Shown here: piece by piece, positions 1 to 64,000 of the stretch
Numbering within the stretch: the stretch's first letter is position 1
Layout: the number at the start of each line of letters is the position of its first letter
Virus record (IMG/VR): IMGVR_UViG_3300042391_000634
Coordinates: 248,001-312,000 of that record
Strand: one strand, 5' to 3'
Length of the DNA stretch: 64,000 bases
Program-made: the position numbers and the translations under genes
The notes under the pieces: generated by a model
Told to the model about the DNA's origin: nothing
Seen by the model: the letters and a program-made list of their open reading frames with translations, nothing else
Database searches by the model: none

Positions 1-1
1 T

Positions 2-574
2 ATTTACGATATTGCAGGTAGTAATTACACGGGTTCTTTAATCAATAGTCCAACATATTCAACAGGAAGTTTAACATTGAATGGTTCATCACAATATATT
101 AATATGAACGCTTCAGCTGTAGTACCTGGCGGTGCAAGTTCATATAGTGTATCTACTTGGGTATATAGAACAAGAAATGATGTTGGATACGAAGAAGTAT
201 TAGCTCAATGGACATATGCAAATTCAGGTAATTCATTCTATTTTGGTTTTAATAATAGTAATGTTAGATTTAGTGATACTTGGTATAATGTAACAGTTTC
301 AGGTGCTGGAACTATAAATACTTGGATGAATATTGTTGGAGTTAATTTCGGCGGGTCAAATGCTCATATTTACATAAATGGAAATTTGATGGCGGTCAAG
401 GGTTCTGCATTAACATATACAGGAACTGCAAATATGATTATAGGTAGGCAGGGTGAGTTAGATGGAGAATATTTTTCAGGTAAAATTGGTCAAATATTAA
501 TATACAATAAGGCTTTAAATAAAGCTGAAATTTTAAATAATTACTATTCAACTAAATCTAGATTTGGATTATAA
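2..574 (+). CDS. LamG/concanavalin A-like domain protein (5'-truncated by window edge), probable virion protein
   Basis: Frame open from nt 2; LamG motifs 'WMNIVGV..IYING','IIGR..YFSGKIGQILIYNKAL..EI..NY'; ends KSRFGL like paralog at 1188. Confidence 0.8.
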   Translation: MYDIAGSNYTGSLINSPTYSTGSLTLNGSSQYINMNASAVVPGGASSYSVSTWVYRTRNDVGYEEVLAQWTYANSGNSFYFGFNNSNVRFSDTWYNVTVSGAGTINTWMNIVGVNFGGSNAHIYINGNLMAVKGSALTYTGTANMIIGRQGELDGEYFSGKIGQILIYNKALNKAEILNNYYSTKSRFGL

Positions 575-586
575 AATAAAATAACT

Positions 587-1183
587 ATGGGATTTAATAT
601 AGGAGGTTCTACTTTATCGTCATCAATGTTAACACCGGATGGTGTTATATTACCAAAAAACTTTAAAAGAGTTACAAGTGATATGATTGATAGTGTAGTT
701 AACACAAACTGTACACTTTTATCACAAGGAAATGATAGTACCGGTGGATATGCAATTTCATATCAATTTAATTTAGGTGGATGTGGTGGTACTGAATCTG
801 GTTTATATGTTAAAATAAAAAACACAATTACTTGGTCAAGAATATTTTGTAAATTTACAAATGAAGGTAGTGCCGCATGTTGGACATTTAATCAAAATGG
901 TTATGGTGGACTATCACCTAACTTAGCATCTTATAATACTGGATTAGGTGACATTATATTTCGTTGGGATGCATCAAATGCATTTGAAAATACACAATTT
1001 AATGTACAAACTGGCGCATGTGATAATGAGGCTACAAATTTTATGAGATTCAGTGGTGTCAAATCTTTTTATATGTTTATGAGAAGAAATGATAGTAATA
1101 TTGCCGGAATCGGTCACGGTAGATCTTGTAATTCTACCGGCGGAGGATCTTATTGTACAATATCAGAAATTTATATAATATAA
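587..1183 (+). CDS. Hypothetical Gly/Ser/Cys-rich protein, likely virion-associated
   Basis: 198 aa ORF between two LamG genes; no family recognised. Confidence 0.5.
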   Translation: MGFNIGGSTLSSSMLTPDGVILPKNFKRVTSDMIDSVVNTNCTLLSQGNDSTGGYAISYQFNLGGCGGTESGLYVKIKNTITWSRIFCKFTNEGSAACWTFNQNGYGGLSPNLASYNTGLGDIIFRWDASNAFENTQFNVQTGACDNEATNFMRFSGVKSFYMFMRRNDSNIAGIGHGRSCNSTGGGSYCTISEIYII

Positions 1184-1187
1184 CATT

Positions 1188-1964
1188 ATGCCATTAGATT
1201 TAACAGGAAATAAATTAAATAGTACTTCAATAGGCCCCAAAGGTGAAGTTTTAAAACAAATCTCATCTGATGGTCTGATATTTCATGTTGATGCTGCAAA
1301 TAAAAATTCTTATTTAGGTTCGGGGTCAACATGGGTTGATTTAAGTGGTAACAATAATAATGGTACATTATATAACTCACCAACCTTTGCTTCAAATGAT
1401 GCAATTGGTAATTTAGCATTTAATGGATCAAATCAATACATGCAAGCAAATATCTCATCAACACTATTAAATGGTGATCCAAATTTTACAATTGAAATGT
1501 TTGTAAAAAGAACAGCAACATTAGTCGGTACGGCAGGTGCTTATTGGGGATTGGGACAAGGAGGAACACAAGGATTTGCAGTACAAGGATGGACACCTAC
1601 AGATAATAGAATACATATGGATTTATGGGATTCATCAAGAGTTGATACTCAACAAGATTATCCATTAAACACTTGGGTTCATATTGTTTGGTCTAAAATA
1701 GGTACGGGTATTAGTCCTAGTACGGTTAATTGTTTTATAAATGGTGTTGCGGCAAGTTGTATATCAGGTAGAGAACAAACATCAGGACCAAACTATCCAA
1801 CATCGACCGCAGGTAATGGTATTGCAATTGGAAGAATTGCCGGTAATTACGATGGATACTATGGACAAATGAAAATGGGTGTTTTTAGAGTGTACACAAG
1901 AGGTATATCATTAAAAGAAGCGGCACAAAATTTTAATAGTCAAAAATCAAGGTTTGGTTTATAG
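1188..1964 (+). CDS. LamG/concanavalin A-like domain protein
   Basis: 'GLIFHVDAANKNSY.GSGSTWVDLSGNNNNGTL..P' N-terminus typical of phage LamG proteins; 'RVYTRGIS..E..QNFN'. Confidence 0.8.
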   Translation: MPLDLTGNKLNSTSIGPKGEVLKQISSDGLIFHVDAANKNSYLGSGSTWVDLSGNNNNGTLYNSPTFASNDAIGNLAFNGSNQYMQANISSTLLNGDPNFTIEMFVKRTATLVGTAGAYWGLGQGGTQGFAVQGWTPTDNRIHMDLWDSSRVDTQQDYPLNTWVHIVWSKIGTGISPSTVNCFINGVAASCISGREQTSGPNYPTSTAGNGIAIGRIAGNYDGYYGQMKMGVFRVYTRGISLKEAAQNFNSQKSRFGL

Positions 1965-1984
1965 AAATATTTTTCTTATATTAT
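1953..1984 (+). promoter_or_regulatory. Putative Bacteroidota-type promoter (TTTG-N20-TATATTAT)
   Basis: TTTG 1953-1956, TATATTAT 1977-1984, ATG at 1989; same layout recurs at four other operon starts. Confidence 0.5.
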
Positions 1985-1988
1985 CTTA

Positions 1989-2720
1989 ATGATTACCAAT
2001 CAAGATTTCATAACAGGAAATATCACAACAAATGCTGGTGACTCAGTCCCTTATAGATGGACACACGGTGCAACGACAGAACATATGGGTGATGGTCTTA
2101 TTGTCTATTCACTGATACAACATATGAGAGCAAAAACGTGTGTCTGTATCGGGTCGGGAGGTGGGTTTATACCCCGTATTATGACACAAGCAAGATTGGA
2201 TTTACACAAACAAGGAATATTTGAAGGTAATCCAGATATTAATTGGGGAGACATTGGTGTAACATATATCGTTGACGCATGTAACGGTATTGGAGGTCCA
2301 AATGATTTAGAGGATGAAAACTCATACTATCACAAACAATTCCAACCACGATTAATTAAATCAACATCAGAAGATGCCTACTATAATTTCTTTGTTCTAC
2401 AAGATATAAAGATAGATGTTTTATTTATTGATGGTGATCACTCATATGATGGAGTTAAGTTGGATTTTGATTTGTATTCAAATATTTTATCAGATAAAGG
2501 AATTATTATTATACACGATACCGATCCAAATTACGAGGAAAATCTATTAATATCGGAAGATTCAAAAAAAGACCATCACAGATTCGACGGACCATCAAAA
2601 TTAGTTAAAGAATTAGAAAAAAACCCATCATATAATTTGATTAATTTATATAATTTTCATATATTACCTAATAAACCATCATCAAGTGGTATAACGGTAA
2701 TTAATAAGAAAAATGGTTAA
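1989..2720 (+). CDS. Class I SAM-dependent methyltransferase (Methyltransf_24-like)
   Basis: 'CIGSGGG' motif I; 'IDVLFIDGDHSYDGVKLDF..Y...L...GIIIIHD'. Confidence 0.8.
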   Translation: MITNQDFITGNITTNAGDSVPYRWTHGATTEHMGDGLIVYSLIQHMRAKTCVCIGSGGGFIPRIMTQARLDLHKQGIFEGNPDINWGDIGVTYIVDACNGIGGPNDLEDENSYYHKQFQPRLIKSTSEDAYYNFFVLQDIKIDVLFIDGDHSYDGVKLDFDLYSNILSDKGIIIIHDTDPNYEENLLISEDSKKDHHRFDGPSKLVKELEKNPSYNLINLYNFHILPNKPSSSGITVINKKNG

Positions 2721-3570
2721 ATTATTAACAGTCATAGGTCACGGAACAAATTTACTTTCACATTTCATTGAACATTATCAAAAACATGTTGATGAAATTA
2801 ATATTGCTGTTTATGAAACAGAATTACATCCAAATTTAACAGAAGAAATTAATGAAGTAATTAAAAACTACGAAAAAGTTAATGTTGTTATAACCGTTCA
2901 AGAAAGAGTATTTGATTGGGAAAAAGTAACACAACTTTATAATTTTGTTAAATCAAAACGAAAAGATAGTTGGTATGTTATTGCCGATATTGATGAATTT
3001 CATTTATATCCTAATGACGATTTACATAAATTAATATACGACTGCCAAGAAAATAATTGGGACATTGTAAGAGGTGGTTTTATTGATAGAATTGGTAGAG
3101 GAGGTGAATTTAGTGAATTAGTTAACGATGTATCTATATGGGAACAATTCCCAAATGCGGGGTTCTTTAGATATCCAATGAGTAAAGCATGTCCAAATAA
3201 GATTTGTATTATGAAAGGATATGTTGATGTGACGGCAGGACAACATTATGCTAAAATTAATGACCACACAACATGGAGATGGCAAGGGTGGAGCCATCCA
3301 TTGATTGCACCAATCAAAACACACTCAGTACAAGTTCATCACTTCAAATGGGATTCAACATCAATAGATAGAGTATCAGATGTTGCAAACCTAAATGAAG
3401 ATTATGCGTTTTCAAGTGAATATTTTCAAATGTATAAAGAATTAAAGAAGACAAATTTTAAAATAGATTTATTAAATCCTGATTTTATGTTTGAATTAGG
3501 ATTAAATAAACCCGAATATAACCGTTATAAAAATTGGAATAAATTAATTAAAAAAATCATATCAATATGA
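2713..3570 (+). CDS. GT-A fold glycosyltransferase (GT2-like)
   Basis: 'FIEHY', 'WYVIADIDEF' DxD motif, 'HHFKW'. Confidence 0.7.
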   Translation: MVKLLTVIGHGTNLLSHFIEHYQKHVDEINIAVYETELHPNLTEEINEVIKNYEKVNVVITVQERVFDWEKVTQLYNFVKSKRKDSWYVIADIDEFHLYPNDDLHKLIYDCQENNWDIVRGGFIDRIGRGGEFSELVNDVSIWEQFPNAGFFRYPMSKACPNKICIMKGYVDVTAGQHYAKINDHTTWRWQGWSHPLIAPIKTHSVQVHHFKWDSTSIDRVSDVANLNEDYAFSSEYFQMYKELKKTNFKIDLLNPDFMFELGLNKPEYNRYKNWNKLIKKIISI

Positions 3571-3821
3571 CAAAGGAAGAAAAAGATAAAATTGAACTTG
3601 AACTTGAAACACGTAAAATCAAGGCATTAGAAAAAATTGCAAATTCATTAGATGCACTAACTGTGTGGTTTGAGGAAATAGATAAAGATGAATGGGGAAA
3701 TAGGGTCCAATATTATTTAGCTGAATTTCATAATAAAATAGTGAAAGAAATTCCATTTAAAGAAGAAGAGGAAGAAGAAATTAAAACTGACGATAAGAAA
3801 GTAAAGAAAAATGCGAAATAA
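3567..3821 (+). CDS. Hypothetical charged protein
   Basis: 84 aa ORF overlapping both neighbours. Confidence 0.5.
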   Translation: MTKEEKDKIELELETRKIKALEKIANSLDALTVWFEEIDKDEWGNRVQYYLAEFHNKIVKEIPFKEEEEEEIKTDDKKVKKNAK

Positions 3822-5226
3822 AAAAATCGGAGTAGTTGTTCCATTTAGAAATAGATACGACCAACTTGACATTTTTAAAGAGAGAATTACAAAATATCTT
3901 AGTGAAAAGAACATTTCATATGAAATTATCATAGTTGAACAAGATGATGCTAAATTGTTCAATAGAGGAATGTTATTGAATATAGGATTTACTTATGCTG
4001 AGAAACTTAAATGTAAGTATGTTGTTTTTCATGATATAGATATGTTACCGATTGATGTAGATTATGGTTATAGTACCACCCCATTACATTTGGCCACTAA
4101 TTTCTTAAACAATGAAAGGGAATTATTCGATACCTATTTTGGTGGAGTTACAATGTTTAATGTTAAAGATTTTAAAAAAATAAATGGGTATTCAAACAAA
4201 TATTGGGGTTGGGGATATGAAGATGATGATTTACTTTTAAGATGTGTCGTTAATGATTTAGATTTAGATACATTAATTTTAAAAAACGTAGGAACAAATG
4301 GAACGGCATTAAAATTTAACGGTAACGATGCGTATGTTAAAGGAATTAATAATTTTAATTTAAATAATAATATTACATTTTTTATTTCATTTTATCCTGA
4401 TAATATTAAATGTAATTATATTGACGATTCGGATCAATATAATATATTCACAATACCTGGTTATGACTTCGCCATATCATATAATTCATTTTCAAGATAT
4501 AATTTCTGTACGTTTGATGAAAATAATAACGTATTATATGTTAATTCTAAAATAAAGAAAAATTATAAAACAAACATTTCAATAACAATTAACAATACCG
4601 AAAAAATAATTAAAGTTTATCAAGATGGGGAATTAATTGGTAAAATTGAATCATTTGAGAAACTTCATCAATATAAAAAGCAACCATTTTTTTATATTGG
4701 AACAAGTGACCCAAATAATGAGTTAAATCCTAAATATTTTAAGGGATATTTTGATTCTTTGGCGGTGTATGATACTGTTTTAGAGGATGATGAAATATTA
4801 GAAATTTCACAAAATAAGTATAGAGGATTATTACAAAATTTTGGAAATTATAACTCTGCTGACCTTATTAAATTATATTATGACACTAAGATAATAAAAG
4901 GTTATAAATTAAAAGATTTATCAGGAAATAATAATGATGGTGAAATCATTAATTGTGAAATTACAGACTTAATAGTAGATAGTATATACGAATTATATGT
5001 TCCACATAGGAGAAAATCTCTATTTGAAAGTTTACCTCACGAAGAAAATGGATTTTTAGATAACAAATGGAAAGATCAATCTACTAGATGGAATCAACTA
5101 CGATTTATAAATGAAGTATCTACAAATCACGAATTATTATATAACGATGGATTATCAGATTTAAATTTTGCAGAACACGGAATAACAAACGAAAATAACA
5201 TAACATTTGTAACAGTTGGAATATGA
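3811..5226 (+). CDS. GT7 (beta-1,4-galactosyltransferase-like) with inserted LamG domain
   Basis: 'VPFRNR','FNRGMLLNIG','FHDIDMLP','YFGGV','NGYSNKYWGWGYEDDD'; LamG segment about 4291-4960; GT7 tail 'H..N..RF..DGLSDL'. Confidence 0.85.
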   Translation: MRNKKIGVVVPFRNRYDQLDIFKERITKYLSEKNISYEIIIVEQDDAKLFNRGMLLNIGFTYAEKLKCKYVVFHDIDMLPIDVDYGYSTTPLHLATNFLNNERELFDTYFGGVTMFNVKDFKKINGYSNKYWGWGYEDDDLLLRCVVNDLDLDTLILKNVGTNGTALKFNGNDAYVKGINNFNLNNNITFFISFYPDNIKCNYIDDSDQYNIFTIPGYDFAISYNSFSRYNFCTFDENNNVLYVNSKIKKNYKTNISITINNTEKIIKVYQDGELIGKIESFEKLHQYKKQPFFYIGTSDPNNELNPKYFKGYFDSLAVYDTVLEDDEILEISQNKYRGLLQNFGNYNSADLIKLYYDTKIIKGYKLKDLSGNNNDGEIINCEITDLIVDSIYELYVPHRRKSLFESLPHEENGFLDNKWKDQSTRWNQLRFINEVSTNHELLYNDGLSDLNFAEHGITNENNITFVTVGI

Positions 5227-6656
5227 GTCATAAATTAGGTATTTGTATACCGTACAGAAATAGAAAGGAACACATTGAGAATTTGATACCACATTTATCA
5301 AAATATTTAAATGAAAAAGGAATAGAACATAAATTTTATGTTGGACATCAAGTTGATGATAAATTATTTAATAGAGGTGCAACAAAAAACATTGCAGCAC
5401 ATTATGCGTTTGAAGATGGTTGTGATTATGTAGCTTGGCACGACGTGGATATGTTAGCAATTGATAAAGATAATTTAATTTGTGATTACTCCTATCCTGA
5501 AAAATCACCAATTCACATTGCAACCAAATTATCAAAATATAACTACACACTAGGGTATGATCAATACTTTGGAGGTGTTGTTTTATTTACCAAAGAACAA
5601 GCGTATCAAACCAATGGTTATTCAAACGAATATTGGGATTGGGGTCAAGAAGATGATGATCTTTTTTGGAGGTGTTATTTTGAGGGTTATAAAGATGGTA
5701 AGATTTTTAAATCACATAAAGAAAAATCGGTTGTAAATTTTAATGGAGACGATTCATTAGTGGTTATACCAACAAACGAAAAGATAAGTAAATGTTTATC
5801 TGGTAATCATACTATTTCTGTATTATTTAAAGCAGAACAACAACAAGAGAAAGTGCCTATTTGGTTGGTTGGTGACAAAGAAAAGAAATTTATTGAATAC
5901 CCAATATTAAGAAAACACGAATCTTGGACATGGGGGTTATCCTTTAATAATTCAAGGACGGTTAACATGACAGTTTTTGATAAAAACGAAAATTATCATA
6001 ATAATTGGGTTAAGAAATTTGAAAATGAATGGACGTGGGTAACAGTTTCATTTGATAATAAAACAAAAGAAATGTATTTCTTTGTTAACAATGAATTGGT
6101 TACTAACGTAAACGATGTTAAAGAGAATAAACCATTCATGGTCGGAGAAAACCTTAAAAAACATGATAACACCAATCCATTTATATTAGGGTTTTGTAGT
6201 AATCAAAAAACATATTTTAAAGGTCAAATTGCTGAAGTTAAAATATATGACAAGTGTTATAAAAATATAAAAACGTCGATTAGTAAAGAAAAAAGTTTAG
6301 TTTTACATATGGATTTTGAGAATGGTTATTTAGATATAATAAATAACATAATATGTGAAAATCTTAATACTGAAATTACTAAAGAAAATATTGAAGTTAT
6401 TGATAATATAATCCCAATAAGAAGAGAAGGTAATTTTAATTGTATGTTCCATGAAGATGAAGGATTTATTAATGGTGAATGGAAAAAGGGAGAGACGACG
6501 GCAAGAAATGAAAAAAGATTTGTTACTGAAATGCAACAAAAGAAGATAGATTATAAAGAAGACGGATTAAATAAAATATTAGAAGTATTGGATATTATTA
6601 ATGTTGATGAAACAATATACCCAAATACAATGTTTATAAATGTTAAAACAAAATAG
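5223..6656 (+). CDS. GT7 paralog with inserted LamG domain
   Basis: 'IPYRNR','FNRGATKN','WHDVDML','YFGGV','NGYSNEYWDWGQEDDD'; LamG segment about 5730-6360; tail 'RNEKRF..DGLN'. Confidence 0.85.
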   Translation: MSHKLGICIPYRNRKEHIENLIPHLSKYLNEKGIEHKFYVGHQVDDKLFNRGATKNIAAHYAFEDGCDYVAWHDVDMLAIDKDNLICDYSYPEKSPIHIATKLSKYNYTLGYDQYFGGVVLFTKEQAYQTNGYSNEYWDWGQEDDDLFWRCYFEGYKDGKIFKSHKEKSVVNFNGDDSLVVIPTNEKISKCLSGNHTISVLFKAEQQQEKVPIWLVGDKEKKFIEYPILRKHESWTWGLSFNNSRTVNMTVFDKNENYHNNWVKKFENEWTWVTVSFDNKTKEMYFFVNNELVTNVNDVKENKPFMVGENLKKHDNTNPFILGFCSNQKTYFKGQIAEVKIYDKCYKNIKTSISKEKSLVLHMDFENGYLDIINNIICENLNTEITKENIEVIDNIIPIRREGNFNCMFHEDEGFINGEWKKGETTARNEKRFVTEMQQKKIDYKEDGLNKILEVLDIINVDETIYPNTMFINVKTK

Positions 6657-6657
6657 A

Positions 6658-9462
6658 ATGTTTTTAGAATACGAAAAACCATGGTTATTAGAGTTACCAA
6701 ATATTAATAGCGATAAAATAAATCCATTATTAACGGAAAGCACAACGTTAACAATAGAATTTAAAGTAGATAAATTTCACGATGATAGTGAAAAAATTGG
6801 ATTCTTTGGGATGCCAGGTAAAAACTTTGGTATTAGTTACGATTTTGAGGTCGAGACATTTGTATTTGAATTTTGGACAAAGGGAAATAAAGGAAAAGAC
6901 ACTTTTCATTGTTACAAAGATTTTCATATTAATAGAAACGACATTGAAAATGGTATAGTGTTTACTTTAATATATGATAAAGAAAATTTAAAGTTTGAGT
7001 TATATCATAATTTTTATTTATTTTTTGAAATTGAATTAGACGGTCCATTATTTGAAGATTACTTAACCCAACCGTTATATATGGGTTGCCACAATCCCGA
7101 TGCTGACAATGAAAGACATAGATGTTTTACTGAAATGGACGTACTTCATTTTAGTATTTTTAATGGAGTAAATGATATACTTGAAATTGAAAAATTCTAT
7201 AACAATAGTAAAATAAAAAACGATAATTTATCATGTTATTTTGATTTTAAGGAAAAATATTTAGTTCATAAAGAAGATATGGAATATAATATTATCCAAA
7301 ATCAAAAAGACAAACTTATCAAGATTTCATTAAGTGATTTAAATAGTAGTGTTGCTGACAGAATTAAACATAAGAAAATAAGGGTGCCGGGTTTAAAGAT
7401 AGAACACCAAAAACCTTTTATCTTAAAAACAAAAGAATTACAAAACATATTAACCAATAAAAGTTATTCACTTAACATTACTTTTAAAGTTGAAAGACAA
7501 TATACTCAAGATCAAAAAATAGGATTCTTTGGTATACCAGGTAAAAACTTCGGTATTAGTTTTGACTATGAAGTGGAAAAATTTGTTTTTGAATATTGGA
7601 CACAAAAAAATGAAACAGACACCCAATTTCATTGTCATAAAGATTATAAGATAAATCAAAATAATTTACATAATGGTTTAACGATTTCAATTATATATGA
7701 AAAAAATTCATATTTTGAATTATACCACAATTATAATTTAATTGATAGAATTGAAGTAACCGATGATTTATTATTTGATTATGATTTACAACCTTTATAT
7801 TTCGGTTGCCACAATCCAAGCTCTTTATTGGAAAGTCATAGATGTTTTACTGAAATGGAATTAAATCATTTTAGTGTTTATGAGGGGGTTATGGACATTA
7901 AAGACATTGAAAAAAATATTAAATCCGATAACCTATTAACACATTTTAATTTTAAAAGGACTGAAGACAATGAGATTTTTGATAGTATTAATAAAGAAGC
8001 CTCAATTGAAATGGTAGATCTTTTATCGTTCAAAAAAATGGTCGATTTTAATCAAATGAAAGATAAGTTAAATAAAGTCGGTTGTGGATTTTGTTTAGCT
8101 AAATGGACACAAGTAACAATGCACTTACATAATGGTACAACACATAGTTGTCACCATCCTGAACCACACAAGATAGGTTTAGATGAGATTAAAAGAAATC
8201 CAACATCGTTACATAATAGTGTAGTTAAAAAACAAGCAAGAAAAGAAATGTTAGAAGGTAAACGACCTTCAGAATGTCAATATTGTTGGAATGTTGAAGA
8301 TAATTCAGATTCTTTTTCTGATAGATTTTTTAAATCATCAGAACCGTGGTCTGAACCTTATTTTGATGAGATTGCTAATTCACATTGGAGAGATAACTAT
8401 AATCCAAAATATGCTGAAGTTAGTTTTTCTAATACGTGTAATTTTAAATGTGCGTATTGTGGTCCCGAATATTCTTCTAAGTGGATGGAAGAAATAAATG
8501 AATACGGTGGATATAGTTTAGAGACACACGAATATAATGGGACAAAAAGAATGGAGGATAGAGGAACTAAACCATATAGACAAACCGAAGAAAATCCATA
8601 CGTCGAGGCGTTTTGGCAATGGTTCCCTGAATTATACTCAACGTTAGATACTTTTAGAATAACAGGAGGAGAACCTTTACTATCTAAAGACACATGGAAA
8701 GTATTGGATTATATTATCGAATCTGAAACACCTAATAAAGAATTAAAATTATCAATCAATAGTAATTTGGGGGTTAACGATGAATTGATAGATAGATTAA
8801 TATTGAAACTTGAAAAAATAATATCAGAAGATAGAGTCAAAGAAGTTGTAATATTCACATCATGTGAGGGTTACGGTAAACAAGCCGAATACACAAGATT
8901 TGGATTAGAATTTGATAGATTATTTTCAAACATTGATAAGATATTAACAGTATTAGATAAAGTAACAATTGTTGTAATGTCAACCTTCAATGTGTTCAGT
9001 ATATTCTCTTATGAGAAATTAATTAAAAAGATATACGAATATAAAATTAAACATTTCAACACTAAGAGGTATTGGAACTCAGCAATAATTTTAGACACAT
9101 CATATCTTCGTCACCCATCTTTTATGACATTTAGAATATTAAAAGATTATATAGATGTTGAATATTTTAATAGGTGGATTAAATACATGAAGTTTAACTC
9201 AACATACAGAAGTCTAAATTTCTATGAACAACAAACAATTGAAGACGTAGGATTCTCAACACAAGAAATAGAAAAGATTGTAAGATTAAGAGATATATTT
9301 GTAACAGACTACGAAACTGAAATGAGTTTATTTGATGATAATAAAAAAGATTTCTTGAAATTCATAAAAGAATATGAAGTAAGAAGAGGTATGAACTGCC
9401 AAGAATACTATCCTGAATTAACTAACTTTATTAAAAAAATAGAAAATGACAATAAATTATAG
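6658..9462 (+). CDS. Radical SAM protein (N-terminal twitch type) fused to two LamG-like repeats
   Basis: Two repeats 'KIGFFG.PGKNFGIS.D.EVE.FVFE.WT'; 'CGFCLAKW..HSCHH','CQYCW'; CNFKCAYC; 'ITGGEP'. Start moved to ATG 6658 after upstream stop. Confidence 0.85.
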   Translation: MFLEYEKPWLLELPNINSDKINPLLTESTTLTIEFKVDKFHDDSEKIGFFGMPGKNFGISYDFEVETFVFEFWTKGNKGKDTFHCYKDFHINRNDIENGIVFTLIYDKENLKFELYHNFYLFFEIELDGPLFEDYLTQPLYMGCHNPDADNERHRCFTEMDVLHFSIFNGVNDILEIEKFYNNSKIKNDNLSCYFDFKEKYLVHKEDMEYNIIQNQKDKLIKISLSDLNSSVADRIKHKKIRVPGLKIEHQKPFILKTKELQNILTNKSYSLNITFKVERQYTQDQKIGFFGIPGKNFGISFDYEVEKFVFEYWTQKNETDTQFHCHKDYKINQNNLHNGLTISIIYEKNSYFELYHNYNLIDRIEVTDDLLFDYDLQPLYFGCHNPSSLLESHRCFTEMELNHFSVYEGVMDIKDIEKNIKSDNLLTHFNFKRTEDNEIFDSINKEASIEMVDLLSFKKMVDFNQMKDKLNKVGCGFCLAKWTQVTMHLHNGTTHSCHHPEPHKIGLDEIKRNPTSLHNSVVKKQARKEMLEGKRPSECQYCWNVEDNSDSFSDRFFKSSEPWSEPYFDEIANSHWRDNYNPKYAEVSFSNTCNFKCAYCGPEYSSKWMEEINEYGGYSLETHEYNGTKRMEDRGTKPYRQTEENPYVEAFWQWFPELYSTLDTFRITGGEPLLSKDTWKVLDYIIESETPNKELKLSINSNLGVNDELIDRLILKLEKIISEDRVKEVVIFTSCEGYGKQAEYTRFGLEFDRLFSNIDKILTVLDKVTIVVMSTFNVFSIFSYEKLIKKIYEYKIKHFNTKRYWNSAIILDTSYLRHPSFMTFRILKDYIDVEYFNRWIKYMKFNSTYRSLNFYEQQTIEDVGFSTQEIEKIVRLRDIFVTDYETEMSLFDDNKKDFLKFIKEYEVRRGMNCQEYYPELTNFIKKIENDNKL

Positions 9463-10183
9463 AGAACCGTATTGGTTAAAGTTTCAATGGGACTTATCTA
9501 CACATCATGAAAATCAATATGTAACTGAATTCAATAAATCTGAAAATCTATCATTAACTGATTTTTTTTACAACGAAAATTTTATTATTACATGTAATTT
9601 TAAAATAGAAGATAACTATGAGGGTGAGGATGTTCGTATGATATTTGGTAAATCAGGTAAAAATATGGGATTAAGGTATAATAAACCACAAAGGGAGTTG
9701 TGTTTTGAATTTTGGACGACTACTGAATCTGAAGATTGTTATAATAATGTTTTATTTCCATCGGTAACTAAAGAAGATATTGAAAAAGGAATAACTGTTA
9801 GTGTTATTAGAGATGAAAACAGAATAACCGTTTATAAAAATTTTGTTGAGGATAATCATATTGATTTTGACAATGAGTTTGTTAATGATTATAAAAGACC
9901 TGGTTTATTTATCGGTTGTTGCAGTCCAAGTCCACATCCAAACACATTCGGAGGTTTTACTAAAATAGAAATGAATCATTTTTCATTAATAAGTAAAACT
10001 TCAAACATTAAAGATTCTAAAAGTATATATGAAAAGGAAACCGATGTGATTTTAAAAAATAGATTTTATGATGATATCGTCTGTTTATATGACTTTAAAA
10101 CAGTTAATAATTTAGGTATAGTATACGATGAATCTAAAAATAGTAATTTCTTAGAAAAGGTACCAAAAGAATTTATTATATAA
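9446..10183 (+). CDS. Stand-alone copy of the LamG-like repeat domain
   Basis: 'IFGKSGKNMGL.Y','FEFWT','LFIGCCSP','EMNHFS','CLYDFK' match the repeats of the 6658 ORF. Confidence 0.65.
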   Translation: MTINYREPYWLKFQWDLSTHHENQYVTEFNKSENLSLTDFFYNENFIITCNFKIEDNYEGEDVRMIFGKSGKNMGLRYNKPQRELCFEFWTTTESEDCYNNVLFPSVTKEDIEKGITVSVIRDENRITVYKNFVEDNHIDFDNEFVNDYKRPGLFIGCCSPSPHPNTFGGFTKIEMNHFSLISKTSNIKDSKSIYEKETDVILKNRFYDDIVCLYDFKTVNNLGIVYDESKNSNFLEKVPKEFII

Positions 10184-10228
10184 TTTCATATGTCAATAAT
10201 AAAGTTTATATTATAAAAAAACACCAAT

Positions 10229-11683
10229 ATGTCAGAACACTTAAGTGATTGGAGAGATGAACATTTAAATAAAGTAAGTTGTAGTTTTTGTGCGGCTAAA
10301 TGGTTAAACGTAAGTTTACATTTAGGTCATGGATTTACAAATTCATGTCACCTACCATTACCACATCCAATAGATGTTGAAGCAATTAAAACCAACCCTG
10401 CGGCATTACATAATACCGATTTCAAAAAAGAAATTCGTAAAATGATGTTAGAGGGTATTAAACCGGCAGAATGTTCTTACTGTTGGAAGATTGAGGATAT
10501 CGGTAGAAATAATATTTCTGATAGGGTATATAAGAGTCAAATATATAGTCCTGAAGATATTGCGGCGTTAAAGGAATTACCTTGGGATGCAGATATTATA
10601 CCTCAAACTATGGAGGTTAGTTTTGATAGAACATGTAATTTTGCATGTTCATATTGTAATTCAGGATACTCAACAACATGGGGTAAAGATATTAGAGATA
10701 ACGGACCATATCAAAATTTTAAAACCACAAGTGCAGGTGCCTATTACGCAGATGGTTCTTGGTCGGAGATTTATGGTAAATACAATGAAAACAATCCGTA
10801 TGTGGATGCTTTCTTAAAATGGTGGCCTGAATTGTCACAAAAATTAATGGAAATACGTATAACTGGTGGGGAACCATCACAGTCACGTAATTTTTGGCAG
10901 TTTATGGATGTAATGAAACAATACCCATCCCCTAATTTACGACTTGCAGTCAATTCTAACCTAGGTCTTAACGAAACGACTATGAATAGGTTAATTAGTA
11001 TATCTCACGAATTAGATATCAAAGAATTCGATTTATATACAAGTTGTGAAGCTTATGGTGAGCAAGCGGAATATATTAGAGATGGATTAAATTATGAACT
11101 ATGGAGAAGTAATTTAGTTAAAGTAATTGAGAGCGCTAAAATTAGACAAGTTGTTATCATGATGACAATTAATAGTTTGTGTTTATTTAGTATTACCGAA
11201 TTTTTAGATGATATGTTGAAATTAAAAGAAAAATACGGAACACATAAACCAGTTGTAGATTTTAACATATTAAGATGGCCAGCATTTATGTCACCGCTTA
11301 CATTACCGGATGATGTAAAACATGATTTACATGGTAAGTTATCAATGTGGTGGAGAAAACATAAAAAGAATCCATTAATTAATATGAATGAAGGTGCACA
11401 AATCCAAAGATTAATTGATTATATCGAAGTTGTTAATAGAGGTCATAACACAAGTGAAATGGATATGTCGATGCAATATCACGATTTTAAAAGTTTCTAT
11501 GTTCAATATGATATTCGTAGAAATAAGAATTTTGTAAAAACATTCCCTGAATTGGAAGATTGGTATAATTCATTAGTAATTGATAATACAATTCCATATG
11601 TGGCAATGACTGATGGTAGAATAACTCATTTTGAGCCAGGTGTATATGTTTCAGATAAAGAAAATTATAACAAACCAATTTAA
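10229..11683 (+). CDS. Radical SAM protein (N-terminal twitch type)
   Basis: 'CSFCAAKW..NSCH','CSYCW', CNFACSYC, 'ITGGEP'; paralog of the 6658 C-terminal half. Confidence 0.85.
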   Translation: MSEHLSDWRDEHLNKVSCSFCAAKWLNVSLHLGHGFTNSCHLPLPHPIDVEAIKTNPAALHNTDFKKEIRKMMLEGIKPAECSYCWKIEDIGRNNISDRVYKSQIYSPEDIAALKELPWDADIIPQTMEVSFDRTCNFACSYCNSGYSTTWGKDIRDNGPYQNFKTTSAGAYYADGSWSEIYGKYNENNPYVDAFLKWWPELSQKLMEIRITGGEPSQSRNFWQFMDVMKQYPSPNLRLAVNSNLGLNETTMNRLISISHELDIKEFDLYTSCEAYGEQAEYIRDGLNYELWRSNLVKVIESAKIRQVVIMMTINSLCLFSITEFLDDMLKLKEKYGTHKPVVDFNILRWPAFMSPLTLPDDVKHDLHGKLSMWWRKHKKNPLINMNEGAQIQRLIDYIEVVNRGHNTSEMDMSMQYHDFKSFYVQYDIRRNKNFVKTFPELEDWYNSLVIDNTIPYVAMTDGRITHFEPGVYVSDKENYNKPI

Positions 11684-11685
11684 TA

Positions 11686-12984
11686 ATGGATTTTTTATTT
11701 GAGGACACAGAAAAGTTAGCGAATTTCACATCATGTAATGATATTAATCCATCTGGCATTGGTAGGTTTGGTATTTCGGCATTATTAACTGCAACACAGA
11801 TATATGTTCAAGCGCATGACAAACATAGTGAATTACAATATTATCCTGCGAGCGATGAAAAAAACGGATACATTATACCAGTTTCGGTAAATCATAGTCC
11901 CGATGATTGGACAGGTCATAACCCAAGAGTTAAAAGTTTCTTTTTTCATCTTAATGAAAAATACTTAAAAGATTTAAGAGATAAAAAAGCATTCTTAATG
12001 TTAGATCAAAGTTTAGAAGGTTATCAAACGTCATGGTTGTGGGATTATTTCCATAAACAATGTCAAGAATGGGATGTATCACCAAAACGTATTATATATG
12101 TGACAGGAAATATGATTGCAGATGTGGTTTATGATAAATGGTGTGAAGATAATAATATAATTGAAAAATTAAAGGTTATACCATATCCACATTTTGAATT
12201 AGATATGGGTATGACTTGTTATGGCCGATCTAAAGGTGAGAAAGCACATCCGTTACCGACATTTCAAGATCATATTAATTATAAACTTACACATCCTGAA
12301 AAATTAAAATCGTTTGCGTGTTTAAATAAAAGAATTAGACCACAGAGAGTTTGGTTTTACAATTATCTTTATCATTCTGGTTTATTAAAAGACGGATTAG
12401 TTAGTATGAATGATTTTCCAAAACATTGGTATCAATGGGAAGGGAAACACATGGAAGAAGAATTATTGAATGAAATTACTAAAGGACTACCTTTATTAGT
12501 TTATGAAAAACCTAATAATGAATTAGATGATAGTTTCTACATTAATCGTTTTAATGATGATATTTGTTTGGATACATTTGTTACAGTCATTAGTGAAGCA
12601 CATTGTGGTGATAGTGACCAAACAATGTTCTTAAGTGAAAAAACATTTAAAGTATTAGCTTGTAGACATCCATATATGATAATGGGTAATAAAGATAGTC
12701 TTAATATGATGAGAAAAATTGGTTATAAGACTTTTGATGGTTTTATAGATGAAGGGTATGATACATTACCAACACATGAGAGACTTCAATATCTAATCGA
12801 ATCAATTAGAAAGGTGGTTAACATAAAAGACAAAATTGAATGGTTTAAATCAATGGAAGACACAATTGAATATAACTATAGTGCGTTGATTGAGAAATTA
12901 TTTAGATTTCCAGATGCATATTTGGAAATGAAAAGATATTGTAAAGAAGAAACAAATAAACTAAAACATAAATCATTAATATAA
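11686..12984 (+). CDS. Putative GT-B glycosyltransferase, GT10-like paralog 1
   Basis: 'CLNKRIRPQR','VISE..FLSEKTFK...HPYMIMG','FIDEGYD'. Confidence 0.5.
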   Translation: MDFLFEDTEKLANFTSCNDINPSGIGRFGISALLTATQIYVQAHDKHSELQYYPASDEKNGYIIPVSVNHSPDDWTGHNPRVKSFFFHLNEKYLKDLRDKKAFLMLDQSLEGYQTSWLWDYFHKQCQEWDVSPKRIIYVTGNMIADVVYDKWCEDNNIIEKLKVIPYPHFELDMGMTCYGRSKGEKAHPLPTFQDHINYKLTHPEKLKSFACLNKRIRPQRVWFYNYLYHSGLLKDGLVSMNDFPKHWYQWEGKHMEEELLNEITKGLPLLVYEKPNNELDDSFYINRFNDDICLDTFVTVISEAHCGDSDQTMFLSEKTFKVLACRHPYMIMGNKDSLNMMRKIGYKTFDGFIDEGYDTLPTHERLQYLIESIRKVVNIKDKIEWFKSMEDTIEYNYSALIEKLFRFPDAYLEMKRYCKEETNKLKHKSLI

Positions 12985-13415
12985 TGAAACAAAGAAGATT
13001 TTTACCGACATTATCGGAATTACTTGATAGATTATCAATAGTACAATTAAAAGAGGTTTTTATAACCGACCATAAAGAAGAGTATGCTCAAGAAATTGCA
13101 GACATTACACATGATATACAACTTATTTTAAGTGAAAAAGATGTTGTAATTACTGGTGAAATGTTGAGAGCGGTTATTGTGTGTGCACAAATGAACTTAC
13201 ACATTTGGCATAATGAATCTAATGTAAGAAGTGGAAAAGAAGGACCAAGTATGTTAGCCCTAACACACGGTTTAAATGGTATTAGAAATACCGCTAAAAA
13301 TAAAATACAAGAAGTTGTTGGTGGCAGAAAAGATTACAAAATTGATTGTATCGCCGCAGATTTTAAAGATTGGGAAATTAGTTGGCCGAAGAAAGATGAA
13401 GAAATGGAAGGATAA
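12984..13415 (+). CDS. Hypothetical helical protein (DUF6165-like)
   Basis: 'TLSELLDRLSIVQLK','N..IW..E..VR','N..R...K..I' resemble DUF6165 (from memory). Confidence 0.45.
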   Translation: MKQRRFLPTLSELLDRLSIVQLKEVFITDHKEEYAQEIADITHDIQLILSEKDVVITGEMLRAVIVCAQMNLHIWHNESNVRSGKEGPSMLALTHGLNGIRNTAKNKIQEVVGGRKDYKIDCIAADFKDWEISWPKKDEEMEG

Positions 13416-13417
13416 AT

Positions 13418-13444
13418 AAAAAGGGACATTAAGTCCCTTTTTTT
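13418..13444. terminator. Bidirectional intrinsic terminator
   Basis: AAAAAGGGAC-attaa-GTCCCTTTTT between convergent genes. Confidence 0.85.
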
Positions 13445-13991
13445 ATGATTCGTAATATAACTCAGGATATTCAACTATAACATGAATACCACCTTCAGTA
13501 TAAGCGTTTTTATAAATTGATTCAATCTCTGAATAATTTTTTAAATCCCAAAATTTAGTATTGGGACATATAGATTTAAATTCTTCAAAATAATTACCTC
13601 TATGTTGGTGACCCGGATCTAATGGTTTATCAGAACCTTTACCTAAACGAACAATCATATTAGGTTTCCATTTACCTTGACTCATTAACCCAATTTTATC
13701 AACATGATTTACCAATTGATTTGTTGCACATATTACAAAATCCCAACGAGGGTAGAATGTAATAACAAATTTACCGGCCATTGCCATTCCTAATGACATA
13801 CCCATTTGAGATTCTTCCATAACGGGAAGTTCAATTAATTTATCTTTAGGAACTTCACCTATTGTGGTACTCATAGGATTACCGTGCCAAAGGACTTGTT
13901 GACCTATAAAAACGGTATCTTCCTGTTGACCAAGGTAAGTCATTGAATTAGTTAGTGCGTCCTTGTACGGGGTGTATTGTGGTGAACTCAT
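13443..13991 (-). CDS. TPP enzyme beta subunit (pyrimidine-binding domain only; PDH E1-beta/transketolase-like)
   Basis: 'VFIGQ','ELPVMEESQMGMSLGMAMAG','NQLVN','GHQH','VIVEY'; ATG 13991 overlaps upstream TGA. Confidence 0.8.
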   Translation of the reverse strand: MSSPQYTPYKDALTNSMTYLGQQEDTVFIGQQVLWHGNPMSTTIGEVPKDKLIELPVMEESQMGMSLGMAMAGKFVITFYPRWDFVICATNQLVNHVDKIGLMSQGKWKPNMIVRLGKGSDKPLDPGHQHRGNYFEEFKSICPNTKFWDLKNYSEIESIYKNAYTEGGIHVIVEYPELYYES

Positions 13992-14821
13992 ATTAAATCT
14001 TTTTCTATTCTTTTTATTATGTTTTGTGCAAATATTTGATGACATTCTTTTGACGGGTGGTGATCCAACGGAGGTGTATTTGTGAAGTTATTAAAGTCAC
14101 TTTTAATTTCCATATTACCATGTCTCCTCTGTAAATTTTCTATTGTCTCAAACGGTTCCCCATTATATTCAATGTTAATAAATTTACTATAAAGATATTC
14201 ATCTTTTTTAATTCTACTAAGTAATTCGTCCGTCCAAGCAAATATAATTGGTTTTATACCTTTTTCTTCATAAAACATTAATTTTTCCTTCAATCTTTCA
14301 ACTTGTAAATCTTTATGTAATTCAAACCATTCATCAACAGACATATTATTTTGTTCCATCCATATAAATAAATTTTCAATGTTGTATCCAAAATTTATCT
14401 TGTTATCACCACCAACCCAAGCACCACAGAATTGTTTTTTACCATTCAAAGTAAACCAAAATTTATTTCTCGAAACTTGACTTAATTGAATTATAATATA
14501 ATCAATATCTTCATATGAATATTTTTCATATGATAAATGTTCTTGACCTTTTGTGTTACGGTCAAAAATAGTGTTAAAAAAATCAAACGTTTCATCTTCA
14601 GAACCACCATTAAGATTTTTTACAACTTCAAATGTATTAAAATGATTCGCAATCAATCTTGGATGACGAATTGTATCTTTAAATTTTAAATGTGCGTCAG
14701 TTAAATGATGTCTTTCATATGTTGTTTCATTTGGGGGATAAACTAAACCAGGTAAATCCGAATAGAAATATAACCCCTGACCCCATGTAAATGAACAACC
14801 CCCAAATAGTAATCCTTTCAT
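13988..14821 (-). CDS. SGNH-like hydrolase/acyltransferase family protein
   Basis: 'GGCSFTWGQG','GGS','DHHPSKECH'. Confidence 0.6.
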   Translation of the reverse strand: MKGLLFGGCSFTWGQGLYFYSDLPGLVYPPNETTYERHHLTDAHLKFKDTIRHPRLIANHFNTFEVVKNLNGGSEDETFDFFNTIFDRNTKGQEHLSYEKYSYEDIDYIIIQLSQVSRNKFWFTLNGKKQFCGAWVGGDNKINFGYNIENLFIWMEQNNMSVDEWFELHKDLQVERLKEKLMFYEEKGIKPIIFAWTDELLSRIKKDEYLYSKFINIEYNGEPFETIENLQRRHGNMEIKSDFNNFTNTPPLDHHPSKECHQIFAQNIIKRIEKDLI

Positions 14822-14822
14822 T

Positions 14823-17435
14823 TTATTTATTAAATTCTTCTTTATGTTCATTATACCAATCGTAACCTTTCTTCAAACCTACTGACAAAGATGTTTTTGA
14901 TTCCCAACCTAATTTCTCTTTAATTTTATTAGAATCAATTTTACGTGTAGGTATCATAGAAGGTTTTCCACTAATAAATTCTATTGGAGCATCATGTTCT
15001 GCAATTGTTTTCATTATATCTAATACTTCCAGTACTGAATAAACTTTATTAGAACCAACATTATATACTTCAAACATTTCAGTTTCATTTTCCATAATAA
15101 CTTGTAATGCCTCCACAAAATCTTCAATGTATAATAAATCCCTCAATTCACTACCATCACCCCATACAGGAATTGGGTTCATTCTGTCGGCAACTTTACG
15201 AATTGTTGCTGGTGTCACATGACACTTATTGAAATCATACTTATCATGAGGACCAAACAAATTTGCTGGTCTAACGACAGTACATTTCATTTTAACAGGT
15301 AAATACTTACCATATAATTCACATTGAATCTCAGCATATCTTTTCATCCAACCCACAGGGAAGTAAACAGGATATGGTTCGTCAAATAAGAAATCAGTCT
15401 CAACAACGGGTTCATCTCCTTTAGGTGGATAAACTGTGTTAGATGATAAGAAGATGTAATGTTGAACCTTATTTCTCCAACTGGAGTCAATTAAGAAGTT
15501 ATTCATTGCAACATTCGGTGTAACATGAGCTAATGGATCAACTACCGTGTCCACTGCGTTAGATGTTGAAGCAGCAGCATGAAATACCACATCCACTTCT
15601 TTTGTTGCCATTAAACAACCTTCATAAGTTTGTAAATCATGATATGTGTAATCAACACCATCTTGAATTGTTCTAACACCTCTTTTGTGTAAATTAACTC
15701 TTAAATTGGTGTATCCTTCTCTAAGTAATCTTTCGGTTAAATTTTGTCCTACTAATCCCGAACCACCAGTGATTAATATTTTGGAATTTTTATTCATCAT
15801 ATTTTGTTCTTTTTTTTGCCATGTTTTAAATTCACTTTCATTATAGATAAAATCAATGTAAGTAAATCGTCTAAAATTATTTTTAACTACCTCAACTGCA
15901 TGATTAATATTGTTTTCACTAAAATCTAATATACTAAAATTATATTTTACCGGTAACACTTCTTCTTTAGTATCACCATCATCAATAATTAATTTACCAC
16001 CACCATCAATATAGTCTTTTTCATCTGAAAGGTAAATCAAAACCACACAATATCTTGCGACATTATAACCATCCTGATGAGGAGTAATGAAATCACCATT
16101 CTCGTATAATGTAAAATTATCTTGATGTAGTATATTATCTTTTAAATCGGGATAAATGTTTGGTATGTATGAATCAATTAAGGTTCTAAAATACATTTTA
16201 GCATCCATCATATCTTTAGATATGTTATGAGTTTCCCACCACTTTTGAATCACAAATGCGTCGTTATTTTTAATAAATTCATCTCTGGCCGGAACTTCAT
16301 CTAAGGTAATACTACGTTTATAGTTATCATCACCACTAGCAACACCATATTCGTATCTATACAAATAATTACTTTTATCATTAGATGAAGAAATTACTAA
16401 ATCAACATTACGATTAAAATCATTAACATCTTTAAATAATTTACCACTATTACCAACATAGTAACCTTTTGATAAAAAATCTCTTACATTGAAATCTAAA
16501 TTTGGATTTGGGAATTGTGAAATGTAATAATAGTATGTTTTTTTAAGAGCATCTACAAATGGTTTAGAAGGTAATAAATCATATGATTTTTGTTTAGTCA
16601 CATCCATTTGTCTTCTAAGATCACCATTAGGTTTAGTTGAATCCCACGTGATGGTAATATCTTTACCACTAATTTTAACTAAATCATCAATCATCGATTT
16701 AATAGTAATTTCTTCTCCTGAACCAAAATTTACAATATCATTAATTTTATTTTCATACATTTTATATATTGCATCTGCAACGTCATCACCAAATACAAAG
16801 TCTCTAGTTGGACTACCATCCCCCCAACATTCCATTGTCCCTTCAGATTCCCATATTTTCTTAATTGTAGTTGATATTACGGTACCATTACCACTAAAGT
16901 CATCATATTCACCAAATATATTTGCAGGTCTTATAATTGACCATTTATCATACCCATATTGAACTTTATATGCTTCTAATAACAATTCACCTGTCCTTTT
17001 AGACCAAGATGGAAACCAATCATGTTCAGATGGTAATGTTTTCCATACATCATCCTCCACAAATTTTTCAGCGGGAGCATACACACCAACAGAACTCATA
17101 AAAACTAACCATATATCTCTTTTATAACATTGGTGAATCAATTCCGTATTAATTTTAAAAGACGGATATAAGAAATCAACAGGTTTAGTTTTAGCTCTAA
17201 TAGGAGAACCCTTTATTCCAAATGCATTAATAACAACATCAGGAGAATACTTATCCAATATATTACTAATATTATTTTCTTTAGTAAGGTCCATTTTTTC
17301 AAATGAAAATCTTTTGGTTGAAATGTTGGGTTCATTTATGTCAACGCCAATCACATGGTATCGTTCCCTTAAAAATTTTTTTATTAGATAGGTCCCAACC
17401 AAACCAGAACAACCCGTTATTAATACTTTTTTCAT
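14823..17435 (-). CDS. Fusion: NDP-sugar epimerase/reductase (Fcl-like) + 2OG-Fe(II) oxygenase + second Fcl-like epimerase/reductase
   Basis: Two 'ILITG.SGLVG' Rossmann motifs with 'RPAN.FG..D.F' and 'WGDGS..RD'; middle 'YENGDFITPHQD..H.V..V...R'. Confidence 0.8.
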   Translation of the reverse strand: MKKVLITGCSGLVGTYLIKKFLRERYHVIGVDINEPNISTKRFSFEKMDLTKENNISNILDKYSPDVVINAFGIKGSPIRAKTKPVDFLYPSFKINTELIHQCYKRDIWLVFMSSVGVYAPAEKFVEDDVWKTLPSEHDWFPSWSKRTGELLLEAYKVQYGYDKWSIIRPANIFGEYDDFSGNGTVISTTIKKIWESEGTMECWGDGSPTRDFVFGDDVADAIYKMYENKINDIVNFGSGEEITIKSMIDDLVKISGKDITITWDSTKPNGDLRRQMDVTKQKSYDLLPSKPFVDALKKTYYYYISQFPNPNLDFNVRDFLSKGYYVGNSGKLFKDVNDFNRNVDLVISSSNDKSNYLYRYEYGVASGDDNYKRSITLDEVPARDEFIKNNDAFVIQKWWETHNISKDMMDAKMYFRTLIDSYIPNIYPDLKDNILHQDNFTLYENGDFITPHQDGYNVARYCVVLIYLSDEKDYIDGGGKLIIDDGDTKEEVLPVKYNFSILDFSENNINHAVEVVKNNFRRFTYIDFIYNESEFKTWQKKEQNMMNKNSKILITGGSGLVGQNLTERLLREGYTNLRVNLHKRGVRTIQDGVDYTYHDLQTYEGCLMATKEVDVVFHAAASTSNAVDTVVDPLAHVTPNVAMNNFLIDSSWRNKVQHYIFLSSNTVYPPKGDEPVVETDFLFDEPYPVYFPVGWMKRYAEIQCELYGKYLPVKMKCTVVRPANLFGPHDKYDFNKCHVTPATIRKVADRMNPIPVWGDGSELRDLLYIEDFVEALQVIMENETEMFEVYNVGSNKVYSVLEVLDIMKTIAEHDAPIEFISGKPSMIPTRKIDSNKIKEKLGWESKTSLSVGLKKGYDWYNEHKEEFNK

Positions 17436-17441
17436 AATATA

Positions 17442-18680
17442 TTATTTGTTTATGTTATTAAAATATTCTAAGTCTTTATTTAATTTAGAAATATTAATAA
17501 CAATTTGTTTATTTTTCTCAAATCTTGATTCGTTATTTTTATAAAATTCAATAAGTTTGTCTTTATTTTTACTAAGTCTTTTTATTTCATCATATACCAT
17601 AAATAATCTCTTTTTATTATCAGGCTCATTATCATAAGAATGATCAAGTATGTCATCAAACATATCAAAACCATACATTTCTTTAATGTATTTAATGTGG
17701 TTCATTGACGATAAGAAAATAGGAAATTGATAGAAATAAAATGGTTTTAGTGTCTTTTCGGTAATGTGAATTTCATTAAACAAAAAATTTGATTCTGTAA
17801 CAATATTAACATATGAACTTTCATATGTTTTTAATTCATATATTTGGTTCCATTCAAAGGAAGGTGAAATCTCTTCAGAAGTAAACCATTCTCTGTCTAC
17901 CTCAAATTTACTTCGTTTAACGTCAATATTATCTAAGTAAGCAATTTGTTCTTGGTAAACGAAATGCATCTCATATTTTGTTAATAAATTTTCATAGAAT
18001 CCACCATATCTATTCGTTTTACGATACCAACCCATAACCATAGACCAATCAATGTCCTCAATTAAACCACTTTTTAGTAATAAACAAATAAAAACATAAC
18101 GATGCACCTTTGGACTACGATTATGACACATAAAAAATTCAGAGTTTTTCTCCGGTATAAATTTAGAGTCATATTTACATAAATGTTTAGATATAAATTT
18201 TAATAAAAATCCTGTTGAATAAACATTAATTTCGGTATTTAAAGATTGCTTATGTTGACTTAACCTAGAGTTATTATTTAATATATAAAATCTTTTTCTA
18301 TCGTAACCCTTATCTAAACAATCGTCATCAATAAATTTTAAATACTCTTCAGTTTCAGGCTCATGTTCATTTAAAATCACTATGTTGAAATTTTCACATT
18401 TCATAAAACACTCAACAACGTTTTCAGGTAAAGGTATTTTTTTAAATTGGTGAAACAAGTATAAGGAATTACCAACTGGATTAATAAAATAAAAATATTT
18501 CTCATTTGGGTTATTATATACGTCCTCAATCTTACAATTTCTTACTTGATTAATAACTTCATAGAAATTAAATAACCCTTTTACTGTTCTAAATGAATTA
18601 CTATTAGTGGTACTACATAAATTGGGTAACATGTCCTCACCATCCCAAGAATCGTATACCGTGTTTAAAATTTTATCCAT
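17442..18680 (-). CDS. Putative GT-B glycosyltransferase, GT10-like paralog 2
   Basis: 'MCHNRSPKVHR','NIVTES..HITEKTLKPF','DHSYD'. Confidence 0.5.
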   Translation of the reverse strand: MDKILNTVYDSWDGEDMLPNLCSTTNSNSFRTVKGLFNFYEVINQVRNCKIEDVYNNPNEKYFYFINPVGNSLYLFHQFKKIPLPENVVECFMKCENFNIVILNEHEPETEEYLKFIDDDCLDKGYDRKRFYILNNNSRLSQHKQSLNTEINVYSTGFLLKFISKHLCKYDSKFIPEKNSEFFMCHNRSPKVHRYVFICLLLKSGLIEDIDWSMVMGWYRKTNRYGGFYENLLTKYEMHFVYQEQIAYLDNIDVKRSKFEVDREWFTSEEISPSFEWNQIYELKTYESSYVNIVTESNFLFNEIHITEKTLKPFYFYQFPIFLSSMNHIKYIKEMYGFDMFDDILDHSYDNEPDNKKRLFMVYDEIKRLSKNKDKLIEFYKNNESRFEKNKQIVINISKLNKDLEYFNNINK

Positions 18681-19860
18681 TATTATTTCTTAATTTTTTA
18701 AAGTATTCAATATCATAAGTATCATTAGATATTTCTGATATTATTTTTTTATTTTGTATTAATCTATCAACATTTGTATCATAAAATTTTTTTACATCCA
18801 AACCATTTAATTTTTCAATTTCATGCACAATAAGACTAAACCTTTTTTTATCGTCAATTTCATTATCATATGAGTGGTCAATAAAATCATCAAACATATC
18901 AAATTTATATATTTCCTTTAATTTTTTAACATGTCCATATGTTGTTAAAAAAATAGGTAATTGATAAAAATTAAATGGTTTAAAAGATTTTTCAGTAATA
19001 TGAATACGGTTACCCTCAAAATAGGTTTCAGTTACGATATTAATATAGGCACTTTCAAATGTTTTAGTGTAAATAAAATCATTTTCTAAATTATCATTTA
19101 ATTGATTATATTCATATTTACTTTTTTTGATACCTAATTTATTAAAATATTCTACGTGTGGCAGTAAAGAATTAATTTCATCGTCACTATATAATTTTCT
19201 AAAAAACTGATAGTAATCTCTATTTGGGTCATCATTTAAAAGAAATGACCAATCAGTATTATTAAGAATATTTAATTTTTTCATTTCCAAAAGAATTCCA
19301 AATCTATGAGGTTTAATTCTTTTATTGTGGCACATAAATAAAAATTCTTTATCTGTTACAATATTAATATTATTTTTAAAAATGTGTTTTGAATAATAGG
19401 AAGGTAGAAATCTTAAAGAATAAACATTAACACCATTATTTTTTAATTTATAATAGTCTAAATTAGAATTATTATTAATAAAATAAAATTGATTAGGATT
19501 TAATTCTTGTTTTATTACCGATTCACTAAGTAAAATATAATTTTCTTCTGATTCAGATTCATGTTCATTTAAAAAAACAACATTTAAATTTTTATTGTTT
19601 TTCATTAATTCAATAAATTCAGGTTTTAGAAATGTCGGTAGTCCTAAAAATCTTAAATCAGATAATTGATAAATAAAATAATAGTAATTCTCATTACTAT
19701 TTTCAATAGAATTACATTCAATGATATTATTAATACCAATAGATTCCAAAACATTTTTTATTTTACTAAATTTACGTTCTTTAGGTTCTCTAATTTGATA
19801 ATAATATCTCTCATCAATATCTTCGTAATCACCCACTAATATATTTAAAAAATCACCCAT
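18673..19860 (-). CDS. Putative GT-B glycosyltransferase, GT10-like paralog 3
   Basis: 'MCHNKRIKPHR','NIVTET..HITEKSFKPF','DHSYD'; likely ATG at 19860. Confidence 0.5.
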   Translation of the reverse strand: MGDFLNILVGDYEDIDERYYYQIREPKERKFSKIKNVLESIGINNIIECNSIENSNENYYYFIYQLSDLRFLGLPTFLKPEFIELMKNNKNLNVVFLNEHESESEENYILLSESVIKQELNPNQFYFINNNSNLDYYKLKNNGVNVYSLRFLPSYYSKHIFKNNINIVTDKEFLFMCHNKRIKPHRFGILLEMKKLNILNNTDWSFLLNDDPNRDYYQFFRKLYSDDEINSLLPHVEYFNKLGIKKSKYEYNQLNDNLENDFIYTKTFESAYINIVTETYFEGNRIHITEKSFKPFNFYQLPIFLTTYGHVKKLKEIYKFDMFDDFIDHSYDNEIDDKKRFSLIVHEIEKLNGLDVKKFYDTNVDRLIQNKKIISEISNDTYDIEYFKKLRNNNG

Positions 19861-20477
19861 TTCCCTGTTCCGTAGTGCGGCCACTCTTTTTTATATTCAT
19901 ACCAAATAACATCATTAGGTATTTCTCTTTTAATACCATTCCAAGTTTCCTCAGTTGGTGTATTTGTAGATACCCCATTATCCTCAATAATAAAACGAAT
20001 AGGTAAGTCGTAACGTTGTGCATATTTATGCATTTCATAAAAACCACCAGTTTCAAATGCCATATCACCAATAAAACACCAAACTTTATCATCTTTATTA
20101 TCTCTTTTATTGGCCATAGCAACACCGGTTGCAATTGGAATAATAGCCCCAACAATTGCCGAAGCATAAAATTTATACTCTTCACTAACAATTGTAATAG
20201 ATCTTCCCTCTATAATTTCTTGTTCTAACCATTCTGATGGTATTCCCTTAATTAATGCGTGATAATGTGATCTCCACGTACTAAAGACCCAATCGGTTGG
20301 TTTTATTCTTTTACCAATTTCAAGTAATTGTTCTTCATTACCACCACTTAAATGTACTGGTCCTTTTATTCTTCCAGCTTCCCAATGGTCGGCAATTGTT
20401 TTCTCAAAACCAATTAAACCATGTTTATCCCAAAGAACTTCATTTACTATGGGATATTGTTCTAAATTTTTTATCAT
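19845..20477 (-). CDS. TPP enzyme alpha subunit (PDH E1-alpha-like, short)
   Basis: 'GPVHLSGGNE','STWRSHYHAL','AIVG', TPP motif 'GDMA..G..(x)..EDN'. Confidence 0.85.
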   Translation of the reverse strand: MIKNLEQYPIVNEVLWDKHGLIGFEKTIADHWEAGRIKGPVHLSGGNEEQLLEIGKRIKPTDWVFSTWRSHYHALIKGIPSEWLEQEIIEGRSITIVSEEYKFYASAIVGAIIPIATGVAMANKRDNKDDKVWCFIGDMAFETGGFYEMHKYAQRYDLPIRFIIEDNGVSTNTPTEETWNGIKREIPNDVIWYEYKKEWPHYGTGKWVIF

Positions 20478-21019
20478 CTGTCTCTTTTTTGTAATATTGG
20501 ATTATTTGTTGGCCATTCCATTTGATATTCGGGATCATTCCATTTAACAACTCCTTGTTCGTCAGCATCAACATAACCATCTTTGTAAAATAAGTTATAA
20601 TGAAACATACAATCGGTTAGTGCGTAATGTCCATTCGCAAAACCTGGTGGAACTAGTACTTGATTTCTATCTTTTTCAGTTATCATAAAAGATTCCCACT
20701 CACCGAAGGTGTCTGATTTTGGTCTCATATCTAATACTATTAAATATATATCACCAACCGCAGCTTGAACTAATTTCCAAGTCTTATTATCATAATGTAA
20801 TCCTCTCAACACACCTTTGTATGATTTTGAAAATCTACCGTGGATACTAATTTCAGATTTCTCATAATGAATGTGTCTCATTACAGGATGTTCTTCACTA
20901 TGAAATGTTGTAAATATTTCACCCCTATACTCTCTATAAATTGAAGGTGTGAACGTAGGTACTTGGTGACCAAATTTTTTTGATGGAGTCTCTATAAACT
21001 CATCCCATTTGTTACTCAT
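20474..21019 (-). CDS. rmlC: RmlC-like NDP-4-keto-sugar 3,5-epimerase
   Basis: 'GVLRGLHY','KLV','D.R..S.TFG.W','VPPGFANGH','WNDP..WP'. Confidence 0.85.
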   Translation of the reverse strand: MSNKWDEFIETPSKKFGHQVPTFTPSIYREYRGEIFTTFHSEEHPVMRHIHYEKSEISIHGRFSKSYKGVLRGLHYDNKTWKLVQAAVGDIYLIVLDMRPKSDTFGEWESFMITEKDRNQVLVPPGFANGHYALTDCMFHYNLFYKDGYVDADEQGVVKWNDPEYQMEWPTNNPILQKRDR

Positions 21020-21831
21020 ATTATTTTTTTATTTTGTTTTTTTTGTAAAAATTTAGCAAGTTCTTTTGCATATTCTAAATGGCCAAAATAACCTGGATGA
21101 AAATCTTTATAGTTTTCACCAACTTCATCTTTAATTAATAAGTTATTATTTTTACACCAACCAGCAATATCATCACCTTTATTATGTTTTGTAAATGAAA
21201 TAATGTCATTATCATCAAAACAATCTTTAAAATAAAAATCATTTGAAGACATGACAAATACTTTAATATTATTCATTTTACAAAAAGAATAAAGACCAAT
21301 AAATTGTTGTTCATTTTTTTTAATATTCTCTTCTAAATTAAAAAAATCAAAAAACAATTGTTTAAATTTATCTTGATATTTTTTATCTATTTCATATACT
21401 CCACTATCAAAATACGATCTGGTCGCATATCCAAATTCAAGTTTACGTTCCTCACCAATAAAATTAGAATTTGAAATGAAATAATCACCAATTTCGTTAA
21501 AATAAAATTCAGATCTTGTAGAATCTGGTTTTTCCAAAATTAAAAAAAATTCATCTCTTTCAAGCCAATGACTATCGATAAAATCATATGTCTTTCTTAC
21601 CAATCTTTCCATTCCACCACCACACTTAGCTTCATTAATACAAGGAATATTGATTATATCCGATAATCGTTTACCAAAATTAACCTCAGATCTATTTAAC
21701 CAACTAACACCAAATTGTTTTTGATATTCAGGAATAACACTATCACTCCTAATATCTGGTTCTTCTAAACCACCACCCTCACAATATGAGGACCCATTAA
21801 CGTAAAAATATTTATATTTTGATAAGTCCAT
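21016..21831 (-). CDS. SGNH-like protein
   Basis: 'NGSSYCEGGG','DFHPGYFGH'. Confidence 0.6.
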   Translation of the reverse strand: MDLSKYKYFYVNGSSYCEGGGLEEPDIRSDSVIPEYQKQFGVSWLNRSEVNFGKRLSDIINIPCINEAKCGGGMERLVRKTYDFIDSHWLERDEFFLILEKPDSTRSEFYFNEIGDYFISNSNFIGEERKLEFGYATRSYFDSGVYEIDKKYQDKFKQLFFDFFNLEENIKKNEQQFIGLYSFCKMNNIKVFVMSSNDFYFKDCFDDNDIISFTKHNKGDDIAGWCKNNNLLIKDEVGENYKDFHPGYFGHLEYAKELAKFLQKKQNKKII

Positions 21832-21832
21832 A

Positions 21833-22804
21833 TTATGTTTGATTTGCATATCCTAAAGGAAAACCGTTTCTAAATTCTGCACCCATTTTAGGAACAACCA
21901 TTTGATAAGCCATTATTAATTCTTCAATACCACGATCTAAATCCCATTCTGGTTTCCATCCAGTTGATTCAACTTTAGAATTTGATACGATATAATTTCT
22001 CTTATCGGGGTCCTCGTAAAAATCGTTATACGATACTGCAAAGTTTTTAACGTGAGATTGAATTTTTTCTAATAATTCTTGTTTACTTAAATTAGCGTCA
22101 CTTAAACCAACATTAAAAACATCACCCTTGTATTTGTCGTAGTTATTTAACATAAATAAGAATACGTTAGCCACATCTTGAATATGTATAAAATTACGTT
22201 TAAATGATTTCTCAAATACTACAATATATTTGTCAGTAATTGCTTTATATGTAAAATCATTAACTAATAAATCGGTTCTCATACGAGGGGATACACCGAA
22301 TACTGTTGCCAATCTAAAAATAATGGCATCGGTTGAAGTCCTTAAAAAATTCTCAGCCTCACATTTTGTTTGACCATAAACTGAAATTGGTGTAAGTGGA
22401 GATTCTTCGGTACATTCTAATTGACCAGTACTTAAACCGTAACCACTATTAGTATTTGGATATAATATTTTCTTACCTTTACCATTACAATATTTTACAA
22501 TATTAACGATTTGTTTAAAATTAATTTCTTTAGCTAATTCGGGTTCCGATGCACATGCTGGAAACCCCACTATTGCCGCCAATGGAATTATAACATCACA
22601 CTCATTACAAAGTCTTTCCAATAAAATTTCGTTACGAACATCACCATGTATAAATTTAAATTTAGGATTTGAGGTGTATGATAGAAGAGAAACCTGATTA
22701 AAGATTAACTTGTCAAGAACAACAACTTCGTGTCCTTCAGACAACATTTTTCCCGTAATTACTGATCCAAGGTATCCGGCCCCTCCGGTTATTAATATTT
22801 TCAT
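21833..22804 (-). CDS. NAD-dependent sugar epimerase/dehydratase (extended SDR)
   Basis: 'ILITGGAGYLGS','LAAIVG.PAC','YGQTK','RLATVFGVSPRMR.DL'. Confidence 0.9.
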   Translation of the reverse strand: MKILITGGAGYLGSVITGKMLSEGHEVVVLDKLIFNQVSLLSYTSNPKFKFIHGDVRNEILLERLCNECDVIIPLAAIVGFPACASEPELAKEINFKQIVNIVKYCNGKGKKILYPNTNSGYGLSTGQLECTEESPLTPISVYGQTKCEAENFLRTSTDAIIFRLATVFGVSPRMRTDLLVNDFTYKAITDKYIVVFEKSFKRNFIHIQDVANVFLFMLNNYDKYKGDVFNVGLSDANLSKQELLEKIQSHVKNFAVSYNDFYEDPDKRNYIVSNSKVESTGWKPEWDLDRGIEELIMAYQMVVPKMGAEFRNGFPLGYANQT

Positions 22805-22808
22805 ATAT

Positions 22809-22839
22809 AAAATATACAAAAAAAATAATGAATTACAAA
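22809..22839 (-). promoter_or_regulatory. Putative promoter TTTG-N19-TATATTTT in divergent intergenic region
   Basis: Reverse complement of CAAA (22836-39) and AAAATATA (22809-16); a TATATTTC at 22863 faces the + operon. Confidence 0.5.
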
Positions 22840-22880
22840 TTGTTATTATGGTTTTTTTTATTTATATTTCATAATAATTT

Positions 22881-24155
22881 ATGAGTAAAATCATTTGCAG
22901 TTTAGAAGAGTGGGATAGTATAATCAATTACTATAGACCTAACGGTTCATCAAAGACGTGGTATCTTAATGAATTAAAGGAATTGCACAGACCTTTAATG
23001 TGGGGTATGTGGAACATATTCAGTGAAGATGGTGATCTTTTTGATAACGGAAGATTCAAGGGAATCATAACCCCTAATTACTCTAAAGATATTGAATACA
23101 CACCAATAGAAAACATTGATAATCAACCACATATATACATTATTAACGTTTGGAACCTACATTTTTTTGTGGAAAACTTTGACATAGGATTTAAGTGTAT
23201 GTCAAAACAATACATTGATGATGTAAGAAATGGAAAATCTAAAATAGTATTGGTTTATTTATTTGAAGGGTATTCAGGGTCATATGGTAATCATGATTTA
23301 GAAATATTAGAAAAGTGGAGAAAAGATATGGATTTTCCTGTTAATTCAGTTTATTTAATCTGTGGTAATCTTATATCTAATCAACTTGTTAAAGAAAGAG
23401 GGTTAGGTTTTCAAGCAAGACCAACACATTCATTTGAGCCGTGGAATAGATATGATGAAATGACACCAATTGATTTTAAACCAATTGATAATAGATATTT
23501 ATTTTTATCATATAATAGAAACCCAAGACCACAGAGGTTAGTGTTCTTAACACATTTATTAGAATACGGTGTTTTTGATAAGGGGTTGGTGAGTTTAAAT
23601 AAATTAAGAGAACCCATACCTGATTATTTAAATCAAGAACATTTAAGTTATCTAAAAGATAATGCACCATTTATTATTGACCATAGATATGATTTGAATT
23701 ATAATTTGGCAGTTAATATAACTAAAGAGGATTATGAGAGAACATTCCTTTCAATGGTTACAGAATCTTTGGTTGATGACGGAACATTATTCTTCTCGGA
23801 GAAAATTTGGAAACCATTAATGGTCGGACATCCATTCTTGTTATATGGTAATCAATACTCATTGAAATATCTTAAAGAAAAAGGATATAGAACATTTGAT
23901 AAATGGTTTGATGAGGGTTACGATAATGAACCAAATAGAGACCAACGATCTATAATGATATCAAAAGAATTAAAAAGATTGAGTGAATTATCAATGGAAC
24001 AACTTCATCAGATGAGAAATGAAATGAAAGATGTGTGTCAACATAATCAATTAAAATACAGAGAACTATACGATTTAAAATATAGTGAAATGGAAATAAA
24101 CAAAGACATATCTGATGTATTAGATGAGATATGGTCTGACTTAAATAAAATATAA
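22881..24155 (+). CDS. Putative GT-B glycosyltransferase, GT10-like paralog 4
   Basis: 'LSYNRNPRPQR','MVTES..FFSEKIWKPL..HPFLLYG','FDEGYD'. Confidence 0.5.
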   Translation: MSKIICSLEEWDSIINYYRPNGSSKTWYLNELKELHRPLMWGMWNIFSEDGDLFDNGRFKGIITPNYSKDIEYTPIENIDNQPHIYIINVWNLHFFVENFDIGFKCMSKQYIDDVRNGKSKIVLVYLFEGYSGSYGNHDLEILEKWRKDMDFPVNSVYLICGNLISNQLVKERGLGFQARPTHSFEPWNRYDEMTPIDFKPIDNRYLFLSYNRNPRPQRLVFLTHLLEYGVFDKGLVSLNKLREPIPDYLNQEHLSYLKDNAPFIIDHRYDLNYNLAVNITKEDYERTFLSMVTESLVDDGTLFFSEKIWKPLMVGHPFLLYGNQYSLKYLKEKGYRTFDKWFDEGYDNEPNRDQRSIMISKELKRLSELSMEQLHQMRNEMKDVCQHNQLKYRELYDLKYSEMEINKDISDVLDEIWSDLNKI

Positions 24156-24156
24156 T

Positions 24157-25332
24157 ATGAAAGTAGGATTTATTGGAATTGGTAAATTAGGTAAAGAGGC
24201 CGCAGAGGTAATGCACGATGCGGGACATGATGTAACGGGTTATGATATTCAATCAGTAACCGATACTAAATTTAAAATGGTGACATCATTAAAAGATGTT
24301 TGTCAAGATAAAGAATTAATTTTTATAGCGGTGCCAACACCACACGACCCCGCGTATGATGGTAGTCAACCAATGGCTCAATTACCACCAAAAGATTTTG
24401 ACTATACAATTGTACAGGGAATTTTAAATGAACTAAATGATTATACAAATAAATCACAATTAGTTGTATTAATATCGACTGTTTTACCTGGCACAACAAG
24501 AAGAGAGTTTTATCCGTTGGTTAGAAATTATCGATTTATTTATAACCCATATCTTATAGCAATGGGAACAGTTAAAGAAGATATGATAAAACCTGAAATG
24601 ATTATAATTGGTACTGAAGATGGAACAACTACGGGAGACGCAAACAAACTAACTGAGTTTTACGAAACCTTTGTGTATCCAAAAACAAGATGTGAAATTG
24701 GAACTTGGGATGACGCCGAAGGAATTAAAATATTTTATAATACATTTATTTCTGCAAAATTAACATTGGTTAATATGATACAGGATATTGCAGAGAAAAA
24801 TGGAAATATGAATACAGATATTGTTACCGGTGCATTAGAAAGAAGTACACAAAGAATCACAGGACCGGCATATATGAAAGCGGGAATGGGTGACGGAGGT
24901 TCATGTCACCCAAGAGATAATATTGCATTAAGATATCTTTCAGAAAGATTTGGTTTAGGTTATGATTTATTTGACTCAATTATGAAAACAAGAGAGGTTC
25001 AAGCAAAGAATTTAGCCGATAAATTAGTTAGACAAGCAAGACAACATAATTTACCAATTATTATTATGGGTAAAAGTTATAAACCGGGTGTTGAATTTAC
25101 AGAAGGTTCATATTCAGTATTAGTTGGTTATTACGTTAATTTTACATATAAAGAAAATGTTGATTTTGATAAAATAGAAACACCAGCAGTTTATTTATTA
25201 GGACATAGAGGAATTTTTAACGAGACAATATTCCCTGAAGGTAGTATTGTTGTGGATCCATGGAGAGAAAGAAAATTAAACGACACAATTTATTATGGAG
25301 GAAAAAAACAAGATACTAAATCTTTGTTATGA
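24157..25332 (+). CDS. UDP-glucose/GDP-mannose dehydrogenase family
   Basis: 'GFIGIGKLG','AVPTP','STVLPGT','YNP','K..YNTF','GGSCHPRD'. Confidence 0.9.
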   Translation: MKVGFIGIGKLGKEAAEVMHDAGHDVTGYDIQSVTDTKFKMVTSLKDVCQDKELIFIAVPTPHDPAYDGSQPMAQLPPKDFDYTIVQGILNELNDYTNKSQLVVLISTVLPGTTRREFYPLVRNYRFIYNPYLIAMGTVKEDMIKPEMIIIGTEDGTTTGDANKLTEFYETFVYPKTRCEIGTWDDAEGIKIFYNTFISAKLTLVNMIQDIAEKNGNMNTDIVTGALERSTQRITGPAYMKAGMGDGGSCHPRDNIALRYLSERFGLGYDLFDSIMKTREVQAKNLADKLVRQARQHNLPIIIMGKSYKPGVEFTEGSYSVLVGYYVNFTYKENVDFDKIETPAVYLLGHRGIFNETIFPEGSIVVDPWRERKLNDTIYYGGKKQDTKSLL

Positions 25333-26593
25333 TAGATGGGATAGTGAAACCAATACCTTCAAATATAATGGAGGAGACAAATTCACATTTAATTTCCAAC
25401 ATCTATTATTACATTTTCAAATAGAAACAAAGGAACAAAATAAATTTGAAATTAAATCACACAATTTAAGTGAAGTTTATTTTAGGCCCGATTTAAATTT
25501 TTATTACCCAATCGCACACGGTAATATTGATATAATAAATTTATTTGTTGAAAATGAAGAAAAGGAAACAGAAAAATTTGAAAAGTCACCTTTAAGTGAT
25601 GAAGTTATTGAATGTTTAAAAAAATGTAAAAATCTTAAAGTGATTATAGTGACTGAACATGAACCAGATTATGAAACTGGATTTGTTAGGTTATTAGAAT
25701 ATCTCGAATTAAAAAAATTAGACCCAAAACAATTTTATGTTATTAATAATAATGAAAGATTAAATGATTTAAAGAAAAAATATAACAGTGAAATAAATGT
25801 ACATACGTTACATTTTATTGCACATTCATCTAATTTTTCATTAACAAATGCTGGAGGATGTAATTGGATTGATGATAAGGAAGGTAAAATGTTTATGTGT
25901 TTTAATAAAACACCAAAACATCATAGATATGCTTTATTGTGTTTTTTAAAAAAACAAGGATTATTAGAAAAAATTAATTGGTCGTTGGTACCACCATACG
26001 ATTGTTTTCCGATTGGACATTACTATGATAAAATCTTTACTAAAGAACAAAAGGAATATTTTAAGGATGAAATAATTTATTTTAATGAACTTAAGTTCAA
26101 AAGAAGTGACATGGAAGAAGATAAAAATTGGTTTAATTTATTTAATGAACCTAATACCGAAGGTTTCCCGTCGTGGATGAGAATACCTGAGTTCGGTATG
26201 AATTATGAAAATTCATATATTAATATTGTTACTGAATCTAAATTTTTTGATGATTTATTTGTTACCCATATTAGTGAGAAATCATATAGACCATTTTTCT
26301 ATTATCAATTACCAATGATATTGGCAACTCAATATCATATTAAAACAATGAAAGAGAAATATAATTTTGATTTCTTTGATGACATCATAAATCACTCTTA
26401 TGATAATGAACCAAATCAAATGAGAAGATTAGAGATGTTTGTTGAAGAAATTAAAAGATTAGATGGAATACAAGACCAAGTTAAAGAGTTCTATAAGAAC
26501 AATAAACAAAGATTTGAAGACAATAAACAAAAGGTATGGAACATGTTGAATATTGTTGAAAAAGATTATCAATTTTTTGAAAGTTTAATATAA
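25295..26593 (+). CDS. Putative GT-B glycosyltransferase, GT10-like paralog 5
   Basis: 'MCFNKTPKHHR','NIVTES..HISEKSYRPF','NHSYD'. Confidence 0.5.
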   Translation: MEEKNKILNLCYDRWDSETNTFKYNGGDKFTFNFQHLLLHFQIETKEQNKFEIKSHNLSEVYFRPDLNFYYPIAHGNIDIINLFVENEEKETEKFEKSPLSDEVIECLKKCKNLKVIIVTEHEPDYETGFVRLLEYLELKKLDPKQFYVINNNERLNDLKKKYNSEINVHTLHFIAHSSNFSLTNAGGCNWIDDKEGKMFMCFNKTPKHHRYALLCFLKKQGLLEKINWSLVPPYDCFPIGHYYDKIFTKEQKEYFKDEIIYFNELKFKRSDMEEDKNWFNLFNEPNTEGFPSWMRIPEFGMNYENSYINIVTESKFFDDLFVTHISEKSYRPFFYYQLPMILATQYHIKTMKEKYNFDFFDDIINHSYDNEPNQMRRLEMFVEEIKRLDGIQDQVKEFYKNNKQRFEDNKQKVWNMLNIVEKDYQFFESLI

Positions 26594-27333
26594 TGAGAAC
26601 ACTTTGGACGTTTGGATGTAGTTTTACTGCGGAGTATGACCCAATCGATGGAATATTTTTTCCATTTGAAAATGATTTTGATAAATATAAAAAATGGAGA
26701 GGAGGTAACTTACCACCAGTTTGGCCGACCATACTCGGAGAAAGATTAAACTGTAAGGTAATGAATTGTGCCGTTGGGGGTTCATCTAATTACAACATTT
26801 TCAATCAGTTCATTAATGTATGTGAGTTAATAAAACAAGATGATATTGTGGTGTTTGGATGGACAAACCTTACAAGATTTATATCTGTAAATTTAGATGA
26901 AAATATCTTTACACAAATATTAGTTTCAGAAAATAACTTCGGAGGAACTGGTTTTTCAAAAAGAACAATAGAAGAAATAATGTATAATAGATCTCATCCT
27001 TTATGGGCATTAGAAGTAAACCAATGGATGAGATTTATAAATGTATATTTAAATAACGTTGGTGCTCATAATTTTTATTGGACGGCTGACGAGACAATAT
27101 TCAATCAACATAATATTCAAGAAGATGATACAAAGTGTATCGTTGTAAGAGATGGGGAAAGTAATAAAACAAACTTGTTGGGTTATTTGAACTTACCAAT
27201 GTTCTTTGATGGAGTTCTTAAAGCAAGAATTGTTGAAGAAACTAATGGTATTGTAATTGATGACCATATGGGAGAATTTGGGCACAAAAATCAAGCGGAC
27301 TATTTCTATAACCATATCATAAAAAATATATAA
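26593..27333 (+). CDS. SGNH-like protein
   Basis: 'WTFGCSFT','GGSSN','GWT...R','DDHMGEFGH'. Confidence 0.6.
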   Translation: MRTLWTFGCSFTAEYDPIDGIFFPFENDFDKYKKWRGGNLPPVWPTILGERLNCKVMNCAVGGSSNYNIFNQFINVCELIKQDDIVVFGWTNLTRFISVNLDENIFTQILVSENNFGGTGFSKRTIEEIMYNRSHPLWALEVNQWMRFINVYLNNVGAHNFYWTADETIFNQHNIQEDDTKCIVVRDGESNKTNLLGYLNLPMFFDGVLKARIVEETNGIVIDDHMGEFGHKNQADYFYNHIIKNI

Positions 27334-27956
27334 TGAGATTAATTACGTTTGGTGATAGTTGGACGGCAGGACATGGAATTGAGACAGATGTAAAATACAA
27401 AGAGGAACCGTTCCCTCACATGTTCATCCAAAAATTAAGAGACATGAACTCATGGCCAAGATGGGTCTCAGATAAATTAAAATGTGAATATATTAATTTA
27501 GGTGTTTGTGGTTATGGTAATGAATATATTTTAAAAGATATTAAAGAAACAGTTGAAAACGGGTTCATTAATAAAGATGATATTGTTATAGTAATGTTAT
27601 CATATCCTTACCGTTATAAATCAAAAGACATTCACAATGTGGTTGAAATATATCTATTAATGGAAGAATTATTGGGGGGATATAAACATTTTTATTTTAA
27701 TTCTTTCTATCCGTCATTTAGAGAAGAGGATGTGGACACAAAAAAATTACCTGAATATTTTATAAATCCAGATGGGTGCGTATCTGATGTATTAAGAAAG
27801 TATGAAATAAAAAACGATATAGGTGTTTGGGAGTATGAGAGTAGGTCAGTTTGGAATGATGAGAAAAATTTCTACGAAGGAGATTACCACCCAAATTTAA
27901 AGGGGTATAAAATAATTGCAAAACACATATATGACGAAATCAAACGAAGAATCTAA
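27333..27956 (+). CDS. SGNH-like protein
   Basis: 'TFGDSWTAG','NLGVCGYGN','DYHPNLKGY'. Confidence 0.7.
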   Translation: MRLITFGDSWTAGHGIETDVKYKEEPFPHMFIQKLRDMNSWPRWVSDKLKCEYINLGVCGYGNEYILKDIKETVENGFINKDDIVIVMLSYPYRYKSKDIHNVVEIYLLMEELLGGYKHFYFNSFYPSFREEDVDTKKLPEYFINPDGCVSDVLRKYEIKNDIGVWEYESRSVWNDEKNFYEGDYHPNLKGYKIIAKHIYDEIKRRI

Positions 27957-28665
27957 AAAAATATGGGAACAATACCTAACTGAAGAATATGTTAAACATG
28001 TTGGATATACCCCATATATTCCGAAAGAAACTGATTATTACGCGGTTATAATTGAACCAAGGGTTCATCCTGATTTGTTAACGGTAATAAAATCTACAAT
28101 GTTTCATTTAAATGAAACAAATTCATCTATCAAATGGGGGTTACAAATATTTCACGGTAATCAAAATAAAGAATTGGTTGAAAACATTAAGTTAAGTTTA
28201 GGTAATGTGACTTTAACAAATATTGGAATTGATAACTTTACTCATACTGAACATAGTAGATATATGGAAAGTGTTGAGTTTTGGAGACAAGTAAAAGGAA
28301 CTAAGGCTTTAATCTTCCAAACGGATTCCTTATTATTAAGGAGCGGAATAGATGATTTTTTAGAATATGATTATGTGGGTGCACCGTGGAGAAAACCCAA
28401 AGAAAATCAATGGGTCGGAAACGGAGGATTATCATTAAGAACAGTTAGTAAAATGATTGAGATTTGTGAAAATAATCCAGTTACTGAAGATATTTTAGAG
28501 GATATTTATTTTATGAAGTATATGGAGGGAAACGGAGTTGCAGATATCGAAACCGCAATGAAGTTTAGTATGGAGGATGTATTTTCACCAAACCCCTTAG
28601 GAGTTCATAACCCAATAAGGCACATAGGACCTGAACAATTAAAAAAGGTTTTATATAAAAAGTAA
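27931..28665 (+). CDS. DUF5672-like putative glycosyltransferase
   Basis: 'LIFQTDS','FLEYDYVGAPW','VGNGGLSLR','EDIYF','A.KFS.E'. Confidence 0.75.
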   Translation: MTKSNEESKKIWEQYLTEEYVKHVGYTPYIPKETDYYAVIIEPRVHPDLLTVIKSTMFHLNETNSSIKWGLQIFHGNQNKELVENIKLSLGNVTLTNIGIDNFTHTEHSRYMESVEFWRQVKGTKALIFQTDSLLLRSGIDDFLEYDYVGAPWRKPKENQWVGNGGLSLRTVSKMIEICENNPVTEDILEDIYFMKYMEGNGVADIETAMKFSMEDVFSPNPLGVHNPIRHIGPEQLKKVLYKK

Positions 28666-28668
28666 GTA

Positions 28669-30336
28669 ATGTATATAATAGGAATTTCAGCATTTTATCA
28701 CGATTCATCTGTTTGTTTATTCAGAGATAACCAATTAATATTTGCATGTGAAGAAGAGAAGTTCACAGGTATTAAACATGATGATTCGTTTCCAAAAAAA
28801 GCGTTGGAATATATCTACAAACAATATAAGATAACACCAAAGAATTTACAGGCGGTTTGTTATTATGAAGACCCACAATTGAAATATCAAAGAGTAATGG
28901 AAAACATTAAACCTCAATGGTTTAAGAATCCATTATATTCATTAAAATCTTATTTGAAAATACGTAATAATGTAAAAGAGATTGATAAGAAATTAAAGGA
29001 GATTTGTTCCACCGTATTTTATTCAACACATCACGAGGCTCATCAATATTATGCACATTATACATCACATTTTGAGGAGTCAACTTGTTTATCGGTTGAT
29101 GGTGTAGGTGAGATTGATACCGTATCATTAGGTGTTGCCGATTATAATGGAATCAAATACAGTTCACTTGCAAAGTATCCACATTCAATGGGTCTTTATT
29201 ACTCCGCATTAACCTCATATTTAGGGTTCAGACCAAACGAAGGAGAGTATAAGGTAATGGGATTAGCGTCCTATGGTGACCCCCAAAAGTATATTAAAGA
29301 GGTAAGAAACCTTATATCATTTAAATCAGGTAAGTTAGTATGTAATATGGATGTATTTTGTTGGAATAAGACAGATAAATCCATGTTCAATGAAAAACTT
29401 GCGGAACTATTAAGTGTTCCACAAAGATTACCCGAAGAAACTTTAGAACAAACACACAAAGATTTAGCGGCCGCTGTTCAATTAAGATATGAGGAAGTAT
29501 TGTTTGAAATTATTAAATCAATTAGACATGTAAGTAAAAGTCTAAACTTAACGTTGAGTGGTGGTTGTGCTTATAACGGAACCGCAAATGGTAAGATTAT
29601 TGATAAGACACACTTTACACATCTTTGGATACCACCCGCACCATCAGATGCAGGATCAGCAATCGGTGCTGTTGTTCATTATTTAGTTAAAGAACGTAAA
29701 GTAAGGAGTAAAATTACAAGAAGTCCATTTTTGGGTCCTGAATATTATTACGATTATATTAGACGTGCAATTGGTATGAACAACTTTAAAAAATATGAAT
29801 CTGAAAATAAATTAAGAACCCATATTGCTCAAAAAATATTTGAAGGTAAAGTAGTTGGGTGGTTTCAAGGACACATTGAATTTGGATCTCGAGCGTTAGG
29901 TAATAGATCTATTTTAGCTAATCCAACGTTTCCCGATATGAAAGATAGAATCAATAAGGTAATTAAAAAGAGAGAAGGTTTTAGACCATTCGCACCAATG
30001 GTTACTCAAGATAAACAACATCAATTCTTTGAAATGACGGATGATGTTCCATATATGAATCAAGTTGTTAAAGTTAAGGATGAATATAGAGACAAATTAC
30101 CGGCGGTAACACATGTAGACGGTAGTGCTAGAGTTCAAACAGTTTATAAACACACAATGATACATGATTTATTAATCGAATTTGAAAAATTAAGTGGTTA
30201 TCCAATTTTATTGAATACCTCATTCAATGTTAAAGATAAAACAATGGTATTAACACCAAAAGATGCCGTTGATACTTTCTTTGATACTGATATGGATATA
30301 TTAGTAATGGGTAATTATGTTATGTATAAAAATTAA
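28669..30336 (+). CDS. O-carbamoyltransferase (NodU/CmcH family)
   Basis: 'GISAFYHDS','EEE.F..IKH','HH.AH','DGVGE','EYKVMGLA.YG','EFGSRALGNRSILA','FRPFAP','HVDGSARVQTV','LNTSFN'. Confidence 0.95.
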   Translation: MYIIGISAFYHDSSVCLFRDNQLIFACEEEKFTGIKHDDSFPKKALEYIYKQYKITPKNLQAVCYYEDPQLKYQRVMENIKPQWFKNPLYSLKSYLKIRNNVKEIDKKLKEICSTVFYSTHHEAHQYYAHYTSHFEESTCLSVDGVGEIDTVSLGVADYNGIKYSSLAKYPHSMGLYYSALTSYLGFRPNEGEYKVMGLASYGDPQKYIKEVRNLISFKSGKLVCNMDVFCWNKTDKSMFNEKLAELLSVPQRLPEETLEQTHKDLAAAVQLRYEEVLFEIIKSIRHVSKSLNLTLSGGCAYNGTANGKIIDKTHFTHLWIPPAPSDAGSAIGAVVHYLVKERKVRSKITRSPFLGPEYYYDYIRRAIGMNNFKKYESENKLRTHIAQKIFEGKVVGWFQGHIEFGSRALGNRSILANPTFPDMKDRINKVIKKREGFRPFAPMVTQDKQHQFFEMTDDVPYMNQVVKVKDEYRDKLPAVTHVDGSARVQTVYKHTMIHDLLIEFEKLSGYPILLNTSFNVKDKTMVLTPKDAVDTFFDTDMDILVMGNYVMYKN

Positions 30337-30339
30337 AAT

Positions 30340-30456
30340 ATGAAAAAACTAATCAATTGGGTGAAGAAATACTTTGCCGACAAGAAAAGAAAGAAAGAAT
30401 TTAAAAAGAAATTAGAAGAATTACGTAAAAGAGATCCATTTATCTATAACCACTAA
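30340..30456 (+). CDS. Small basic protein (38 aa) ending DPFIYNH; not in ORF track
   Basis: MKKLINWVKKYFADKKRKKEFKKKLEELRKRDPFIYNH; fills the gap between neighbours exactly. Confidence 0.7.
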   Translation: MKKLINWVKKYFADKKRKKEFKKKLEELRKRDPFIYNH

Positions 30457-30459
30457 TCT

Positions 30460-31194
30460 ATGTTAATATATACAAATGGTTGTTCACATAGTGACGATCA
30501 CCCAACACTCAAAGAGAGTTATGTTTGGCCTAATCAACTTATGAGTGGATTTACCAAATCATTTAACTATTATCATAATCAATCTATTTTACCTTTGACT
30601 TTAAGTGAAATAAAGGCATTAGATAATGACTTTTTAGTTAATGATGCGAGATCTGGTGTTGGTAATGATAAGATATTTCATCAATCAATGGAATCCATAT
30701 GTAAATTAATGAGTACAGGTAAAAAACCTGATTTTGTTATAATACAATGGTCGGGACCAAATAGACGAGAACATTGTTTAATGGATGAAAAACCAGTATA
30801 TGTAACTTTATATGATAACACAGAATACCATTTAAAGTATGAACCGATGGGTAGTATGCATACAATTCATTATGTATATTGTTTACAACAATTTTTAATG
30901 AATCACGATATTCCTTATTATTTTTTCAATTATATGCAATTTGACTATAGTATTACGGAATTAGAAATATATAAAAAAATCGATATAGGTAGATTCGTTG
31001 ATTTTGGGTTACATAGTAGAACATTATTTACGGGTTTAATCGACCTCTTTAAAGAAAAAAGGTTCAATAGAGATGAACAGGGTCATGCAAATGAGGAAGG
31101 AAATAAATTTATTGCGGATAAAATAATGGGGACAATAAAAAATGACCCATTAAATGAAAAATTTATTGAGAATTATTTCTCAAAATCAACTTAA
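30460..31194 (+). CDS. SGNH-like protein
   Basis: 'YTNGCSHS','SGVGN..I','IQWSGPNR','GHANEEGN'. Confidence 0.6.
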   Translation: MLIYTNGCSHSDDHPTLKESYVWPNQLMSGFTKSFNYYHNQSILPLTLSEIKALDNDFLVNDARSGVGNDKIFHQSMESICKLMSTGKKPDFVIIQWSGPNRREHCLMDEKPVYVTLYDNTEYHLKYEPMGSMHTIHYVYCLQQFLMNHDIPYYFFNYMQFDYSITELEIYKKIDIGRFVDFGLHSRTLFTGLIDLFKEKRFNRDEQGHANEEGNKFIADKIMGTIKNDPLNEKFIENYFSKST

Positions 31195-31214
31195 TTGATT
31201 ATATTAATAATATT

Positions 31215-31649
31215 ATGATATATTGGTTAACAGGACAACCCGGATCAGGTAAAACAACATTAGCATCATGGATACAGGCGAGTTTCCCAATTAAATCTAT
31301 GATAGTAGATGGGGACGATATCCGTGAGATATTTGTAAATAAAGATTATAGTGAGGAAGGTAGACGTAAAAATATAGAAAAGGCTCAGATTTTGGCTAAA
31401 TTCTTACACCATAAAGGGTATACTGTTATTGTATCGTTAGTTTCACCTTATAGAGATCAAAGAGAACAATTTAAGATTGAAATGGGGGATGATTTGATTG
31501 AAATTTATGTTCATACCACAAATATTAGAGGTAGAGAACAATTTCATGTTAATTATGAGGAACCCCAAACCTTTTTTATTGATTGTGATACAACGGATAG
31601 TTCCGAATATAACACATTTATGGAATTAAGAAGAAAATTAAAAATATAG
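31215..31649 (+). CDS. cysC: Adenylylsulfate (APS) kinase
   Basis: 'WLTGQPGSGKTT','DGDDIR','YSEEGR..NI','VSPY...R','YEEP'. Confidence 0.85.
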   Translation: MIYWLTGQPGSGKTTLASWIQASFPIKSMIVDGDDIREIFVNKDYSEEGRRKNIEKAQILAKFLHHKGYTVIVSLVSPYRDQREQFKIEMGDDLIEIYVHTTNIRGREQFHVNYEEPQTFFIDCDTTDSSEYNTFMELRRKLKI

Positions 31650-31652
31650 AAT

Positions 31653-32036
31653 ATGAGTAAAAAATATGCGATGTATGTGGGGCGTTGGCAAAATTGGCAT
31701 AAGGGTCATGAATGGCTCCTTAACCAACAATTAGAGAAGGGAAAAGATGTGTGGGTGGCAATTAGAAATGTGGAGATAGATGAGAATAATCCAAAAACTG
31801 CTCAACAGGTGATGATGGATTTATCAGATACTCAGTTCTTTAAAGAAAATTCACAAAGAATTAATATATCAATTATTCCAGACATTGAGAGTATCAATTA
31901 CGGTAGAGGAGTTGGATATGACGTTATTTACCACGAACCACCTGAAGAAGTAGCTAAAATTAGTGGTACAAGTATCAGAAACGGGTATATTGACTCAAAT
32001 GGAGATATTATTGAATATCCTAATATGAATAATTAA
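31653..32036 (+). CDS. HIGH-family (cytidylyltransferase-like) nucleotidyltransferase
   Basis: 'GRWQNWHKGH' and 'ISGTSIR'. Confidence 0.75.
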   Translation: MSKKYAMYVGRWQNWHKGHEWLLNQQLEKGKDVWVAIRNVEIDENNPKTAQQVMMDLSDTQFFKENSQRINISIIPDIESINYGRGVGYDVIYHEPPEEVAKISGTSIRNGYIDSNGDIIEYPNMNN

Positions 32037-32252
32037 ATGATAGTAGAACGTAAACGACATATAGCCAAAACCATTTCATATCGTATTGTGAGCACCCTAA
32101 TTGGATTTTTACTAATGTGGTTGATAAGTGGGTCGATTAAGGTCGGAGCGGCGTTTGGGTTAGCTGAATTAATTTATAAACCAATTCAATATTATGTTCA
32201 TGAAAGAATTTGGTATAAATTGATAAAATTTGGATTAAAAGATAAAAAATAA
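32037..32252 (+). CDS. DUF2061-like small membrane protein
   Basis: 'RHIAKTISYR..ST','YYVHERIW'. Confidence 0.8.
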   Translation: MIVERKRHIAKTISYRIVSTLIGFLLMWLISGSIKVGAAFGLAELIYKPIQYYVHERIWYKLIKFGLKDKK

Positions 32253-32261
32253 GTATTTATA
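32251..32261 (+). promoter_or_regulatory. Putative phage late-promoter motif AAGTATTTATA
   Basis: Identical 11-mer upstream of tail fibre (46140) and GAGTATTTATA upstream of 48279. Confidence 0.5.
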
Positions 32262-32279
32262 TACAAATAACAAAAAGAT

Positions 32280-33770
32280 ATGAGAACAGTATTGATAGGT
32301 TCGGACTTTATGTACGACAAAGATGGTAATTTAAAACCAATTGAAATAAATACATCAGTAGGTTGGGATGGTGCCGAAAAAGTAGAAGATGATGTAGATT
32401 GTTTAGATTTAACAAATTTATATCAATTTGTTGAGAATAACAATTTTCAAAATGTACATTATATTGGAAACATTGGTTTTTTTCACAAAACATTAGAAAC
32501 ACACTATAGTGGAAGTTCAGTTACATATGAATTTCATAGTGTTAGTGCAACTGCCATTACTATACCATATATCGAAGATACAACCGATGTATTAATTATT
32601 AGAAGTGCATATGATACGACCGCATTAGTAGATGATACATATTGTAGAGATAAAATTGAATTTCTTAAATTAATTAAAGATTCTTCATTTAGTTCTCAAT
32701 TTGTGTATAAAGATGAAACCAATACATTGGTTTCAAATATTACATCTATAAATGATAACGGTGAACATCCTAATTTTATACTTAAATCAATATTACCAAA
32801 TTACGATATATCATTATACCCAAAATATTTTAAAGTAACGAATCAATCGGAATTAGATACTATTATTGCAAATAATGTTACTACCAATTATTTCTTAATG
32901 GAATATTTGTATAATCCAACTAAAATTTGGGGGGGACATCTGACAGTAATAAGAAGTTTAAATTTATTAGTTCCACCAAATTTAGAATCAATTCAACTTG
33001 GACAATATACAAAATTAAATCAAAATATGTTATTGACAGGTGTAACATATAATCTAACCACATTAGAAGTTGATGCAGATTTTAGATCTAGTTATAGTAC
33101 ACTTCCAATAATAGACAATGTTCCTAAATTGTTAGATGCAGACATGGTAGAAATGGCGGATGGTTCATTTAAAACTGCGTTGGATTTACAAGTTGGTGAT
33201 AGTATTAAAACAATTGAAATTCCAAATCCGGCTGGAACTAGTATAGATAGTTATATATCATCCGAATTTGGTCTTACATATGAAACCTTATTAACTGATA
33301 CAATATACACAACCAATGTCATTACCAATAAACAAAAAGTAAACACTTTAACTTTTATACGTGAATTAGTATTTGACGATAATAGTACGTGGGAAGATAC
33401 ATCCGCTTCACGTTATTTGATAGATAGAGCGGGTGTGGTTATGTTTAAATCTTTATTTGGAATATTTGCAGGAGATGTAGTTTTATTGTTAGATACTACC
33501 GATGAGAATATAAATTTTGTAAGAAAAACTGTTGTATCAAATACTGAATTTAAAAGAGTTTTTTCTGGATGGTTTATTTCAGTTGAGAATGCAAAATTAT
33601 TCTTAACTAAAACTCCGGGTTCAACTAATAACGAATCATTTGTTTCAATTGAACATAATAGAGCTCCTTGTCCTACCTATGCATGTAATAGTGGATGTGG
33701 ATATTATTGTCCGTCTTGTCCAAAAAATCAATCATGTGCACCGGACAATGAGTGTTCACCAATTTGTTAA
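32280..33770 (+). CDS. Circularly permuted ATP-grasp domain + Hint-like domain + C-terminal Cys-rich peptide
   Basis: 'GSDFM..DG.LKPIEINT','HPNFILK','YFLMEYL'; Hint 'V.MADGSFK...LQVGD.I' and terminal HN (aa 459-460); 36-aa tail with 8 Cys. Confidence 0.7.
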   Translation: MRTVLIGSDFMYDKDGNLKPIEINTSVGWDGAEKVEDDVDCLDLTNLYQFVENNNFQNVHYIGNIGFFHKTLETHYSGSSVTYEFHSVSATAITIPYIEDTTDVLIIRSAYDTTALVDDTYCRDKIEFLKLIKDSSFSSQFVYKDETNTLVSNITSINDNGEHPNFILKSILPNYDISLYPKYFKVTNQSELDTIIANNVTTNYFLMEYLYNPTKIWGGHLTVIRSLNLLVPPNLESIQLGQYTKLNQNMLLTGVTYNLTTLEVDADFRSSYSTLPIIDNVPKLLDADMVEMADGSFKTALDLQVGDSIKTIEIPNPAGTSIDSYISSEFGLTYETLLTDTIYTTNVITNKQKVNTLTFIRELVFDDNSTWEDTSASRYLIDRAGVVMFKSLFGIFAGDVVLLLDTTDENINFVRKTVVSNTEFKRVFSGWFISVENAKLFLTKTPGSTNNESFVSIEHNRAPCPTYACNSGCGYYCPSCPKNQSCAPDNECSPIC

Positions 33771-33798
33771 TAATAATTCTTAAATAAAATAAAATAAA

Positions 33799-33888
33799 AT
33801 GGCAATCATAATATCAAATACCGATATCAATACTTTAAATACCACAATGACAACAATTGGTAGTTTAATAGTAACCGCAAACTCATAA
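33799..33888 (+). CDS. 29-aa Thr/Ser/Asn-rich peptide; not in ORF track
   Basis: MAIIISNTDINTLNTTMTTIGSLIVTANS; A-rich leader (AAAAT repeats) before ATG; fills gap in operon. Confidence 0.6.
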   Translation: MAIIISNTDINTLNTTMTTIGSLIVTANS

Positions 33889-33920
33889 TGATTTATTAAT
33901 CATTTAATAATTAGTTATAT

Positions 33921-34451
33921 ATGATACACCTTATAAAAGGTATATTAACAAAAGAAGAATGTAACATTCTTAAAAACCAGTTTGATATTGATAAACAAAT
34001 CAATCCATCACTAGATAAATCAAAGGTTACAGGTAACACCTATGGGTATGAACCTTCTTATATTTTCAATGAATATTTAGATAAACTTAAATCATCTGTT
34101 TTAAAACTTAATTATAAAATAGATGATTTAAGAAATGTCAATTCATATATCAGAGAATACAAAAATAATGATTTTTTAAAAAAACATAGAGATAGAGACG
34201 ATATTAGTGTTACTATGTCGATATGTGTAGAATCAACAATAAATAAAGTTTGGCCATTAAATGCTGAAATTGATGATATAGAATATTCTTTTAACACAAA
34301 TGTAGGCGATGCTATTGTGTTATTTGATGCGGATAAAATATATCATTGGAGAGATATTTTAATTTGTAATCAAAATGAAAGAGTAATACAATTCTTTTTA
34401 CATTGGACACCCATTATACAGATTACCAAAAAAATAAAAACAATAATATAA
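33921..34451 (+). CDS. 2OG-Fe(II) oxygenase
   Basis: 'LTKEEC','R.Y....L.KHRD','ISVT','GDA','HWR','Q.FLHW'. Confidence 0.8.
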   Translation: MIHLIKGILTKEECNILKNQFDIDKQINPSLDKSKVTGNTYGYEPSYIFNEYLDKLKSSVLKLNYKIDDLRNVNSYIREYKNNDFLKKHRDRDDISVTMSICVESTINKVWPLNAEIDDIEYSFNTNVGDAIVLFDADKIYHWRDILICNQNERVIQFFLHWTPIIQITKKIKTII

Positions 34452-34996
34452 TGAATTATAATTTTAAATATTATGGCCAAGTAGATGTATCTAATATCGA
34501 TAATTTAATTGTAAATACCCAATTAAATTGGGATGAATACACATATAGACAAACCGATAGATATGGTCAATCCGATACTAAAACAATACCATTATTATGG
34601 TCTGAAGATTTTGTTGAAAATATAACTTGGAAATCTTATGAAATTTTTAAAGATAGTTTAATTGAAATAGAAAATAATTTAATCAATTTATTGGGAGAAG
34701 GTAAAATTGAAGTTGCACTATTAATTAATTTACCAAAAAATAAAAAAATATTACCACACATAGATTCTGGATATGAACATTTTTTTAAAACTAAAAGAAT
34801 ACATATACCAATTACAACAAATGATAAATGTAACTTTATGGTTGGTGAAGAAATTGTACAAATGAAACTAGGTGAAATATGGGAAATTGATAATGCAAAT
34901 AAAGTACATGGTGTTAATAATGATGGGAATACTGATAGAATTCATTTATTAATAGACTATCAAATTTCTGACAAAAAAATAAAAACATTATTATAA
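34451..34996 (+). CDS. Aspartyl/asparaginyl beta-hydroxylase-like oxygenase
   Basis: 'ILPHID','RIHIPITTN','GEIWEIDN..VHGVNN.G.TDRIHLLID'; ATG 34451 overlaps upstream TAA. Confidence 0.85.
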   Translation: MNYNFKYYGQVDVSNIDNLIVNTQLNWDEYTYRQTDRYGQSDTKTIPLLWSEDFVENITWKSYEIFKDSLIEIENNLINLLGEGKIEVALLINLPKNKKILPHIDSGYEHFFKTKRIHIPITTNDKCNFMVGEEIVQMKLGEIWEIDNANKVHGVNNDGNTDRIHLLIDYQISDKKIKTLL

Positions 34997-35009
34997 ACAA
35001 AAATAAATT

Positions 35010-35591
35010 ATGGCATTTACATATACAATAGTTCCTGAATTTTTAACAAAAGAAGAATGTAATATAATATTAAATTTTTCATTAAAAGAATTAAAATTAG
35101 AACCATCTCAAATTGTTACTCATTATATGGGTGGTAATGTTGATACCGATATAAGGAAGTCAAATCAAGTATTTTTTCCATATTATAAAGAATTTCCATT
35201 TTTATTAGAAAAAATGAGTAAATTGTTAAATAAACATATTGACGTTAAAGGATTTGATTTGGATTATGAACATAGTCAATTTCAATTTACAGAGTATAAT
35301 TCAGGTGACCATTTTGGTTGGCATAGAGATGTAATTGGTGAAAAAATTACAAATTATGATAGATATTGTTCGTTAGTGATACAATTAAATGATGAATATG
35401 AAGAAGGTGATTTACAAATAAAAGATATAGAAGATAAAACATTAACAGTTGAAAAAGGTGTTGGCAATTTAATATTATTTTTATCTAATATTGAACATAG
35501 AGTAGTGCCAGTAAAAAGTGGAGTTAGATACACATTAGTTAATTGGGTAAAATTAATGGAAAAAAAAGATTATAAAAAAACATTATTATGA
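35010..35591 (+). CDS. 2OG-Fe(II) oxygenase (PKHD/prolyl-hydroxylase-like)
   Basis: 'QFTEY..GDHFGWHRD','QLNDEYEEGDL','F.S..EHRV.PV.SG.RYTLV.W'. Confidence 0.9.
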   Translation: MAFTYTIVPEFLTKEECNIILNFSLKELKLEPSQIVTHYMGGNVDTDIRKSNQVFFPYYKEFPFLLEKMSKLLNKHIDVKGFDLDYEHSQFQFTEYNSGDHFGWHRDVIGEKITNYDRYCSLVIQLNDEYEEGDLQIKDIEDKTLTVEKGVGNLILFLSNIEHRVVPVKSGVRYTLVNWVKLMEKKDYKKTLL

Positions 35592-35592
35592 T

Positions 35593-35904
35593 ATGAAATT
35601 AGATTTTAAAGAAATATTCACAGCTTGGTATAATGTTGTAAATCATACTCCTGAACAAAGGGAGTTGGCAGATAAAAGATTTGCAATATGTTTAGAATGT
35701 CCATCTAAAAAAGAAATATTAGAAGGTAAAGAATGGTCTTTAAAATGTGGAGAATGTGGTTGCCCATTAAAGGCGAAAGTTTATACAAAAAAAACATATA
35801 ACAATAAAGATGGTTCATGTCCACTTAATAAATGGAAAGAAATTGAAATAGAATATATAAGTAATGTCAAAACCAATTATAAAACCAAAAAAACAATTAT
35901 ATAA
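35593..35904 (+). CDS. Small Cys-rich metal-binding protein (DUF6171-like)
   Basis: 'R.AICLECP','CGECGC.L.AK','CPL.KW'. Confidence 0.6.
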   Translation: MKLDFKEIFTAWYNVVNHTPEQRELADKRFAICLECPSKKEILEGKEWSLKCGECGCPLKAKVYTKKTYNNKDGSCPLNKWKEIEIEYISNVKTNYKTKKTII

Positions 35905-35906
35905 CA

Positions 35907-36596
35907 ATGTCGTACTTAATAAACGATAATCTTATATGGATAATTACACCCAAATGTGCTAGCAATTCAATAGAAACAGCCCTATTAAATTCAAATTTAA
36001 AGTTAAAAACGTATAACGATACGTTAGATCCAAAATCACATATACATATACCTTTAAATGATTCATTAAATTATTTTGGTAATAAAGAAACTGTATGCAT
36101 TACCAGAGATTGGTTTGGAAAATGGTTAAGTGCATTGAATTTTATTTGGGACATAATTGAATTTTATTGGGGGTTTACACCTATTTGTAAATGGGAAGAT
36201 ATTGATAATGATTTCATATATAATACATTCGATACGGAATTTTTGAATCATTTACATTGGATAAATGATGAGGGATATGAAAAATGTATAATTAAATTAT
36301 TAAAAATTAATCAGGACGAAATTAATAACATACCAAAAAATTTACCACCAGTAGTTATGGTTTTAATTTCTGAAAAATACTATAAAAGTAATCAAAAATG
36401 TACGTATGAATTTGATATTAAAGAGTTAGATAAATTTGTTAAATTTATTGAAGATAGGTTTGGTGAAAAAATACAATTAGATAATTTAAACACATCGACG
36501 AAAAGACCAAATAAAATAATAATAAACGATGAGTTAAAATCTTTTGTTTGGGAAAAATTTGAAAAACCATTTGAAAAACGAAATCAATTAATTTAA
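35907..36596 (+). CDS. Sulfotransferase family 2-like protein
   Basis: 5'-PSB-like 'ITPKCASNSI' and 3'-PB-like 'TRDW...WLS'. Confidence 0.65.
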   Translation: MSYLINDNLIWIITPKCASNSIETALLNSNLKLKTYNDTLDPKSHIHIPLNDSLNYFGNKETVCITRDWFGKWLSALNFIWDIIEFYWGFTPICKWEDIDNDFIYNTFDTEFLNHLHWINDEGYEKCIIKLLKINQDEINNIPKNLPPVVMVLISEKYYKSNQKCTYEFDIKELDKFVKFIEDRFGEKIQLDNLNTSTKRPNKIIINDELKSFVWEKFEKPFEKRNQLI

Positions 36597-36597
36597 T

Positions 36598-37266
36598 ATG
36601 GCAACTCTTTGGACATTTGGAGATTCGTTTACTGCAGGTGATGGTTGTGTGCAAAATATAGCAATTAGGGATGGTGATTTTAAATATTATAATGAATATA
36701 AACAATCGGATAGTGATATATGGTCAAATATATTAAGTAAAACTATTGGATTTGAAGTAAAAAATATGGGAAAAAGTGGAGCAAGTAATGATTATATTTT
36801 AGATTCTATTATTGACAATTTTGATATGATAGAACCAAATGATGTGGTTATAATTGAAAAAACATTTTACCAAAGATTTGATATTCCTAAATCTGGTGGT
36901 GATATATTCCAAACAATTTATGCTGAGGGCATCTACCAACTTTCTATTGATTTAAAAATGAACAGATACTTTTGTGAAGATAAATTAGAAAGTGAAACAA
37001 TATTAAATTATGGTGTTTTATTTGCTGGTCATAAATTATTTAAACAAAGACACGATAAACGATTTAAATTTATAAAAACCCAATTGAATAACAAAGGAAA
37101 CAAAATATTAATGTGGGACGTATTGGATGTTTTAAATGGTAAATTTGAAACAATATCGGAACATACAAAAGGTAAAATAAAAGATTATCATTTTAGTTTT
37201 AATGGTCACAAAACATTTAGTGAACTTTTATTTAAAAAATTATACACCAAACCCGAATTAATTTAA
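36598..37266 (+). CDS. SGNH-like protein
   Basis: 'WTFGDSFTAG','GKSGASN','DYHFSFNGH'. Confidence 0.65.
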   Translation: MATLWTFGDSFTAGDGCVQNIAIRDGDFKYYNEYKQSDSDIWSNILSKTIGFEVKNMGKSGASNDYILDSIIDNFDMIEPNDVVIIEKTFYQRFDIPKSGGDIFQTIYAEGIYQLSIDLKMNRYFCEDKLESETILNYGVLFAGHKLFKQRHDKRFKFIKTQLNNKGNKILMWDVLDVLNGKFETISEHTKGKIKDYHFSFNGHKTFSELLFKKLYTKPELI

Positions 37267-38319
37267 ATGAACAATCAAGTTGAGTTAAAGAATTATTTTT
37301 GTAGTGTACCATTTACATCATTAGAAATACATAATAATGTTTGTTTTGTTTGTTGTCCATCTTGGTTACCAAACAAAGTGGAACTTAGTGAAATTCCTTT
37401 AAAAGATGTTTACAATAGTGAACCAATTATAGATATTAGAAATTCTATTTTAGACGGTTCGTTTAAATATTGTAGTAAAGAGCTTTGTCCTTATTTAAGT
37501 AAATTAGTAAACTTTGGAGTAACATCAGGACCCGTTACATTAAAATCACATTCAAATATTAATAGCCCTATTATAGAAAATAATACACCGAATGATTTAA
37601 TAATGAATTTTGACAGGACTTGTAATTACAAATGTCCATCATGTAGAGTAGATTTAATTGTTGAAAATAGTGAAGGAATACAAAGAGTTGAAAAAACAAT
37701 TGAAGATATTGACACATATTATTCAAAATATGTAAAAACTTTGTATATAACAGGATCAGGCGACCCATTTGTTTCAGTTGGATTTAGAAATTATCTAAGA
37801 AATTTTAATCCTAAAAAATACCCAAATTTATCATCAATACATTTTCACACCAACGCATCTATGTGGAATAAAGAAATGTGGGATAGTATGCCAAATGTAC
37901 ATAAATATGTTCATACGTGTGAAATTAGTATAGATGCCGGCACCAAAGATACTTACGAAAATAAAACGAGATTAGGTGGTAATTGGGAAAACTTATTAAA
38001 TAATTTAAAATTTATTAGCACTTTACCACATATGAATGTAAAAACGTCATTTGTTGTTCAAGATACAAATTATACTGAAATGGAAACCTTTTATAATTTA
38101 ATGTATTCTATATTTGGCAAAAGAGTAAATGTATTTTTTGGTAAGATAACTAATTGGGGAACATTTTCTGACGGTGAATTTAAATTAAAACAGGTATGGG
38201 ATACCGAACATCCAGAACACATGTTATTTAAAAAAGAATTTAATAAAATATGGAAAAATCAAAACCTTTTTCATAACTTATATGAATTCATAGACAATAC
38301 ACATACATCGTTGATATGA
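37267..38319 (+). CDS. Radical SAM protein with N-terminal SPASM/twitch-like Cys cluster
   Basis: 'CSVPF','VCCPSW','C...CP'; CNYKCPSC; 'GSGDPF','TNA','ISIDA'. Confidence 0.85.
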   Translation: MNNQVELKNYFCSVPFTSLEIHNNVCFVCCPSWLPNKVELSEIPLKDVYNSEPIIDIRNSILDGSFKYCSKELCPYLSKLVNFGVTSGPVTLKSHSNINSPIIENNTPNDLIMNFDRTCNYKCPSCRVDLIVENSEGIQRVEKTIEDIDTYYSKYVKTLYITGSGDPFVSVGFRNYLRNFNPKKYPNLSSIHFHTNASMWNKEMWDSMPNVHKYVHTCEISIDAGTKDTYENKTRLGGNWENLLNNLKFISTLPHMNVKTSFVVQDTNYTEMETFYNLMYSIFGKRVNVFFGKITNWGTFSDGEFKLKQVWDTEHPEHMLFKKEFNKIWKNQNLFHNLYEFIDNTHTSLI

Positions 38320-38336
38320 TAGTGAAATAAAAAATA

Positions 38337-39467
38337 ATGGAAGATAATATTTTAAATAAAAAAATAAATATAAATTTTATAGACGGACCTTTTGTTAAAA
38401 TAATAGAAGATACTACATTACATTATAAAATTGAATTTATTGATAGAGATGACAATAAAATTATTTTTGAAATAGATTTAATAAGTAATAAATGGGCCAA
38501 ATGTTCAAAAAAATACTTTGTAAATTGGTTAATTAAAATAAAAGGTATTGATAATGATTTTTATTATGAACATACTTTTGATTTAAACAAAAAAAGAGTT
38601 TTTGTTTTTTTAGAATCACACTTACTTGGAGATACCTTAGCTTGGATTGATCAAGTCGATAGATTTAGAATAAAAAATAAATGTGAGGTGATATGTGCAA
38701 CATCCCATAATAATATCTTCAAAGAACAATACCCCAATATTCAATTTACATCACCTACTTTACCTAAATCAAATGAGTCTGATTTTTATGCACTATATCG
38801 ATTAGGGGTTTGGCGTATTAATGATGTAATCGATATGGATAGACATAAAATTGATCCAAGAAAATTACCATTAATACAAGTTGGTTCTGATATTTTAGGA
38901 ATTAATTATAAAGAAACAAAACCAAAATTAGCAAACTTAGGTAAAACAAAACAAAAACTAGTTACAATAGGATTTCACGGTGGAGGACAATTTAAATATT
39001 GGAATAACCCGACAGGATGGCAAGAAGTTGTGAATTTTTTAAATTTAGAAGGATATGAGGTTAGATTATTATCAAATGAAGAAGATGGTTATATGGGTAA
39101 TCGGCCACCAAATGGTATAACTAAACAACCAAATGGACCATTAAGTGAAATAATTAAAGTTTTACAAGAATCTGTTTTATTTATCGGTATTAGTAGTGGT
39201 TTAAGTTGGTTATCTTGGGCGGCTGGAACACCAACAATAATAATATCGGGATTTACAGATATTCATTTAGAACCAATAAATGGAATAACAAGAATCATTA
39301 ATAAAGATGTATGTAATAGTTGTTGGTCTAAATATGAATTTAAACCTCATAATTGGTATTGGTGTCCTGTTTATGCCGGTACTGAAAATAGATTTGAGTG
39401 TTCTAAATCAATAACTGGTGAAGTGGTAATTAAAAAAGTAAAAAATTTAATTAATAATTTATCATGA
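38337..39467 (+). CDS. TibC/Aah-like protein O-glycosyl(heptosyl)transferase
   Basis: 'LGDTLAW','KYWNNPTGW.EVV','FIG.SSGLSWL.WA','ISGFT', iron-finger-like 'CNSCW..WCP..FEC'. Confidence 0.75.
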   Translation: MEDNILNKKININFIDGPFVKIIEDTTLHYKIEFIDRDDNKIIFEIDLISNKWAKCSKKYFVNWLIKIKGIDNDFYYEHTFDLNKKRVFVFLESHLLGDTLAWIDQVDRFRIKNKCEVICATSHNNIFKEQYPNIQFTSPTLPKSNESDFYALYRLGVWRINDVIDMDRHKIDPRKLPLIQVGSDILGINYKETKPKLANLGKTKQKLVTIGFHGGGQFKYWNNPTGWQEVVNFLNLEGYEVRLLSNEEDGYMGNRPPNGITKQPNGPLSEIIKVLQESVLFIGISSGLSWLSWAAGTPTIIISGFTDIHLEPINGITRIINKDVCNSCWSKYEFKPHNWYWCPVYAGTENRFECSKSITGEVVIKKVKNLINNLS

Positions 39468-39757
39468 TTTTAAAAGAAAAAATATTATTTAGTAAAGAGG
39501 AGTGTCAATCCATTATTTTTTATGGGGGCAATAATATTACAAATTGGGATATTAAAGATAGAAAATATCATTCACAGCCAATTACATATTCGTTGGGAAA
39601 CAAATGGTTATTTGATAAACTTAAAAAATTTTTTGAAGAACAACTAAACGCTCAAATAAAAAAAAATAAAGAAGTTATTCATTTTCATAAATTTGTAAAA
39701 GGTGATTGGTTTTTAGAAAACGAACATATAAAAATAGAAACAAATAAATTAATATGA
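39464..39757 (+). pseudogene. Internally deleted 2OG-Fe(II) oxygenase
   Basis: N-terminal 'LFSKEEC' and 'FHKFVKGDWF' then jumps to C-tail; HxD and distal His absent. Confidence 0.6.
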
Positions 39758-40557
39758 AACCATTAAAATATTGGAAAAATGACACATTTGAAATATCATC
39801 ATATCAATATAAATTGGAAGATAGGGTAAATAAAAAATATCCCACATCTGGTTCGGATAATAGTGGTAAATGTCTTTATACTTACAATGAACTTGGTTTT
39901 AGAGGTGATAGTATTAAGAAACAAGGGTTTAAAGTAATGTCATTAGGTTGTTCAGTTACCGAAGGTGTTGGTGTAAATGACAATCAAACGTGGTCATCAC
40001 AATTTGTAAATTTATTAACTAATGGGGTTGATATGAATTTTGGTACAGGAGGTAGAAGTAATGACTTTATTTCGAGATGCTTATTATCATATTATGATAT
40101 CATAAAACCAGATTTAGTTTTAGTTATGTATACTTCACCAACTAGAAGAGAATATTATACCGAAAATAATGGAGTTGAACCATTTGTGGTTGGTAGTAAA
40201 TGGGGTTGGTATGAACACCAAGAAGATGGTAGAAAGGCACATAAAATGTTATTTGAATTACAAAATGATAATGAAGATTTTATCAATTGGTATAAAAATC
40301 ATTTATTAATTAAATATTTTTTAGAGTCTAAAGGTTGTAATTGGTTATGGAATGGTTGGTTTGACATACCAAAAGAATATGAAGAATTTAATAGATTTGA
40401 TGGTGGTTATGAAAGATTTTTAGATTTAGGTGTAGATAATGGGCATCCAGGTCCAAACCACAATAAAACCTATGCACACAAACTACATGATTTTATAACA
40501 AAAAATTTCCCAAACTACATAAATAATTTACCGAAAAATAAGCAAAATTTGATTTGA
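39754..40557 (+). CDS. SGNH-like protein
   Basis: 'YNELGFRG','LGCSVTEGVG','G.GGRSND.I','D.GHPGP'. Confidence 0.6.
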   Translation: MKPLKYWKNDTFEISSYQYKLEDRVNKKYPTSGSDNSGKCLYTYNELGFRGDSIKKQGFKVMSLGCSVTEGVGVNDNQTWSSQFVNLLTNGVDMNFGTGGRSNDFISRCLLSYYDIIKPDLVLVMYTSPTRREYYTENNGVEPFVVGSKWGWYEHQEDGRKAHKMLFELQNDNEDFINWYKNHLLIKYFLESKGCNWLWNGWFDIPKEYEEFNRFDGGYERFLDLGVDNGHPGPNHNKTYAHKLHDFITKNFPNYINNLPKNKQNLI

Positions 40558-40583
40558 TTTTCAATTTATTTTCATTATATTAT
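40553..40583 (+). promoter_or_regulatory. Putative promoter TTTG-N19-TATATTAT
   Basis: TTTG 40553-56, TATATTAT 40576-83, ATG 40588. Confidence 0.5.
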
Positions 40584-40587
40584 ACCA

Positions 40588-43323
40588 ATGAAAATACTTG
40601 CACACACATGTTTTATTGGAGTCACAGGATATGCTAATCACGCAAAGTCCTTTTTTTGTGCTCTGAACAAACACCACACCGTAAAAGTTAGAAATTCAAC
40701 CATAGGTGGTGGTTGGAAGGGAATGAATAACACCCCGCATGATAATGAACCTTACATCACAGATGAGATGAAGGATATGTTAATTCTTCAAACTCTTAAT
40801 AATTCGGACGGTAGTAGGTCGGATTACCCAATCTACGGATATAGCGGTGATTATAATACAGACGTTAATATTGTTTTGGTAGATACAAACAACCATTATT
40901 TCTATGACAATTATGTGGGGTATAATATTGCATATAACGTTTGGGAATCAACACGTTATCCCGATAATTTCTTTAAAAGATTACATTACTTTGACGAGGT
41001 ATGGGTACCAACACAATGGCAATTTGATTGTTTGGTTGAACAGGGTTATCCATCACATAAAATATCGATAGTCCCTGAGGGAGTTGATGTGGATACATTT
41101 AAACCGTTAACTAAGACACCAAAGAAGGACAAATTTAGGTTTTTACACTTTGGTAGATGGGATTATAGAAAAGGAACAACAGAGGTTTTAAGAGCGTTTA
41201 GTGAGACATTTAAAGATAGGGACGATGTGGAGTTAATTGCATCAGTTGAAAACCCTTATCCATTTGACGGACTTAAAACAACTGAAGATAGGGTTAAACA
41301 TCACAATATAGACACAACGAACATTAAATTTATAAAATTCACACCACAGGAAGAATATGTAAAATATTTGCAAGAGGGTGATGTGTTTGTTTCATGTGCT
41401 AGAAGTGAAGGTTGGAACTTACCTTTAATTGAGGCAATGGCATGTGGAACACCTTCAATTTATTCCGATTGGGGGGGACAATTACAATTTGCAGAAGGTA
41501 AAGGTGTACCAGTTGGAATTAAAGGATTGAGACCTGCAAATATTGAGCATAAAGAATGGCCAGGTGAATATTGTGAACCAGATTGGGATGATTTGAAGTG
41601 GAAGATGAGACAGGCGTACGATTATAACACGGCAATGTGGGTAAAGGCCGTTAGTGACGCAAAAGATATTCATGAAAAATTTAATTGGGATACGGTTGCA
41701 AAGGGAGCATGTGATATATTGGAAAGAAATAAAAAACCATTTGCGTTTGTAACTACCGGTAACTTAGGATACATGCCGGTGATTGAAAAGTTAGTTCAAT
41801 CATTATTAGAATTTTCTAAACGTAAGATTATAGTATATGGTATTGATTGTGAGGTTCCATTTGATTATCCAAATATTATTAAAAGAACGATAACAACACA
41901 AAAGATATCTGAACATGATAAATGGTATTGGAAACAAATGGCATGTATTGAATCCGTTAATGAAGGGTTTGATAACTATGTTTGGATGGATGGTGATGTT
42001 GTCGTTAATTACAACGTAGATAATATCAAATCTTATTTCAAAGAGATTGAAAACTATCCAATATCCGATATACATGTTCAAGAAGAATTCTTTGGTTGGT
42101 ATGATGATGGAACTAAATCACAATTATTTAATGAACGAGTTGCTGAAGATTGGGGAGTTCAAAAACAACAACCATATATGCATGTATGTATGTATGTTTA
42201 TAATAAAGAATGTAAATGGTGGTTTGAAGAGATCCTTAATCATTATGTGGAAGTAATGAAAGATGGTGGTAAAGACTACAAACGTTTATACCTATGGAAT
42301 GATGAAGGTATTGATAATGCAATGAGATGGAAATACAACTTTAAAAAACATTTACCACTATCTAATTTTGACACATCATCTTATGATGGTGATGACGGAA
42401 TGACAAATGAGACACAACATCATTTCTTAAAGTTTTGGAATGAAGAAGGACCACAAAATTTCAATAGAATATTTGGATATCAAGCAATACCAAAAGATAA
42501 GAATCAAATTCTTTATTTCCACGGTAATAAGAATGCACAGATGTCCGATTTTATGATGGACTTTATTAAGATGAAACGTGATAATAGTTTTTACAAATCA
42601 GAACAATTTTATACATCGTTAGATGTTAACACATATAAGTTAGAGAACTTAGGTGACATCAAAGATGTACCGGGAGGTACTATGGAAATTGCAGATAAGT
42701 ATGGATGGGCAAGAGCAATCTACCATGAAATTTTTAATTTACATGATTACTATAAAGGTGGTAATGAAAGAAGAATAAATGAAGGTGATATTGTGGTGGA
42801 CTTAGGTGGTAACATGGGTATCTTCAATAGGTGGGCATATCATCAAGGTGCGAGTAAAGTAATCTCATTTGAACCAGATAGACGATATTTTAAATTACTG
42901 TCACTTAACGCTGACCCACGTTCAGTATTATTCAACGCAGCCGCGGCACATGAAATTGGAGAATTGAATTTATATGAGAGTAGTCACTTAGGTGGGTCAA
43001 ATGTTTTTGGTGTTGAAGGTCAAGAAGGATATAGTGTTAAAACATATACTTTAAACTATCTTTTTGAAAGTGGTTTAATTGACCATATCGATTTTCTTAA
43101 GGTTGATATTGAAGGAGCAGAACATGCTGCATTTGCTGGTATCAGTGATGAGAACTTACAAAAAGTTAAAACCATCGCAATGGAATATCATCATAGTCAT
43201 TTTGAATACGATGAAGAATTAAGAACAAATTTTATAAATAAAATGAATGGATTAGGGTTCAATTCATATCTATTATTTATGGGTAATAATAACAGTTTAC
43301 AAATGATATATTTTTGGAAATGA
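40588..43323 (+). CDS. Fusion: GT4 glycosyltransferase + GT-A-like domain + FkbM methyltransferase
   Basis: 'GRWDYRKG','SEGWNLPLIEAMACG'; 'WMDGD','NDE','FHG.K'; 'VVDLGGNMG','FEP','LKVDIEGAE'. Confidence 0.85.
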   Translation: MKILAHTCFIGVTGYANHAKSFFCALNKHHTVKVRNSTIGGGWKGMNNTPHDNEPYITDEMKDMLILQTLNNSDGSRSDYPIYGYSGDYNTDVNIVLVDTNNHYFYDNYVGYNIAYNVWESTRYPDNFFKRLHYFDEVWVPTQWQFDCLVEQGYPSHKISIVPEGVDVDTFKPLTKTPKKDKFRFLHFGRWDYRKGTTEVLRAFSETFKDRDDVELIASVENPYPFDGLKTTEDRVKHHNIDTTNIKFIKFTPQEEYVKYLQEGDVFVSCARSEGWNLPLIEAMACGTPSIYSDWGGQLQFAEGKGVPVGIKGLRPANIEHKEWPGEYCEPDWDDLKWKMRQAYDYNTAMWVKAVSDAKDIHEKFNWDTVAKGACDILERNKKPFAFVTTGNLGYMPVIEKLVQSLLEFSKRKIIVYGIDCEVPFDYPNIIKRTITTQKISEHDKWYWKQMACIESVNEGFDNYVWMDGDVVVNYNVDNIKSYFKEIENYPISDIHVQEEFFGWYDDGTKSQLFNERVAEDWGVQKQQPYMHVCMYVYNKECKWWFEEILNHYVEVMKDGGKDYKRLYLWNDEGIDNAMRWKYNFKKHLPLSNFDTSSYDGDDGMTNETQHHFLKFWNEEGPQNFNRIFGYQAIPKDKNQILYFHGNKNAQMSDFMMDFIKMKRDNSFYKSEQFYTSLDVNTYKLENLGDIKDVPGGTMEIADKYGWARAIYHEIFNLHDYYKGGNERRINEGDIVVDLGGNMGIFNRWAYHQGASKVISFEPDRRYFKLLSLNADPRSVLFNAAAAHEIGELNLYESSHLGGSNVFGVEGQEGYSVKTYTLNYLFESGLIDHIDFLKVDIEGAEHAAFAGISDENLQKVKTIAMEYHHSHFEYDEELRTNFINKMNGLGFNSYLLFMGNNNSLQMIYFWK

Positions 43324-43982
43324 GTACATTAGATAATTTGGCAAAAGTGTATGGAACTGATAAGTCTTCCGACAATCACAATTATTGTGTTAAATATGAA
43401 AAGTATTTACCATTTAACAGATATGATAAATTAAACATATTGGAGATTGGTGTCTTAGATGGTAAGTCACTATTAACTTGGAAGGATTATTATTATCGTT
43501 CTAATATTTTAGGTATTGATATTAATGCTGATTGTAAAAAATACGAAGAGGAAAGAATTTCAGTTGAGATTGGATCACAAGCTGATAATGTTTTCTTGCT
43601 TGATATAATGAGAGAGTATGGACCATTTGATATAATATTAGATGATGGGTCACATATGAATGAACATGTTATTTATTCTTTTGAACATCTGTTTGAATCT
43701 ATTAAACCTGGTGGGGTTTATATAGTTGAAGATGTTGCAACATCCTATTTCCCTTGGTACGGTGGGGGTTTAAATGACCCTAAGAGTATGATGGAATACT
43801 TCAAGAAATTAACGGATGATATTAACTTTAGAGGTGTTGAGAACTTAGATGACCAAGCCGCAGTATGGGATCGACGAGAAGATAAACTAATACCGTATTC
43901 AAATAAAGTACAACCTGATTGTAGAACTGACATAGAGTCAATAACCTTCCTTAATGGAATAATTTTAATAAGAAAAAGATAA
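43320..43982 (+). CDS. Sugar O-methyltransferase-like (MycE-type) SAM methyltransferase
   Basis: 'YGTDK..H.Y..YE','LEIGV','FDIILDDGSH','GGVYIVED'. Confidence 0.8.
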   Translation: MSTLDNLAKVYGTDKSSDNHNYCVKYEKYLPFNRYDKLNILEIGVLDGKSLLTWKDYYYRSNILGIDINADCKKYEEERISVEIGSQADNVFLLDIMREYGPFDIILDDGSHMNEHVIYSFEHLFESIKPGGVYIVEDVATSYFPWYGGGLNDPKSMMEYFKKLTDDINFRGVENLDDQAAVWDRREDKLIPYSNKVQPDCRTDIESITFLNGIILIRKR

Positions 43983-46105
43983 TGGGATACACACAATTTA
44001 ATGATGATGTTTTTGTAGTTGACTGCTGGCCGGATAATAAAGATAAAGAAAATGTTTTAAAAAAATTACTTACAAGTTTAAAGGTATATAATTGTCCCAT
44101 TATATTATGTGGACATTACCCTGTTTCACCTGAGATACAAGTATTGGCTGATTATTATCTATATGATGGTAATAATGATATATTATTAGAAAAGGATTTT
44201 GCTGAGTATGGTATTAATAGTGATAGATGGACAGATATGGGAACATATAAGTTAACCAATAAAATTGATTTTCATCATGACTATGCAATTTGGTTAACAA
44301 TGAAAAACGCTTTCAATCTTGTTAAACAATTAGGTAAACAATATATTCATTTTTTAGAGTATGATAATTTACCGGACGAAACACAATATCGACAAGCATT
44401 TATGGAATATATTAGAAGTAACGATGCGGTGGTTTATGAGTATTCAGAAGGTTCAACAAAAGAAAGTAATCCATATAGTTCGGCTTATATCTTTTCAATT
44501 AAGACAGATGTTGCGTTAAAGATGATTGGTCTTATTAATAGTAAAAAAGAATACTTTAAGGGTAAACCTGATAGATGGCAATTAGAAAAACAATTATATC
44601 AATCAATTAAAAAGGTTACCAATAGCATATTCGTTAGTAAGTATATTCCGAACGATAATGAACTTAACATTTTTGCGGTATGGAATAGAAATGGTATATT
44701 AAAAAACGGCGTTCGTTTACAAACATATTTGGGTGTAGACGACTCTGGTCAATTGTTTATTCATTTTATATCGGGGTTTTCAGAACAACCAGCAAATAAA
44801 GATTATTTAATTGAAGTTAACTATGGAACATATAAAAAATTCCATACGGTTAAAAAGGGAGAATACAAATTAGAAAGACTTGGTGAATATAAACAAAATG
44901 AGGTAGTTGAAGTACGTCATCAAGGATTGGAAATATTCACACAGGAACTTAAACACGAAATGAATGAGTTTAGAAGAAATAATAAATTATCAAGAAATAA
45001 CGTTAACACAAATAGAAAAACAAACATTTATTTTGTAGATGGTCCATTTGTTGAAATTGTTGAAGATGGTGATTATCTATATAATGTTCAATTTATAAAT
45101 AATAAAAATAATAAAATTGAATATGAATTAAACCTAAAGAGTAATAATTGGGCTAGATCGGCTAAAAAATACTACGTAGATTGGTTAATTAAAATTAAAG
45201 GTGTTGATAATGACTATTATCATGAACATCATATGAATTTAGAAAATAATAGGGTTATGATTTGTTTTGAATCAAAATCTTTAGGTGATAGTTTAGCTTG
45301 GATACCATATGTTGAGAAATTCAGGGTTAAAAATAAATGTAAAGTAATATGTTCTACATTTAATAATGATTTATTTAAGAATCAATACCCCGAAATTGAA
45401 TTTGTTTTACCCGGTAGTAATGTTAATAATATTAATGCACTTTATCGTTTAGGTTTATTTTATGATGATAAAAGACAAATAGATTATACCAAACATCAAA
45501 CAGATCCAAAGAAAGAACCTTTATTAAAAGTGGGGTCCGATATCTTGGGGTTAGATTATGAGGAAATTAAACCTAAATTGGCTAAATTAGGGAAGAAGAA
45601 AAAGAAAATGGTATCAATTGCGATTCATTCAACCGCTCAATGTAAATATTGGAATAACCCAACGGGTTGGCAGGATGTCGTAGATTACCTTAAAGCTAAG
45701 AATTATGAAGTCAGACTCCTATCAAGAGAAGAAGATGGATATATGGGTAACAAAAATCCAAAGGGTGTAACGATACAACCCACTAGTAAATTAACAGATA
45801 TCATAAAAGTGTTACAAGAATCTGAATTATTTATAGGTATAAGTAGTGGATTAAGTTGGTTATCATGGGCTTCAGATACACCTACAGTTATAATTTCAGG
45901 ATTTACTGATGTTGATTTAGAACCTACCGATGGTGTAACAAGAATAATCAATAAAAATGTATGTAATAGTTGTTGGTCTGACCATGAATTTAATCCAGGT
46001 AATTGGAATTGGTGTCCTGTTCATGAGAATACAGAAAGACAATTTGAATGTTCAAAAACTATTACAAGTGATGATGTTATATTAAGAATTGAAAAACTTT
46101 TATAA
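43982..46105 (+). CDS. GT-A-like N-terminal domain + TibC/Aah-like protein glycosyltransferase
   Basis: N-half 'HFLEYD'; C-half paralogous to 38337 ('LGDSLAW','KYWNNPTGW','SSGLSW','CNSCW..WCP..FEC'). Confidence 0.75.
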   Translation: MGYTQFNDDVFVVDCWPDNKDKENVLKKLLTSLKVYNCPIILCGHYPVSPEIQVLADYYLYDGNNDILLEKDFAEYGINSDRWTDMGTYKLTNKIDFHHDYAIWLTMKNAFNLVKQLGKQYIHFLEYDNLPDETQYRQAFMEYIRSNDAVVYEYSEGSTKESNPYSSAYIFSIKTDVALKMIGLINSKKEYFKGKPDRWQLEKQLYQSIKKVTNSIFVSKYIPNDNELNIFAVWNRNGILKNGVRLQTYLGVDDSGQLFIHFISGFSEQPANKDYLIEVNYGTYKKFHTVKKGEYKLERLGEYKQNEVVEVRHQGLEIFTQELKHEMNEFRRNNKLSRNNVNTNRKTNIYFVDGPFVEIVEDGDYLYNVQFINNKNNKIEYELNLKSNNWARSAKKYYVDWLIKIKGVDNDYYHEHHMNLENNRVMICFESKSLGDSLAWIPYVEKFRVKNKCKVICSTFNNDLFKNQYPEIEFVLPGSNVNNINALYRLGLFYDDKRQIDYTKHQTDPKKEPLLKVGSDILGLDYEEIKPKLAKLGKKKKKMVSIAIHSTAQCKYWNNPTGWQDVVDYLKAKNYEVRLLSREEDGYMGNKNPKGVTIQPTSKLTDIIKVLQESELFIGISSGLSWLSWASDTPTVIISGFTDVDLEPTDGVTRIINKNVCNSCWSDHEFNPGNWNWCPVHENTERQFECSKTITSDDVILRIEKLL

Positions 46106-46139
46106 TTTGGTGATTTTTTTCATTTAATTTAAAATTATC

Positions 46140-46150
46140 AAGTATTTATA
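46140..46150 (+). promoter_or_regulatory. Putative late-promoter motif AAGTATTTATA
   Basis: 19 nt upstream of tail fibre ATG. Confidence 0.5.
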
Positions 46151-46169
46151 TGGGTAACAATTAAACCAT

Positions 46170-48197
46170 ATGAAAATATTTGACGCAAACATCTCTGGAT
46201 CACTAAACGTATCGGGCTCAGCCCATTTCTTTAATGATCTTACAGTAGACGGAACACTAAACGCCACCATCAGTGGAACATCCACAAACGCACTATCCTT
46301 AAACACAACGGGTTCCGCTCGTTTTGCTACAACAGGTAGTAACGTATTTAAAGCCGACCAAACAATTAGCGGTTCACTTTATGTGACTACCGATATAATA
46401 TTAAATGGACAATCATATACTGGACAAACTTCTGGTACATCAGGAACTAGTGGATCTAACGGTTCTTCAGGAACCTCAGGATCTAGTGGATCTAACGGTT
46501 CTTCAGGAACCTCAGGATCTAGTGGTTCAGATGGTTCTTCAGGAACTTCAGGAACATCAGGTTCTTCAGGATCTAACGGATCTAGTGGAACATCAGGTTC
46601 TTCAGGATCTAACGGATCTAGTGGAACATCAGGATCTAGTGGTTCTAACGGTTCTTCAGGAACATCAGGTTCTTCAGGATCTAACGGATCTAGTGGAACA
46701 TCAGGATCTAGTGGTTCTTCAGGAACATCAGGAACTAGTGGTTCTTCAGGAACTGCGGGTACATCAGGTTCTTCAGGTACCGTTACCTTATCAGGAACAC
46801 AAGACAATGGTTTATTAACACTTAATGGATCTTCTCCAAATGTGTCTGTAGAATCTAATTTAACATATGACGGATCTTTATTTAAGGTTAATTCAAACAC
46901 AACAATTACAGGTTCATTGACCATTACCGCAAACTTAAACGTTTTAGGTTCTTCATCAATCACATATACTACTGCATCTCAATTAAGAGTAAATGATAAT
47001 GTTATAACGGTTAATACCGCATCGCCAGGTGTAAGATTTGGTGGTTTATCTGTAATGGATAGTGGATCAAATAGTAGTACGGGATCTATATTTTGGGATT
47101 CATTAAATAACAGATGGGTATATCAACAAGAATCAGGATCATCTTACACAGGTGGTATCATAATGTCTGGTCCAAGAAACAATGGGGCTTTAGGAAGTGA
47201 AACTACTTTAACAAACAATAAAGTTGCAAAATCTACGGGTGGAGATCATCTTGGTGATAGTAATATCAGTGACGACGGAACGACGGTTACAATTAGTACA
47301 AATACAGAAATTACAGGTTCATTAAAGGTAACAAATGGTATCACAGGTACTTTAACAGGTAATATCACAGGTAATGCGGCAACGGTAACAACAAATGCTA
47401 ACTTAACAGGTAATGTAACCTCAGTTGGTAATTCAACGACAATAGCTGCGGGAGTTGTAACCGATTCAATGTTAGCTGGTTCTATATCAAACGCTAAATT
47501 AACTAACTCATCTGTAACGGTTTCGGCAGGAACAGGTATGAGTGGTGGTGGTGCGGTATCATTAGGTGGTACAGTGACATTAACAAACGCGGGTGTAACC
47601 TCAATCACAACAAATACAGGATTAAGTTCAAACGTAGGTGCAACAGGTGCGGTTACGATTACAAATACAATAACCAATAACAACCAATTAACAAATGGTG
47701 CGGGATATCTTTCAACCGCCGTAACCTCAGCAGTGGCTGGTACGGGTGTTGGGGTAAGTGCAGCAACAGGAGCCGTAACATTCTCAATCGGTCAAGCGGT
47801 AGCAACATCATCAAACGTTCAATTTAACTCATTGGGTGTAGGAACTGCGGGACCAGTAACAGCAGGTTTAATCAGAGCAACAAATGATGTTATTGCGTTC
47901 TACGGTTCTGATGAAAGACTAAAAGAAAACATCACACCAATTGAAAATTCCTTAGATATCTTAAAACAAATAAATGGTTATTACTTCGATTGGAAGGAAA
48001 TGCCAGGTATTCATGAGAACGAAGGTCATGATATAGGGGTTGTAGCACAAGAAATTGGTGCTGTTTTACCTGAAATCGTAACAACAAGAGAGAATGGTTA
48101 TATGGCCGTTAAATACGAAAAATTAGTTGCATTGTTAATTCAAACAAACAAAGAATTATTAAATCGTGTTGAGGCTTTAGAAGCTAAAATAAAATAA
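46170..48197 (+). CDS. Tail fibre protein with Gly-X-Y Ser/Thr repeat and C-terminal intramolecular chaperone (Peptidase S74)
   Basis: 'SDERLKENI','GVVAQE...PE.V','V.YEKLVALLI...KEL' coiled coil; Thr/Gly/Ser-rich shaft. Confidence 0.85.
   Translation: MKIFDANISGSLNVSGSAHFFNDLTVDGTLNATISGTSTNALSLNTTGSARFATTGSNVFKADQTISGSLYVTTDIILNGQSYTGQTSGTSGTSGSNGSSGTSGSSGSNGSSGTSGSSGSDGSSGTSGTSGSSGSNGSSGTSGSSGSNGSSGTSGSSGSNGSSGTSGSSGSNGSSGTSGSSGSSGTSGTSGSSGTAGTSGSSGTVTLSGTQDNGLLTLNGSSPNVSVESNLTYDGSLFKVNSNTTITGSLTITANLNVLGSSSITYTTASQLRVNDNVITVNTASPGVRFGGLSVMDSGSNSSTGSIFWDSLNNRWVYQQESGSSYTGGIIMSGPRNNGALGSETTLTNNKVAKSTGGDHLGDSNISDDGTTVTISTNTEITGSLKVTNGITGTLTGNITGNAATVTTNANLTGNVTSVGNSTTIAAGVVTDSMLAGSISNAKLTNSSVTVSAGTGMSGGGAVSLGGTVTLTNAGVTSITTNTGLSSNVGATGAVTITNTITNNNQLTNGAGYLSTAVTSAVAGTGVGVSAATGAVTFSIGQAVATSSNVQFNSLGVGTAGPVTAGLIRATNDVIAFYGSDERLKENITPIENSLDILKQINGYYFDWKEMPGIHENEGHDIGVVAQEIGAVLPEIVTTRENGYMAVKYEKLVALLIQTNKELLNRVEALEAKIK
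46434..46784 (+). repeat. Coding tandem repeat: 39 Gly-X-Y triplets (GSS/GTS/GSN) with a 36-nt higher-order unit
   Basis: Repeated GGTTCTTCA/GGAACATCA/GGATCTAGT/GGATCTAAC; unit GSNGSSGTSGSS. Confidence 0.95.
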
Positions 48198-48209
48198 TTA
48201 TATTAAATG

Positions 48210-48249
48210 ATACTCACCACGTCCTAAAAAAATGTGGTGAGTATTTATA
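48210..48249 (+). terminator. Hairpin after tail fibre, overlapping a TATTTATA motif
   Basis: ATACTCACCAC (48210-20) pairs with GTGGTGAGTAT (48234-44); TATTTATA at 48242-49. Confidence 0.6.
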
Positions 48250-48278
48250 ACAAAGAACTTAGTTAAAAGAAATATATC

Positions 48279-48497
48279 ATGGGTACAGTACCAGCAACGG
48301 GAACCGAAGTAAGTATGGGAAGAATTAGTGTAGTTTTAGGACTGGCAGCAACACCAGGTCAAGTACAAGTAGGTTTGAACTCAACTTTAGGTGTTGGTCG
48401 TAATAGGTCATATTCAGGAATTGCTAGTATCCCAAGTGGATCTGAAAGTGCTGAAGGAGCATCTTTCGGTGGTTTATCAGGTTCAGGTACATATTAA
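48279..48497 (+). CDS. Small Gly/Ser-rich protein, probable tail-fibre-associated
   Basis: 'P.TG.EVSM..I' N-terminus typical of small genes following S74 fibres; late motif upstream. Confidence 0.55.
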   Translation: MGTVPATGTEVSMGRISVVLGLAATPGQVQVGLNSTLGVGRNRSYSGIASIPSGSESAEGASFGGLSGSGTY

Positions 48498-48534
48498 TTT
48501 TACATTTTCACCTTTTTTTATTATATTATAATGT

Positions 48535-48978
48535 ATGGATTTACGTTATAAGTGTCACCCCTCAAAATACGAATTACAATACGTTAAATGGAACGGAATT
48601 AACTTTGATAGAGAAAGACTCATCAAGTTTGTTAAACGTCTCAAATTGACGTATTTTTTGTGTTTTATACCCTATTACAGAAGGGAACATCAAATACTTA
48701 AGGAGATATTAAACACTTACGATATAGTTCGTATTCAAGGACTATTAGATGGGGATGAGAACATATTAAGAATGTGTTTTATTGAGAAATGGGCAAGGAT
48801 TGGTGCTGTAGATATCTTACTAACAAATACATATTCAAGATTAACATATACGACGATTAGTAATCTTCCAATTAAAGACTTTCAACTTATATCTAAAAGG
48901 GTTGAAGAAATGGTTGAAGCGGGTAGAAACATAACATATCAAAATAATACCATAACAGACAACATACCAGGATTATGA
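48535..48978 (+). CDS. Hypothetical protein
   Basis: 147 aa ORF coupled to downstream GT. Confidence 0.5.
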   Translation: MDLRYKCHPSKYELQYVKWNGINFDRERLIKFVKRLKLTYFLCFIPYYRREHQILKEILNTYDIVRIQGLLDGDENILRMCFIEKWARIGAVDILLTNTYSRLTYTTISNLPIKDFQLISKRVEEMVEAGRNITYQNNTITDNIPGL

Positions 48979-49610
48979 GTAAATCAATCAACAATAGTTC
49001 AATGTGGGAGGTAAAACCACTTAAGTTATCAATATTAGTTCCAACGAGGGATACTGTTCATAGTCAGTTCTCTTATTGTATAACTCAATTATTTAATACA
49101 ACAAGAGAGGCGGGTATAGATGCTTATTTATTCTACGATTCAAGTACAATATTATTAAATCAAAGAAACAATCTTATTAAGAAAGCAAAGGAAGTAAATT
49201 CAGATTATGTCCTTTGGTTAGATAGTGATATGATGTTCCCACCAACCACAGCGTTACGTCTTTTAGAACACAATAAGGACATTGTGGCATGTAATTATAT
49301 GAGACGTTCAAAACCTCTTAAAACGGTTGCATACACCGATTTAAATGATTGGAATAGTTGGTTACCAATGGAAATACAGGAAGACCTCGTTAAAGTGGAG
49401 GGAGTAGGTATGGGATGTATGTTAATGAAATTAGATACATTCGATAAATTAGAAAAACCATATTTTGAATTTAGATATAAAGAAAACACCGAAGATTACT
49501 TCGGTGAAGACTTTATTCTATTAGGTAAGTTAAGAGAATTAGGATATGAAGTGTTTATTGATACATACTTAAGTATGATGGTTAAACATGTTGGTAATTA
49601 CGCCTTTTGA
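48975..49610 (+). CDS. GT-A glycosyltransferase (GT2-like)
   Basis: 'RN.L','WLDSDM.FP','G.GCML','GEDF','H.G'. Confidence 0.75.
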   Translation: MSKSINNSSMWEVKPLKLSILVPTRDTVHSQFSYCITQLFNTTREAGIDAYLFYDSSTILLNQRNNLIKKAKEVNSDYVLWLDSDMMFPPTTALRLLEHNKDIVACNYMRRSKPLKTVAYTDLNDWNSWLPMEIQEDLVKVEGVGMGCMLMKLDTFDKLEKPYFEFRYKENTEDYFGEDFILLGKLRELGYEVFIDTYLSMMVKHVGNYAF

Positions 49611-50710
49611 TTTTTGTCGACAATTAACAAACTTAAATTACCATATTCATATAAACCTGGACTATAATCATCTATTGAAACTCTTATAGTGTTAATAACA
49701 TTAAAATCATCCTGAGTTAAGTCATCACCAACAAAAACTTTTATATCTACGTTATCGACATCCTCAAATTTAGATTTTAAATCATATCTTGTAAATTTCT
49801 TCTCGTTATCAATATAATTTTGAGGAATTTCATCTATTTCAATCTTATCAAAAAATGGTTCCAACAATTCAATATGTTTGGAACTACTTAATTTAACACC
49901 AACAACTTTCTTAACGTATGTAAAGTTATCTGTTGTTTGATAATCCATGGCATTAAACATAGGAATACTAATACCCCATTTTCTAATGAAATTTCTAATT
50001 GAATGAGCTTCAATGTCTTGACGTATGTTTTTCATTTCATCACTAAATCTTGATGTCTGTGAAACAAAATGATAAGTAATTGCACTATCACATGTTTTTA
50101 ATTCATATCCTTTTAATTTCGCACGAATTAAAAAGTCATCATCTTCACAAAAACATGGAACAAAACTAAATCCATCAAATCCACCTAAATCAATAAATGT
50201 TTTCTTATATGATGACATAAAGAAAACTGCACCATTATGTAGAGTATCACTATTTTTCCATTGTTTAACATAATCATTAAAATTTGAATCATCAAAATTA
50301 TTAAATCCCCTACCTAAATCTATTAACACCTTACCTGGTCTTTCGTGACCTTTAAAAATGGGTGGTTCGATTGTTGTATATGACAATATCATATTCTCAG
50401 TTAACAATCTTTCAATTGCCTCCAAGAAACCTTCACCGATAACCATATCGTTATGTATAAGAACAATCTTTTCAGTATCAACAAGATCAATACCGGCATT
50501 ATATGTTTCAGAAAAAGTTAAACGATCATCATCATGAAAGAAAGATAAATTTTCATCCATTAAAGATTGTAACCATTCTTTTGTACCATCACTTGAACCA
50601 CCACTACTAATAACTAATGGTGCATCGGGGTAAATTTCACGAAGTCTTTTATAACATTCTGTTGTTAAATCTAATTTATTGTAAACGGCTAAGACAAAGC
50701 TTATATTCAT
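49598..50710 (-). CDS. GT2 glycosyltransferase
   Basis: 'VLAVYN','S.DGT','IHND','GGFD','EDDDF..R','YHF'. Confidence 0.85.
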   Translation of the reverse strand: MNISFVLAVYNKLDLTTECYKRLREIYPDAPLVISSGGSSDGTKEWLQSLMDENLSFFHDDDRLTFSETYNAGIDLVDTEKIVLIHNDMVIGEGFLEAIERLLTENMILSYTTIEPPIFKGHERPGKVLIDLGRGFNNFDDSNFNDYVKQWKNSDTLHNGAVFFMSSYKKTFIDLGGFDGFSFVPCFCEDDDFLIRAKLKGYELKTCDSAITYHFVSQTSRFSDEMKNIRQDIEAHSIRNFIRKWGISIPMFNAMDYQTTDNFTYVKKVVGVKLSSSKHIELLEPFFDKIEIDEIPQNYIDNEKKFTRYDLKSKFEDVDNVDIKVFVGDDLTQDDFNVINTIRVSIDDYSPGLYEYGNLSLLIVDKNQKA

Positions 50711-50728
50711 TTTATTATTTTTTAAGTT

Positions 50729-51352
50729 CTACACTTTTTTATTGTTAAATTTATTAAATTTCTTACAAATCGTTAATCCATGTCTATATGGAAACGATTC
50801 ATTATGGTCTTTTGGTTTTGTACCTAAGTCAATAACTTGATATCCAATATCAAAAAAATGATTAGACAAATCTCTTTCATCTGGTTGATGAATCCATCCA
50901 ACACCATTATAAAATGAATGACTGGTTGTTTTTTGATAATGTAAATTAGTATCGTGTAAAACCAAGACCGTATCATCGTCTATTATACCACATTCCACCA
51001 TGTTATTAAAAAAAGATAAGGAATAATTATAGTTATGACAATCAAAAAATACCATATCAACTCTATCTTTAATATCGTCTTTAACCACTCGTTCTACAGA
51101 TTTAATAATTGTTATATGATTAGGTGAAATTGGGGTTAGGTTAGTAATATCAATAGTATAAACAGTACCATCTGTGCCGACTGATTCTAAAAAGTTTTTT
51201 GCGGAATAACCATGAAGTCCCCCCACCTCAATTATTCTTTTAAAAACGCATGTTTTTATTATTGAAAATAAAACCAATGCTTCGTCGTCTTGAATTGGCC
51301 CTAAAACCATTTGACTAGGTTCTTGTGTAAGATGTTCTAAATTATATTTCAT
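50729..51352 (-). CDS. Class I SAM methyltransferase (Methyltransf_24-like)
   Basis: 'IEVGG..GYSA','VYTID','FFDC','LHDT'. Confidence 0.7.
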   Translation of the reverse strand: MKYNLEHLTQEPSQMVLGPIQDDEALVLFSIIKTCVFKRIIEVGGLHGYSAKNFLESVGTDGTVYTIDITNLTPISPNHITIIKSVERVVKDDIKDRVDMVFFDCHNYNYSLSFFNNMVECGIIDDDTVLVLHDTNLHYQKTTSHSFYNGVGWIHQPDERDLSNHFFDIGYQVIDLGTKPKDHNESFPYRHGLTICKKFNKFNNKKV

Positions 51353-51380
51353 TTCATTTCATTTCATTTTATTTTATTTT
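51346..51380. repeat. Microsatellite (ATTTC)4(ATTTT)3 spanning a stop/start junction
   Basis: Direct reading; on the minus strand gives tandem ATGAA units. Confidence 0.8.
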
Positions 51381-51965
51381 ATTATTAAAAACGTAAAACA
51401 TCATCCTCTCAAATTCCCAAGGAGATTGTTCTCTTTCTTCAGTTATTTTTTTACACTTCTCATAAAAAGAAATGTCTCTCATTCTTATTTGTTCTTTAGT
51501 CACACAAAATAAACAACCGGCAACAAACGGATATTCACCAATTGGAGGTGATGTAAATAATGATGACCATAATGTGTTGATGTTTAATACTGGTACGTGG
51601 TGAGGTAGACCGTTTGATTGACTTACCAATTTTTCTTTAAACACACCATTACTAAAAAAATGACAATCATCGATATTCAATTTACTATAACCTAATGAAT
51701 TAGGAAAAACATCTAATATCCAATCATAATTCTTAACGTGGTCAAATGGTTCAGCTTGAGTAAAGAAAACCCAATCAGATAAATTATTGTAATTAGTCAC
51801 GATGTGATGAAAATATGTGTGCATCTCCCTACCAACATTATCTAATTTAATAGTGTTTAAAATTTCAACATTTGATTTATTGTAAATGATAATTTTATAA
51901 TCCTTTACTTTATTTAACCAATTTAAATTTTCTTTATAGTATGATACAACTAATTCTTTTGTCAT
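51369..51965 (-). CDS. DUF3431-like protein
   Basis: 'VVS.Y.E.L.W','N.GRE.HTY.HI..NY..L','F.Q..PFDH','F.V..E.I','FER'. Confidence 0.75.
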   Translation of the reverse strand: MTKELVVSYYKENLNWLNKVKDYKIIIYNKSNVEILNTIKLDNVGREMHTYFHHIVTNYNNLSDWVFFTQAEPFDHVKNYDWILDVFPNSLGYSKLNIDDCHFFSNGVFKEKLVSQSNGLPHHVPVLNINTLWSSLFTSPPIGEYPFVAGCLFCVTKEQIRMRDISFYEKCKKITEEREQSPWEFERMMFYVFNNKIK

Positions 51966-52961
51966 TTATTTTGTTTTCCAAAATGAATAAATTCCTTTAT
52001 CTAATTCGTAGAACGGCCACACAAATCTCTCTCTAACTGGTTGACTTTTAACCCACTCCCACATTTTAGTTAGACCTTCTTTTAAATCTGTTTTATGTTC
52101 AAAATCTAACAGGTCAATTGACTTTTGCCAAGTTGGTATAGAGTGTTTAACCTCGTGTCTACCTTCAAAATATTTCACTTCACCTCCACCAACTACTTCA
52201 CGTAAAATTTCGTTAGCTTCATTGATTGAATATTCTTTTACACCACCTAGATTAATTATCTCTTTCGATGCTCTAATATCTTGAGAAGCTTTCCATAATG
52301 GTTCAAGACTGTCATCAATATAACTAAACGCTCTTGTTTGTGTACCGTCACCAAATATTGTCATTGGTTCATTGATTGTGTGTTGATACATCCAAATACC
52401 TAATACGTTTCTATATTTGTCCCATACGTTTTGTTTAACACCGTAAACATTGTGAGGTCTAATGATACACCAATCAAGTCCGTGTTGTTCACCGGCAATC
52501 TGTATATCCATTTCACAACCATATTTAGCGACACCGTAAGGGTCAATAGGTTTAGGAACTTGAATCTCATCAAACATGTTACCATCTTGATGACCATACA
52601 CCGCTAATGTCGATGTGAATACTAATCTTTTAATATTGTGTTTAATACATTGTGTAATAATACGTGATGTTGCAACTAAATTGTTTTGATAGTTATATGT
52701 TCTAATAAATGGTGATAATCCTTCAGCAGCATAAGCCGCAAAGTGATAAACGTAATCAAATTGGTGTCTTTCAAAACATTCTTCAACATTACCATTAACT
52801 AAATTCATCTCCCATAACTCCACTTTAGAATTAACATTTTCTTTATAACCACCACTCATATCGTCTATACCAACAATATGAACATCGGGATGATTTTCAA
52901 TAATGTAATCTGATAATCTTGACCCAAGTAAACCCGCAACTCCTGTAATTAAAATTTTCAT
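51966..52961 (-). CDS. NAD-dependent sugar epimerase/dehydratase
   Basis: 'ILITGVAGLLGS','HFAAYAAEGLS','YGVAK','RPHNVYG','GDG.Q.R.FSY'. Confidence 0.9.
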   Translation of the reverse strand: MKILITGVAGLLGSRLSDYIIENHPDVHIVGIDDMSGGYKENVNSKVELWEMNLVNGNVEECFERHQFDYVYHFAAYAAEGLSPFIRTYNYQNNLVATSRIITQCIKHNIKRLVFTSTLAVYGHQDGNMFDEIQVPKPIDPYGVAKYGCEMDIQIAGEQHGLDWCIIRPHNVYGVKQNVWDKYRNVLGIWMYQHTINEPMTIFGDGTQTRAFSYIDDSLEPLWKASQDIRASKEIINLGGVKEYSINEANEILREVVGGGEVKYFEGRHEVKHSIPTWQKSIDLLDFEHKTDLKEGLTKMWEWVKSQPVRERFVWPFYELDKGIYSFWKTK

Positions 52962-53572
52962 ACTTTATAATAATTTTCTTTTAAATCATTTTCGTTTACA
53001 TAATTTATTTTTTTCATAATGACTTGATAACCATTGTTAACTATTTCTAAATATTTGTGATATCCATGATAAAACGCGTCAGCACCAGTTTTAACTTGCA
53101 TATATTGTTCTTGTTCAAGTCCTCCACCGTAATCGTCAAATATAATATAACCATTATTTTTCAAACAGTAAAATGCATTAACAGCATCTTCTAAAACATA
53201 TTTACACATATGATTACCATCAATGTAAACAAAGTCTAAAAACTCTTTAGTGTCACCGTTATGGTTAAATGTTTTAAAACTATCGGCCGACTCACCTAAA
53301 ATATATGTTACCTTATCTTCATATGGTTTAATATTGTTCTCAATAAATTCATTTGTATTAATATCCATTATATAATGATGTGAACCTTCCTTTTTACAGA
53401 ATTCATCTAAAATATAAACTGAAGAACCACCATACAATGCACCTATTTCTAAACATACTCTTGGTTCATCACCATAGTTAGGTAAAAAATGGTCCCATGC
53501 ATCCACATGATTTAAAAAGAAATAACGTTCTCCTTCTGGATATTTAAAATGTTCGGGGTATTGATATGACAT
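52958..53572 (-). CDS. Class I SAM methyltransferase (Methyltransf_24-like)
   Basis: 'LEIGALYG.S','DFVYIDGNH','GYIIFDDY'. Confidence 0.85.
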   Translation of the reverse strand: MSYQYPEHFKYPEGERYFFLNHVDAWDHFLPNYGDEPRVCLEIGALYGGSSVYILDEFCKKEGSHHYIMDINTNEFIENNIKPYEDKVTYILGESADSFKTFNHNGDTKEFLDFVYIDGNHMCKYVLEDAVNAFYCLKNNGYIIFDDYGGGLEQEQYMQVKTGADAFYHGYHKYLEIVNNGYQVIMKKINYVNENDLKENYYKV

Positions 53573-53574
53573 AA

Positions 53575-54306
53575 TTAATTTTTTTTATACATAAAGTTAT
53601 AAACACCACAATCTTCCACATCACATGAAACGTGTATGTTGTTTAACCATATTTTAGGGGTTTTTGTTGGTGTGTAATCGGATTGACCCCTATTACAAAG
53701 AATTAACCAATCTTCATATGTTTTATAATAGTAATGATTTAATTGAATAATATCTGTAGGGCCGTTGGGATTGAATGGGCCTCTAAAAAAATTCCTATTA
53801 GTGTCCATTAATTTATTTGATGGGTTGTGAGGTAAAGACATTGTTGATTCACTTTTTAAATTCAATAAAGTTTTTATATGATGATTAACATCTTTATCTC
53901 TAAATGTAAATTGTTTTATCAATGAATTTTTATTTTCATTATCTCTAACTAATTTATTATTAGAACCAAACATATACCAGTTCATCGATATTCCAAATTC
54001 ATTATGGTATTCTAATATAAATTCTTTAATATTAGAATGTTTTTTTAGATGTATAAATTCATCACAATCAATGAAGGCAACCCAGTCATAATCATTTTTA
54101 TATTTAGAAATAAAATCATTATACGATTTTACTTGCTTGTGCTTACCTGGAAAATCAACAAGTATAATATTAGGATGGTTAATTTTACATTTCCAATCGT
54201 TTTGATAAATTATAATATCGTCAAAACCTAATTTTAAATGATAATTACACCACTCCTCGATATAATGGTCCTCATCCTTTGCAATACACATAACCGATAT
54301 TCTCAT
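53575..54306 (-). CDS. GT2/GT92-like glycosyltransferase
   Basis: 'IAKDE..YI.EW..YH..LGFD','FIDCDEF','W..FG','LNHY'. Confidence 0.8.
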   Translation of the reverse strand: MRISVMCIAKDEDHYIEEWCNYHLKLGFDDIIIYQNDWKCKINHPNIILVDFPGKHKQVKSYNDFISKYKNDYDWVAFIDCDEFIHLKKHSNIKEFILEYHNEFGISMNWYMFGSNNKLVRDNENKNSLIKQFTFRDKDVNHHIKTLLNLKSESTMSLPHNPSNKLMDTNRNFFRGPFNPNGPTDIIQLNHYYYKTYEDWLILCNRGQSDYTPTKTPKIWLNNIHVSCDVEDCGVYNFMYKKN

Positions 54307-54923
54307 AATGAACTATAGTAGTTGTTTTGTTTTTCTTGACGATCAATCGTCTTATGGTGTTGTATACAATATTCTTCATCTAATGGTAATGATGAAAATT
54401 TCTGACCACCTATTATTCGTTCGTGAACCTTACCATACCAAGTCATTCCTTTACGGTATATTCGTCCTTGAGCATCAGGAAAGTTTACCCATCCTTTTTT
54501 ATTAACATTCCAACCCCATTTATTAATATGTTCTTGTGTTATACCATTAACAGTATTAATACGAGGAACAAATATTAAATCAACCTTTGGATTTAATTCT
54601 AATATCTGATGGAGATTTTTAATTACATATTCACTAACCATTTCATCGGCATCTATTTGATAGATATAATCTCCCTGACAGTAATCATTCAATTTGTTTT
54701 TCCAATCCGCAAAGTTACCACCAAAATCAAACCCTCTCCACGTTTGAACGTGAGGGAATTTATTATATGGTAATAAGAAATCTAATATTTCGGGATTGCC
54801 GTTCTTCTCATCATAGAGAATAACAATCTCATCTTCCTTTCTTTTATGTTCAAATAAAAATGGAACTAATCTTTTTATTTCCTCTAATTCATTACAAACT
54901 GTAATTGCAAAACTTATTTTCAT
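54303..54923 (-). CDS. GT2 glycosyltransferase
   Basis: 'ITVCNE','IDADE','PD.Q.R','VHE','HHK'. Confidence 0.8.
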   Translation of the reverse strand: MKISFAITVCNELEEIKRLVPFLFEHKRKEDEIVILYDEKNGNPEILDFLLPYNKFPHVQTWRGFDFGGNFADWKNKLNDYCQGDYIYQIDADEMVSEYVIKNLHQILELNPKVDLIFVPRINTVNGITQEHINKWGWNVNKKGWVNFPDAQGRIYRKGMTWYGKVHERIIGGQKFSSLPLDEEYCIQHHKTIDRQEKQNNYYSSL

Positions 54924-54924
54924 A

Positions 54925-55167
54925 TTATGCTCTTTGTCCTCTGTTTATTCTTCCCGTTAATATATTTATTACTTCGTTGTCAATTTCTTCCACAATTTGT
55001 TCCGACATTAATCTTGTTAATTCAGCCTCAGCATCAATTCCATGATAATAATTTAAATCATCAACCAATTCAGGTCTCCATTGTGCTCGTAATGTTCTAA
55101 CGATATTCTGAATACCTTCCGATTGAATTGTTATCCCATGAAAAAATCTAAACTGTCTAACTCCCAT
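54925..55167 (-). CDS. Small protein carrying a T4 gp23-like major capsid protein segment
   Basis: 'RTLRAQWRPELVDDLNYYHGIDAEAELTRLMSEQIVEEIDNEVI'; likely ATG at 55167. Confidence 0.65.
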   Translation of the reverse strand: MGVRQFRFFHGITIQSEGIQNIVRTLRAQWRPELVDDLNYYHGIDAEAELTRLMSEQIVEEIDNEVINILTGRINRGQRA

Positions 55168-55168
55168 A

Positions 55169-55399
55169 TTATTGTCTTTCTCTTGTGAATAATTTAAATA
55201 CTCTACCATTATCATTAAATGTCATTTCAGTATTACTCGTTGGACTTAAACGAATACTACAATCATTCGGACCATGAGCAAAAATAACTGGTTCATCATC
55301 ACCAAATTGAAAACAAAATTCAACATTTGATGGTTCAAATGAGACCGGTGTAAAACATAATGTAGGTGTTTCATCACCTTTAAAAAATTTGAAGTTCAT
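55169..55399 (-). CDS. Hypothetical protein
   Basis: 76 aa ORF coupled within the operon. Confidence 0.5.
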   Translation of the reverse strand: MNFKFFKGDETPTLCFTPVSFEPSNVEFCFQFGDDEPVIFAHGPNDCSIRLSPTSNTEMTFNDNGRVFKLFTRERQ

Positions 55400-56661
55400 T
55401 ATTTAACTTTATTTAATTTAGGTAATATTAATTTAGTTTGTTGTGGAGGAGGTTGAAACGCAATTGAATAAGGTTTTAATATCTCACCAAACTTAACTTT
55501 CATTTTTTCTAAAGAAAAATTTTCTTTATTTTCTTCTTTAAGTTTTAATGACTTCAATAAAAAATTACTATAATCATTTTTAACTATTTTCATAATTTCA
55601 GCAGCTTCACCGTAGTTCGCCGTAAACCATTTAGATCCTTTAATGATGAACTGATCAATTGCACTATCGTCAACATCTGTTAATTTACCACCAACCATAA
55701 CGGATTTATCCATAGGTAAAAAATCTTTATGTCCCGACCAATTAGAGGCAATAACGGGTTTTCCTGACATTGTGAATTCTAATAGTGGTCTACCGAATCC
55801 CTCACCTTTAGTAATCGATACCATAGATTTTATTTTTGGATGATTATACAAATCATTCATTTCTTTATTAGTAAGGTCACCAAATAACAAATATATTGAA
55901 GGTGGATTTTGTATATCGGTAACAACATCTTTAATTTTCTTTATAAACAAATCTCTTTCTTTAATTGAGAAATTAGATGATGATGTTTTTAATACTAATG
56001 CCGGCATATCCCTACCATCTTTAAATGATTCAACAAAACATTTAATTAACATACCAATGTCTTTTCTATCTTGACCTATATTACCTTTTAACCAATGACC
56101 AACAAATAAAAATGCAAAGTTTTCTTTTATATCCAATTTAAAATCTTTATTAATTACATCATTAAATATTGATGTATCAACACCCTCAAATAGAACCTCA
56201 ATAGGTTTTTCTATTCTATGTTGTTTAATTATTTCATTTGTATTTTTATTTCTTTCGTCATAAACCGTTGATAATAAAACTTCTTTAGAAAAATTAGATG
56301 TTGCAATAATTAAATCCATTTGATTACAACCATCAACCCAATCTTTAGGGGCTACAGTTGTTTCAATACCTGCGGTGATACCAATGTTAAATTTACCAAA
56401 TCTACGAAACTCATTAGGTACAGTAACTTGAATGTAGATGTCTGGTAATCCTTCAAATCTTGTTGTAATATTAGATTCAATCCATTTATGAAATGTATTG
56501 TCAGGTTCTAATGCAGTCATAGGTGTGTTACCCCATACACAACTATCAATCTTTATATTAAAAAGATTCATTTGATATAATGATTCTAATAAATCTCTTG
56601 AATGTGATCCATAACCACTTCTTGTTTTAACCGGTCCTCTAAATAATATTGTTGGTTTCAT
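55399..56661 (-). CDS. GT4-like glycosyltransferase
   Basis: 'SGYG..SR','FLFVGHW','RK','GEGFGRPLLE','SGH.DF'. Confidence 0.85.
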   Translation of the reverse strand: MKPTILFRGPVKTRSGYGSHSRDLLESLYQMNLFNIKIDSCVWGNTPMTALEPDNTFHKWIESNITTRFEGLPDIYIQVTVPNEFRRFGKFNIGITAGIETTVAPKDWVDGCNQMDLIIATSNFSKEVLLSTVYDERNKNTNEIIKQHRIEKPIEVLFEGVDTSIFNDVINKDFKLDIKENFAFLFVGHWLKGNIGQDRKDIGMLIKCFVESFKDGRDMPALVLKTSSSNFSIKERDLFIKKIKDVVTDIQNPPSIYLLFGDLTNKEMNDLYNHPKIKSMVSITKGEGFGRPLLEFTMSGKPVIASNWSGHKDFLPMDKSVMVGGKLTDVDDSAIDQFIIKGSKWFTANYGEAAEIMKIVKNDYSNFLLKSLKLKEENKENFSLEKMKVKFGEILKPYSIAFQPPPQQTKLILPKLNKVK

Positions 56662-58022
56662 TAAATTACTTTATATAAATTAAATCTCTCTCTTGGAGTG
56701 AAATTTTTTATTGTTTTGTTAATCCCATCACACATTTTATCACACATAATTTTCGATGATAGGTTTTTAATTGCCCATTCTCTTCCCTTTAAACCTCTTT
56801 CTTTTCTTTCTTCTTTAGACCAATTATACATTTCCATTATCGTATCGGCAACATCATTGTTATTAACTCTATCATCGTACAAGTAAGGTGTTAATGGTGA
56901 ACCATTTAAATTAATTGCTGATGACCATATAGGTATAACCCATTCACCATATGGGATAGTTTCATAATCCTTTTTACTGTGTAATGTTTCTATATTTATA
57001 TAATCATTTTCTGTAAACGGAAATCCACATTGGTCTTGTAATCCACCTGTTACATTAACAATAATAGGGGTTCCAGCCATTATACTTTCGGCGGTACCTA
57101 AACCAAATCCTTCATTATTTGCAATGTTAATCGTACAATCAGCAAGATTATATAATTTATTTAAAACATCAGACTCAATTTTAGACTGAGAAAATATTAC
57201 GTCATAATTTGGACATATCTTATCTCTAACAGCGTATAAATCAGTACCATTGTTATCTATAGGAGTTGTGTGCATTAATAAAACACATCTCTTTGATTTT
57301 TCTTTAGGAAGTTTATCACAAAACAACTTAAAAGAATTAATAACATCTGAAGGTTGTTTTCTACGAATATTTCTACTGTTAAAAAACAAAACAAAATCAT
57401 ATTCTTTATCACCAAACAAATCTTTTTTTACATCAATCAATTCTTTATCCTCCAATGGTTTAAATGTATCTTGATTGATACCGTGAGGAACGTAACTAAT
57501 TTGCCAATCTTGTAATGGTTTACAAAAACCGTCATCTAATTTACCAACACGGTGGACAATTCCATATGTTAATTTAGAAATACAACCTAACCAATCACAA
57601 CTTTCGTAGTAGTTTTTATTATATAATGGGTCCGGTGTGTTATCCCAAATATGGTAATAAAGAATTGGAACTTGTTGTCTAATTTCATGTTCATTGTCAT
57701 ATAACCATTGCCAATAGTGAGGATCGGTAAAGTGTAATATTGCATCGATTTTAAATTCACTTAATAATTTTCTTAAAATGTTTATATCACCGTAACTATT
57801 GTATGGTATAATTTTTAATTCAGCATCGGCAATTCCAGTTTTTTCTCTAATGTCGGTATCCACATCAACCATTTTTCCATTTTCAGGATGATTAATACCA
57901 GCACCTAATTGAACCCAATTAAATCTATCTACAGTACCCATTACAATTTCTCTTGACATAGTGGAAATTCCCGATGTCATTCGTAAATCGTCTGATAATA
58001 ATAAAATTCTTTTTTTACCCAT
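56661..58022 (-). CDS. GT4 glycosyltransferase
   Basis: 'LLSDD..TSG','VPHG','RN.RRK','NEGFGL..AE....G.P','TGG'; likely ATG at 58022. Confidence 0.85.
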   Translation of the reverse strand: MGKKRILLLSDDLRMTSGISTMSREIVMGTVDRFNWVQLGAGINHPENGKMVDVDTDIREKTGIADAELKIIPYNSYGDINILRKLLSEFKIDAILHFTDPHYWQWLYDNEHEIRQQVPILYYHIWDNTPDPLYNKNYYESCDWLGCISKLTYGIVHRVGKLDDGFCKPLQDWQISYVPHGINQDTFKPLEDKELIDVKKDLFGDKEYDFVLFFNSRNIRRKQPSDVINSFKLFCDKLPKEKSKRCVLLMHTTPIDNNGTDLYAVRDKICPNYDVIFSQSKIESDVLNKLYNLADCTINIANNEGFGLGTAESIMAGTPIIVNVTGGLQDQCGFPFTENDYINIETLHSKKDYETIPYGEWVIPIWSSAINLNGSPLTPYLYDDRVNNNDVADTIMEMYNWSKEERKERGLKGREWAIKNLSSKIMCDKMCDGINKTIKNFTPRERFNLYKVI

Positions 58023-58023
58023 A

Positions 58024-58221
58024 TTAATATTTTGACCCACTCACAGATAAATCTGTGTAATTGTTTATTTTATTTCTAAATGCATCATCTTTAACATAAA
58101 GATCTAATGTACGATTAACTAATTTTTGTAGGTTAATATTACCATCAATTGCATTTATTTTAAATTTTCTGTAAACGTCTTCCAATACATGGACACTCGT
58201 TAATTTTTTTTCTACTTTCAT
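58024..58221 (-). CDS. Small ribbon-helix-helix-like protein
   Basis: 'LTSVHV....Y..FK......LQKLVNR.L.LY' pattern; first gene of the GT operon. Confidence 0.45.
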   Translation of the reverse strand: MKVEKKLTSVHVLEDVYRKFKINAIDGNINLQKLVNRTLDLYVKDDAFRNKINNYTDLSVSGSKY

Positions 58222-58256
58222 ATTCAATTATATATTTAGATATATATTACTAATTC

Positions 58257-58287
58257 AAAAAATATCGCCAATTAAGACGATATTTTT
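58257..58287 (-). terminator. Intrinsic terminator-like hairpin
   Basis: AAAAATATCG..CGATATTTTT downstream of the 58478 ORF. Confidence 0.6.
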
Positions 58288-58310
58288 AATTATCATTAAT
58301 ATTAACGATA

Positions 58311-58478
58311 CTAAGTGTTAAGTTGATTTAACTTAGCAATTATTGCATCAACAGTTTTTTGTTGTTCTTCTGTTAGTGTTGGAGATTGTGTAGGTTGAGA
58401 TTGGTCAACAGTCACATTAACTTCCGCAGGTTGATTTACAACCTCTGTGTTTTTATTTTTTTTACAGCCGCATCCCAT
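58311..58478 (-). CDS. 55-aa protein starting MGCGCKK; not in ORF track
   Basis: MGCGCKKNKNTEVVNQPAEVNVTVDQSQPTQSPTLTEEQQKTVDAIIAKLNQLNT; TATTTATA upstream (58493-58500, minus) and hairpin downstream. Confidence 0.7.
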   Translation of the reverse strand: MGCGCKKNKNTEVVNQPAEVNVTVDQSQPTQSPTLTEEQQKTVDAIIAKLNQLNT

Positions 58479-58501
58479 AGTATTTCTTTTTTTATAAATA
58501 T

Positions 58502-58532
58502 TTTGGTTTATTGTTTTTATTTCTTATATTTT
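58502..58532 (+). promoter_or_regulatory. Putative promoter TTTG-N19-TATATTTT
   Basis: Upstream of the 58571 operon. Confidence 0.45.
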
Positions 58533-58570
58533 AATAATACAAAAAATAAATTTTAAAATCAATAAAAAAC

Positions 58571-59254
58571 ATGAAAATAGGTGTTCAAGGTTGTTCCCAT
58601 TCTTCCGACAGTTACGGACACCCGTGGCATTACTATTTAGGTCAAGAATATAGTGCGGACATTAAATTTGGGGCATCCTCAGGTTCAGGTAATGAAATCA
58701 ACATTGAGAAGGTTAAAATGTTAATAAATCGTTATCCTGATATGAAAACCTTTATTTTACAACTTACCGACCCCTCAAGATTAGATTTTGGTATAGATAA
58801 TATTGATTATGATTGGTTATATAGAGATAAAGAATTAATAAATTTAAGACACTATACGGTTAGATTAAATAATAATGACGGCGAACTTAAACATCATTTT
58901 AGAAATAAATATGAGATACATGATTTTTTTAAGAATCATGTTTTAACATCAGATTTAAATATCAAATATAAAATTTTTCATACATTAATGTCAATTCAAT
59001 ACATATGTAATTTTTATGATATTAAAGTAATTTTTATAAGTTGGTTTGTTGATTTACAATCACTTGCAAAAGAAATTGGTTATAGTGATATATTGGATAA
59101 AATGAACGTATTAAAAGGAACGGTTATGGATTTTATTGATAAAAATAAAGTAATGGAAATCCCTGGTAACGGACACTACGGATCAAAAGAACATAAAAGA
59201 ATATTTGAAGAATATATAAACCCACAATTAATAAAATATAATATAAATGGATAA
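58571..59254 (+). CDS. SGNH-like protein
   Basis: 'QGCSHS','SGSGN','QLT.PSR','GHYG...H'. Confidence 0.55.
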   Translation: MKIGVQGCSHSSDSYGHPWHYYLGQEYSADIKFGASSGSGNEINIEKVKMLINRYPDMKTFILQLTDPSRLDFGIDNIDYDWLYRDKELINLRHYTVRLNNNDGELKHHFRNKYEIHDFFKNHVLTSDLNIKYKIFHTLMSIQYICNFYDIKVIFISWFVDLQSLAKEIGYSDILDKMNVLKGTVMDFIDKNKVMEIPGNGHYGSKEHKRIFEEYINPQLIKYNING

Positions 59255-59939
59255 GGATTTCAAAATGGTTAAAAGTGTCTACACCTCAAACTTTGACGCA
59301 ATTACGAACATAATGCACCTTTATAACATAGAAAGGTTTGATTTAGATTGTACATACTCTAAAGGTAGTTTTTGGAAAGACTTACCTGGACCCGTTTATA
59401 AGACAGATTTAATACCTGCAAATGATACGGTAGTTGAGGCTAATTCTGAGAATCTACCGTTTGAGGATGGGTCAATGAGAACTATTATGTATGATCCTCC
59501 ATTTGTTGTGGCTGGAGCATCCTATAAGAACAATAAAGAAGGTAGCTCAATCATAGCAAAAAGATTTGAGGGGTATACTAATTATAAAGAATTAACTGAC
59601 AATTATTACAATACATTAAAAGAATTATATAGGGTATGTCAGAAAGGTGGGTATGTTGTAATGAAATGTCAGGACACAGTATCAGGAGGTAAGAATCACT
59701 TTACACATTGTCTTATTATGAACATGGCTATGGAGATTGGGTTCTATCCAAGAGATATGTTTATTCTTCATAACAAGGTGAGAATAAATAGTTTTGGAAC
59801 AAAATGGACTAAACAAGAACATGCAAGAAAATATCATAGTTACTATTGGGTATTTGAGAAAGTGAAACCAAGAGTAAAATATGATTTTATAACCCCAATT
59901 AAATTAGAAATAGATATCGATGAGTCACCAAATAATTAA
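59247..59939 (+). CDS. Putative amino (N6-A/N4-C) DNA methyltransferase
   Basis: 'DCTYSKG.FW','LPFEDGS','YDPPF','ELYRV...G..V.KCQD'. Confidence 0.65.
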   Translation: MDKDFKMVKSVYTSNFDAITNIMHLYNIERFDLDCTYSKGSFWKDLPGPVYKTDLIPANDTVVEANSENLPFEDGSMRTIMYDPPFVVAGASYKNNKEGSSIIAKRFEGYTNYKELTDNYYNTLKELYRVCQKGGYVVMKCQDTVSGGKNHFTHCLIMNMAMEIGFYPRDMFILHNKVRINSFGTKWTKQEHARKYHSYYWVFEKVKPRVKYDFITPIKLEIDIDESPNN

Positions 59940-60588
59940 TAAAGATTTTAGAACTTGTGAAATTCCAAGTGGATTAACAATAACTGACCCACCATATAAT
60001 CAAGATTATTCATATAATGAATATGACGATAAATTGACCGATGAACAGTATATTGAATTATTATCACACATCCCAACCCCTTGTGTTATAATACACTACC
60101 CTGAGGAAACGATTAATATATTACCAAAAGCAATTAAAGCAAAATGTGAACAAGTTGTTTGTTGGGTATATAATTCTAACACAGGAAAACAAAGTAGATT
60201 AATTTCTTGGTGGGGATGTAAACCTGATTTTAGAAAGGTTAGACAACCTTATAAAAATTTGAAAGATAAGAGAATACAAAAAAGAATATCGGAGGGGAAA
60301 ACAGGTGCAAAATTATATGATTGGTGGGAAATTAATCAGGTAAAGAATGTTAGTAAAGAAAAGACCGACCACCCTTGTCAAATCCCTGAAGAGTTAATAA
60401 AACGAATCATAATAACAACCGCTAAGGAAAATCAGACTATAATTGATGTCTTTGGAGGTAGTGGAACAACGTCAAAGGTTGCGAATGATTTGGGTTATGA
60501 TACCATATCATATGAAATAGACCCATTGTATTGTCAAATTGCGGAAAATAGAATTAAACAGGATTTTGAGGAGACCCCAAATACATAG
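59920..60588 (+). CDS. Beta-class N4-C/N6-A DNA methyltransferase
   Basis: 'ITDPPYN','HPCQIP','IDVFGGSGTT','YEID..Y'. Confidence 0.9.
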   Translation: MSHQIINKDFRTCEIPSGLTITDPPYNQDYSYNEYDDKLTDEQYIELLSHIPTPCVIIHYPEETINILPKAIKAKCEQVVCWVYNSNTGKQSRLISWWGCKPDFRKVRQPYKNLKDKRIQKRISEGKTGAKLYDWWEINQVKNVSKEKTDHPCQIPEELIKRIIITTAKENQTIIDVFGGSGTTSKVANDLGYDTISYEIDPLYCQIAENRIKQDFEETPNT

Positions 60589-60916
60589 CCACTTTATCAC
60601 CAATTTTCCAACCATCGGTAGAACCCGAGGGAAATTCAATAACATGGTCACCAATACCCGTGTAACGGGGTAAGGTCATTCGATGTGGGTCTTCAACAGG
60701 ACAATTACGATGAATGTGACTGATACGTTTATTGAGGATAAAAACGATATCTAATGGGATTAAACAATTCTTCATCCAAAATGAATGATGACCTCTACCC
60801 ATTTTGAATACCATACAACCGTTTAGTTCTTCTCTACCCATCATACCTCTTTCAATATCCTCAGGTGTAGACAAGTATTCGGCGGCAAATGTTTTATTAT
60901 TAATGTGAACTGACAT
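60554..60916 (-). CDS. DUF192 family protein
   Basis: 'RGMMGR','M.F','FWMKN.LIPLDIVF','VIE..G','GD.V'. Confidence 0.85.
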   Translation of the reverse strand: MSVHINNKTFAAEYLSTPEDIERGMMGREELNGCMVFKMGRGHHSFWMKNCLIPLDIVFILNKRISHIHRNCPVEDPHRMTLPRYTGIGDHVIEFPSGSTDGWKIGDKVAMYLGSPQNPV

Positions 60917-60927
60917 ATCTATAATTA

Positions 60928-60959
60928 TTTGGAATTATCAAAATATATCATTATATTTA
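60928..60959 (+). promoter_or_regulatory. Putative promoter TTTG-N20-TATATTTA
   Basis: Immediately upstream of the 60964 ORF. Confidence 0.5.
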
Positions 60960-60963
60960 AACT

Positions 60964-61215
60964 ATGGAAAGTATATTCGGAGGTTTAATAGAATTTGATA
61001 CGGAAAATGACTTTGATGAATTTGTTAAAGACATCAATGAAAAAAATGCACTTTCAATAATTGAAAAGGCTTTTGAATATGGTCATCATAATAATTTATA
61101 TACGGTGCAAGAGACGTATTTTATTTATAAATGTTTAAAAAAATTAAAAGACAATGCAAATAAGAATCAAGGAAATCATTTACATAATGATGATACTAAC
61201 GGGGATATTAATTGA
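60964..61215 (+). CDS. Hypothetical protein
   Basis: 83 aa ORF after promoter motif. Confidence 0.5.
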   Translation: MESIFGGLIEFDTENDFDEFVKDINEKNALSIIEKAFEYGHHNNLYTVQETYFIYKCLKKLKDNANKNQGNHLHNDDTNGDIN

Positions 61216-61333
61216 GAAATACGGACTTAAGGGTGCCGACCCTGAGTTGGTAAAATATTTTGGATGGGGGGTGATTAGTCTCGGTTCATTCAATTTAGTA
61301 TTAGATTACATTAGAAAACCTAAAAAGAAATAA
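61154..61333 (+). CDS. 59-aa putative membrane protein; not in ORF track
   Basis: MQIRIKEIIYIMMILTGILIEKYGLKGADPELVKYFGWGVISLGSFNLVLDYIRKPKKK; two hydrophobic stretches, basic tail; stop just before next ATG. Confidence 0.55.
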   Translation: MQIRIKEIIYIMMILTGILIEKYGLKGADPELVKYFGWGVISLGSFNLVLDYIRKPKKK

Positions 61334-61334
61334 T

Positions 61335-61907
61335 ATGATAAAGTATACAAAAAAATGGGACAAAGAGTTTACCAAAAAATATTCCAATTGTTTGAAAGAA
61401 TTGGAATCTCTTGAAAAAGAATTTAAAACTATGGTTGACGATAATCCCGACCAATACATTTCAGTTTATCCTGACACTTCCAACATTGAATTAGGTCAAG
61501 AAAATGGTTTTATGGTTTATGACTTTGGTAAGGACGAGACTCCACGTGTTGATGTTCAGTTATCAACACCTAATGGATCTTTTAATTTTACATTTACCGA
61601 TTTAAAAAAACTAATTGAGTTCAGAGATGAATTAATGAAATCAATTGACACATTCAAAAGACCATTAGAAAAAGAAAAAAACATAATTGATTCAGATTGT
61701 GATGAGGATTTACCTGAAGACGCTGAAGAAACAGAATGGGAAATTAAAGCCGAACAACCATTAGTTCAATCTTGGACTTACACGGTTATGGCGAGAAGTG
61801 CATGTGAAGCAATTAAGAAAATAGAAGAGGGTGAAGAAGATGGGGTCACTAATAACGATGATTTCAATTACTATGATTACGGTGATATTGAATACGAAGC
61901 AATTTAA
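61335..61907 (+). CDS. Hypothetical acidic protein
   Basis: 190 aa ORF. Confidence 0.5.
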   Translation: MIKYTKKWDKEFTKKYSNCLKELESLEKEFKTMVDDNPDQYISVYPDTSNIELGQENGFMVYDFGKDETPRVDVQLSTPNGSFNFTFTDLKKLIEFRDELMKSIDTFKRPLEKEKNIIDSDCDEDLPEDAEETEWEIKAEQPLVQSWTYTVMARSACEAIKKIEEGEEDGVTNNDDFNYYDYGDIEYEAI

Positions 61908-61912
61908 ATAAT

Positions 61913-62107
61913 ATGTTAAATAATTATGACAAAGATTTCTTTATTTATAAAAAGAAACATCATTGGTTTATTATACCGACAGTTGTTTTCTTTTACAATA
62001 AAGATACGTTTCTCGAAACCGGCGTAACATCACCATCTTGGGGATTAACAATTAGATGGTTAACATATATGGTGGGAATACAAATACAAAAGACTTATGA
62101 AAATTGA
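61913..62107 (+). CDS. Hypothetical protein
   Basis: 64 aa ORF in operon. Confidence 0.45.
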   Translation: MLNNYDKDFFIYKKKHHWFIIPTVVFFYNKDTFLETGVTSPSWGLTIRWLTYMVGIQIQKTYEN

Positions 62108-62279
62108 GATTACAAAAGAACAGATAGAAAAAACATTGGGTTATGAAATTGAACATTTTAGCTTACATCCACATTATAAAGATGGGTTATGTAGCGGGTT
62201 AGAAATATGTGTAACCCCAACAGTTACAGAAATTGAAATACCAATGGAGGTTTTTATATCCACAAAAAGACCATCATAA
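62097..62279 (+). CDS. Hypothetical protein
   Basis: 60 aa ORF in operon. Confidence 0.45.
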   Translation: MKIEITKEQIEKTLGYEIEHFSLHPHYKDGLCSGLEICVTPTVTEIEIPMEVFISTKRPS

Positions 62280-62282
62280 TAG

Positions 62283-62915
62283 ATGAATACATTATGGACA
62301 TTTGGAGATAGTTTAACCGATGGATTTAGATCTAATGATACGTGGGCAAAAACGTATGTTGATTGGAAAGGTTATATTCCATTAACATATGGTGAAATTA
62401 TATCTAAAGAATTAAATTACGAATTAATTAATTTAGGTAAGGGTGGTTCAGACAACAACCTAATATTTGAATCATTTATTAAAAACATAGATAATATTAA
62501 AGATGGAGATATTGTAATAATAGGTTGGTCTGATATTGGTAGATTTAGATTAGCCACCAAATTAAATACATGGATATCATTTGTTCCTAATTTTAACAAT
62601 AACCTGACAAATATGGAAAACATTAGTAACCAAACAATAATGGAAGTATTTGTTAATAGGTTATCTGATGTCTATACCGATGAGGTCAATATATGGATTA
62701 ATTTTATTAAAAAAACCATAAAAAATTTTAAAATTATTAATTGGTCAACATTTAATCAAGGTAAAATAAATGGTATTTATGTTAATGAAATTGAGAGAAT
62801 TATAGATGAAACCAATGGACTTATAAAAGACGCACATTTTAGTGAAAGGGGTCAAAAACAGTTATCTGAAATTTTATTAAATAAAATAAATGGTAATTAT
62901 AACAAAATAATATAA
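62283..62915 (+). CDS. SGNH-like protein
   Basis: 'WTFGDSLT.G','NLGKGGSDN','GWS..R','DAHFSERG'. Confidence 0.65.
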   Translation: MNTLWTFGDSLTDGFRSNDTWAKTYVDWKGYIPLTYGEIISKELNYELINLGKGGSDNNLIFESFIKNIDNIKDGDIVIIGWSDIGRFRLATKLNTWISFVPNFNNNLTNMENISNQTIMEVFVNRLSDVYTDEVNIWINFIKKTIKNFKIINWSTFNQGKINGIYVNEIERIIDETNGLIKDAHFSERGQKQLSEILLNKINGNYNKII

Positions 62916-62916
62916 A

Positions 62917-62950
62917 AAAACCCTGATAATCAATAAATTAACAGGGTTTT
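62917..62950. terminator. Bidirectional terminator-like hairpin
   Basis: AAAACCCTG..CAGGGTTTT between convergent genes. Confidence 0.7.
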
Positions 62951-62964
62951 AGTAAGGAATTGTA

Positions 62965-63090
62965 TTATCTTCCTTGTCCACGATAGTTCTTTTCAGTTCT
63001 ATCATGTTTGTTGCGAGTTTTGGTAGATTTACCACATTTTCTTTTACCGAAAGTGACTTTATTACTACTTACACCTTTTGATTTAGCCAT
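62965..63090 (-). CDS. 41-aa basic protein ending YRGQGR; not in ORF track
   Basis: MAKSKGVSSNKVTFGKRKCGKSTKTRNKHDRTEKNYRGQGR; TACTTATA variant upstream, hairpin downstream. Confidence 0.7.
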   Translation of the reverse strand: MAKSKGVSSNKVTFGKRKCGKSTKTRNKHDRTEKNYRGQGR

Positions 63091-63154
63091 AAATTTATTT
63101 TATTATAAGTATATCTGAAAATACTTTTGTATATTTGAACCCTAAACTTACTTT

Positions 63155-64000
63155 ATGGAAGAAATATTACTTTATCAACGATACTCTTACGCAAGGATAA
63201 CCCCGTTTAAGAACTATTCTAAGTTCCCAAGAGTAGACATACCTCATAGTGGTATACATAAACAAGTGTCATATGAAGATATCAAGTATGGTGGTAGTAT
63301 GGCCACTGAATATTATGACGGGAATAGTGGAGTCCCAATATCACCACTAACAGATGAAATTAAGAAGAAAAAAACAAGATTTTTTTATTGGGATGATGAG
63401 TATAAAAATCCTCCGATTATTAGGTACGCATCCACTCATAAACTAAATGGAATAATAGGGGAGTTTTATACCACAAAAGATAGACACATCAAGAAATACT
63501 ATAACGAACCTCTTAGTGAAATATCGGTTCATATTATAGAGAGGTCAGTAATAAAAAGAGGTGATAAGGTTACCATTAAAATAAATAAATTTACAAAATG
63601 TAGAGGATTTAACTGTAAGTATTTTAAATCAAACAAATGGGCATCATCGGTTACTTTTGATATGGTTAAAGGAGATTTTTTATTGGTTAATAGTAGTAAA
63701 CACGGTAAAACCAAAACCACACCTCGATTTAGAAAGAATGGATTTCAACAACTTGACAATTTTATAGACAGTAGTGATGGACCATTTAAGTTTTTGAGAA
63801 ATCATTTAAGTAAAAATAATCCATTGTATAATGAATTAAAAAATAATTTTAAAGATAAAGAATTTAACGAGGTGTTGAGTAAAGTGTTTAATATTAATTT
63901 TCCAACAGACGGGTTATTATTTAAAACTATGTTTTATGACGAAGTAATGAGGTGGTTTATTAATACCAAAAAAATAAAGATACCAAATGACTATAAAAAA
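63155..64000 (+). CDS. Hypothetical protein, 3'-truncated by window edge
   Basis: Frame from ATG 63155 (MEEILLYQRY...) appears open to the end; TATATTTG at 63130. Confidence 0.6.
   Translation, partial: MEEILLYQRYSYARITPFKNYSKFPRVDIPHSGIHKQVSYEDIKYGGSMATEYYDGNSGVPISPLTDEIKKKKTRFFYWDDEYKNPPIIRYASTHKLNGIIGEFYTTKDRHIKKYYNEPLSEISVHIIERSVIKRGDKVTIKINKFTKCRGFNCKYFKSNKWASSVTFDMVKGDFLLVNSSKHGKTKTTPRFRKNGFQQLDNFIDSSDGPFKFLRNHLSKNNPLYNELKNNFKDKEFNEVLSKVFNINFPTDGLLFKTMFYDEVMRWFINTKKIKIPNDYKK

What the first reader, a model, noticed from the sequence alone, without database searches (positions are those of the whole stretch)
1..58221. About 57 kb phage-encoded glycan synthesis and decoration island bracketing virion genes
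Seen: roughly 20 GT-like domains, four SDR domains, RmlC, an NDP-sugar dehydrogenase, five non-DNA methyltransferase domains, a carbamoyltransferase, APS kinase and a sulfotransferase. They are interleaved with LamG and tail fibre genes, and I found no flippase, Wzy, ABC exporter or undecaprenyl-phosphate priming transferase. Known: cell-surface polysaccharide loci need export functions, while giant viruses and some phages glycosylate their own virion proteins. Inference: a cytoplasmic pathway builds a heavily decorated virion glycan coat.
Basis: inference. Interest (0 to 1): 0.7.

Follow-up and report, generated by a model that had tools for sequence, protein, structure and literature searches.

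The report
Jumbo phage fibre-glycosylation gene island
A complete 335 kb T4-like phage carries a sugar-chemistry island of about 57 kb, with about 20 glycosyltransferase domains and no export genes, and the evidence points to it sugar-coating the phage's own serine-rich, collagen-like fibres, although this has not been shown experimentally.

Summary
The window is bases 248001-312000 of a single 335,630 bp IMG/VR phage record. CheckV rates it 100% complete, it has a T4-type gp23 capsid gene, and its ends overlap.

I count 18 supported glycosyltransferase (GT) domains plus 2 DUFs. The four SDR domains, the NDP-sugar dehydrogenase, five methyltransferases, the carbamoyltransferase and the APS-kinase-like gene are all present. 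The sulfotransferase is only weakly supported. The "RmlC" is closer to Campylobacter GDP-heptose 3,5-epimerases.

The whole genome has no priming transferase, flippase, polymerase or ABC exporter.

New evidence:
- Two genes pass NCBI's curated cut-off for Aah/TibC protein O-heptosyltransferases. The catalytic Asp and the four iron-finger Cys are conserved.
- One of them sits 65 nt upstream of a tail fibre whose collagen-like repeats are Gly-Ser/Thr-Ser.
- 59 of 97 TibC-centred IMG/VR loci hold such an ORF, against 0 of 80 capsid-centred loci.
- Four more such fibres (5 in all, 689 triplets) lie just upstream of the window.

Verdict: virion (fibre) O-glycosylation is the best-supported reading, at about 0.5. 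Host-surface remodelling, the usual reading of cyanophage clusters, is not excluded. This is a new variant of a known kind.

The parts
2..1964 (+). The last two of five tandem LamG (Laminin_G_3) paralogues (w2-574, 5' end outside the window; w1188-1964), with an unknown 198 aa ORF (w587-1183) between them.
   Evidence: Pfam Laminin_G_3, E 7e-19 and 1e-8. Paralogy to genome 245428-247627. PHROG 8510 'virion structural protein'.
1989..3570 (+). A Methyltransf_24 methyltransferase (w1989-2720) and a weak GT2_4-like ORF (w2713-3570).
   Evidence: E 2.6e-11, and E 0.002 (below the cut-off).
3811..6656 (+). Two paralogous fusions of a GT7 (beta4GalT-type) domain with LamG (w3811-5226, w5223-6656).
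   Evidence: Pfam GT7N/GT7C/LamG. The best solved relatives are beta4GalT7, E 3.5e-29, against beta4GalT1 at 2.4e-23.
6640..11683 (+). A 940 aa protein with a C-terminal twitch radical-SAM domain (w6640-9462), a paralogue of its middle part (w9446-10183), and a second twitch radical-SAM protein (w10229-11683).
   Evidence: NCBIfam NF033640, E 3e-91 and 3e-88, above the cut-off. Paralogy.
11686..12984 (+). A copy of the divergent GT-B family 'A1'.
13443..22819 (-). Minus-strand operon. In transcription order: a Cj1427-like SDR (w21833-22819), an SGNH-like ORF (w21016-21849), a GDP-heptose-type 3,5-epimerase (w20474-21019), a TPP E1-alpha-like ORF (w19845-20477), two A1 GT-B genes (w18673-19884, w17442-18680), an SDR-2OG oxygenase-SDR fusion (w14823-17435), an SGNH-like ORF (w13988-14851) and a TPP E1-beta-like ORF (w13443-14045).
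   Evidence: Pfam. PDB 6vo6, E 5e-103. PDB GDP-D-glycero-4-keto-D-lyxo-heptose epimerases, E about 1e-33, against true RmlC at 1e-21. GDP-fucose synthase / GDP-mannose 3,5-epimerase-like domains. SGNH assignment.
22881..26593 (+). An A1 GT-B gene (w22881-24155), an NDP-sugar dehydrogenase (w24157-25332) and another A1 GT-B gene (w25295-26593).
   Evidence: TIGR03026, E 6e-40, below the cut-off.
26593..31194 (+). Two GDSL/SGNH paralogues (w26593, w27333), DUF5672 (w27916-28665), a NodU/CmcH-type carbamoyltransferase (w28669-30336) and an SGNH-like ORF (w30460-31194).
31215..32252 (+). Putative sulfate-activation module: an APS-kinase-like P-loop protein (144 aa), a 127 aa HxGH nucleotidyltransferase-like ORF, and a DUF2061 membrane peptide.
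   Evidence: Pfam APS_kinase, E 4e-19. TIGR00455, E 8e-20, below the cut-off. DUF2061, E 9e-17, and CTP_transf_like at only E 0.08.
32280..33770 (+). An unknown 496 aa protein with a Cys-rich C-terminus. It is preceded by the GTATTTATA motif.
   Evidence: No Pfam, NCBIfam or PHROG hit. Motif.
33921..35904 (+). An unknown 176 aa ORF (w33921-34451; a 2OG-oxygenase reading rests only on position and an HxD-like string and was not confirmed), an Asp/Arg-hydroxylase-type 2OG oxygenase (w34403-34996), a 2OG-FeII_Oxy_3 oxygenase (w35010-35591) and a Cys-rich 103 aa ORF.
   Evidence: A syntenic 2OG set, plus a SET domain, occurs in a relative. w33921 has no family hit.
35907..38319 (+). A Sulfotransfer_2-like ORF (w35907-36596, weak support), a GDSL/SGNH ORF (w36598-37266) and a radical-SAM protein (w37267-38319).
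38337..39467 (+). A stand-alone Aah/TibC-family protein O-heptosyltransferase homologue (376 aa).
   Evidence: PDB 4rap TibC, E 1e-50, full length. TIGR04414, 264 bits against a cut-off of 200. D110, K230, W305 and the four Cys are conserved, while T226 is G and R286 is I.
39754..40557 (+). An SGNH-like ORF.
   Evidence: It is 60% identical to its counterpart in the relative L035.
40588..46105 (+). Conserved modification cassette: a GT4 plus FkbM-methyltransferase fusion (w40588-43323), a Methyltransf_24 gene (w43314-43982), and a fusion of GT-A, a beta-sandwich and a TibC-like domain (w43982-46105).
   Evidence: TIGR04414, 282 bits. The same genes lie next to a collagen-like fibre on other viral contigs, 45-52% identical where the terminase-like ORF is 28%. 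They are fused in Microcystis phage Mel-JY01.
46170..48197 (+). A tail-fibre protein (675 aa) with 39 Gly-Ser/Thr-Ser/Asn triplets (aa 89-205) and a C-terminal Peptidase_S74 chaperone. It is the proposed acceptor.
   Evidence: Pfam. PHROG tail-fibre families. Triplet composition. It starts 65 nt after w43982 and is preceded by GTATTTATA.
48279..48978 (+). Two small conserved ORFs of unknown function (72 aa, Gly/Ser-rich; 147 aa).
   Evidence: 94% and 79% identical in the 339 kb relative. No family hit.
48975..49610 (+). An Anp1/GT2-like glycosyltransferase.
49598..58040 (-). Minus-strand operon. In transcription order: GT4 (w56661-58040), a GT4-like gene (w55399-56661), a small FKFF-motif ORF (w55169-55399), a gp23-fragment ORF (w54925-55215), GT2 (w54303-54923), GT2_4/GT92 (w53575-54306), a CmcI-type methyltransferase (w52958-53572), an SDR (w51966-52961), DUF3431 (w51369-51965), an O-methyltransferase (w50729-51352) and GT2 (w49598-50710).
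   Evidence: Mosaic conservation in the relative L035.

Best explanation
The window is the core of a glycan-biosynthesis island in a complete, roughly 335 kb T4-like jumbo phage of an unknown low-GC aquatic host. The island covers about 57 kb here and continues outside the window.

**Proposed mechanism**
- The island works in the infected cell's cytoplasm on the phage's own fibre proteins.
- Five fibre genes, four directly upstream of the window and one inside it, carry 689 collagen-like triplets. These are almost purely Gly-(Ser/Thr)-(Ser/Asp/Asn), so they offer more than a thousand hydroxyl side chains.
- Neighbouring ORFs also carry Pro-Thr-rich linkers.
- Two Aah/TibC-family enzymes (w38337 and the C-half of w43982) start O-glycosylation on serine.
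- One operon (w21833, w20474, w14823) resembles the Campylobacter GDP-heptose 4-oxidation, 3,5-epimerisation and 4-reduction pathway. It remodels a host-supplied nucleotide-heptose or related GDP-sugar.
- About 18 further GT domains extend the glycan.
- Methyltransferases, a carbamoyltransferase, SGNH acyl-transfer or esterase paralogues, 2OG oxygenases, radical-SAM enzymes and a sulfation module decorate it.

**Shown**
- The gene content and the viral origin.
- The absence of export and priming genes.
- TibC-family membership by sequence, with the catalytic residues conserved.
- The genomic coupling of TibC-like genes to Ser-rich collagen-like fibre genes.

**Inferred**
- The acceptor, the donor sugar, and that the whole island serves one product.
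For: 1. **Phage identity and completeness:**
2. **No export or priming function.** The window has no polytopic membrane protein, and the genome has no PGT, WecA-type enzyme or ABC exporter. No island ORF has an N-terminal hydrophobic segment.
3. **TibC-family membership.**
   - w38337 and w43982 score 264 and 282 bits on the NCBIfam equivalog TIGR04414, 'autotransporter strand-loop-strand O-heptosyltransferase', whose cut-off is 200.
   - They hit the TibC structure 4rap at E 1e-50 to 1e-52, against 0.06 for the LPS heptosyltransferase WaaC.
   - The catalytic Asp110, Lys230, Trp305 and the iron-finger Cys339/342/358/370 defined in PMC4358343 are invariant in 14 phage homologues.
4. **Position.** w43982 ends 65 nt before the fibre gene w46170. 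Four giant collagen-like fibre genes and five LamG genes lie directly upstream of the island.
5. **Coupling to collagen-like ORFs.**
   - 59 of 97 TibC-centred IMG/VR loci hold an S/T-rich collagen-like ORF within 10 kb, against 0 of 80 MCP-centred loci of the same phage group.
   - In the closer subfamily, 22 of 28 evaluable loci have that ORF starting 49-76 nt downstream on the same strand.
   - A 735 kb phage of another lineage has the pair within 3.6 kb.
6. **The cassette travels with the fibre.** The fibre plus GT4-FkbM plus methyltransferase plus GT-A/TibC cassette is 45-52% identical in contigs whose terminase-like ORF is only 28% identical to this phage's, and whose flanks differ. In Mel-JY01 a GT4/FkbM-TibC-like fusion follows a 'structural protein'.
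7. **Heptose link.**
   - The 'RmlC' matches Campylobacter GDP-D-glycero-4-keto-D-lyxo-heptose 3- and 3,5-epimerases at about 1e-33, against 1e-21 for true RmlC.
   - The adjacent SDR matches 6vo6 at 5e-103.
   - w14823 has GDP-fucose-synthase-like domains.
8. **Other protein-directed hints.** The GT7 domains are closest to beta4GalT7, which acts on Xyl-O-Ser of proteins. Asp/Arg-hydroxylase-type and other 2OG oxygenases are present here, and a SET domain is present in a relative.
9. **Shared upstream motif.** GTATTTATA precedes the terminase-like, portal-like and protease genes, three upstream fibre genes, w46170 and w32280. This is a weak hint of co-expression.
10. **Mosaic gene replacement** between this island and a 339 kb relative fits selection on an exposed glycan.
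Against: - There are no experimental data of any kind. The phage is uncultured.
- The TibC cassette is 3-4 genes out of about 55. Nothing ties most of the other enzymes to the fibres except position.
- Similar but smaller clusters in jumbo cyanomyoviruses are read in the literature as host LPS or capsule modification (PMC12801897, PMC7824862). The host could supply the lipid carrier, priming, flipping and export.
- The sugar-binding Arg286 of TibC is replaced by an aliphatic residue in nearly all phage copies, and Thr226 is replaced in w38337. The donor may therefore not be ADP-heptose, and activity is unproven.
- Known TibC acceptors are beta-helical autotransporters, not collagen-like triple helices.
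- The genome has no sugar-1-phosphate nucleotidyltransferase, so all precursors must come from the host.
- The co-folding test of w38337 with the fibre repeat gave no answer.
- About a third of TibC-like viral loci have no collagen-like ORF nearby.
Confidence: 0.5

Rival explanations
1. Host-envelope remodelling. The island makes or alters host LPS, O-antigen, capsule or another surface polysaccharide during infection, using the host's lipid carrier, priming transferase, flippase and exporters. The purpose would be to block superinfection or change grazing and adsorption. This is the reading proposed for P-SSM2, S-SCSM1 and S-SCSM2R.
For: - The gene families match cyanophage 'LPS / cell-wall synthesis and modification' clusters: SDR epimerases and dehydratases, a cupin epimerase, many GT families, a carbamoyltransferase, 2OG oxygenases and O-methyltransferases (PMC7824862; PMC12801897).
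- The heptose-modifying enzymes are closest to capsule enzymes of Campylobacter.
- Missing export genes say little for a phage.
- Mosaic gene replacement also fits O-antigen-like diversification.
Against: - The genome has no membrane-associated or lipid-carrier-dependent step at all.
- The GT9 genes are of the protein-specific Aah/TibC type, not the LPS WaaC/F type.
- Those genes are coupled to fibre genes across viral contigs.
- The SGNH paralogues lack signal peptides, whereas known surface-glycan O-acetylation by SGNH domains is extracytoplasmic (established knowledge).
- A lytic T4-like phage has little time to rebuild a surface polymer (inference).
Confidence: 0.25
2. Split function. The TibC cassette (w38337-w46105) glycosylates the fibres. 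Most of the rest of the island makes something else, such as a host-surface glycan, a soluble oligosaccharide or a sugar-derived secondary metabolite.
For: - On smaller viral contigs the cassette occurs with the fibre but without the rest of the island.
- The enzyme set resembles orthosomycin-type oligosaccharide antibiotic clusters: a TPP E1 alpha/beta-like pair, radical-SAM enzymes, 2OG oxygenases and many methyltransferases. This comparison is from my own knowledge and was not tested.
- Iyer et al. raise a secondary-metabolite option for a cyanophage cluster.
Against: - There is no PKS, NRPS, aglycone or resistance/export gene.
- About 20 GT domains are far more than any known oligosaccharide metabolite needs.
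- The heptose-modification operon and the heptosyltransferase homologues lie in different parts of the island, which suggests one connected pathway.
Confidence: 0.15
3. DNA hypermodification. The GTs glycosylate modified bases in phage DNA, as in T4 and its relatives.
For: - The phage is T4-like.
- The A1 GT-B model aligns with T4 alpha- and beta-glucosyltransferases at Z about 10.5.
- Phage GTs that hypermodify DNA with diverse glycans are known (cited in PMC12619734).
Against: - The genome has no thymidylate-synthase-like dCMP or dUMP hydroxymethylase, while the control search found the family in 10 of 14 genomes.
- The structural similarity to T4 AGT/BGT is no better than to any other GT-B, and the best hit is a GT10 fucosyltransferase.
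- Two N6/N4 DNA methylase ORFs next to the island suggest ordinary methylation.
- The TibC family, LamG fusions and beta4GalT7-like domains are not DNA enzymes.
Confidence: 0.03

Closest known systems
Aah/TibC bacterial autotransporter heptosyltransferases (BAHT; TIGR04414; PDB 4rap)
   Same: - Homology runs the full length, at E 1e-50 to 1e-52 and 264-282 bits against a cut-off of 200.
- The catalytic Asp110, Lys230, Trp305 and the four iron-finger cysteines are conserved.
- The enzymes are cytoplasmic and soluble.
- The gene sits directly upstream of a repetitive, Ser-rich surface fibre, as with tibC-tibA and aah-aidA.
   Different: - The genes are encoded by phages, with at least 399 viral loci.
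- The neighbour is a collagen-like Gly-Ser/Thr-Ser fibre, not a beta-helical autotransporter.
- Arg286 is replaced in almost all phage copies, and Pro300 becomes Ser or Gly.
- The enzyme is often fused to GT-A, GT4, FkbM or other methyltransferase domains.
- The donor sugar and the oligomeric state are unknown.
'LPS / cell-wall synthesis and modification' clusters of jumbo T4-like cyanophages (P-SSM2, S-SCSM1, S-SCSM2R)
   Same: - The backbone is a T4-like jumbo phage.
- The clusters hold SDR epimerases and dehydratases, a cupin epimerase, several GT families, a carbamoyltransferase, 2OG oxygenases and O-methyltransferases.
- There are no export genes.
- Gene content varies between relatives.
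   Different: - This island is larger: about 20 GT domains, against 13, which was called possibly the highest in a marine phage (PMC12801897).
- The phage has no psbA, so it is not a typical cyanophage.
- It adds TibC-type protein GTs, twitch radical-SAM enzymes, a TPP pair, a sulfation module and an expanded SGNH family.
- It lies next to, and is interleaved with, fibre genes.
Campylobacter jejuni capsular heptose-modification pathway (C4-dehydrogenase Cj1427, C3/C5-epimerase Cj1430, C4-reductase Cj1428; PMC10680097)
   Same: - w20474 is closest to the solved GDP-D-glycero-4-keto-D-lyxo-heptose epimerases.
- w21833 matches 6vo6 at 5e-103. From memory, and unverified here, 6vo6 is Cj1427.
- w14823 carries GDP-fucose-synthase-like reductase domains.
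- All three lie in one operon.
   Different: - The genome has no GDP-heptose synthesis genes, that is, no nucleotidyltransferase.
- The reductase is part of an SDR-2OG oxygenase-SDR fusion.
- The substrate has not been tested. A GDP-mannose-derived 6-deoxyhexose is also possible.
Virion glycosylation in mycobacteriophages (Freeman et al. 2023, cited) and in giant viruses (Mimivirus fibrils, chlorovirus capsid; my own knowledge)
   Same: Virus-encoded cytoplasmic GTs and sugar-nucleotide enzymes lie next to structural genes and act on the virus's own surface proteins.
   Different: - Mycobacteriophages use one to a few GTs on capsid and tail-tube C-termini.
- The giant viruses infect eukaryotes.
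- Here glycosylation is only inferred, the proposed acceptor is a collagen-like fibre, and the enzyme set is far larger than in any phage case.
Glycosylated collagen-like surface filaments of bacteria (Bacillus BclA exosporium nap; my own knowledge)
   Same: Collagen-like repeats rich in Thr or Ser carry O-linked oligosaccharides with unusual, methylated deoxy-sugars. The sugars are made by a dedicated locus.
   Different: That system is bacterial, its repeats are Gly-Pro-Thr, and its GT families differ. No homology was tested here.

Membership tests
Aah/TibC protein O-heptosyltransferases (BAHT) | Full-length sequence membership above a curated threshold | tested here: met
   TIGR04414 equivalog scores 264.2 bits (w38337) and 281.9 bits (w43982) against a cut-off of 200. 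PDB 4rap matches at E 1e-50 and 3e-52 over about 350 residues.
Aah/TibC protein O-heptosyltransferases (BAHT) | Catalytic base Asp110 and the iron-finger Cys339/342/358/370 (PMC4358343) | tested here: met
   All five residues are conserved in both window copies and in 12 other phage homologues.
Aah/TibC protein O-heptosyltransferases (BAHT) | Four ADP-heptose-binding residues: Thr226, Lys230, Arg286, Trp305 | tested here: inconclusive
   Lys230 and Trp305 are invariant. Thr226 is kept except in w38337, where it is Gly. Arg286 is Ile, Leu, Val or Thr in 13 of 14 phage copies. The donor may differ.
Aah/TibC protein O-heptosyltransferases (BAHT) | The acceptor is a beta-helical autotransporter passenger encoded next to the GT | tested here: not met
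   The phage has no autotransporter. The adjacent gene is a collagen-like tail fibre.
Aah/TibC protein O-heptosyltransferases (BAHT) | Dodecameric ring; heptosyl transfer to serine | not testable with these tools
   This needs biochemistry or structure work.
Cell-surface polysaccharide loci (Wzx/Wzy- or ABC-dependent) | A polyprenol-phosphate priming transferase (Bac_transf or WecA/MraY type) | tested here: not met
   PF02397 and PF00953 are absent from the whole genome, while the control genomes gave hits.
Cell-surface polysaccharide loci (Wzx/Wzy- or ABC-dependent) | A flippase, polymerase or ABC exporter (polytopic membrane proteins) | tested here: not met
   No ORF has more than 4 predicted hydrophobic segments, and none in the window has more than 2. 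The only PF00005 matches are a marginal 147 aa P-loop ORF and the APS-kinase-like ORF.
Jumbo cyanomyovirus LPS / cell-wall modification clusters | A T4-like jumbo phage with a cluster of SDR, cupin, multiple GT, carbamoyltransferase, 2OG oxygenase and O-methyltransferase genes | tested here: met
   The description of the clusters is in PMC7824862 and PMC12801897.
Jumbo cyanomyovirus LPS / cell-wall modification clusters | A cyanophage (photosystem gene psbA, cyanobacterial host) | tested here: not met
   No PF00124 match. The nearest cultured relatives by MCP are a Microcystis phage and Flavobacterium phages at about 41% identity. The host is unknown.
T4-type DNA glucosylation / glycan hypermodification of DNA | A dCMP or dUMP hydroxymethylase (thymidylate-synthase fold) that provides the hydroxymethyl acceptor | tested here: not met
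   PF00303 is absent from the genome, while 10 of 14 control genomes gave hits.
Collagen hydroxylation-glycosylation (LH3/COLGALT1; Mimivirus L230 type) | Lys or Pro in the X/Y positions as hydroxylation and glycosylation sites | tested here: not met
   The 689 triplets have X = Ser or Thr in about 97% of cases and Y = Ser, Asp, Asn or Ala. None has Pro or Lys. The GT-A fold similarity to LH3 and COLGALT1 is generic.
Campylobacter GDP-heptose modification enzymes | A cupin epimerase of the GDP-4-keto-heptose subfamily rather than dTDP-rhamnose RmlC | tested here: met
   The eight best PDB hits, at E 1.5e-33 to 4e-32, are a tight group. Five are named as GDP-D-glycero-4-keto-D-lyxo-heptose (3- or 3,5-) epimerases or for that pathway (8dcl, 8dco, 8db5, 8dak, 7m14/7m15). 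Three (7ang, 7an4, 7ani) are deposited as 'thymidine diphospho-4-keto-rhamnose 3,5-epimerase'; from memory, unverified, these are Campylobacter heptose-pathway enzymes. Classical dTDP-4-dehydrorhamnose epimerases come at 1e-21 or worse. The substrate was not tested.

The most novel reading that the evidence does not exclude
Aquatic phages widely use a virus-borne branch of the Aah/TibC protein O-heptosyltransferase family to hyperglycosylate Ser/Thr-rich collagen-like fibres. In this jumbo phage that minimal fibre-plus-enzyme cassette has grown into a pathway of more than 57 kb and about 20 GT domains. The product would be a mucin- or proteoglycan-like fibre 'glycocalyx' made entirely in the cytoplasm without any lipid carrier, built from modified heptose and decorated with methyl, carbamoyl, acyl and sulfate groups. 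The beta4GalT7-like GT7 domains, the NDP-sugar dehydrogenase and the sulfation module leave open a glycosaminoglycan-linker-like chemistry on Ser-Gly repeats.
Probability: 0.35. Interest if true: 0.85.

Novelty: new variant of a known kind. Interest (0 to 1): 0.68.

Why it matters
Virion glycosylation has been demonstrated in only a few phages, with one or two GTs. Large sugar clusters in jumbo phages have been filed, without tests, as host-LPS modifiers.

Three things follow if this island decorates the phage's own fibres:
- Phage particles in natural waters may carry complex, hypervariable glycan coats. These would affect adsorption, host range, resistance to proteases and grazers, and stickiness to organic matter.
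- The BAHT family would gain a large viral branch with a new class of acceptor.
- The unexplained sugar clusters of jumbo phages would get a directly testable function.

The TibC-like gene and fibre pair is small enough to test by co-expression in E. coli without culturing the phage. The island is also a source of unusual sugar-tailoring enzymes.

Tried and rejected
- **Giant-virus origin.** I considered it because of the collagen, GT7, Anp1 and DUF3431 genes. I rejected it: there is no NCLDV capsid, the capsid is T4 gp23-type, and the genes are packed in operons.
- **T4 late promoter.** TATAAATA is not associated with gene starts, occurring before 12 of 405 genes. A different motif, GTATTTATA, is enriched, but its meaning is untested.
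- **Profile search of the A1 family** against PDB sequences gave nothing useful. Only a predicted fold identified it as GT-B.
- **Co-folding of w38337 with fibre residues 60-230.** The result was 'no answer', score 0.00, with the partner poorly folded. This counts neither for nor against binding.
- **Collagen-type prolyl or lysyl hydroxylation followed by glycosylation.** Rejected, because the repeats contain no Pro or Lys. Hydroxylation of Asp or Asn in the Y position by the Asp/Arg-hydroxylase-like enzyme remains speculation.
- **Literature searches** for phage TibC-like enzymes and for glycosylated collagen-like phage fibres found nothing relevant. No paper on Mel-JY01 is held. 'Moraphages' (PMC12619734) are another lineage.
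- **Identity of PDB 6vo6.** I recall it as Cj1427 but could not verify this. The depositor's name is only 'putative sugar-nucleotide epimerase/dehydratase'.
I repeated it without that row.
- **SDR-centred loci** were fetched as a second control. They belong to the same island in relatives, so they are not an independent control (10 of 31 hold a collagen-like ORF).

Full report
**What the window is**

The 64 kb window is positions 248001-312000 of a single 335,630 bp contig with 31% GC. The record is an IMG/VR virus that CheckV rates 100% complete. Its last 126 bp repeat bp 11-136, so the assembly closes on itself.

The genome has a T4-type major capsid gene (Pfam Gp23, E 2e-63) and no NCLDV capsid. 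The nearest cultured relatives by capsid protein are Microcystis phage Mel-JY01 and Flavobacterium 'immuto' phages at about 41% identity. Uncultured huge phages are also near. IMG/VR holds 549 loci encoding a relative of the capsid protein, and the best 80 are 75-87% identical, so this is an abundant uncultured group. There is no psbA.

**Checking the observation**

- *GT domains from Pfam.* Twelve GT domains are visible: two GT7, two GT9/TibC, two to three GT4 and five GT2-type or Anp1. Two of the twelve are below threshold.
- *The A1 family.* Five paralogues of about 410-430 aa have no Pfam hit, and a sixth lies elsewhere in the genome. They have 342 metagenomic homologues, all annotated 'hypothetical'. 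An AlphaFold model from a 34-sequence alignment (pLDDT 90.7) matches only GT-B glycosyltransferases. The best match is the H. pylori GT10 alpha1,3-fucosyltransferase at VIA Z 11.2.
- *The N-domain of w43982.* It is a virus-only family. It folds as GT-A followed by a beta-sandwich (pLDDT 85.5, Foldseek probability 1.00).
- *Total.* That makes 18 GT domains, plus DUF5672 and DUF3431, which I did not test.
- *Confirmed as claimed.* Four SDR domains, the NDP-sugar dehydrogenase, five non-DNA methyltransferase domains, a NodU/CmcH-type carbamoyltransferase and an APS-kinase-like protein are all present.
- *Weakly supported.* The sulfotransferase (w35907) rests only on Atlas features and structure and on a PSB-like loop. 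Pfam gives nothing.
The SGNH family has 9 ORFs in the window and at least 7 elsewhere, and two subfamilies are joined by hhalign at 98% probability. There are also a DUF2061 peptide and a small HxGH nucleotidyltransferase-like ORF next to the APS-kinase-like gene.

**Absence of export genes**

A hydropathy scan of all 405 ORFs finds no protein with more than four hydrophobic segments, and none in the window with more than two. Searches of the whole genome for Bac_transf, Glycos_transf_4 and ABC_tran find no priming transferase and no real ABC transporter, while the control genomes gave hits. No island ORF has an N-terminal hydrophobic segment. It is a weak argument by itself, because a phage could use host machinery.

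**Surroundings**

Directly upstream of the window lie four giant proteins of 893, 1631, 1200 and 1241 aa with long collagen repeats. Next to them are an 1106 aa protein and a 113 aa ORF with Pro-Thr-rich linkers. Five tandem LamG paralogues follow, and the last two of these open the window.

Inside the window, w46170 is a fifth collagen-repeat protein with a Peptidase_S74 chaperone end and many PHROG tail-fibre hits. The repeats are unusual. Of 689 Gly-X-Y triplets, X is Ser or Thr in about 97%, and Y is Ser in 75% and otherwise Asp, Asn or Ala. None has Pro or Lys. These five genes hold 17% of all Ser codons of the genome.

**The key enzymes**

w38337 and the C-terminal half of w43982 are 60% identical to each other. 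Both are full-length homologues of TibC, the E. coli autotransporter O-heptosyltransferase.

- They match PDB 4rap at E 1e-50 and 3e-52, against 0.06 for the LPS heptosyltransferase WaaC.
- They score 264 and 282 bits on the NCBIfam equivalog TIGR04414, whose cut-off is 200.
- The functional residues come from the TibC structure paper (PMC4358343). The catalytic Asp110, Lys230, Trp305 and the four iron-finger cysteines are invariant in both copies and in 12 other phage homologues.
- Arg286 is replaced by an aliphatic residue in 13 of 14 copies, and Pro300 by Ser or Gly.

The fold, the catalytic machinery and the oligomerisation motif are therefore kept, but the donor pocket differs.

**Coupling to the fibre**

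- w43982 ends 65 nt before the fibre gene w46170.
- On other viral contigs the same four genes (fibre, GT4-FkbM fusion, Methyltransf_24 gene, GT-A/TibC fusion) occur together. They are 45-52% identical to the window's copies, while a terminase-like ORF on those contigs is only 28% identical and the other flanking genes differ.
- In Mel-JY01 a 1226 aa protein whose C-terminal part is TibC-like follows a 'structural protein'. My stop-to-stop reading of that ORF (1234 aa) also matches the window's GT4-FkbM protein at 42% identity over 442 aa.
- In the 735 kb phage LR756501 a TibC-like gene lies 3.6 kb from a Gly-Ser/Thr-Ser ORF.
- A profile scan found at least 399 viral loci with a TibC-like gene.
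- Of 97 fetched loci, 59 hold an S/T-rich collagen-like ORF within 10 kb. None of 80 capsid-centred loci of the same phage group (1.38 Mb) does.
- In the subfamily at least 48% identical to w38337, 22 of 28 evaluable loci have that ORF starting 49-76 nt downstream on the same strand.
- After 95% dereplication, 20 of 60 clusters have the ORF immediately downstream, and 26 of 37 have one within 8 kb.

This repeats the tibC-tibA and aah-aidA arrangement, in which the GT gene sits directly upstream of its repetitive acceptor. It is the strongest evidence that the acceptor is the fibre.

**A matching sugar pathway**

Five are named for GDP-D-glycero-4-keto-D-lyxo-heptose or its pathway. Classical dTDP-rhamnose epimerases score only about 1e-21.
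- The SDR two genes upstream in the same operon (w21833) matches PDB 6vo6 at 5e-103 over its full length. I recall 6vo6 as the GDP-heptose C4-dehydrogenase Cj1427, but I could not verify that.
- The 870 aa SDR-2OG oxygenase-SDR fusion carries GDP-fucose-synthase-like and GDP-mannose-3,5-epimerase-like domains.
- Together these reproduce the Campylobacter scheme of 4-oxidation, 3/5-epimerisation and 4-reduction (PMC10680097).
- The genome has no sugar-1-phosphate nucleotidyltransferase, so the starting nucleotide-sugar must come from the host.
- The replaced Arg286 may reflect a GDP-linked or modified heptose donor. This is inference.

**Other hints and the relative**

- The GT7 domains are closest to beta4GalT7, the enzyme that extends Xyl-O-Ser on proteoglycan core proteins (E 3.5e-29, against 2.4e-23 for beta4GalT1).
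- A 339 kb relative has a syntenic island. Some genes are 85-96% identical and others are replaced outright. It also has a SET-domain protein and extra 2OG oxygenases. Such mosaicism is typical of loci under diversifying selection for an exposed glycan.
- A motif, GTATTTATA, lies 11-35 nt before start codons and is about ninefold enriched in intergenic regions. It precedes the terminase-like, portal-like and protease genes, three upstream fibre genes, and in the window w32280, w46170 and w48279. This may mark late co-expression but is untested.

**Rivals**

- *Host-surface remodelling.* This is the published reading of similar cyanophage clusters and remains possible for most of the island. 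Against it are the complete lack of membrane-linked steps, the protein-specific type of the GT9 enzymes, their coupling to fibre genes, and the cytoplasmic location of the SGNH paralogues.
- *Split function.* The cassette would serve the fibres and the rest something else. This fits the fact that the cassette travels without the rest of the island on smaller contigs.
- *DNA glycosylation.* This is unlikely. The genome has no thymidylate-synthase-like hydroxymethylase, and the GT-B similarity to the T4 enzymes is generic.
- *Secondary metabolite.* There is no scaffold, resistance or export gene.

**Comparison and novelty**

The island belongs to the known kind 'sugar-biosynthesis clusters of T4-like jumbo phages'. 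It is larger than any described there: 13 GTs was called possibly the record in a marine phage (PMC12801897). It also contains elements not reported for such clusters.

The TibC-like genes meet the sequence and catalytic-residue criteria of the BAHT family. They fail the 'autotransporter acceptor' criterion and differ at one donor-binding residue. I therefore file them as a viral branch that probably works like TibC on a different acceptor.

I found no paper describing phage TibC-like enzymes or glycosylated collagen-like phage fibres. JGI's automatic annotation already names homologues 'autotransporter strand-loop-strand O-heptosyltransferase'.

**Verdict**

- The best explanation is fibre O-glycosylation, at about 0.5 confidence.
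- This is a new variant of a known kind, with interest 0.68.

The model can be tested without culturing the phage by co-expressing the fibre repeat with the TibC-like enzymes.

Noticed in passing
window 54925-55215 (-), with a small ORF at 55169-55399 (-); relative L035:21705-22173: A 96 aa ORF is 51% identical to residues 349-405 of the phage's own major capsid protein (Pfam Gp23, E 2e-13; PHROG major head protein). It sits inside a GT operon and is 80% conserved at the same place in a 339 kb relative. It therefore looks functional rather than a remnant, but its role is unknown.
   Followed up: partly
genome 3301-17493 (outside the window), and window 54925-55399 (-): About 19 small ORFs in a row begin with a shared N-terminal motif, M-x(1-4)-F-K/R-F-F/L. 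The two small ORFs in the island's GT operon share it, including the gp23 fragment (MGVRQFRFFHG). One of the 19 (genome 12980-13453) also weakly matches the N-terminus of Gp23. This may be a targeting or processing signal.
   Followed up: no
whole genome; window 32258-32266, 46142-46150, 48244-48252: The motif GTATTTAT(A) lies 11-35 nt before start codons and is about 9-fold enriched in intergenic regions. It precedes structural and fibre genes. A variant, GATATTTATA, precedes many small genes at 4-60 kb. The canonical T4 late promoter TATAAATA is not enriched.
   Followed up: partly
window 13988, 21016, 26593, 27333, 30460, 36598, 39754, 58571, 62283; genome 83785, 316520, 317389, 330951-334676: The genome has an unusual expansion of at least 16 cytoplasmic SGNH/GDSL-like paralogues, none with a signal peptide. 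This is far more than any known glycan O-acylation or esterase need.
   Followed up: partly
genome 330951-335232 and 266-3311 (across the contig ends): A second sugar-related cluster holds four SGNH paralogues, a 2OG oxygenase paralogous to the middle of w14823, a possible sulfotransferase-like ORF, a beta-keto-acid cleavage enzyme (BKACE, E 2e-65), a hexapeptide acyltransferase, a short DegT-like aminotransferase ORF, and a stand-alone paralogue of the GT-A N-domain of w43982.
   Followed up: partly
genome 237887-241568 (L005:11887-15568): A 113 aa ORF and an 1106 aa protein lie between the collagen-like fibres. Both are full of Pro-Thr repeats (PTPTPT, TPDPTATPTS), which are mucin-like linkers and further candidate O-glycosylation sites.
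   Followed up: no
genome 124971-126746 (L001): The major capsid protein is 591 aa. It has a Ser/Thr/Gly/Ala-rich insertion of about 230 residues (roughly aa 105-340) relative to its T4-type relatives, which align in two pieces covering only about 55%.
   Followed up: no
genome 90452-91590 and 86275-86679: Four tRNA genes were found: Glu, Ser(UGA), Met and Thr(UGU). ARAGORN also calls a tmRNA-like gene. The Ser and Thr tRNAs read the codons TCA and ACA, which are the commonest in the genome and are further enriched in the fibre genes.
   Followed up: partly
window 59247-60588: Two adjacent, overlapping N6/N4 DNA methylase ORFs lie just past the island. One is weak (E 5e-7) and one is clear (E 5e-27). 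They may be a split or duplicated gene.
   Followed up: no
window 32280-33770: A 496 aa protein has no detectable family, one internal hydrophobic segment and a C-terminus packed with cysteines (CPTYACNSGCGYYCPSCPKNQSC...). It heads an operon behind the GTATTTATA motif.
   Followed up: no
L035:2112-2477 (339 kb relative, ENA ERZ28595032): The relative's island carries a SET-domain (protein lysine methyltransferase-type) gene and four 2OG oxygenases, where this phage has three oxygenase-like ORFs and a stand-alone TibC-like gene. Other relatives fuse DUF3431, GT2 or methyltransferase domains to the TibC-like protein.
   Followed up: partly

What the first reader, a model, noticed from the sequence alone, without database searches (positions are those of the whole stretch)
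3811..6656. Two tandem GT7 enzymes with a LamG lectin domain inserted inside the catalytic domain
Seen: in both genes the GT7 core up to W.WG.EDDD is followed by about 200-220 aa of LamG-like sequence (ALKFNG..YF.G...A..D..L..D). The final GT7 elements then resume (H..N..RF..DGL). Known: GT7 beta-1,4-Gal/GalNAc transferases are mostly eukaryotic, and this C-terminal His loop binds metal and closes over the acceptor. Inference: the insertion sits next to the acceptor loop and may select the acceptor, give processivity or tether the enzyme to the virion. The two paralogs may form a heterodimer.
Basis: partly seen in the sequence, partly recalled or inferred. Interest (0 to 1): 0.72.

Follow-up and report, generated by a model that had tools for sequence, protein, structure and literature searches.

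The report
Phage galactosyltransferase pair with nested lectin-fold domain
Two neighbouring genes of an uncultured 336-kb freshwater T4-like phage each encode a complete galactosyltransferase-type (GT7) enzyme with a whole LamG/pentraxin-type domain nested inside it just before the metal-binding lid; the design is real, occurs in hundreds of uncultured aquatic phages, and has no description that I could find.

Summary

All catalytic motifs are invariant in both paralogs: DxD, YFGG, WxWGxEDD and the metal-binding C-terminal His. Both therefore look active, cytoplasmic and UDP-hexose dependent.

The family has more than 500 hits in IMG/VR and about 65 clusters at 50% identity. A is followed directly by B in 79 of 80 loci, mostly with overlapping stop and start codons. 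The pair sits in a conserved cassette: methyltransferase, GT2-like transferase, an 84-aa acidic protein, A, B and twitch radical-SAM enzymes.

The role of the insert (acceptor recognition is my best guess), the acceptor and any A-B contact remain inferred. I found no cultured phage, PHROG, NCBIfam model or paper covering it. Verdict: a new variant of a known kind, of moderate to good interest.

The parts
3811..5226 (+). GT7A gene (P0001, 471 aa): GT7 enzyme with a nested LamG domain
   Evidence: ORF; Pfam GT7N, GT7C and Laminin_G_3; AF2 model pLDDT 93.8, pTM 0.89
3811..4284 (+). GT7A N-terminal catalytic segment (aa 1-158): PFRNR, FNRG, D75xD77, Y109-FGG, W132xW134-G135xE137-D138-D-D, then the helix after the xED motif
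   Evidence: Aligned to beta4GalT7/beta4GalT1 at E 3.5e-29 (single sequence) and 6e-43 (profile); Foldseek rmsd ~2 A at 31-34% identity; residues invariant
4294..5001 (+). GT7A inserted LamG/pentraxin-type beta-sandwich (aa ~162-397)
5002..5223 (+). GT7A C-terminal catalytic segment (aa 398-471): P398, RR, F405, C-His H410, lid with W420/K421, N428, R431-F432, D446-G447-L448, final strands
   Evidence: Profile stretch 417-466 aligns to human B4GalT1 'DKKNEPNPQRF...DGLNSL...' (weak on its own). The structural alignment runs through to bovine residue 398. Residues invariant
5223..6656 (+). GT7B gene (P0002, 477 aa): paralog with the same nested architecture. N core aa 1-160, insert ~165-393 (nt 5715-6401), C segment 394-477
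1989..2720 (+). Cassette member: SAM methyltransferase (Methyltransf_24)
   Evidence: Pfam E 2.6e-11; present in 75 of 80 related viral loci in the same order
2713..3570 (+). Cassette member: GT-A (GT2-like) glycosyltransferase, 285 aa. Atlas neighbour clusters carry GT92 (a lead only)
   Evidence: Weak Pfam Glyco_tranf_2_4 hit, E 0.002; Atlas; 79 of 80 loci
3567..3821 (+). Cassette member: 84-aa acidic protein with no Cys and no known family; the most conserved gene of the cassette
   Evidence: 80 of 80 loci at 74% median identity; only viral clusters in the Atlas; no Pfam, NCBIfam or PHROG match
6640..9462 (+). Cassette member: two LamG-like N-terminal repeats plus a twitch-domain radical SAM enzyme (940 aa)
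   Evidence: NF033640 E 3.4e-91; repeats homologous to ORF 9446-10183, which matches the GT7 insert profile (hhalign 72%, E 3.4e-5)
9446..10183 (+). Stand-alone LamG-like module (245 aa)
10229..11683 (+). Cassette member: twitch-domain radical SAM enzyme (484 aa)
   Evidence: NF033640 E 3e-88; homolog present in 71 of 80 loci

Best explanation
A and B are two active, soluble, cytoplasmic, metal-dependent inverting glycosyltransferases of family GT7 (GT-A fold). They probably use a UDP-hexose donor and make beta-1,4 links. In each, a complete LamG/pentraxin-type beta-sandwich of ~235 aa is nested in the hairpin between the helix after the WGWGxEDDD (xED) motif and the strand that carries the metal-binding C-terminal His at the hinge of the flexible lid. 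They are translated as a coupled pair within a conserved phage cassette (methyltransferase, GT2-like GT, 84-aa acidic protein, A, B, twitch radical-SAM enzymes). The cassette lies in a >60-kb glycan-biosynthesis island of a T4-like jumbo phage. I propose that A and B add two successive sugars to one phage-specified glycoconjugate. I also propose that the nested LamG domain is a built-in acceptor-recognition module that holds the glycan or glycoprotein acceptor next to the lid. This would parallel the appended lectin domains of ppGalNAc-Ts, the PA14 domain of B4GALNT3 and the lectin domain of MGAT4. The faster-evolving, paralog-specific inserts would give A and B different acceptor specificities. 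Shown here: the architecture, conservation of catalytic residues, distribution, gene pairing and cassette. Inferred: activity, donor, linkage, ligand binding by LamG, order of action and the acceptor.
For: Architecture:
- Pfam matches.
- AF2 models with pLDDT 93.8 and 90.8.
- Independent ESM Atlas models of relatives show the same global shape: TM 0.91 over 469 residues.
- The insertion is clean against 17 short GT7s.

Catalytic competence:
- Invariant in both families: P11/R13/R15, F50-N51-R52, D75xD77, Y109-F-G-G, W132/W134/G135/E137/D138 and H410.
- Y109 aligns with the Tyr of 'QYFGG' in B4GalT1.
- There is no N-terminal extension: model residue 1 aligns with the start of the core.

Insert as a specificity module:
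- Within-family identity is 64-71% for the core and 44-47% for the insert. Between A and B it is 42% for the core and 22% for the insert.
- Each family has its own invariant insert residues.
- LamG-like modules recur on the neighbouring radical-SAM enzyme and as stand-alone proteins.
- The GT-A C-terminal tail is a region that carries acceptor-specificity determinants (PMC7185993).
- Lectin domains that steer GTs are established (PMC4432651, PMC13018970, PMC9296478).

Pairing:
- A is followed by B in 79 of 80 viral loci.
- Stop/start overlap is -4 or -1 in 68 of 71 loci.
- A natural A'-B' fusion exists, as does a natural B-radical SAM fusion.
- The cassette is conserved.
Against: - There is no biochemical evidence, and no ligand-binding site in the LamG domain was identified.
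- Model coordinates could not be inspected, so the position of the LamG face relative to the acceptor pocket is inferred only from chain order.
- The faster evolution of the insert could equally reflect weaker constraint.
- The acceptor is unknown. The attractive candidate, the collagen-like fibres encoded just upstream, is not obligatory, because two near-complete relatives that carry the pair have no collagen repeats.
- Transcription is supported only by short contigs in one RNA library.
Confidence: 0.6

Rival explanations
1. A and B form an obligate two-site complex (heterodimer) that acts as a polymerase. It would build a repeating beta-1,4-linked disaccharide polymer, with the LamG domains acting as product-binding processivity clamps. 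This partly overlaps the best explanation.
For: Strict A-then-B adjacency (79 of 80 loci). Overlapping stop/start codons (68 of 71). A relative, P0264, encodes A'-B' in one 450-aa chain, with its halves grouping with A and B (SH-aLRT 95 each). Both paralogs keep all catalytic motifs.
Against: No direct evidence of contact; the complex prediction gave no verdict and counts neither way. Adjacency and coupling are equally expected for consecutive steps of a pathway. P0264 is known from a single 2.7-kb contig.
Confidence: 0.25
2. The LamG insert is a protein-protein tether rather than a lectin. It would dock the enzymes onto a phage structure or scaffold, such as collagen-like fibres, the stand-alone LamG proteins or the 84-aa acidic protein. 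Glycosylation would then happen on the assembling particle, or the enzymes would be packaged.
For: The cassette lies directly downstream of four giant collagen-repeat genes and five stand-alone LamG genes. Collagen runs lie within 8 kb upstream in 28 of 86 related loci. LamG and pentraxin folds often bind proteins. The 84-aa protein is universally present and highly conserved.
Against: Two near-complete relatives carry the pair but no collagen. Stand-alone LamG genes are present in only 12-15 of 80 loci. There are no virion proteomics data.
Confidence: 0.15
3. One or both proteins are catalytically dead GT-like binding proteins (pseudo-enzymes).
For: Paralog pairs with one inactive member are known among glycosyltransferases (my own knowledge, not tested here).
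Against: The DxD, xED and YFGG motifs, the C-His and the UDP-binding motifs are invariant in both families across 48 sequences each.
Confidence: 0.04
4. This is a plain end-to-end fusion or an annotation artefact: GT7 followed by LamG followed by an unrelated tail.
For: Pfam alone shows only GT7N, a truncated GT7C and then LamG.
Against: The C-terminal 75 residues align with the end of short GT7s and of B4GalT1. In two AF2 models and in independent ESM Atlas models they complete the GT-A fold.
Confidence: 0.02

Closest known systems
Animal beta-1,4-galactosyltransferases B4GALT7 and B4GALT1 (CAZy GT7; PDB 3lw6, 4irq, 1tvy, 1o0r)
   Different: The phage enzymes have no membrane anchor or stem and lack the first ~45 positions of the Pfam GT7N model. 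A ~235-aa LamG sandwich is nested between the post-xED helix and the His strand. The lid between the His and RF is ~9 residues longer and carries an invariant Trp (W420). They are phage-encoded and cytoplasmic.
Insert-less prokaryotic/viral minimal GT7s (~223 aa; e.g. P0363, P0376, P0390; Parachlamydiaceae, Casimicrobiaceae and giant-virus homologs)
   Same: These are the closest relatives of the catalytic parts: 36-42% identity overall and 50-55% in the N core for some. The 'R(K/R).G.F.SL.H' strand follows directly after the helix.
   Different: They have no insert. They are usually single genes in bacterial glycan or other contexts, not the phage cassette.
Glycosyltransferases steered by a lectin domain: ppGalNAc-Ts (GT27, ricin-type lectin), B4GALNT3 (GT7, PA14), MGAT4A/B
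   Same: A GT-A catalytic domain is combined in cis with a carbohydrate-binding-type fold that directs activity toward glycoprotein or primed substrates (PMC4432651, PMC13018970, PMC9296478). GT7 and GT27 fall in the same GT-A clade (PMC7185993).
   Different: In those enzymes the lectin domain is a separate domain outside the catalytic fold (appended, from my own knowledge). Here it is nested inside the fold, right before the lid hinge, and it belongs to the LamG/pentraxin class. Ligand binding is untested.
Lactose synthase (beta4GalT1 plus alpha-lactalbumin)
   Same: Conceptually similar: a second protein module sitting by the closed lid re-specifies the acceptor of a GT7 enzyme (my own knowledge; PDB 1nf5 is among the best structural matches).
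   Different: Alpha-lactalbumin is a separate, unrelated protein that binds in trans. Here the module is covalently nested, and no such effect has been shown.
UniProt/AFDB A0A2E0BNI5 and ESM Atlas clusters annotated only as 'Galactosyltransferase C-terminal domain-containing protein'
   Same: Same full architecture: AFDB TM 0.73 over residues 5-471, and Atlas TM up to 0.91. All Atlas clusters are Uroviricota.
   Different: These are database entries only. They have no functional annotation and no description of the nested design was found.

Membership tests
CAZy GT7 / Pfam Glyco_transf_7N + Glyco_transf_7C | Significant match to both family models | tested here: met
   A scores 70.9 and 69.7 bits; B scores 58.6 and 66.5 bits. 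The cut-offs are 27 and 23. The 7C match stops at profile position ~62 of 78 because of the insert.
CAZy GT7 / Pfam Glyco_transf_7N + Glyco_transf_7C | GT-A fold superposable on solved beta4GalT structures, including the C-terminal strands | tested here: met
CAZy GT7 / Pfam Glyco_transf_7N + Glyco_transf_7C | DxD metal/donor motif | tested here: met
   H74-D75-I-D77 in A and H73-D74-V-D76 in B. Both are invariant in 48-sequence family alignments.
CAZy GT7 / Pfam Glyco_transf_7N + Glyco_transf_7C | WGWGxEDDD acceptor/catalytic-base (xED) motif | tested here: met
   W132-G-W134-G135-Y-E137-D138-D-D140 in A and W-D-W140-G141-Q-E143-D144-D145-D146 in B. Aligned to B4GalT1 'WGWGGEDDD'.
CAZy GT7 / Pfam Glyco_transf_7N + Glyco_transf_7C | C-terminal metal-binding His at the hinge of a flexible lid | tested here: met
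   H410 is invariant in A, B and 12 short GT7s. It lies in the segment that superposes on the beta4GalT1 C-terminal part. Residue-level equivalence to bovine His347 is inferred, because no residue-by-residue structural alignment was available.
CAZy GT7 / Pfam Glyco_transf_7N + Glyco_transf_7C | Inverting beta-1,4 transfer of Gal/GalNAc from a UDP-sugar | not testable with these tools
   Needs an enzyme assay. The Tyr at the position of B4GalT1 'QYFGG' (Y109) hints at a hexose rather than a HexNAc donor, by analogy only (plus my own knowledge).
LamG / ConA-like lectin superfamily (Pfam Laminin_G_3) | Family model match above the cut-off | tested here: met
   44.6 and 40.0 bits against a cut-off of 27.6.
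LamG / ConA-like lectin superfamily (Pfam Laminin_G_3) | Two-sheet jelly-roll sandwich superposable on solved LamG/pentraxin domains over the whole domain | tested here: met
LamG / ConA-like lectin superfamily (Pfam Laminin_G_3) | Carbohydrate or Ca2+-dependent ligand binding | not testable with these tools
Lectin-domain glycosyltransferases (GT27 ppGalNAc-T type; B4GALNT3 PA14 type) | Lectin domain is a separate unit appended outside the catalytic fold | tested here: not met
   Here the domain interrupts the catalytic fold. It may work like these enzymes, but it is not a member of their architectures.
T4-like (Gp23-type capsid) tailed phage, as the carrier genome | Gp23 major capsid protein | tested here: met
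   PF07068 at 211 bits in the 335,630-bp record. The nearest capsids are from an uncultured 484-kb phage, Microcystis phage Mel-JY01 and Flavobacterium phage immuto, at ~40-44% identity. No NCLDV capsid was found, but that search also found nothing in the control genomes, so it is uninformative.

The most novel reading that the evidence does not exclude
The nested LamG domain may act as a covalently built-in specifier protein. Because it enters and leaves the fold 13 residues before the hinge His, ligand binding by LamG could be mechanically coupled to lid closure. Catalysis would then be gated by recognition of the correct glycoconjugate, a cis analogue of alpha-lactalbumin's control of beta4GalT1. 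Under this reading, A and B (single-chain in the relative P0264) would form a two-site machine that lays down an alternating beta-1,4 glycan on a phage-specified carrier.
Probability: 0.15. Interest if true: 0.8.

Novelty: new variant of a known kind. Interest (0 to 1): 0.58.

Why it matters
GT-A glycosyltransferases are usually steered by loops or by appended lectin domains. A whole lectin-fold domain nested at the lid hinge of a well-understood enzyme (beta4GalT) would be a natural experiment in coupling substrate recognition to lid closure. It is also a compact, soluble, bacterial-expressible GT7 scaffold for glycoengineering. Nature supplies matched controls: insert-less ~223-aa relatives and an insert-less A'-B' fusion. 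Ecologically, the pair marks a conserved cassette in hundreds of uncultured lake and ocean jumbo phages that invest more than 60 kb in glycan synthesis. Identifying its product would show what these phages glycosylate, whether their own fibres or virion or the host envelope.

Tried and rejected
- **Heterodimer test.** Complex prediction on A plus B with locus-matched family alignments scored 0.00 and returned 'no answer'. It counts neither for nor against binding.
- **Collagen-like fibres as the obligate acceptor.** Four giant collagen genes lie just upstream, and collagen runs lie within 8 kb of the pair in 28 of 86 loci. However, two near-complete relatives with the pair have no collagen match. 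I dropped it as a general explanation.
- **Cultured phages.** blastn and tblastn against 50,697 GenBank phage records found no match. PHROGs and NCBIfam have no family for A or B. BFVD has no full-length structural match, only LamG-only or GT7-only viral proteins.
- **Giant-virus origin.** The NCLDV capsid search was negative but also found nothing in the controls, so it is uninformative. The Gp23 capsid settles the carrier as a T4-like phage.
- **Transcription.** One lake metatranscriptome holds five short contigs over A/B, one of them identical. None bridges the junction and DNA carry-over is possible, so I do not count this as expression evidence.
- **RiPP-like reading** (84-aa peptide plus radical SAM plus GTs). 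I considered it but did not pursue it. The peptide has no Cys, and I ran no test.
- **Geometry of the LamG face relative to the acceptor pocket.** Model coordinates and PAE are not exposed, so this could not be measured.
Full report
**1. What is there**

The window is positions 248,001-312,000 of a 335,630-bp IMG/VR virus record. GC content is about 29%. The record encodes a T4-type Gp23 major capsid protein (PF07068, 211 bits). Its nearest relatives are capsids of an uncultured 484-kb phage, Microcystis phage Mel-JY01 and Flavobacterium phage immuto, at about 40-44% identity. Near-identical DNA occurs in many lake and freshwater metagenomes. The carrier is therefore an uncultured freshwater T4-like jumbo phage.

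The finding covers two ORFs that overlap by ATGA:
- 3811-5226, gene A, protein P0001, 471 aa
- 5223-6656, gene B, protein P0002, 477 aa

**2.

Both proteins match Pfam Glyco_transf_7N, Glyco_transf_7C and Laminin_G_3 above the curated cut-offs. The 7C match breaks off at profile position ~62 of 78. The paralogs are 30% identical over their whole length.

By sequence, the best solved relatives are beta4GalT7 and beta4GalT1, but only for residues ~4-165 (E 3.5e-29). A profile of 99 family members raises this to E 6e-43. It also aligns profile positions 417-466 to the B4GalT1 C-terminal 'DKKNEPNPQRF...DGLNSL...' stretch. That second match is weak on its own, but it is in the right order.

**3. 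It is a nested domain, not a fusion**

AlphaFold2 models built with family alignments are confident: A has pLDDT 93.8 and pTM 0.89; B has pLDDT 90.8 and pTM 0.85.

- It aligns model residues 1..471 (A) and 1..477 (B) to bovine beta4GalT1 residues 177/178-398/399.
- Scores against beta4GalT7 are similar.

So the ~158 N-terminal and ~75 C-terminal residues together rebuild one GT-A domain.

Insert-less GT7 proteins of ~223 aa are the nearest relatives of the catalytic parts (36-42% identity). In them, the sequence runs straight from the helix after EDDD into the 'R(K/R).G.F.SL.H' strand. In a second alignment, none of 17 short GT7s (nor either half of P0264) places a single residue in the columns of A residues 159-397.

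The insert is therefore ~235-240 aa. It sits between the post-xED helix plus one short strand (A 153-158) and the strand (A 404-407) that leads to the invariant His410. In the terms of Taujale et al. (PMC7185993), that is between the xED/alphaF element and the C-His, at the start of the C-terminal tail. That paper links this region to acceptor specificity.

**4. Both copies look catalytically competent**

The following are invariant across both families, in A numbering:
- P11, R13, R15 (PFRNR)
- F50-N51-R52
- H74-D75-x-D77
- Y109-F-G-G
- W132, W134, G135, E137, D138
- H410, N428, G447

Y109 aligns with the Tyr of B4GalT1 'QYFGG'. From my own knowledge, that Tyr disfavours HexNAc donors, so a UDP-hexose donor is my inference.

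Model residue 1 aligns with the first core strand, so there is no signal peptide, anchor or stem. These are soluble cytoplasmic enzymes. The lid between the His and the RF pair is about nine residues longer than in beta4GalT1 and carries an invariant Trp (W420).

**5. Distribution**

- Word-indexed searches found more than 2,100 relatives of A and about 1,700 of B (90%-identity clusters) with the same Pfam architecture, on contigs up to ~350 kb.
- The exhaustive profile search of 1.84 billion representatives gave 1,426 hits at E <= 1e-30. About 65 of these are full-length (450-500 aa) 50%-identity clusters.
- IMG/VR holds at least 524 relatives.
- Among 185,579 GTDB species genomes, the full architecture appears only on a few MAG contigs. 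These are labelled Pelagibacterales, Flavobacteri-, Gammaproteobacteria, Anaeromicropila and Spirochaetales. At least the first five carry the same A-B tandem and are probably mis-binned phage contigs.
- Short GT7s occur in Parachlamydiaceae, Waddliaceae, Casimicrobiaceae, Steroidobacter and others. One lies inside a chlamydial type-III secretion cluster. Another lies next to a sulfotransferase and a GT10 fucosyltransferase.
- No cultured phage record, PHROG or NCBIfam model covers A or B.
- BFVD has no full-length match. AFDB has one fold cluster, A0A2E0BNI5, named only by its Pfam domain.
- Six literature searches found nothing on this design.

**6. The pair and its cassette**

- In 79 of the 80 best viral loci, A is followed directly by B. 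The one exception ends at the contig edge.
- In 68 of 71 loci, the stop and start codons overlap by 4 or 1 nt, which implies translational coupling.
- The gene order around the pair is conserved:

| Gene | Loci (of 80) |
|---|---|
| Methyltransf_24 | 75 |
| 285-aa GT2-like GT | 79 |
| 84-aa acidic protein (74% median identity, the most conserved member) | 80 |
| A | 80 |
| B | 80 |
| Twitch-domain radical SAM (NF033640) | 71 |

- Atlas neighbours of the GT2-like protein carry GT92. This is a lead only.
- In this window, the next gene (6640-9462) carries two LamG-like repeats in front of its radical SAM domain, and ORF 9446-10183 is the same module alone.
- One related contig encodes B fused in frame to the radical SAM enzyme (914 aa).
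- A 450-aa protein from another contig (P0264) is a single chain of two insert-less GT7 domains. On a tree of the catalytic columns, its N half groups with A and its C half is sister to B (SH-aLRT 95 each; quick search, and the N half sits on a long branch). So the A/B split predates the separation of insert-bearing and insert-less forms. Whether LamG was inserted once and lost twice, or was spread between the paralogs, is unresolved.
- A direct test of A-B binding by complex prediction gave no verdict.

**7. Wider context**

The whole window is a glycan-biosynthesis island. It contains:
- GT1/GT4, GT2 and GT9 enzymes, one with a TibC-type N-terminal domain
- epimerases/dehydratases and a UDP-glucose dehydrogenase-like protein
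- a carbamoyltransferase, TPP enzymes and several radical SAM enzymes
- a collagen/Peptidase_S74 fibre

Immediately upstream of the window lie four giant collagen-repeat proteins and a row of five stand-alone LamG proteins. That suggested fibre glycosylation. But two near-complete relatives with the pair have no collagen repeats, so collagen cannot be the general acceptor.

**8. How it most likely works**

Shown here:
- the nested architecture
- an intact catalytic apparatus in both paralogs
- a strictly coupled pair inside a conserved cassette

Inferred:
- Each enzyme transfers a hexose from a UDP-sugar in a beta-1,4 linkage.
- The two act consecutively on one phage-specified glycoconjugate.
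- The LamG sandwich, entering and leaving the fold 13 residues before the hinge His, serves as a built-in acceptor-recognition module.

Two things support the third inference. First, the insert is the fastest-evolving and most paralog-specific part: within-family identity is 64-71% for the core versus 44-47% for the insert, and between A and B it is 42% versus 22%. Second, lectin domains are known to steer GT-A enzymes (PMC4432651, PMC13018970, PMC9296478). Weaker constraint on the insert would explain the first point equally well.

The rivals are a two-site A-B polymerase, a protein tether, a pseudo-enzyme and a plain fusion. They are listed with their tests in the rival explanations.

**9. 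Verdict**

The functional ideas remain open. This is a new variant of a known kind: a GT7 glycosyltransferase steered (presumably) by a lectin-fold domain. The unusual features are that the domain is nested at the lid hinge, that the genes occur as an obligate tandem pair, and that the family appears confined to uncultured aquatic jumbo phages.

Noticed in passing
G000:C1:226505-245421 (L140:505-19418), just upstream of the window; also window 46170-48197: There are four giant collagen-repeat ORFs (892, 1630, 1199 and 1240 aa, plus an unassigned 1105-aa ORF between them). A collagen/Peptidase_S74 fibre lies inside the window. All 15 G-x-y runs of the genome cluster at 220-250 kb, apart from this one.
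   Followed up: partly
G000:C1:245428-249961 (window 1-1964): Five tandem stand-alone LamG_3 paralogs (233-258 aa) share N-termini of the form MP(L/I/F)(N/D)xxG and C-termini K(S/Q)R(F/Y)G(L/R). A 198-aa unknown ORF sits among them.
   Followed up: partly
window 4834-5001 (A aa 342-397) versus window 1266-1379 (LamG258 aa 27-64): The 'DLSGNNN.G' hairpin lies after the Pfam LamG core in the GT7 insert, as in pentraxins, but before it in the stand-alone LamG neighbours. The HMM hit has E 0.0015 and BLAST gives E 2e-4. This suggests the insert and the stand-alone modules are circular permutants of each other.
   Followed up: partly
window 6640-9462 and 9446-10183: The 940-aa twitch radical SAM enzyme carries two N-terminal LamG-like repeats. 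The same module occurs alone in the next ORF. LamG-type modules are thus attached to several different enzymes of one cassette.
   Followed up: partly
window 3567-3821: An 84-aa acidic, Cys-free protein overlaps the start of GT7A. It is present in 80 of 80 related loci at 74% median identity, which makes it more conserved than the enzymes. It has no known family.
   Followed up: partly
L104:4175-6916: A natural in-frame fusion of GT7B (with its LamG insert) to a radical SAM domain (914 aa) occurs on one related IMG/VR contig.
   Followed up: partly
L141:749-2101 (P0264): A single 450-aa chain contains two insert-less GT7 domains. The N half groups with family A and the C half is sister to family B. 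It is known from a single 2.7-kb contig.
   Followed up: partly
window 14823-17435 (-): An 870-aa protein has two NAD-dependent epimerase/dehydratase domains flanking a 2OG-Fe(II) oxygenase (PF13640) domain.
   Followed up: no
window 38337-39467 (+): A GT9 heptosyltransferase-like protein has a weak TibC N-terminal domain match. That domain is known from a protein-glycosylating heptosyltransferase.
   Followed up: no
window ~54958-55137 (-): A second, short Gp23-like match (47.7 bits, profile positions 135-194) lies in a 98-aa open frame, far from the real capsid gene at 125 kb.
   Followed up: no
L009:6001-6684: An insert-less 227-aa GT7 sits inside a chlamydia-type type-III secretion gene cluster (CdsD, T3SS ATPase, SepQ) in an NCBI assembly.
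   Followed up: no
window 28669-30336 (+) and 13443-14045 / 19845-20477 (-): A carbamoyltransferase and split transketolase/E1-like TPP enzyme genes lie in the same island. They hint at unusual modified sugars.
   Followed up: no

What the first reader, a model, noticed from the sequence alone, without database searches (positions are those of the whole stretch)
6658..11683. Radical SAM pair equipped with a triplicated LamG-like domain
Seen: one radical SAM carries two N-terminal copies of a ~230-aa domain. A third copy is a free gene (9446) directly before a second, unfused radical SAM paralog. Inference: the fused-versus-split pattern implies the domain is a functional partner, probably a glycan-binding substrate recruiter. 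This would make these radical SAMs glycan- or glycoprotein-modifying enzymes (for example BtrN-like sugar dehydrogenases) of unknown chemistry.
Basis: partly seen in the sequence, partly recalled or inferred. Interest (0 to 1): 0.62.

Follow-up and report, generated by a model that had tools for sequence, protein, structure and literature searches.

The report
Phage radical SAM enzymes with LamG modules
A 335-kb tailed jumbo phage carries two uncharacterised radical SAM enzymes inside a very large sugar-building gene island, and they have acquired fast-evolving lectin-fold (LamG-like) modules that most likely steer them to their target, though neither the target nor the chemistry is known.

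Summary
ORF 6640/6658-9462 holds two ~235-aa repeats (50% identical) followed by a radical SAM domain. ORF 9446-10183 is a third, free copy (27% identical). ORF 10229-11683 is an unfused radical SAM paralog. An AlphaFold model of the free copy (pLDDT 86.7) is a ConA-like/LamG jelly roll (Z 17.4). Its nearest predicted-structure neighbours are the LamG_3 modules of the two adjacent GT7 glycosyltransferases.

Both enzymes belong to NCBIfam NF033640, an uncharacterised family with an N-terminal twitch domain. Both keep the CX3CX2C motif and four auxiliary-cluster cysteines. They are not detectably BtrN-like.

The window is a glycan and protein-modification island of a tailed jumbo phage, next to collagen-like tail-fibre genes. 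The same two radical SAM types co-occur in bacterial MAG loci without any LamG module. In the phages, the LamG modules diverge two to three times faster than the catalytic domains, and the fused copy number is 1, 2 or 4. This fits a lineage-specific targeting module, not a catalytic subunit.

The free copy's constant neighbour is the upstream fused enzyme (overlapping stop and start), not the downstream one. Glycan binding, physical interaction and substrate remain untested. The co-fold gave no answer.

The parts
6658..9462 (+). Fusion protein: two LamG-like modules followed by a type-B N-terminal-twitch radical SAM. The longest ORF starts at 6640; homologues start at the Met equivalent to 6658.
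6658..7374 (+). LamG-like repeat 1. It arose by a tandem duplication specific to this lineage and L007.
   Evidence: 50% identical to repeat 2. Relatives carry a single copy.
7375..8079 (+). LamG-like repeat 2
8089..9429 (+). Type-B radical SAM domain: N-terminal twitch-like Cys4 region, CX3CX2C motif and GGEP motif
   Evidence: NF033640, 306 bits against a cut-off of 170. Cysteine columns are conserved. It falls in a clade with LamG-less bacterial paralogs.
9446..10183 (+). Free-standing LamG-like protein (245 aa). Its start overlaps the stop of the fusion gene by 17 nt.
   Evidence: AF2 model pLDDT 86.7. Fold matches.
10229..11683 (+). Type-A N-terminal-twitch radical SAM (484 aa), unfused. 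It is the most conserved protein of the block.
   Evidence: NF033640, 297 bits. 80-85% identical across more than 100 clusters. AF2 pLDDT 89.5.
3811..5226 (+). GT7 (beta4GalT-like) glycosyltransferase with a C-terminal LamG_3 module
   Evidence: The LamG-like family profile hits its LamG part at E 3e-10. Structural neighbour, TM 0.73-0.75.
5223..6656 (+). Second GT7 glycosyltransferase with a C-terminal LamG_3 module
1989..3570 (+). Methyltransferase (1989-2720) and GT2-like gene (2713-3570) that open the conserved block
1188..1964 (+). Free LamG_3 protein. It is one of five tandem paralogs; the others lie at genome positions 245428-248574, which includes window 2-574.
11686..12984 (+). GT10 (fucosyltransferase)-like protein directly after the type-A radical SAM. 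Paralogs lie at 17442-18680(-), 18673-19884(-) and 22881-24155(+).
   Evidence: Paralogy. The GT10 label is only a weak lead (Atlas score 0.79). No Pfam or PDB hit.
37267..38319 (+). Third, very divergent N-twitch-like radical SAM (350 aa). It lacks the fourth auxiliary cysteine.
28669..30336 (+). NodU/CmcH-type carbamoyltransferase. Its homologues also lie near type-A radical SAM genes in Ralstonia phage RsoM2USA and in MAG locus L012.

Best explanation
Two paralogous radical SAM enzymes of the uncharacterised N-terminal-twitch family (NF033640; type B is fused, type A is free) act as tailoring enzymes in the phage's large glycoconjugate-building island. Each should bind a SAM-cleaving [4Fe-4S] cluster (CX3CX2C) and a fully Cys4-ligated auxiliary cluster. 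This suits hydrogen abstraction followed by electron transfer, that is oxidation or epimerisation-type chemistry, on a sugar residue.

In this phage clade the enzymes acquired ConA-like/LamG modules of the same stock as those on the adjacent GT7 glycosyltransferases. There are one to four copies fused to the N-terminus of type B, plus one separate gene that is translationally coupled to type B and lies before type A.

These modules are not part of the catalytic machinery. They are lineage-specific, fast-evolving, copy-number-variable targeting modules that hold the enzymes on a repetitive or polymeric acceptor. That acceptor is the glycan chain or a glycosylated fibre protein.

Shown here: anatomy, fold, family membership, conservation pattern and gene context. 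Inferred: binding, the nature of the acceptor and the chemistry.
For: - Fold: VIA Z 17.4 to the PAPP-A LG domain, 17.1 to BACOVA_03559, 12-15 to pentraxins, CBM40 and laminin LG. Foldseek probability is 1.00.
- Nearest predicted-structure clusters are the 931-aa radical SAM fusions, viral GT7+LamG_3 fusions (TM 0.73-0.75) and free viral LamG_3 proteins (TM 0.78). The sequence profile links the repeat to the GT7 LamG_3 module at E 3e-10.
- Family membership and cysteines.
- The block MTase, GT2, GT7+LamG x2, LamG-rSAM, LamG, rSAM is conserved in jumbo-phage contigs of up to 333 kb.
- Domain-wise identity to L008/L009: radical SAM domains 75-83%, their LamG-like modules 39-53%, GT7 catalytic domains 59-86%, GT7 LamG modules 50-78%.
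- Fused copy number is 1 in about 100 clusters, 2 in 13 clusters and 4 in P0288.
- Type A and type B each cluster with LamG-less paralogs from Bdellovibrionota and other MAG loci where A and B co-occur.
- Glycan context in the phage. Glycan context in MAG loci: sugar epimerase, GT4, PMT_2, carbamoyltransferase, nucleotidyltransferase.
- Collagen-like tail-fibre genes flank the island.
Against: - No binding of any kind was tested. The co-fold of 9446 with 10229 gave no answer, which counts neither way.
- Pfam Laminin_G_3 does not hit the repeat. A profile-profile comparison with the five free LamG_3 paralogs is not significant.
- ConA-like folds also mediate protein-protein contacts, as in PAPP-A, neurexins and pentraxins, or are purely structural, as in dimethylformamidase. 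The fold therefore does not imply sugar binding.
- No member of NF033640 has a known substrate.
- In the only cultured phage with a homologue (RsoM2USA), the type-A gene sits with DUF6071 and carbamoyltransferase genes among DNA replication genes, not glycosyltransferases.
Confidence: 0.5

Rival explanations
1. The radical SAM enzymes modify a protein rather than a sugar, for example residues of the collagen-like fibres or of the free LamG_3 proteins. The LamG-like modules would then be protein-recognition domains.
For: - Collagen-like tail-fibre genes flank the island.
- The island also holds an Asp/Asn hydroxylase, P4H-type 2OG oxygenases and TibC-like GT9 enzymes, all of which are protein-modifying families.
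- The best structural neighbours of the radical SAM model include the peptide-modifying enzymes SkfB, SuiB, anSME and EpeE.
- The top LamG match (PAPP-A LG) is a protein-binding module.
Against: - Structural matches are generic, all at Z 11-14, and include the sugar or nucleoside enzymes BlsE and DesII.
- The immediate operon partners are glycosyltransferases and a methyltransferase.
- Bacterial loci carry sugar-nucleotide enzymes, and no precursor-peptide genes were noticed.
Confidence: 0.2
2. The enzymes act on soluble small molecules (NDP-sugars, nucleotides or a DNA base modification). The LamG-like modules would serve only to assemble or scaffold a multi-enzyme complex.
For: - The RsoM2USA homologue lies among replication genes together with a carbamoyltransferase.
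- Bacterial homologues work without LamG.
- Several LamG-bearing enzymes are encoded side by side.
Against: - Rapid divergence and 1/2/4 copy-number variation of the modules are unusual for a fixed scaffold interface.
- No interaction was supported (uninformative).
Confidence: 0.15
3. The free LamG-like gene (9446) has nothing to do with the radical SAM enzymes. It would be one more member of the island's LamG expansion, for example a virion lectin or fibre accessory, that happens to lie between them.
For: - Five other free LamG_3 genes lie nearby and resemble C-terminal parts of virion structural proteins.
- Its downstream neighbour varies between lineages.
Against: - It belongs to the same narrow family as the fused copies, not to the free LamG_3 set.
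- It directly follows a type-B radical SAM with overlapping stop and start in every locus where the upstream gene is visible.
Confidence: 0.1

Closest known systems
NCBIfam NF033640 (N_Twi_rSAM, twitch domain-containing radical SAM protein)
   Same: Both radical SAM domains score far above the curated cut-off (306 and 297 bits against 170). Both have the family's N-terminal Cys-rich domain plus CX3CX2C.
   Different: The family has no characterised member (no paper found). The model does not include LamG-like modules, and bacterial members lack them.
BtrN (twitch-domain radical SAM dehydrogenase of butirosin biosynthesis)
   Same: Both combine a radical SAM core with one auxiliary [4Fe-4S] domain of twitch type. 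Both have a carbohydrate-pathway context. A fully Cys-ligated auxiliary cluster is compatible with two-electron oxidation (review PMC9012708).
   Different: SPASM and twitch domains are C-terminal extensions (PMC9012708), whereas here the domain is N-terminal. There is no sequence hit to any PDB chain. BtrN is not among the 50 best structural matches. BtrN has no lectin-fold module and acts on a small aminocyclitol.
Viral GT7 + Laminin_G_3 glycosyltransferases (the neighbouring genes 3811-6656)
   Same: A catalytic domain is joined to the same kind of LamG module (TM 0.73-0.75; HMM E 3e-10). In both, the module evolves faster than the catalytic domain. By analogy from general knowledge, the lectin domains of ppGalNAc-transferases guide the enzyme to an already glycosylated acceptor.
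   Different: The module is C-terminal on the glycosyltransferases and N-terminal, in 1-4 copies or free, with the radical SAM. The catalytic chemistry is different.
PAPP-A LG domain, BACOVA_03559, pentraxins, CBM40 (nearest solved folds)
   Same: The ConA-like jelly roll aligns over about 160-190 residues at Z 13-17.
   Different: Sequence identity is 8-13%. Ligands range from proteins to sialic acid, so they give no guide to the ligand here.
Virus-encoded virion glycosylation systems (Mimivirus fibril glycosylation, mycobacteriophage virion glycosylation; recalled from general knowledge, not tested here)
   Same: A virus encodes its own large set of sugar-nucleotide enzymes and glycosyltransferases next to fibre genes.
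   Different: It was not shown here that the product ends up on the virion. Radical SAM enzymes with lectin-fold modules are not, to my knowledge, part of those systems.

Membership tests
Radical SAM superfamily | CX3CX2C cluster motif and SAM-binding GGE motif; match to PF04055 | tested here: met
   C136/C140/C143 and G213-G214-E215-P216 (numbering of the 484-aa protein) are invariant or nearly so in 32 family members. PF04055 scores 33.2 bits for the fusion, above the 29.5 cut-off, but only 18.8 bits for the free enzyme. The AF2 model matches radical SAM cores at Z 11-14.
NF033640 N_Twi_rSAM | Full-length match above the curated cut-off (170 bits) | tested here: met
   306.3 bits (aa 484-930 of the fusion) and 296.6 bits (aa 18-446 of the free enzyme). 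The third gene, 37267-38319, reaches only about 50 bits, which is not met.
NF033640 N_Twi_rSAM | Auxiliary-cluster (twitch-like) cysteines located N-terminal to the radical SAM motif | tested here: met
   C21, C40 and C82 are present in 32/32 aligned members and C85 in 31/32. All lie upstream of C136. Actual Fe-S binding is not testable with these tools.
LamG / ConA-like lectin fold | Jelly-roll beta-sandwich superimposable on LamG, pentraxin and CBM structures | tested here: met
   Model pLDDT 86.7, pTM 0.88. Z 17.4 with 188 residues aligned at rmsd 2.7 to PAPP-A LG; 70 chains at Z of 8 or more, nearly all of this fold.
Pfam PF13385 Laminin_G_3 | Sequence match to the family HMM at gathering score | tested here: not met
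   No hit at E up to 1 for the three copies. The genome search with PF13385 lists only the upstream genes. The relationship shows only through the repeat's own profile (E 3e-10 to one GT7 LamG_3) and through structure.
Carbohydrate-binding module / lectin (functional sense) | Demonstrated or residue-level predicted sugar binding | not testable with these tools
BtrN-like sugar dehydrogenases | C-terminal twitch domain; detectable similarity to BtrN | tested here: not met
   The auxiliary domain is N-terminal. No PDB sequence hit at E up to 1. BtrN is absent from both structural hit lists.
Obligate two-subunit enzyme (LamG-like protein + radical SAM) | Physical interaction between the product of 9446 and a radical SAM enzyme | tested here: inconclusive
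   The predicted complex of 10229 with 9446 scored 0.00, with the verdict 'no answer'. Pairing with the fused enzyme was not tested.

The most novel reading that the evidence does not exclude
These are lectin-guided radical SAM enzymes that carry out radical chemistry, such as epimerisation or oxidation, on sugar residues of an already assembled glycan or glycoprotein fibre. The tandem LamG modules would supply avidity and specificity for the polymer. This would be a polymer-level radical glycan-editing system, so far seen only in a clade of uncultured jumbo phages.
Probability: 0.2. Interest if true: 0.75.

Novelty: new variant of a known kind. Interest (0 to 1): 0.5.

Why it matters
NF033640 is a large, mostly phage-borne radical SAM family (thousands of relatives; nearest Atlas clusters 91-100% viral) with no known substrate. 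Here, and in about 115 related protein clusters, it is tied to a lectin-fold module and embedded in a glycosyltransferase operon. This gives the family its first concrete, testable functional context. It also points to jumbo phages that build elaborate glycoconjugates using radical chemistry, next to collagen-like fibre genes. If the modules do target a polymer, the architecture would be a new way of directing radical SAM enzymes.

Tried and rejected
- Co-fold of 10229 (type A) with 9446, using my own alignments: score 0.00, verdict 'no answer'. This is not evidence either way.
- megablast of the region and tblastn of 9446 against cultured phages found nothing. tblastn of 10229 found only Ralstonia phage RsoM2USA, where all neighbours are annotated as hypothetical.
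- Literature searches for the family name, accession or 'N-terminal twitch' returned no relevant paper.
- phmmer of 10229 against PDB found nothing.
- A profile of the GT10-like paralogs against PDB gave only chance hits.
- hhalign of the LamG-like family against the five free LamG_3 paralogs was not significant: probability 1.9%.
- The reading 'LamG + rSAM split copy of the fusion' was considered and downgraded. The radical SAM duplication (A versus B) predates the phage-bacteria split, and the free LamG gene tracks type B, not type A.
- The Rfam SNORD36 hit was rejected as chance: 30.1 bits against a cut-off of 30, E 0.97.
Full report
**Setting.** The window is bases 248001-312000 of a 335,630-bp IMG/VR virus record that CheckV rates as complete. 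GC content is about 30%. It is a tailed phage. Four collagen-like tail-fibre proteins of 893-1631 aa lie just upstream of the window, and another lies at window 46170-48197. The nearest Atlas clusters for the radical SAM enzymes are 91-100% viral, mostly Uroviricota.

**The observation.** ORF 6640-9462 is 940 aa.
- It consists of two repeats of about 235 aa (50% identical over 197 aa, E 1e-64) followed by a radical SAM domain.
- ORF 9446-10183 (245 aa) is a third copy, 27% identical to either repeat (E about 1e-18).
- ORF 10229-11683 (484 aa) is a second radical SAM enzyme, 35% identical to the radical SAM part of the fusion.
- An HMM of the repeat finds only these three copies in the genome.

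**The repeat is a LamG/ConA-like jelly roll.**
- Pfam and NCBIfam do not recognise it.
- An exhaustive profile search of 1.84 billion representatives found only 40 clusters. It is a narrow family.
- An AlphaFold2 model of the free copy, built on a 15-sequence alignment, has pLDDT 86.7 and pTM 0.88.
- VIA-align gives Z 17.4 to the PAPP-A LG domain (188 residues, rmsd 2.7) and Z 17.1 to the putative carbohydrate-binding protein BACOVA_03559. Pentraxins, CBM40 sialic-acid modules, laminin and neurexin LG domains and clostridial neurotoxin Hc-N domains score Z 11-15. Foldseek agrees.
- Among ESM Atlas models, the nearest neighbours after its own family are the 931-aa radical SAM fusions (TM 0.77), viral GT7+Laminin_G_3 glycosyltransferases (TM 0.73-0.75) and free viral LamG_3 proteins of about 244 aa (TM 0.78).
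- The family profile also hits the LamG_3 part of the neighbouring GT7 enzyme at E 3e-10. A profile-profile comparison with the five free LamG_3 paralogs is not significant.

The three copies are therefore a divergent branch of a larger local expansion. Five free LamG_3 genes (genome 245428-249964) and two GT7+LamG_3 fusions (window 3811-6656) sit directly upstream. Every LamG_3 hit in the genome lies in this one stretch.

**The radical SAM enzymes.**
- Both belong to NCBIfam NF033640, 'twitch domain-containing radical SAM protein' (306 and 297 bits; cut-off 170).
- In a 32-member alignment, the radical SAM cysteines C136/C140/C143 and the GGEP motif are conserved. So are four N-terminal cysteines: C21, C40 and C82 in 32/32 and C85 in 31/32. 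This predicts a fully Cys-ligated auxiliary cluster placed N-terminal to the core.
- SPASM and twitch domains are normally C-terminal extensions, and the fully ligated cluster of BtrN is thought to accept an electron during two-electron oxidation (PMC9012708).
- The AF2 model of the free enzyme (pLDDT 89.5) matches many radical SAM cores at similar strength: BlsE Z 13.7, SkfB 13.4, MoaA 12.6, SuiB 12.3, viperin 11.7, anSME 11.7, DesII 11.5. BtrN is not listed.
- There is no sequence hit in PDB, and no paper on the family was found.

Family membership is clear. The chemistry is unknown, and 'BtrN-like' is not specifically supported.

**Comparative anatomy.**
- The gene order is conserved in related jumbo-phage contigs (L007-L010, up to 333 kb) and in short metagenome contigs (L005, L006): methyltransferase, GT2-like, small ORF, GT7+LamG, GT7+LamG, LamG-like-radical SAM, free LamG-like, radical SAM.
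- Most relatives carry one N-terminal module (about 698 aa, roughly 100 clusters). Thirteen clusters carry two, and one protein (P0288, 1397 aa) carries four.
- The window's two copies are each other's best match. They arose by duplication in the lineage shared with L007.
- All 116 long proteins found with the module are of fusion length, and nearly all carry a precomputed PF04055 hit.

**Rates of divergence.** Identity between the window and L008/L009:

| Domain | Identity |
|---|---|
| Radical SAM domains | 75-83% |
| Their LamG-like modules | 39-53% |
| GT7 catalytic domains | 59-86% |
| GT7 LamG modules | 50-78% |

The type-A enzyme is the most conserved protein of the block: more than 100 clusters at 80-85% identity. 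The free module is the least conserved (43-56% on the same contigs).

**Origin of the pairing.**
- A maximum-likelihood tree places the fused enzyme's radical SAM domain (type B) and the free enzyme (type A) in separate, well-supported clades.
- Each clade also contains paralogs from Bdellovibrionota and other MAG loci. There, A and B co-occur, often in tandem arrays of four to seven family members, with no LamG-like domain.
- Two of these loci are genuine bacterial chromosome, with Obg, iPGM and a PPDK-like gene.
- The A/B duplication is therefore older than the association with LamG. The modules are a phage-lineage addition, not a required subunit.

**Which enzyme does the free copy serve?**
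- In the window its start overlaps the stop of the fusion gene by 17 nt, whereas 45 nt separate it from the type-A gene.
- The same overlap with the type-B gene recurs in L005-L009 (17 nt), L022 (4 nt) and L025 (1 nt).
- In the more distant L022 and L025, the gene after the free LamG-like copy is not a type-A radical SAM. In L022 it is a homologue of the window's GT10-like paralog family. In L025, and after the still more distant relative in L024, the downstream ORF resembles that family only by motif.
- The constant partner is therefore the upstream type-B enzyme.

**Context.** Nearly the whole window encodes glycan or protein-modification functions:
- SDR epimerase/dehydratases, one of them fused to a 2OG oxygenase
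- an RmlC-like epimerase and a UDP-glucose dehydrogenase
- split transketolase-like genes
- GDSL-type enzymes
- a NodU-type carbamoyltransferase and an APS kinase
- an Asp/Asn hydroxylase and a P4H-type oxygenase
- GT2, GT4-like, GT7, GT9/TibC-like and GT10-like transferases

MAG loci with family members carry a sugar epimerase, a carbamoyltransferase fragment, GT4, a PMT_2 transferase and a nucleotidyltransferase. One counter-example exists. In Ralstonia phage RsoM2USA the type-A homologue (47% identical) lies with three DUF6071 genes and a carbamoyltransferase among replication genes.

**Interpretation.** The best-supported reading (confidence about 0.5) has three parts:
1. The two enzymes tailor a sugar-containing product of the island.
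2. The LamG-like modules, like those on the adjacent GT7 enzymes, are targeting or acceptor-recognition modules.
3. The target is polymeric or repetitive.

Four lines of evidence support the targeting role: the modules are absent from bacterial homologues, they diverge fast, their copy number is 1, 2 or 4 (tandem binding modules raise avidity; general knowledge), and they are homologous to the glycosyltransferase-borne modules.

Whether the ligand is a glycan or a protein such as the collagen-like fibres is open. The interaction test was uninformative. Rivals are protein modification (0.2), small-molecule chemistry with scaffolding modules (0.15) and an unrelated free LamG gene (0.1).

**Novelty.** The radical SAM family and the fold are both known. 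Joining them is, as far as I could find, undescribed, and so is the 1/2/4-copy variation and the accompanying free copy in a jumbo-phage glycan island. I rate this a new variant of a known kind, with moderate interest (0.5).

Noticed in passing
genome 245428-249964 (window -2572 to 1964; L021): Five tandem paralogous free LamG_3 proteins of 233-258 aa, 24-35% identical to each other. They lie directly after the tail-fibre genes and resemble C-terminal parts of PHROG 'virion structural proteins'. A 198-aa Cys/Gly-rich ORF (window 587-1183) is interposed.
   Followed up: partly
genome 226505-245424 (L020) and window 46170-48197: A battery of collagen-like tail-fibre proteins (893, 1631, 1200 and 1241 aa, with shared internal repeats) flanks the glycan island. 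The fibre gene inside the window lies in a stretch of raised GC (0.38 against about 0.29).
   Followed up: partly
L012, L013, L015, L018, L019 (MAG contigs): Tandem arrays of four to seven NF033640 radical SAM paralogs in Bdellovibrionota and other MAG loci. They fall into at least four conserved paralog clades. This suggests a multi-step radical pathway of unknown product.
   Followed up: partly
window 14823-17435 (-): An 870-aa fusion of an SDR epimerase/dehydratase, a 2OG-Fe(II) oxygenase and a second SDR. In the 97-99% identical contig L007 the same region is two genes (547 + 326 aa). This is either a recent fusion or fission, or a sequencing difference.
   Followed up: no
window 13443-14045 (-) and 19845-20477 (-): Transketolase-like halves (pyrimidine-binding and TPP-binding) are encoded about 6 kb apart. 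The SDR fusion and two GT10-like paralogs lie between them. This may indicate two-carbon branched-sugar chemistry.
   Followed up: no
window 37267-38319 (+): A third, very divergent N-twitch-like radical SAM (350 aa; NF033640 at only about 50 bits). Leu replaces the fourth auxiliary cysteine. It lies between a GDSL-like gene and a GT9/TibC-like gene.
   Followed up: partly
window 38337-39467 and 43982-46105 (+): GT9 heptosyltransferase-like proteins. The first has a TibC N-terminal domain, which hints at protein O-heptosylation. An Asp/Asn hydroxylase (34403-34996) and a P4H-type oxygenase (35010-35591) are nearby.
   Followed up: no
window 28669-31194; L004 (RsoM2USA 125-129 kb); L012 47-439: A NodU-type carbamoyltransferase and DUF6071 proteins recur near type-A radical SAM genes in three unrelated contexts. 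In RsoM2USA the trio sits among DNA replication genes.
   Followed up: partly
protein P0288 (metagenome, 47-kb contig): A 1397-aa relative with four tandem LamG-like modules in front of the radical SAM domain.
   Followed up: partly
window 31215-31649 (+): A short (144-aa) APS-kinase-like protein, which suggests that sulfation is part of the island's chemistry.
   Followed up: no
window 50467-50540 (-): An Rfam SNORD36 match exactly at the gathering score (30.1 against 30, E 0.97). It is almost certainly chance in a phage genome.
   Followed up: no
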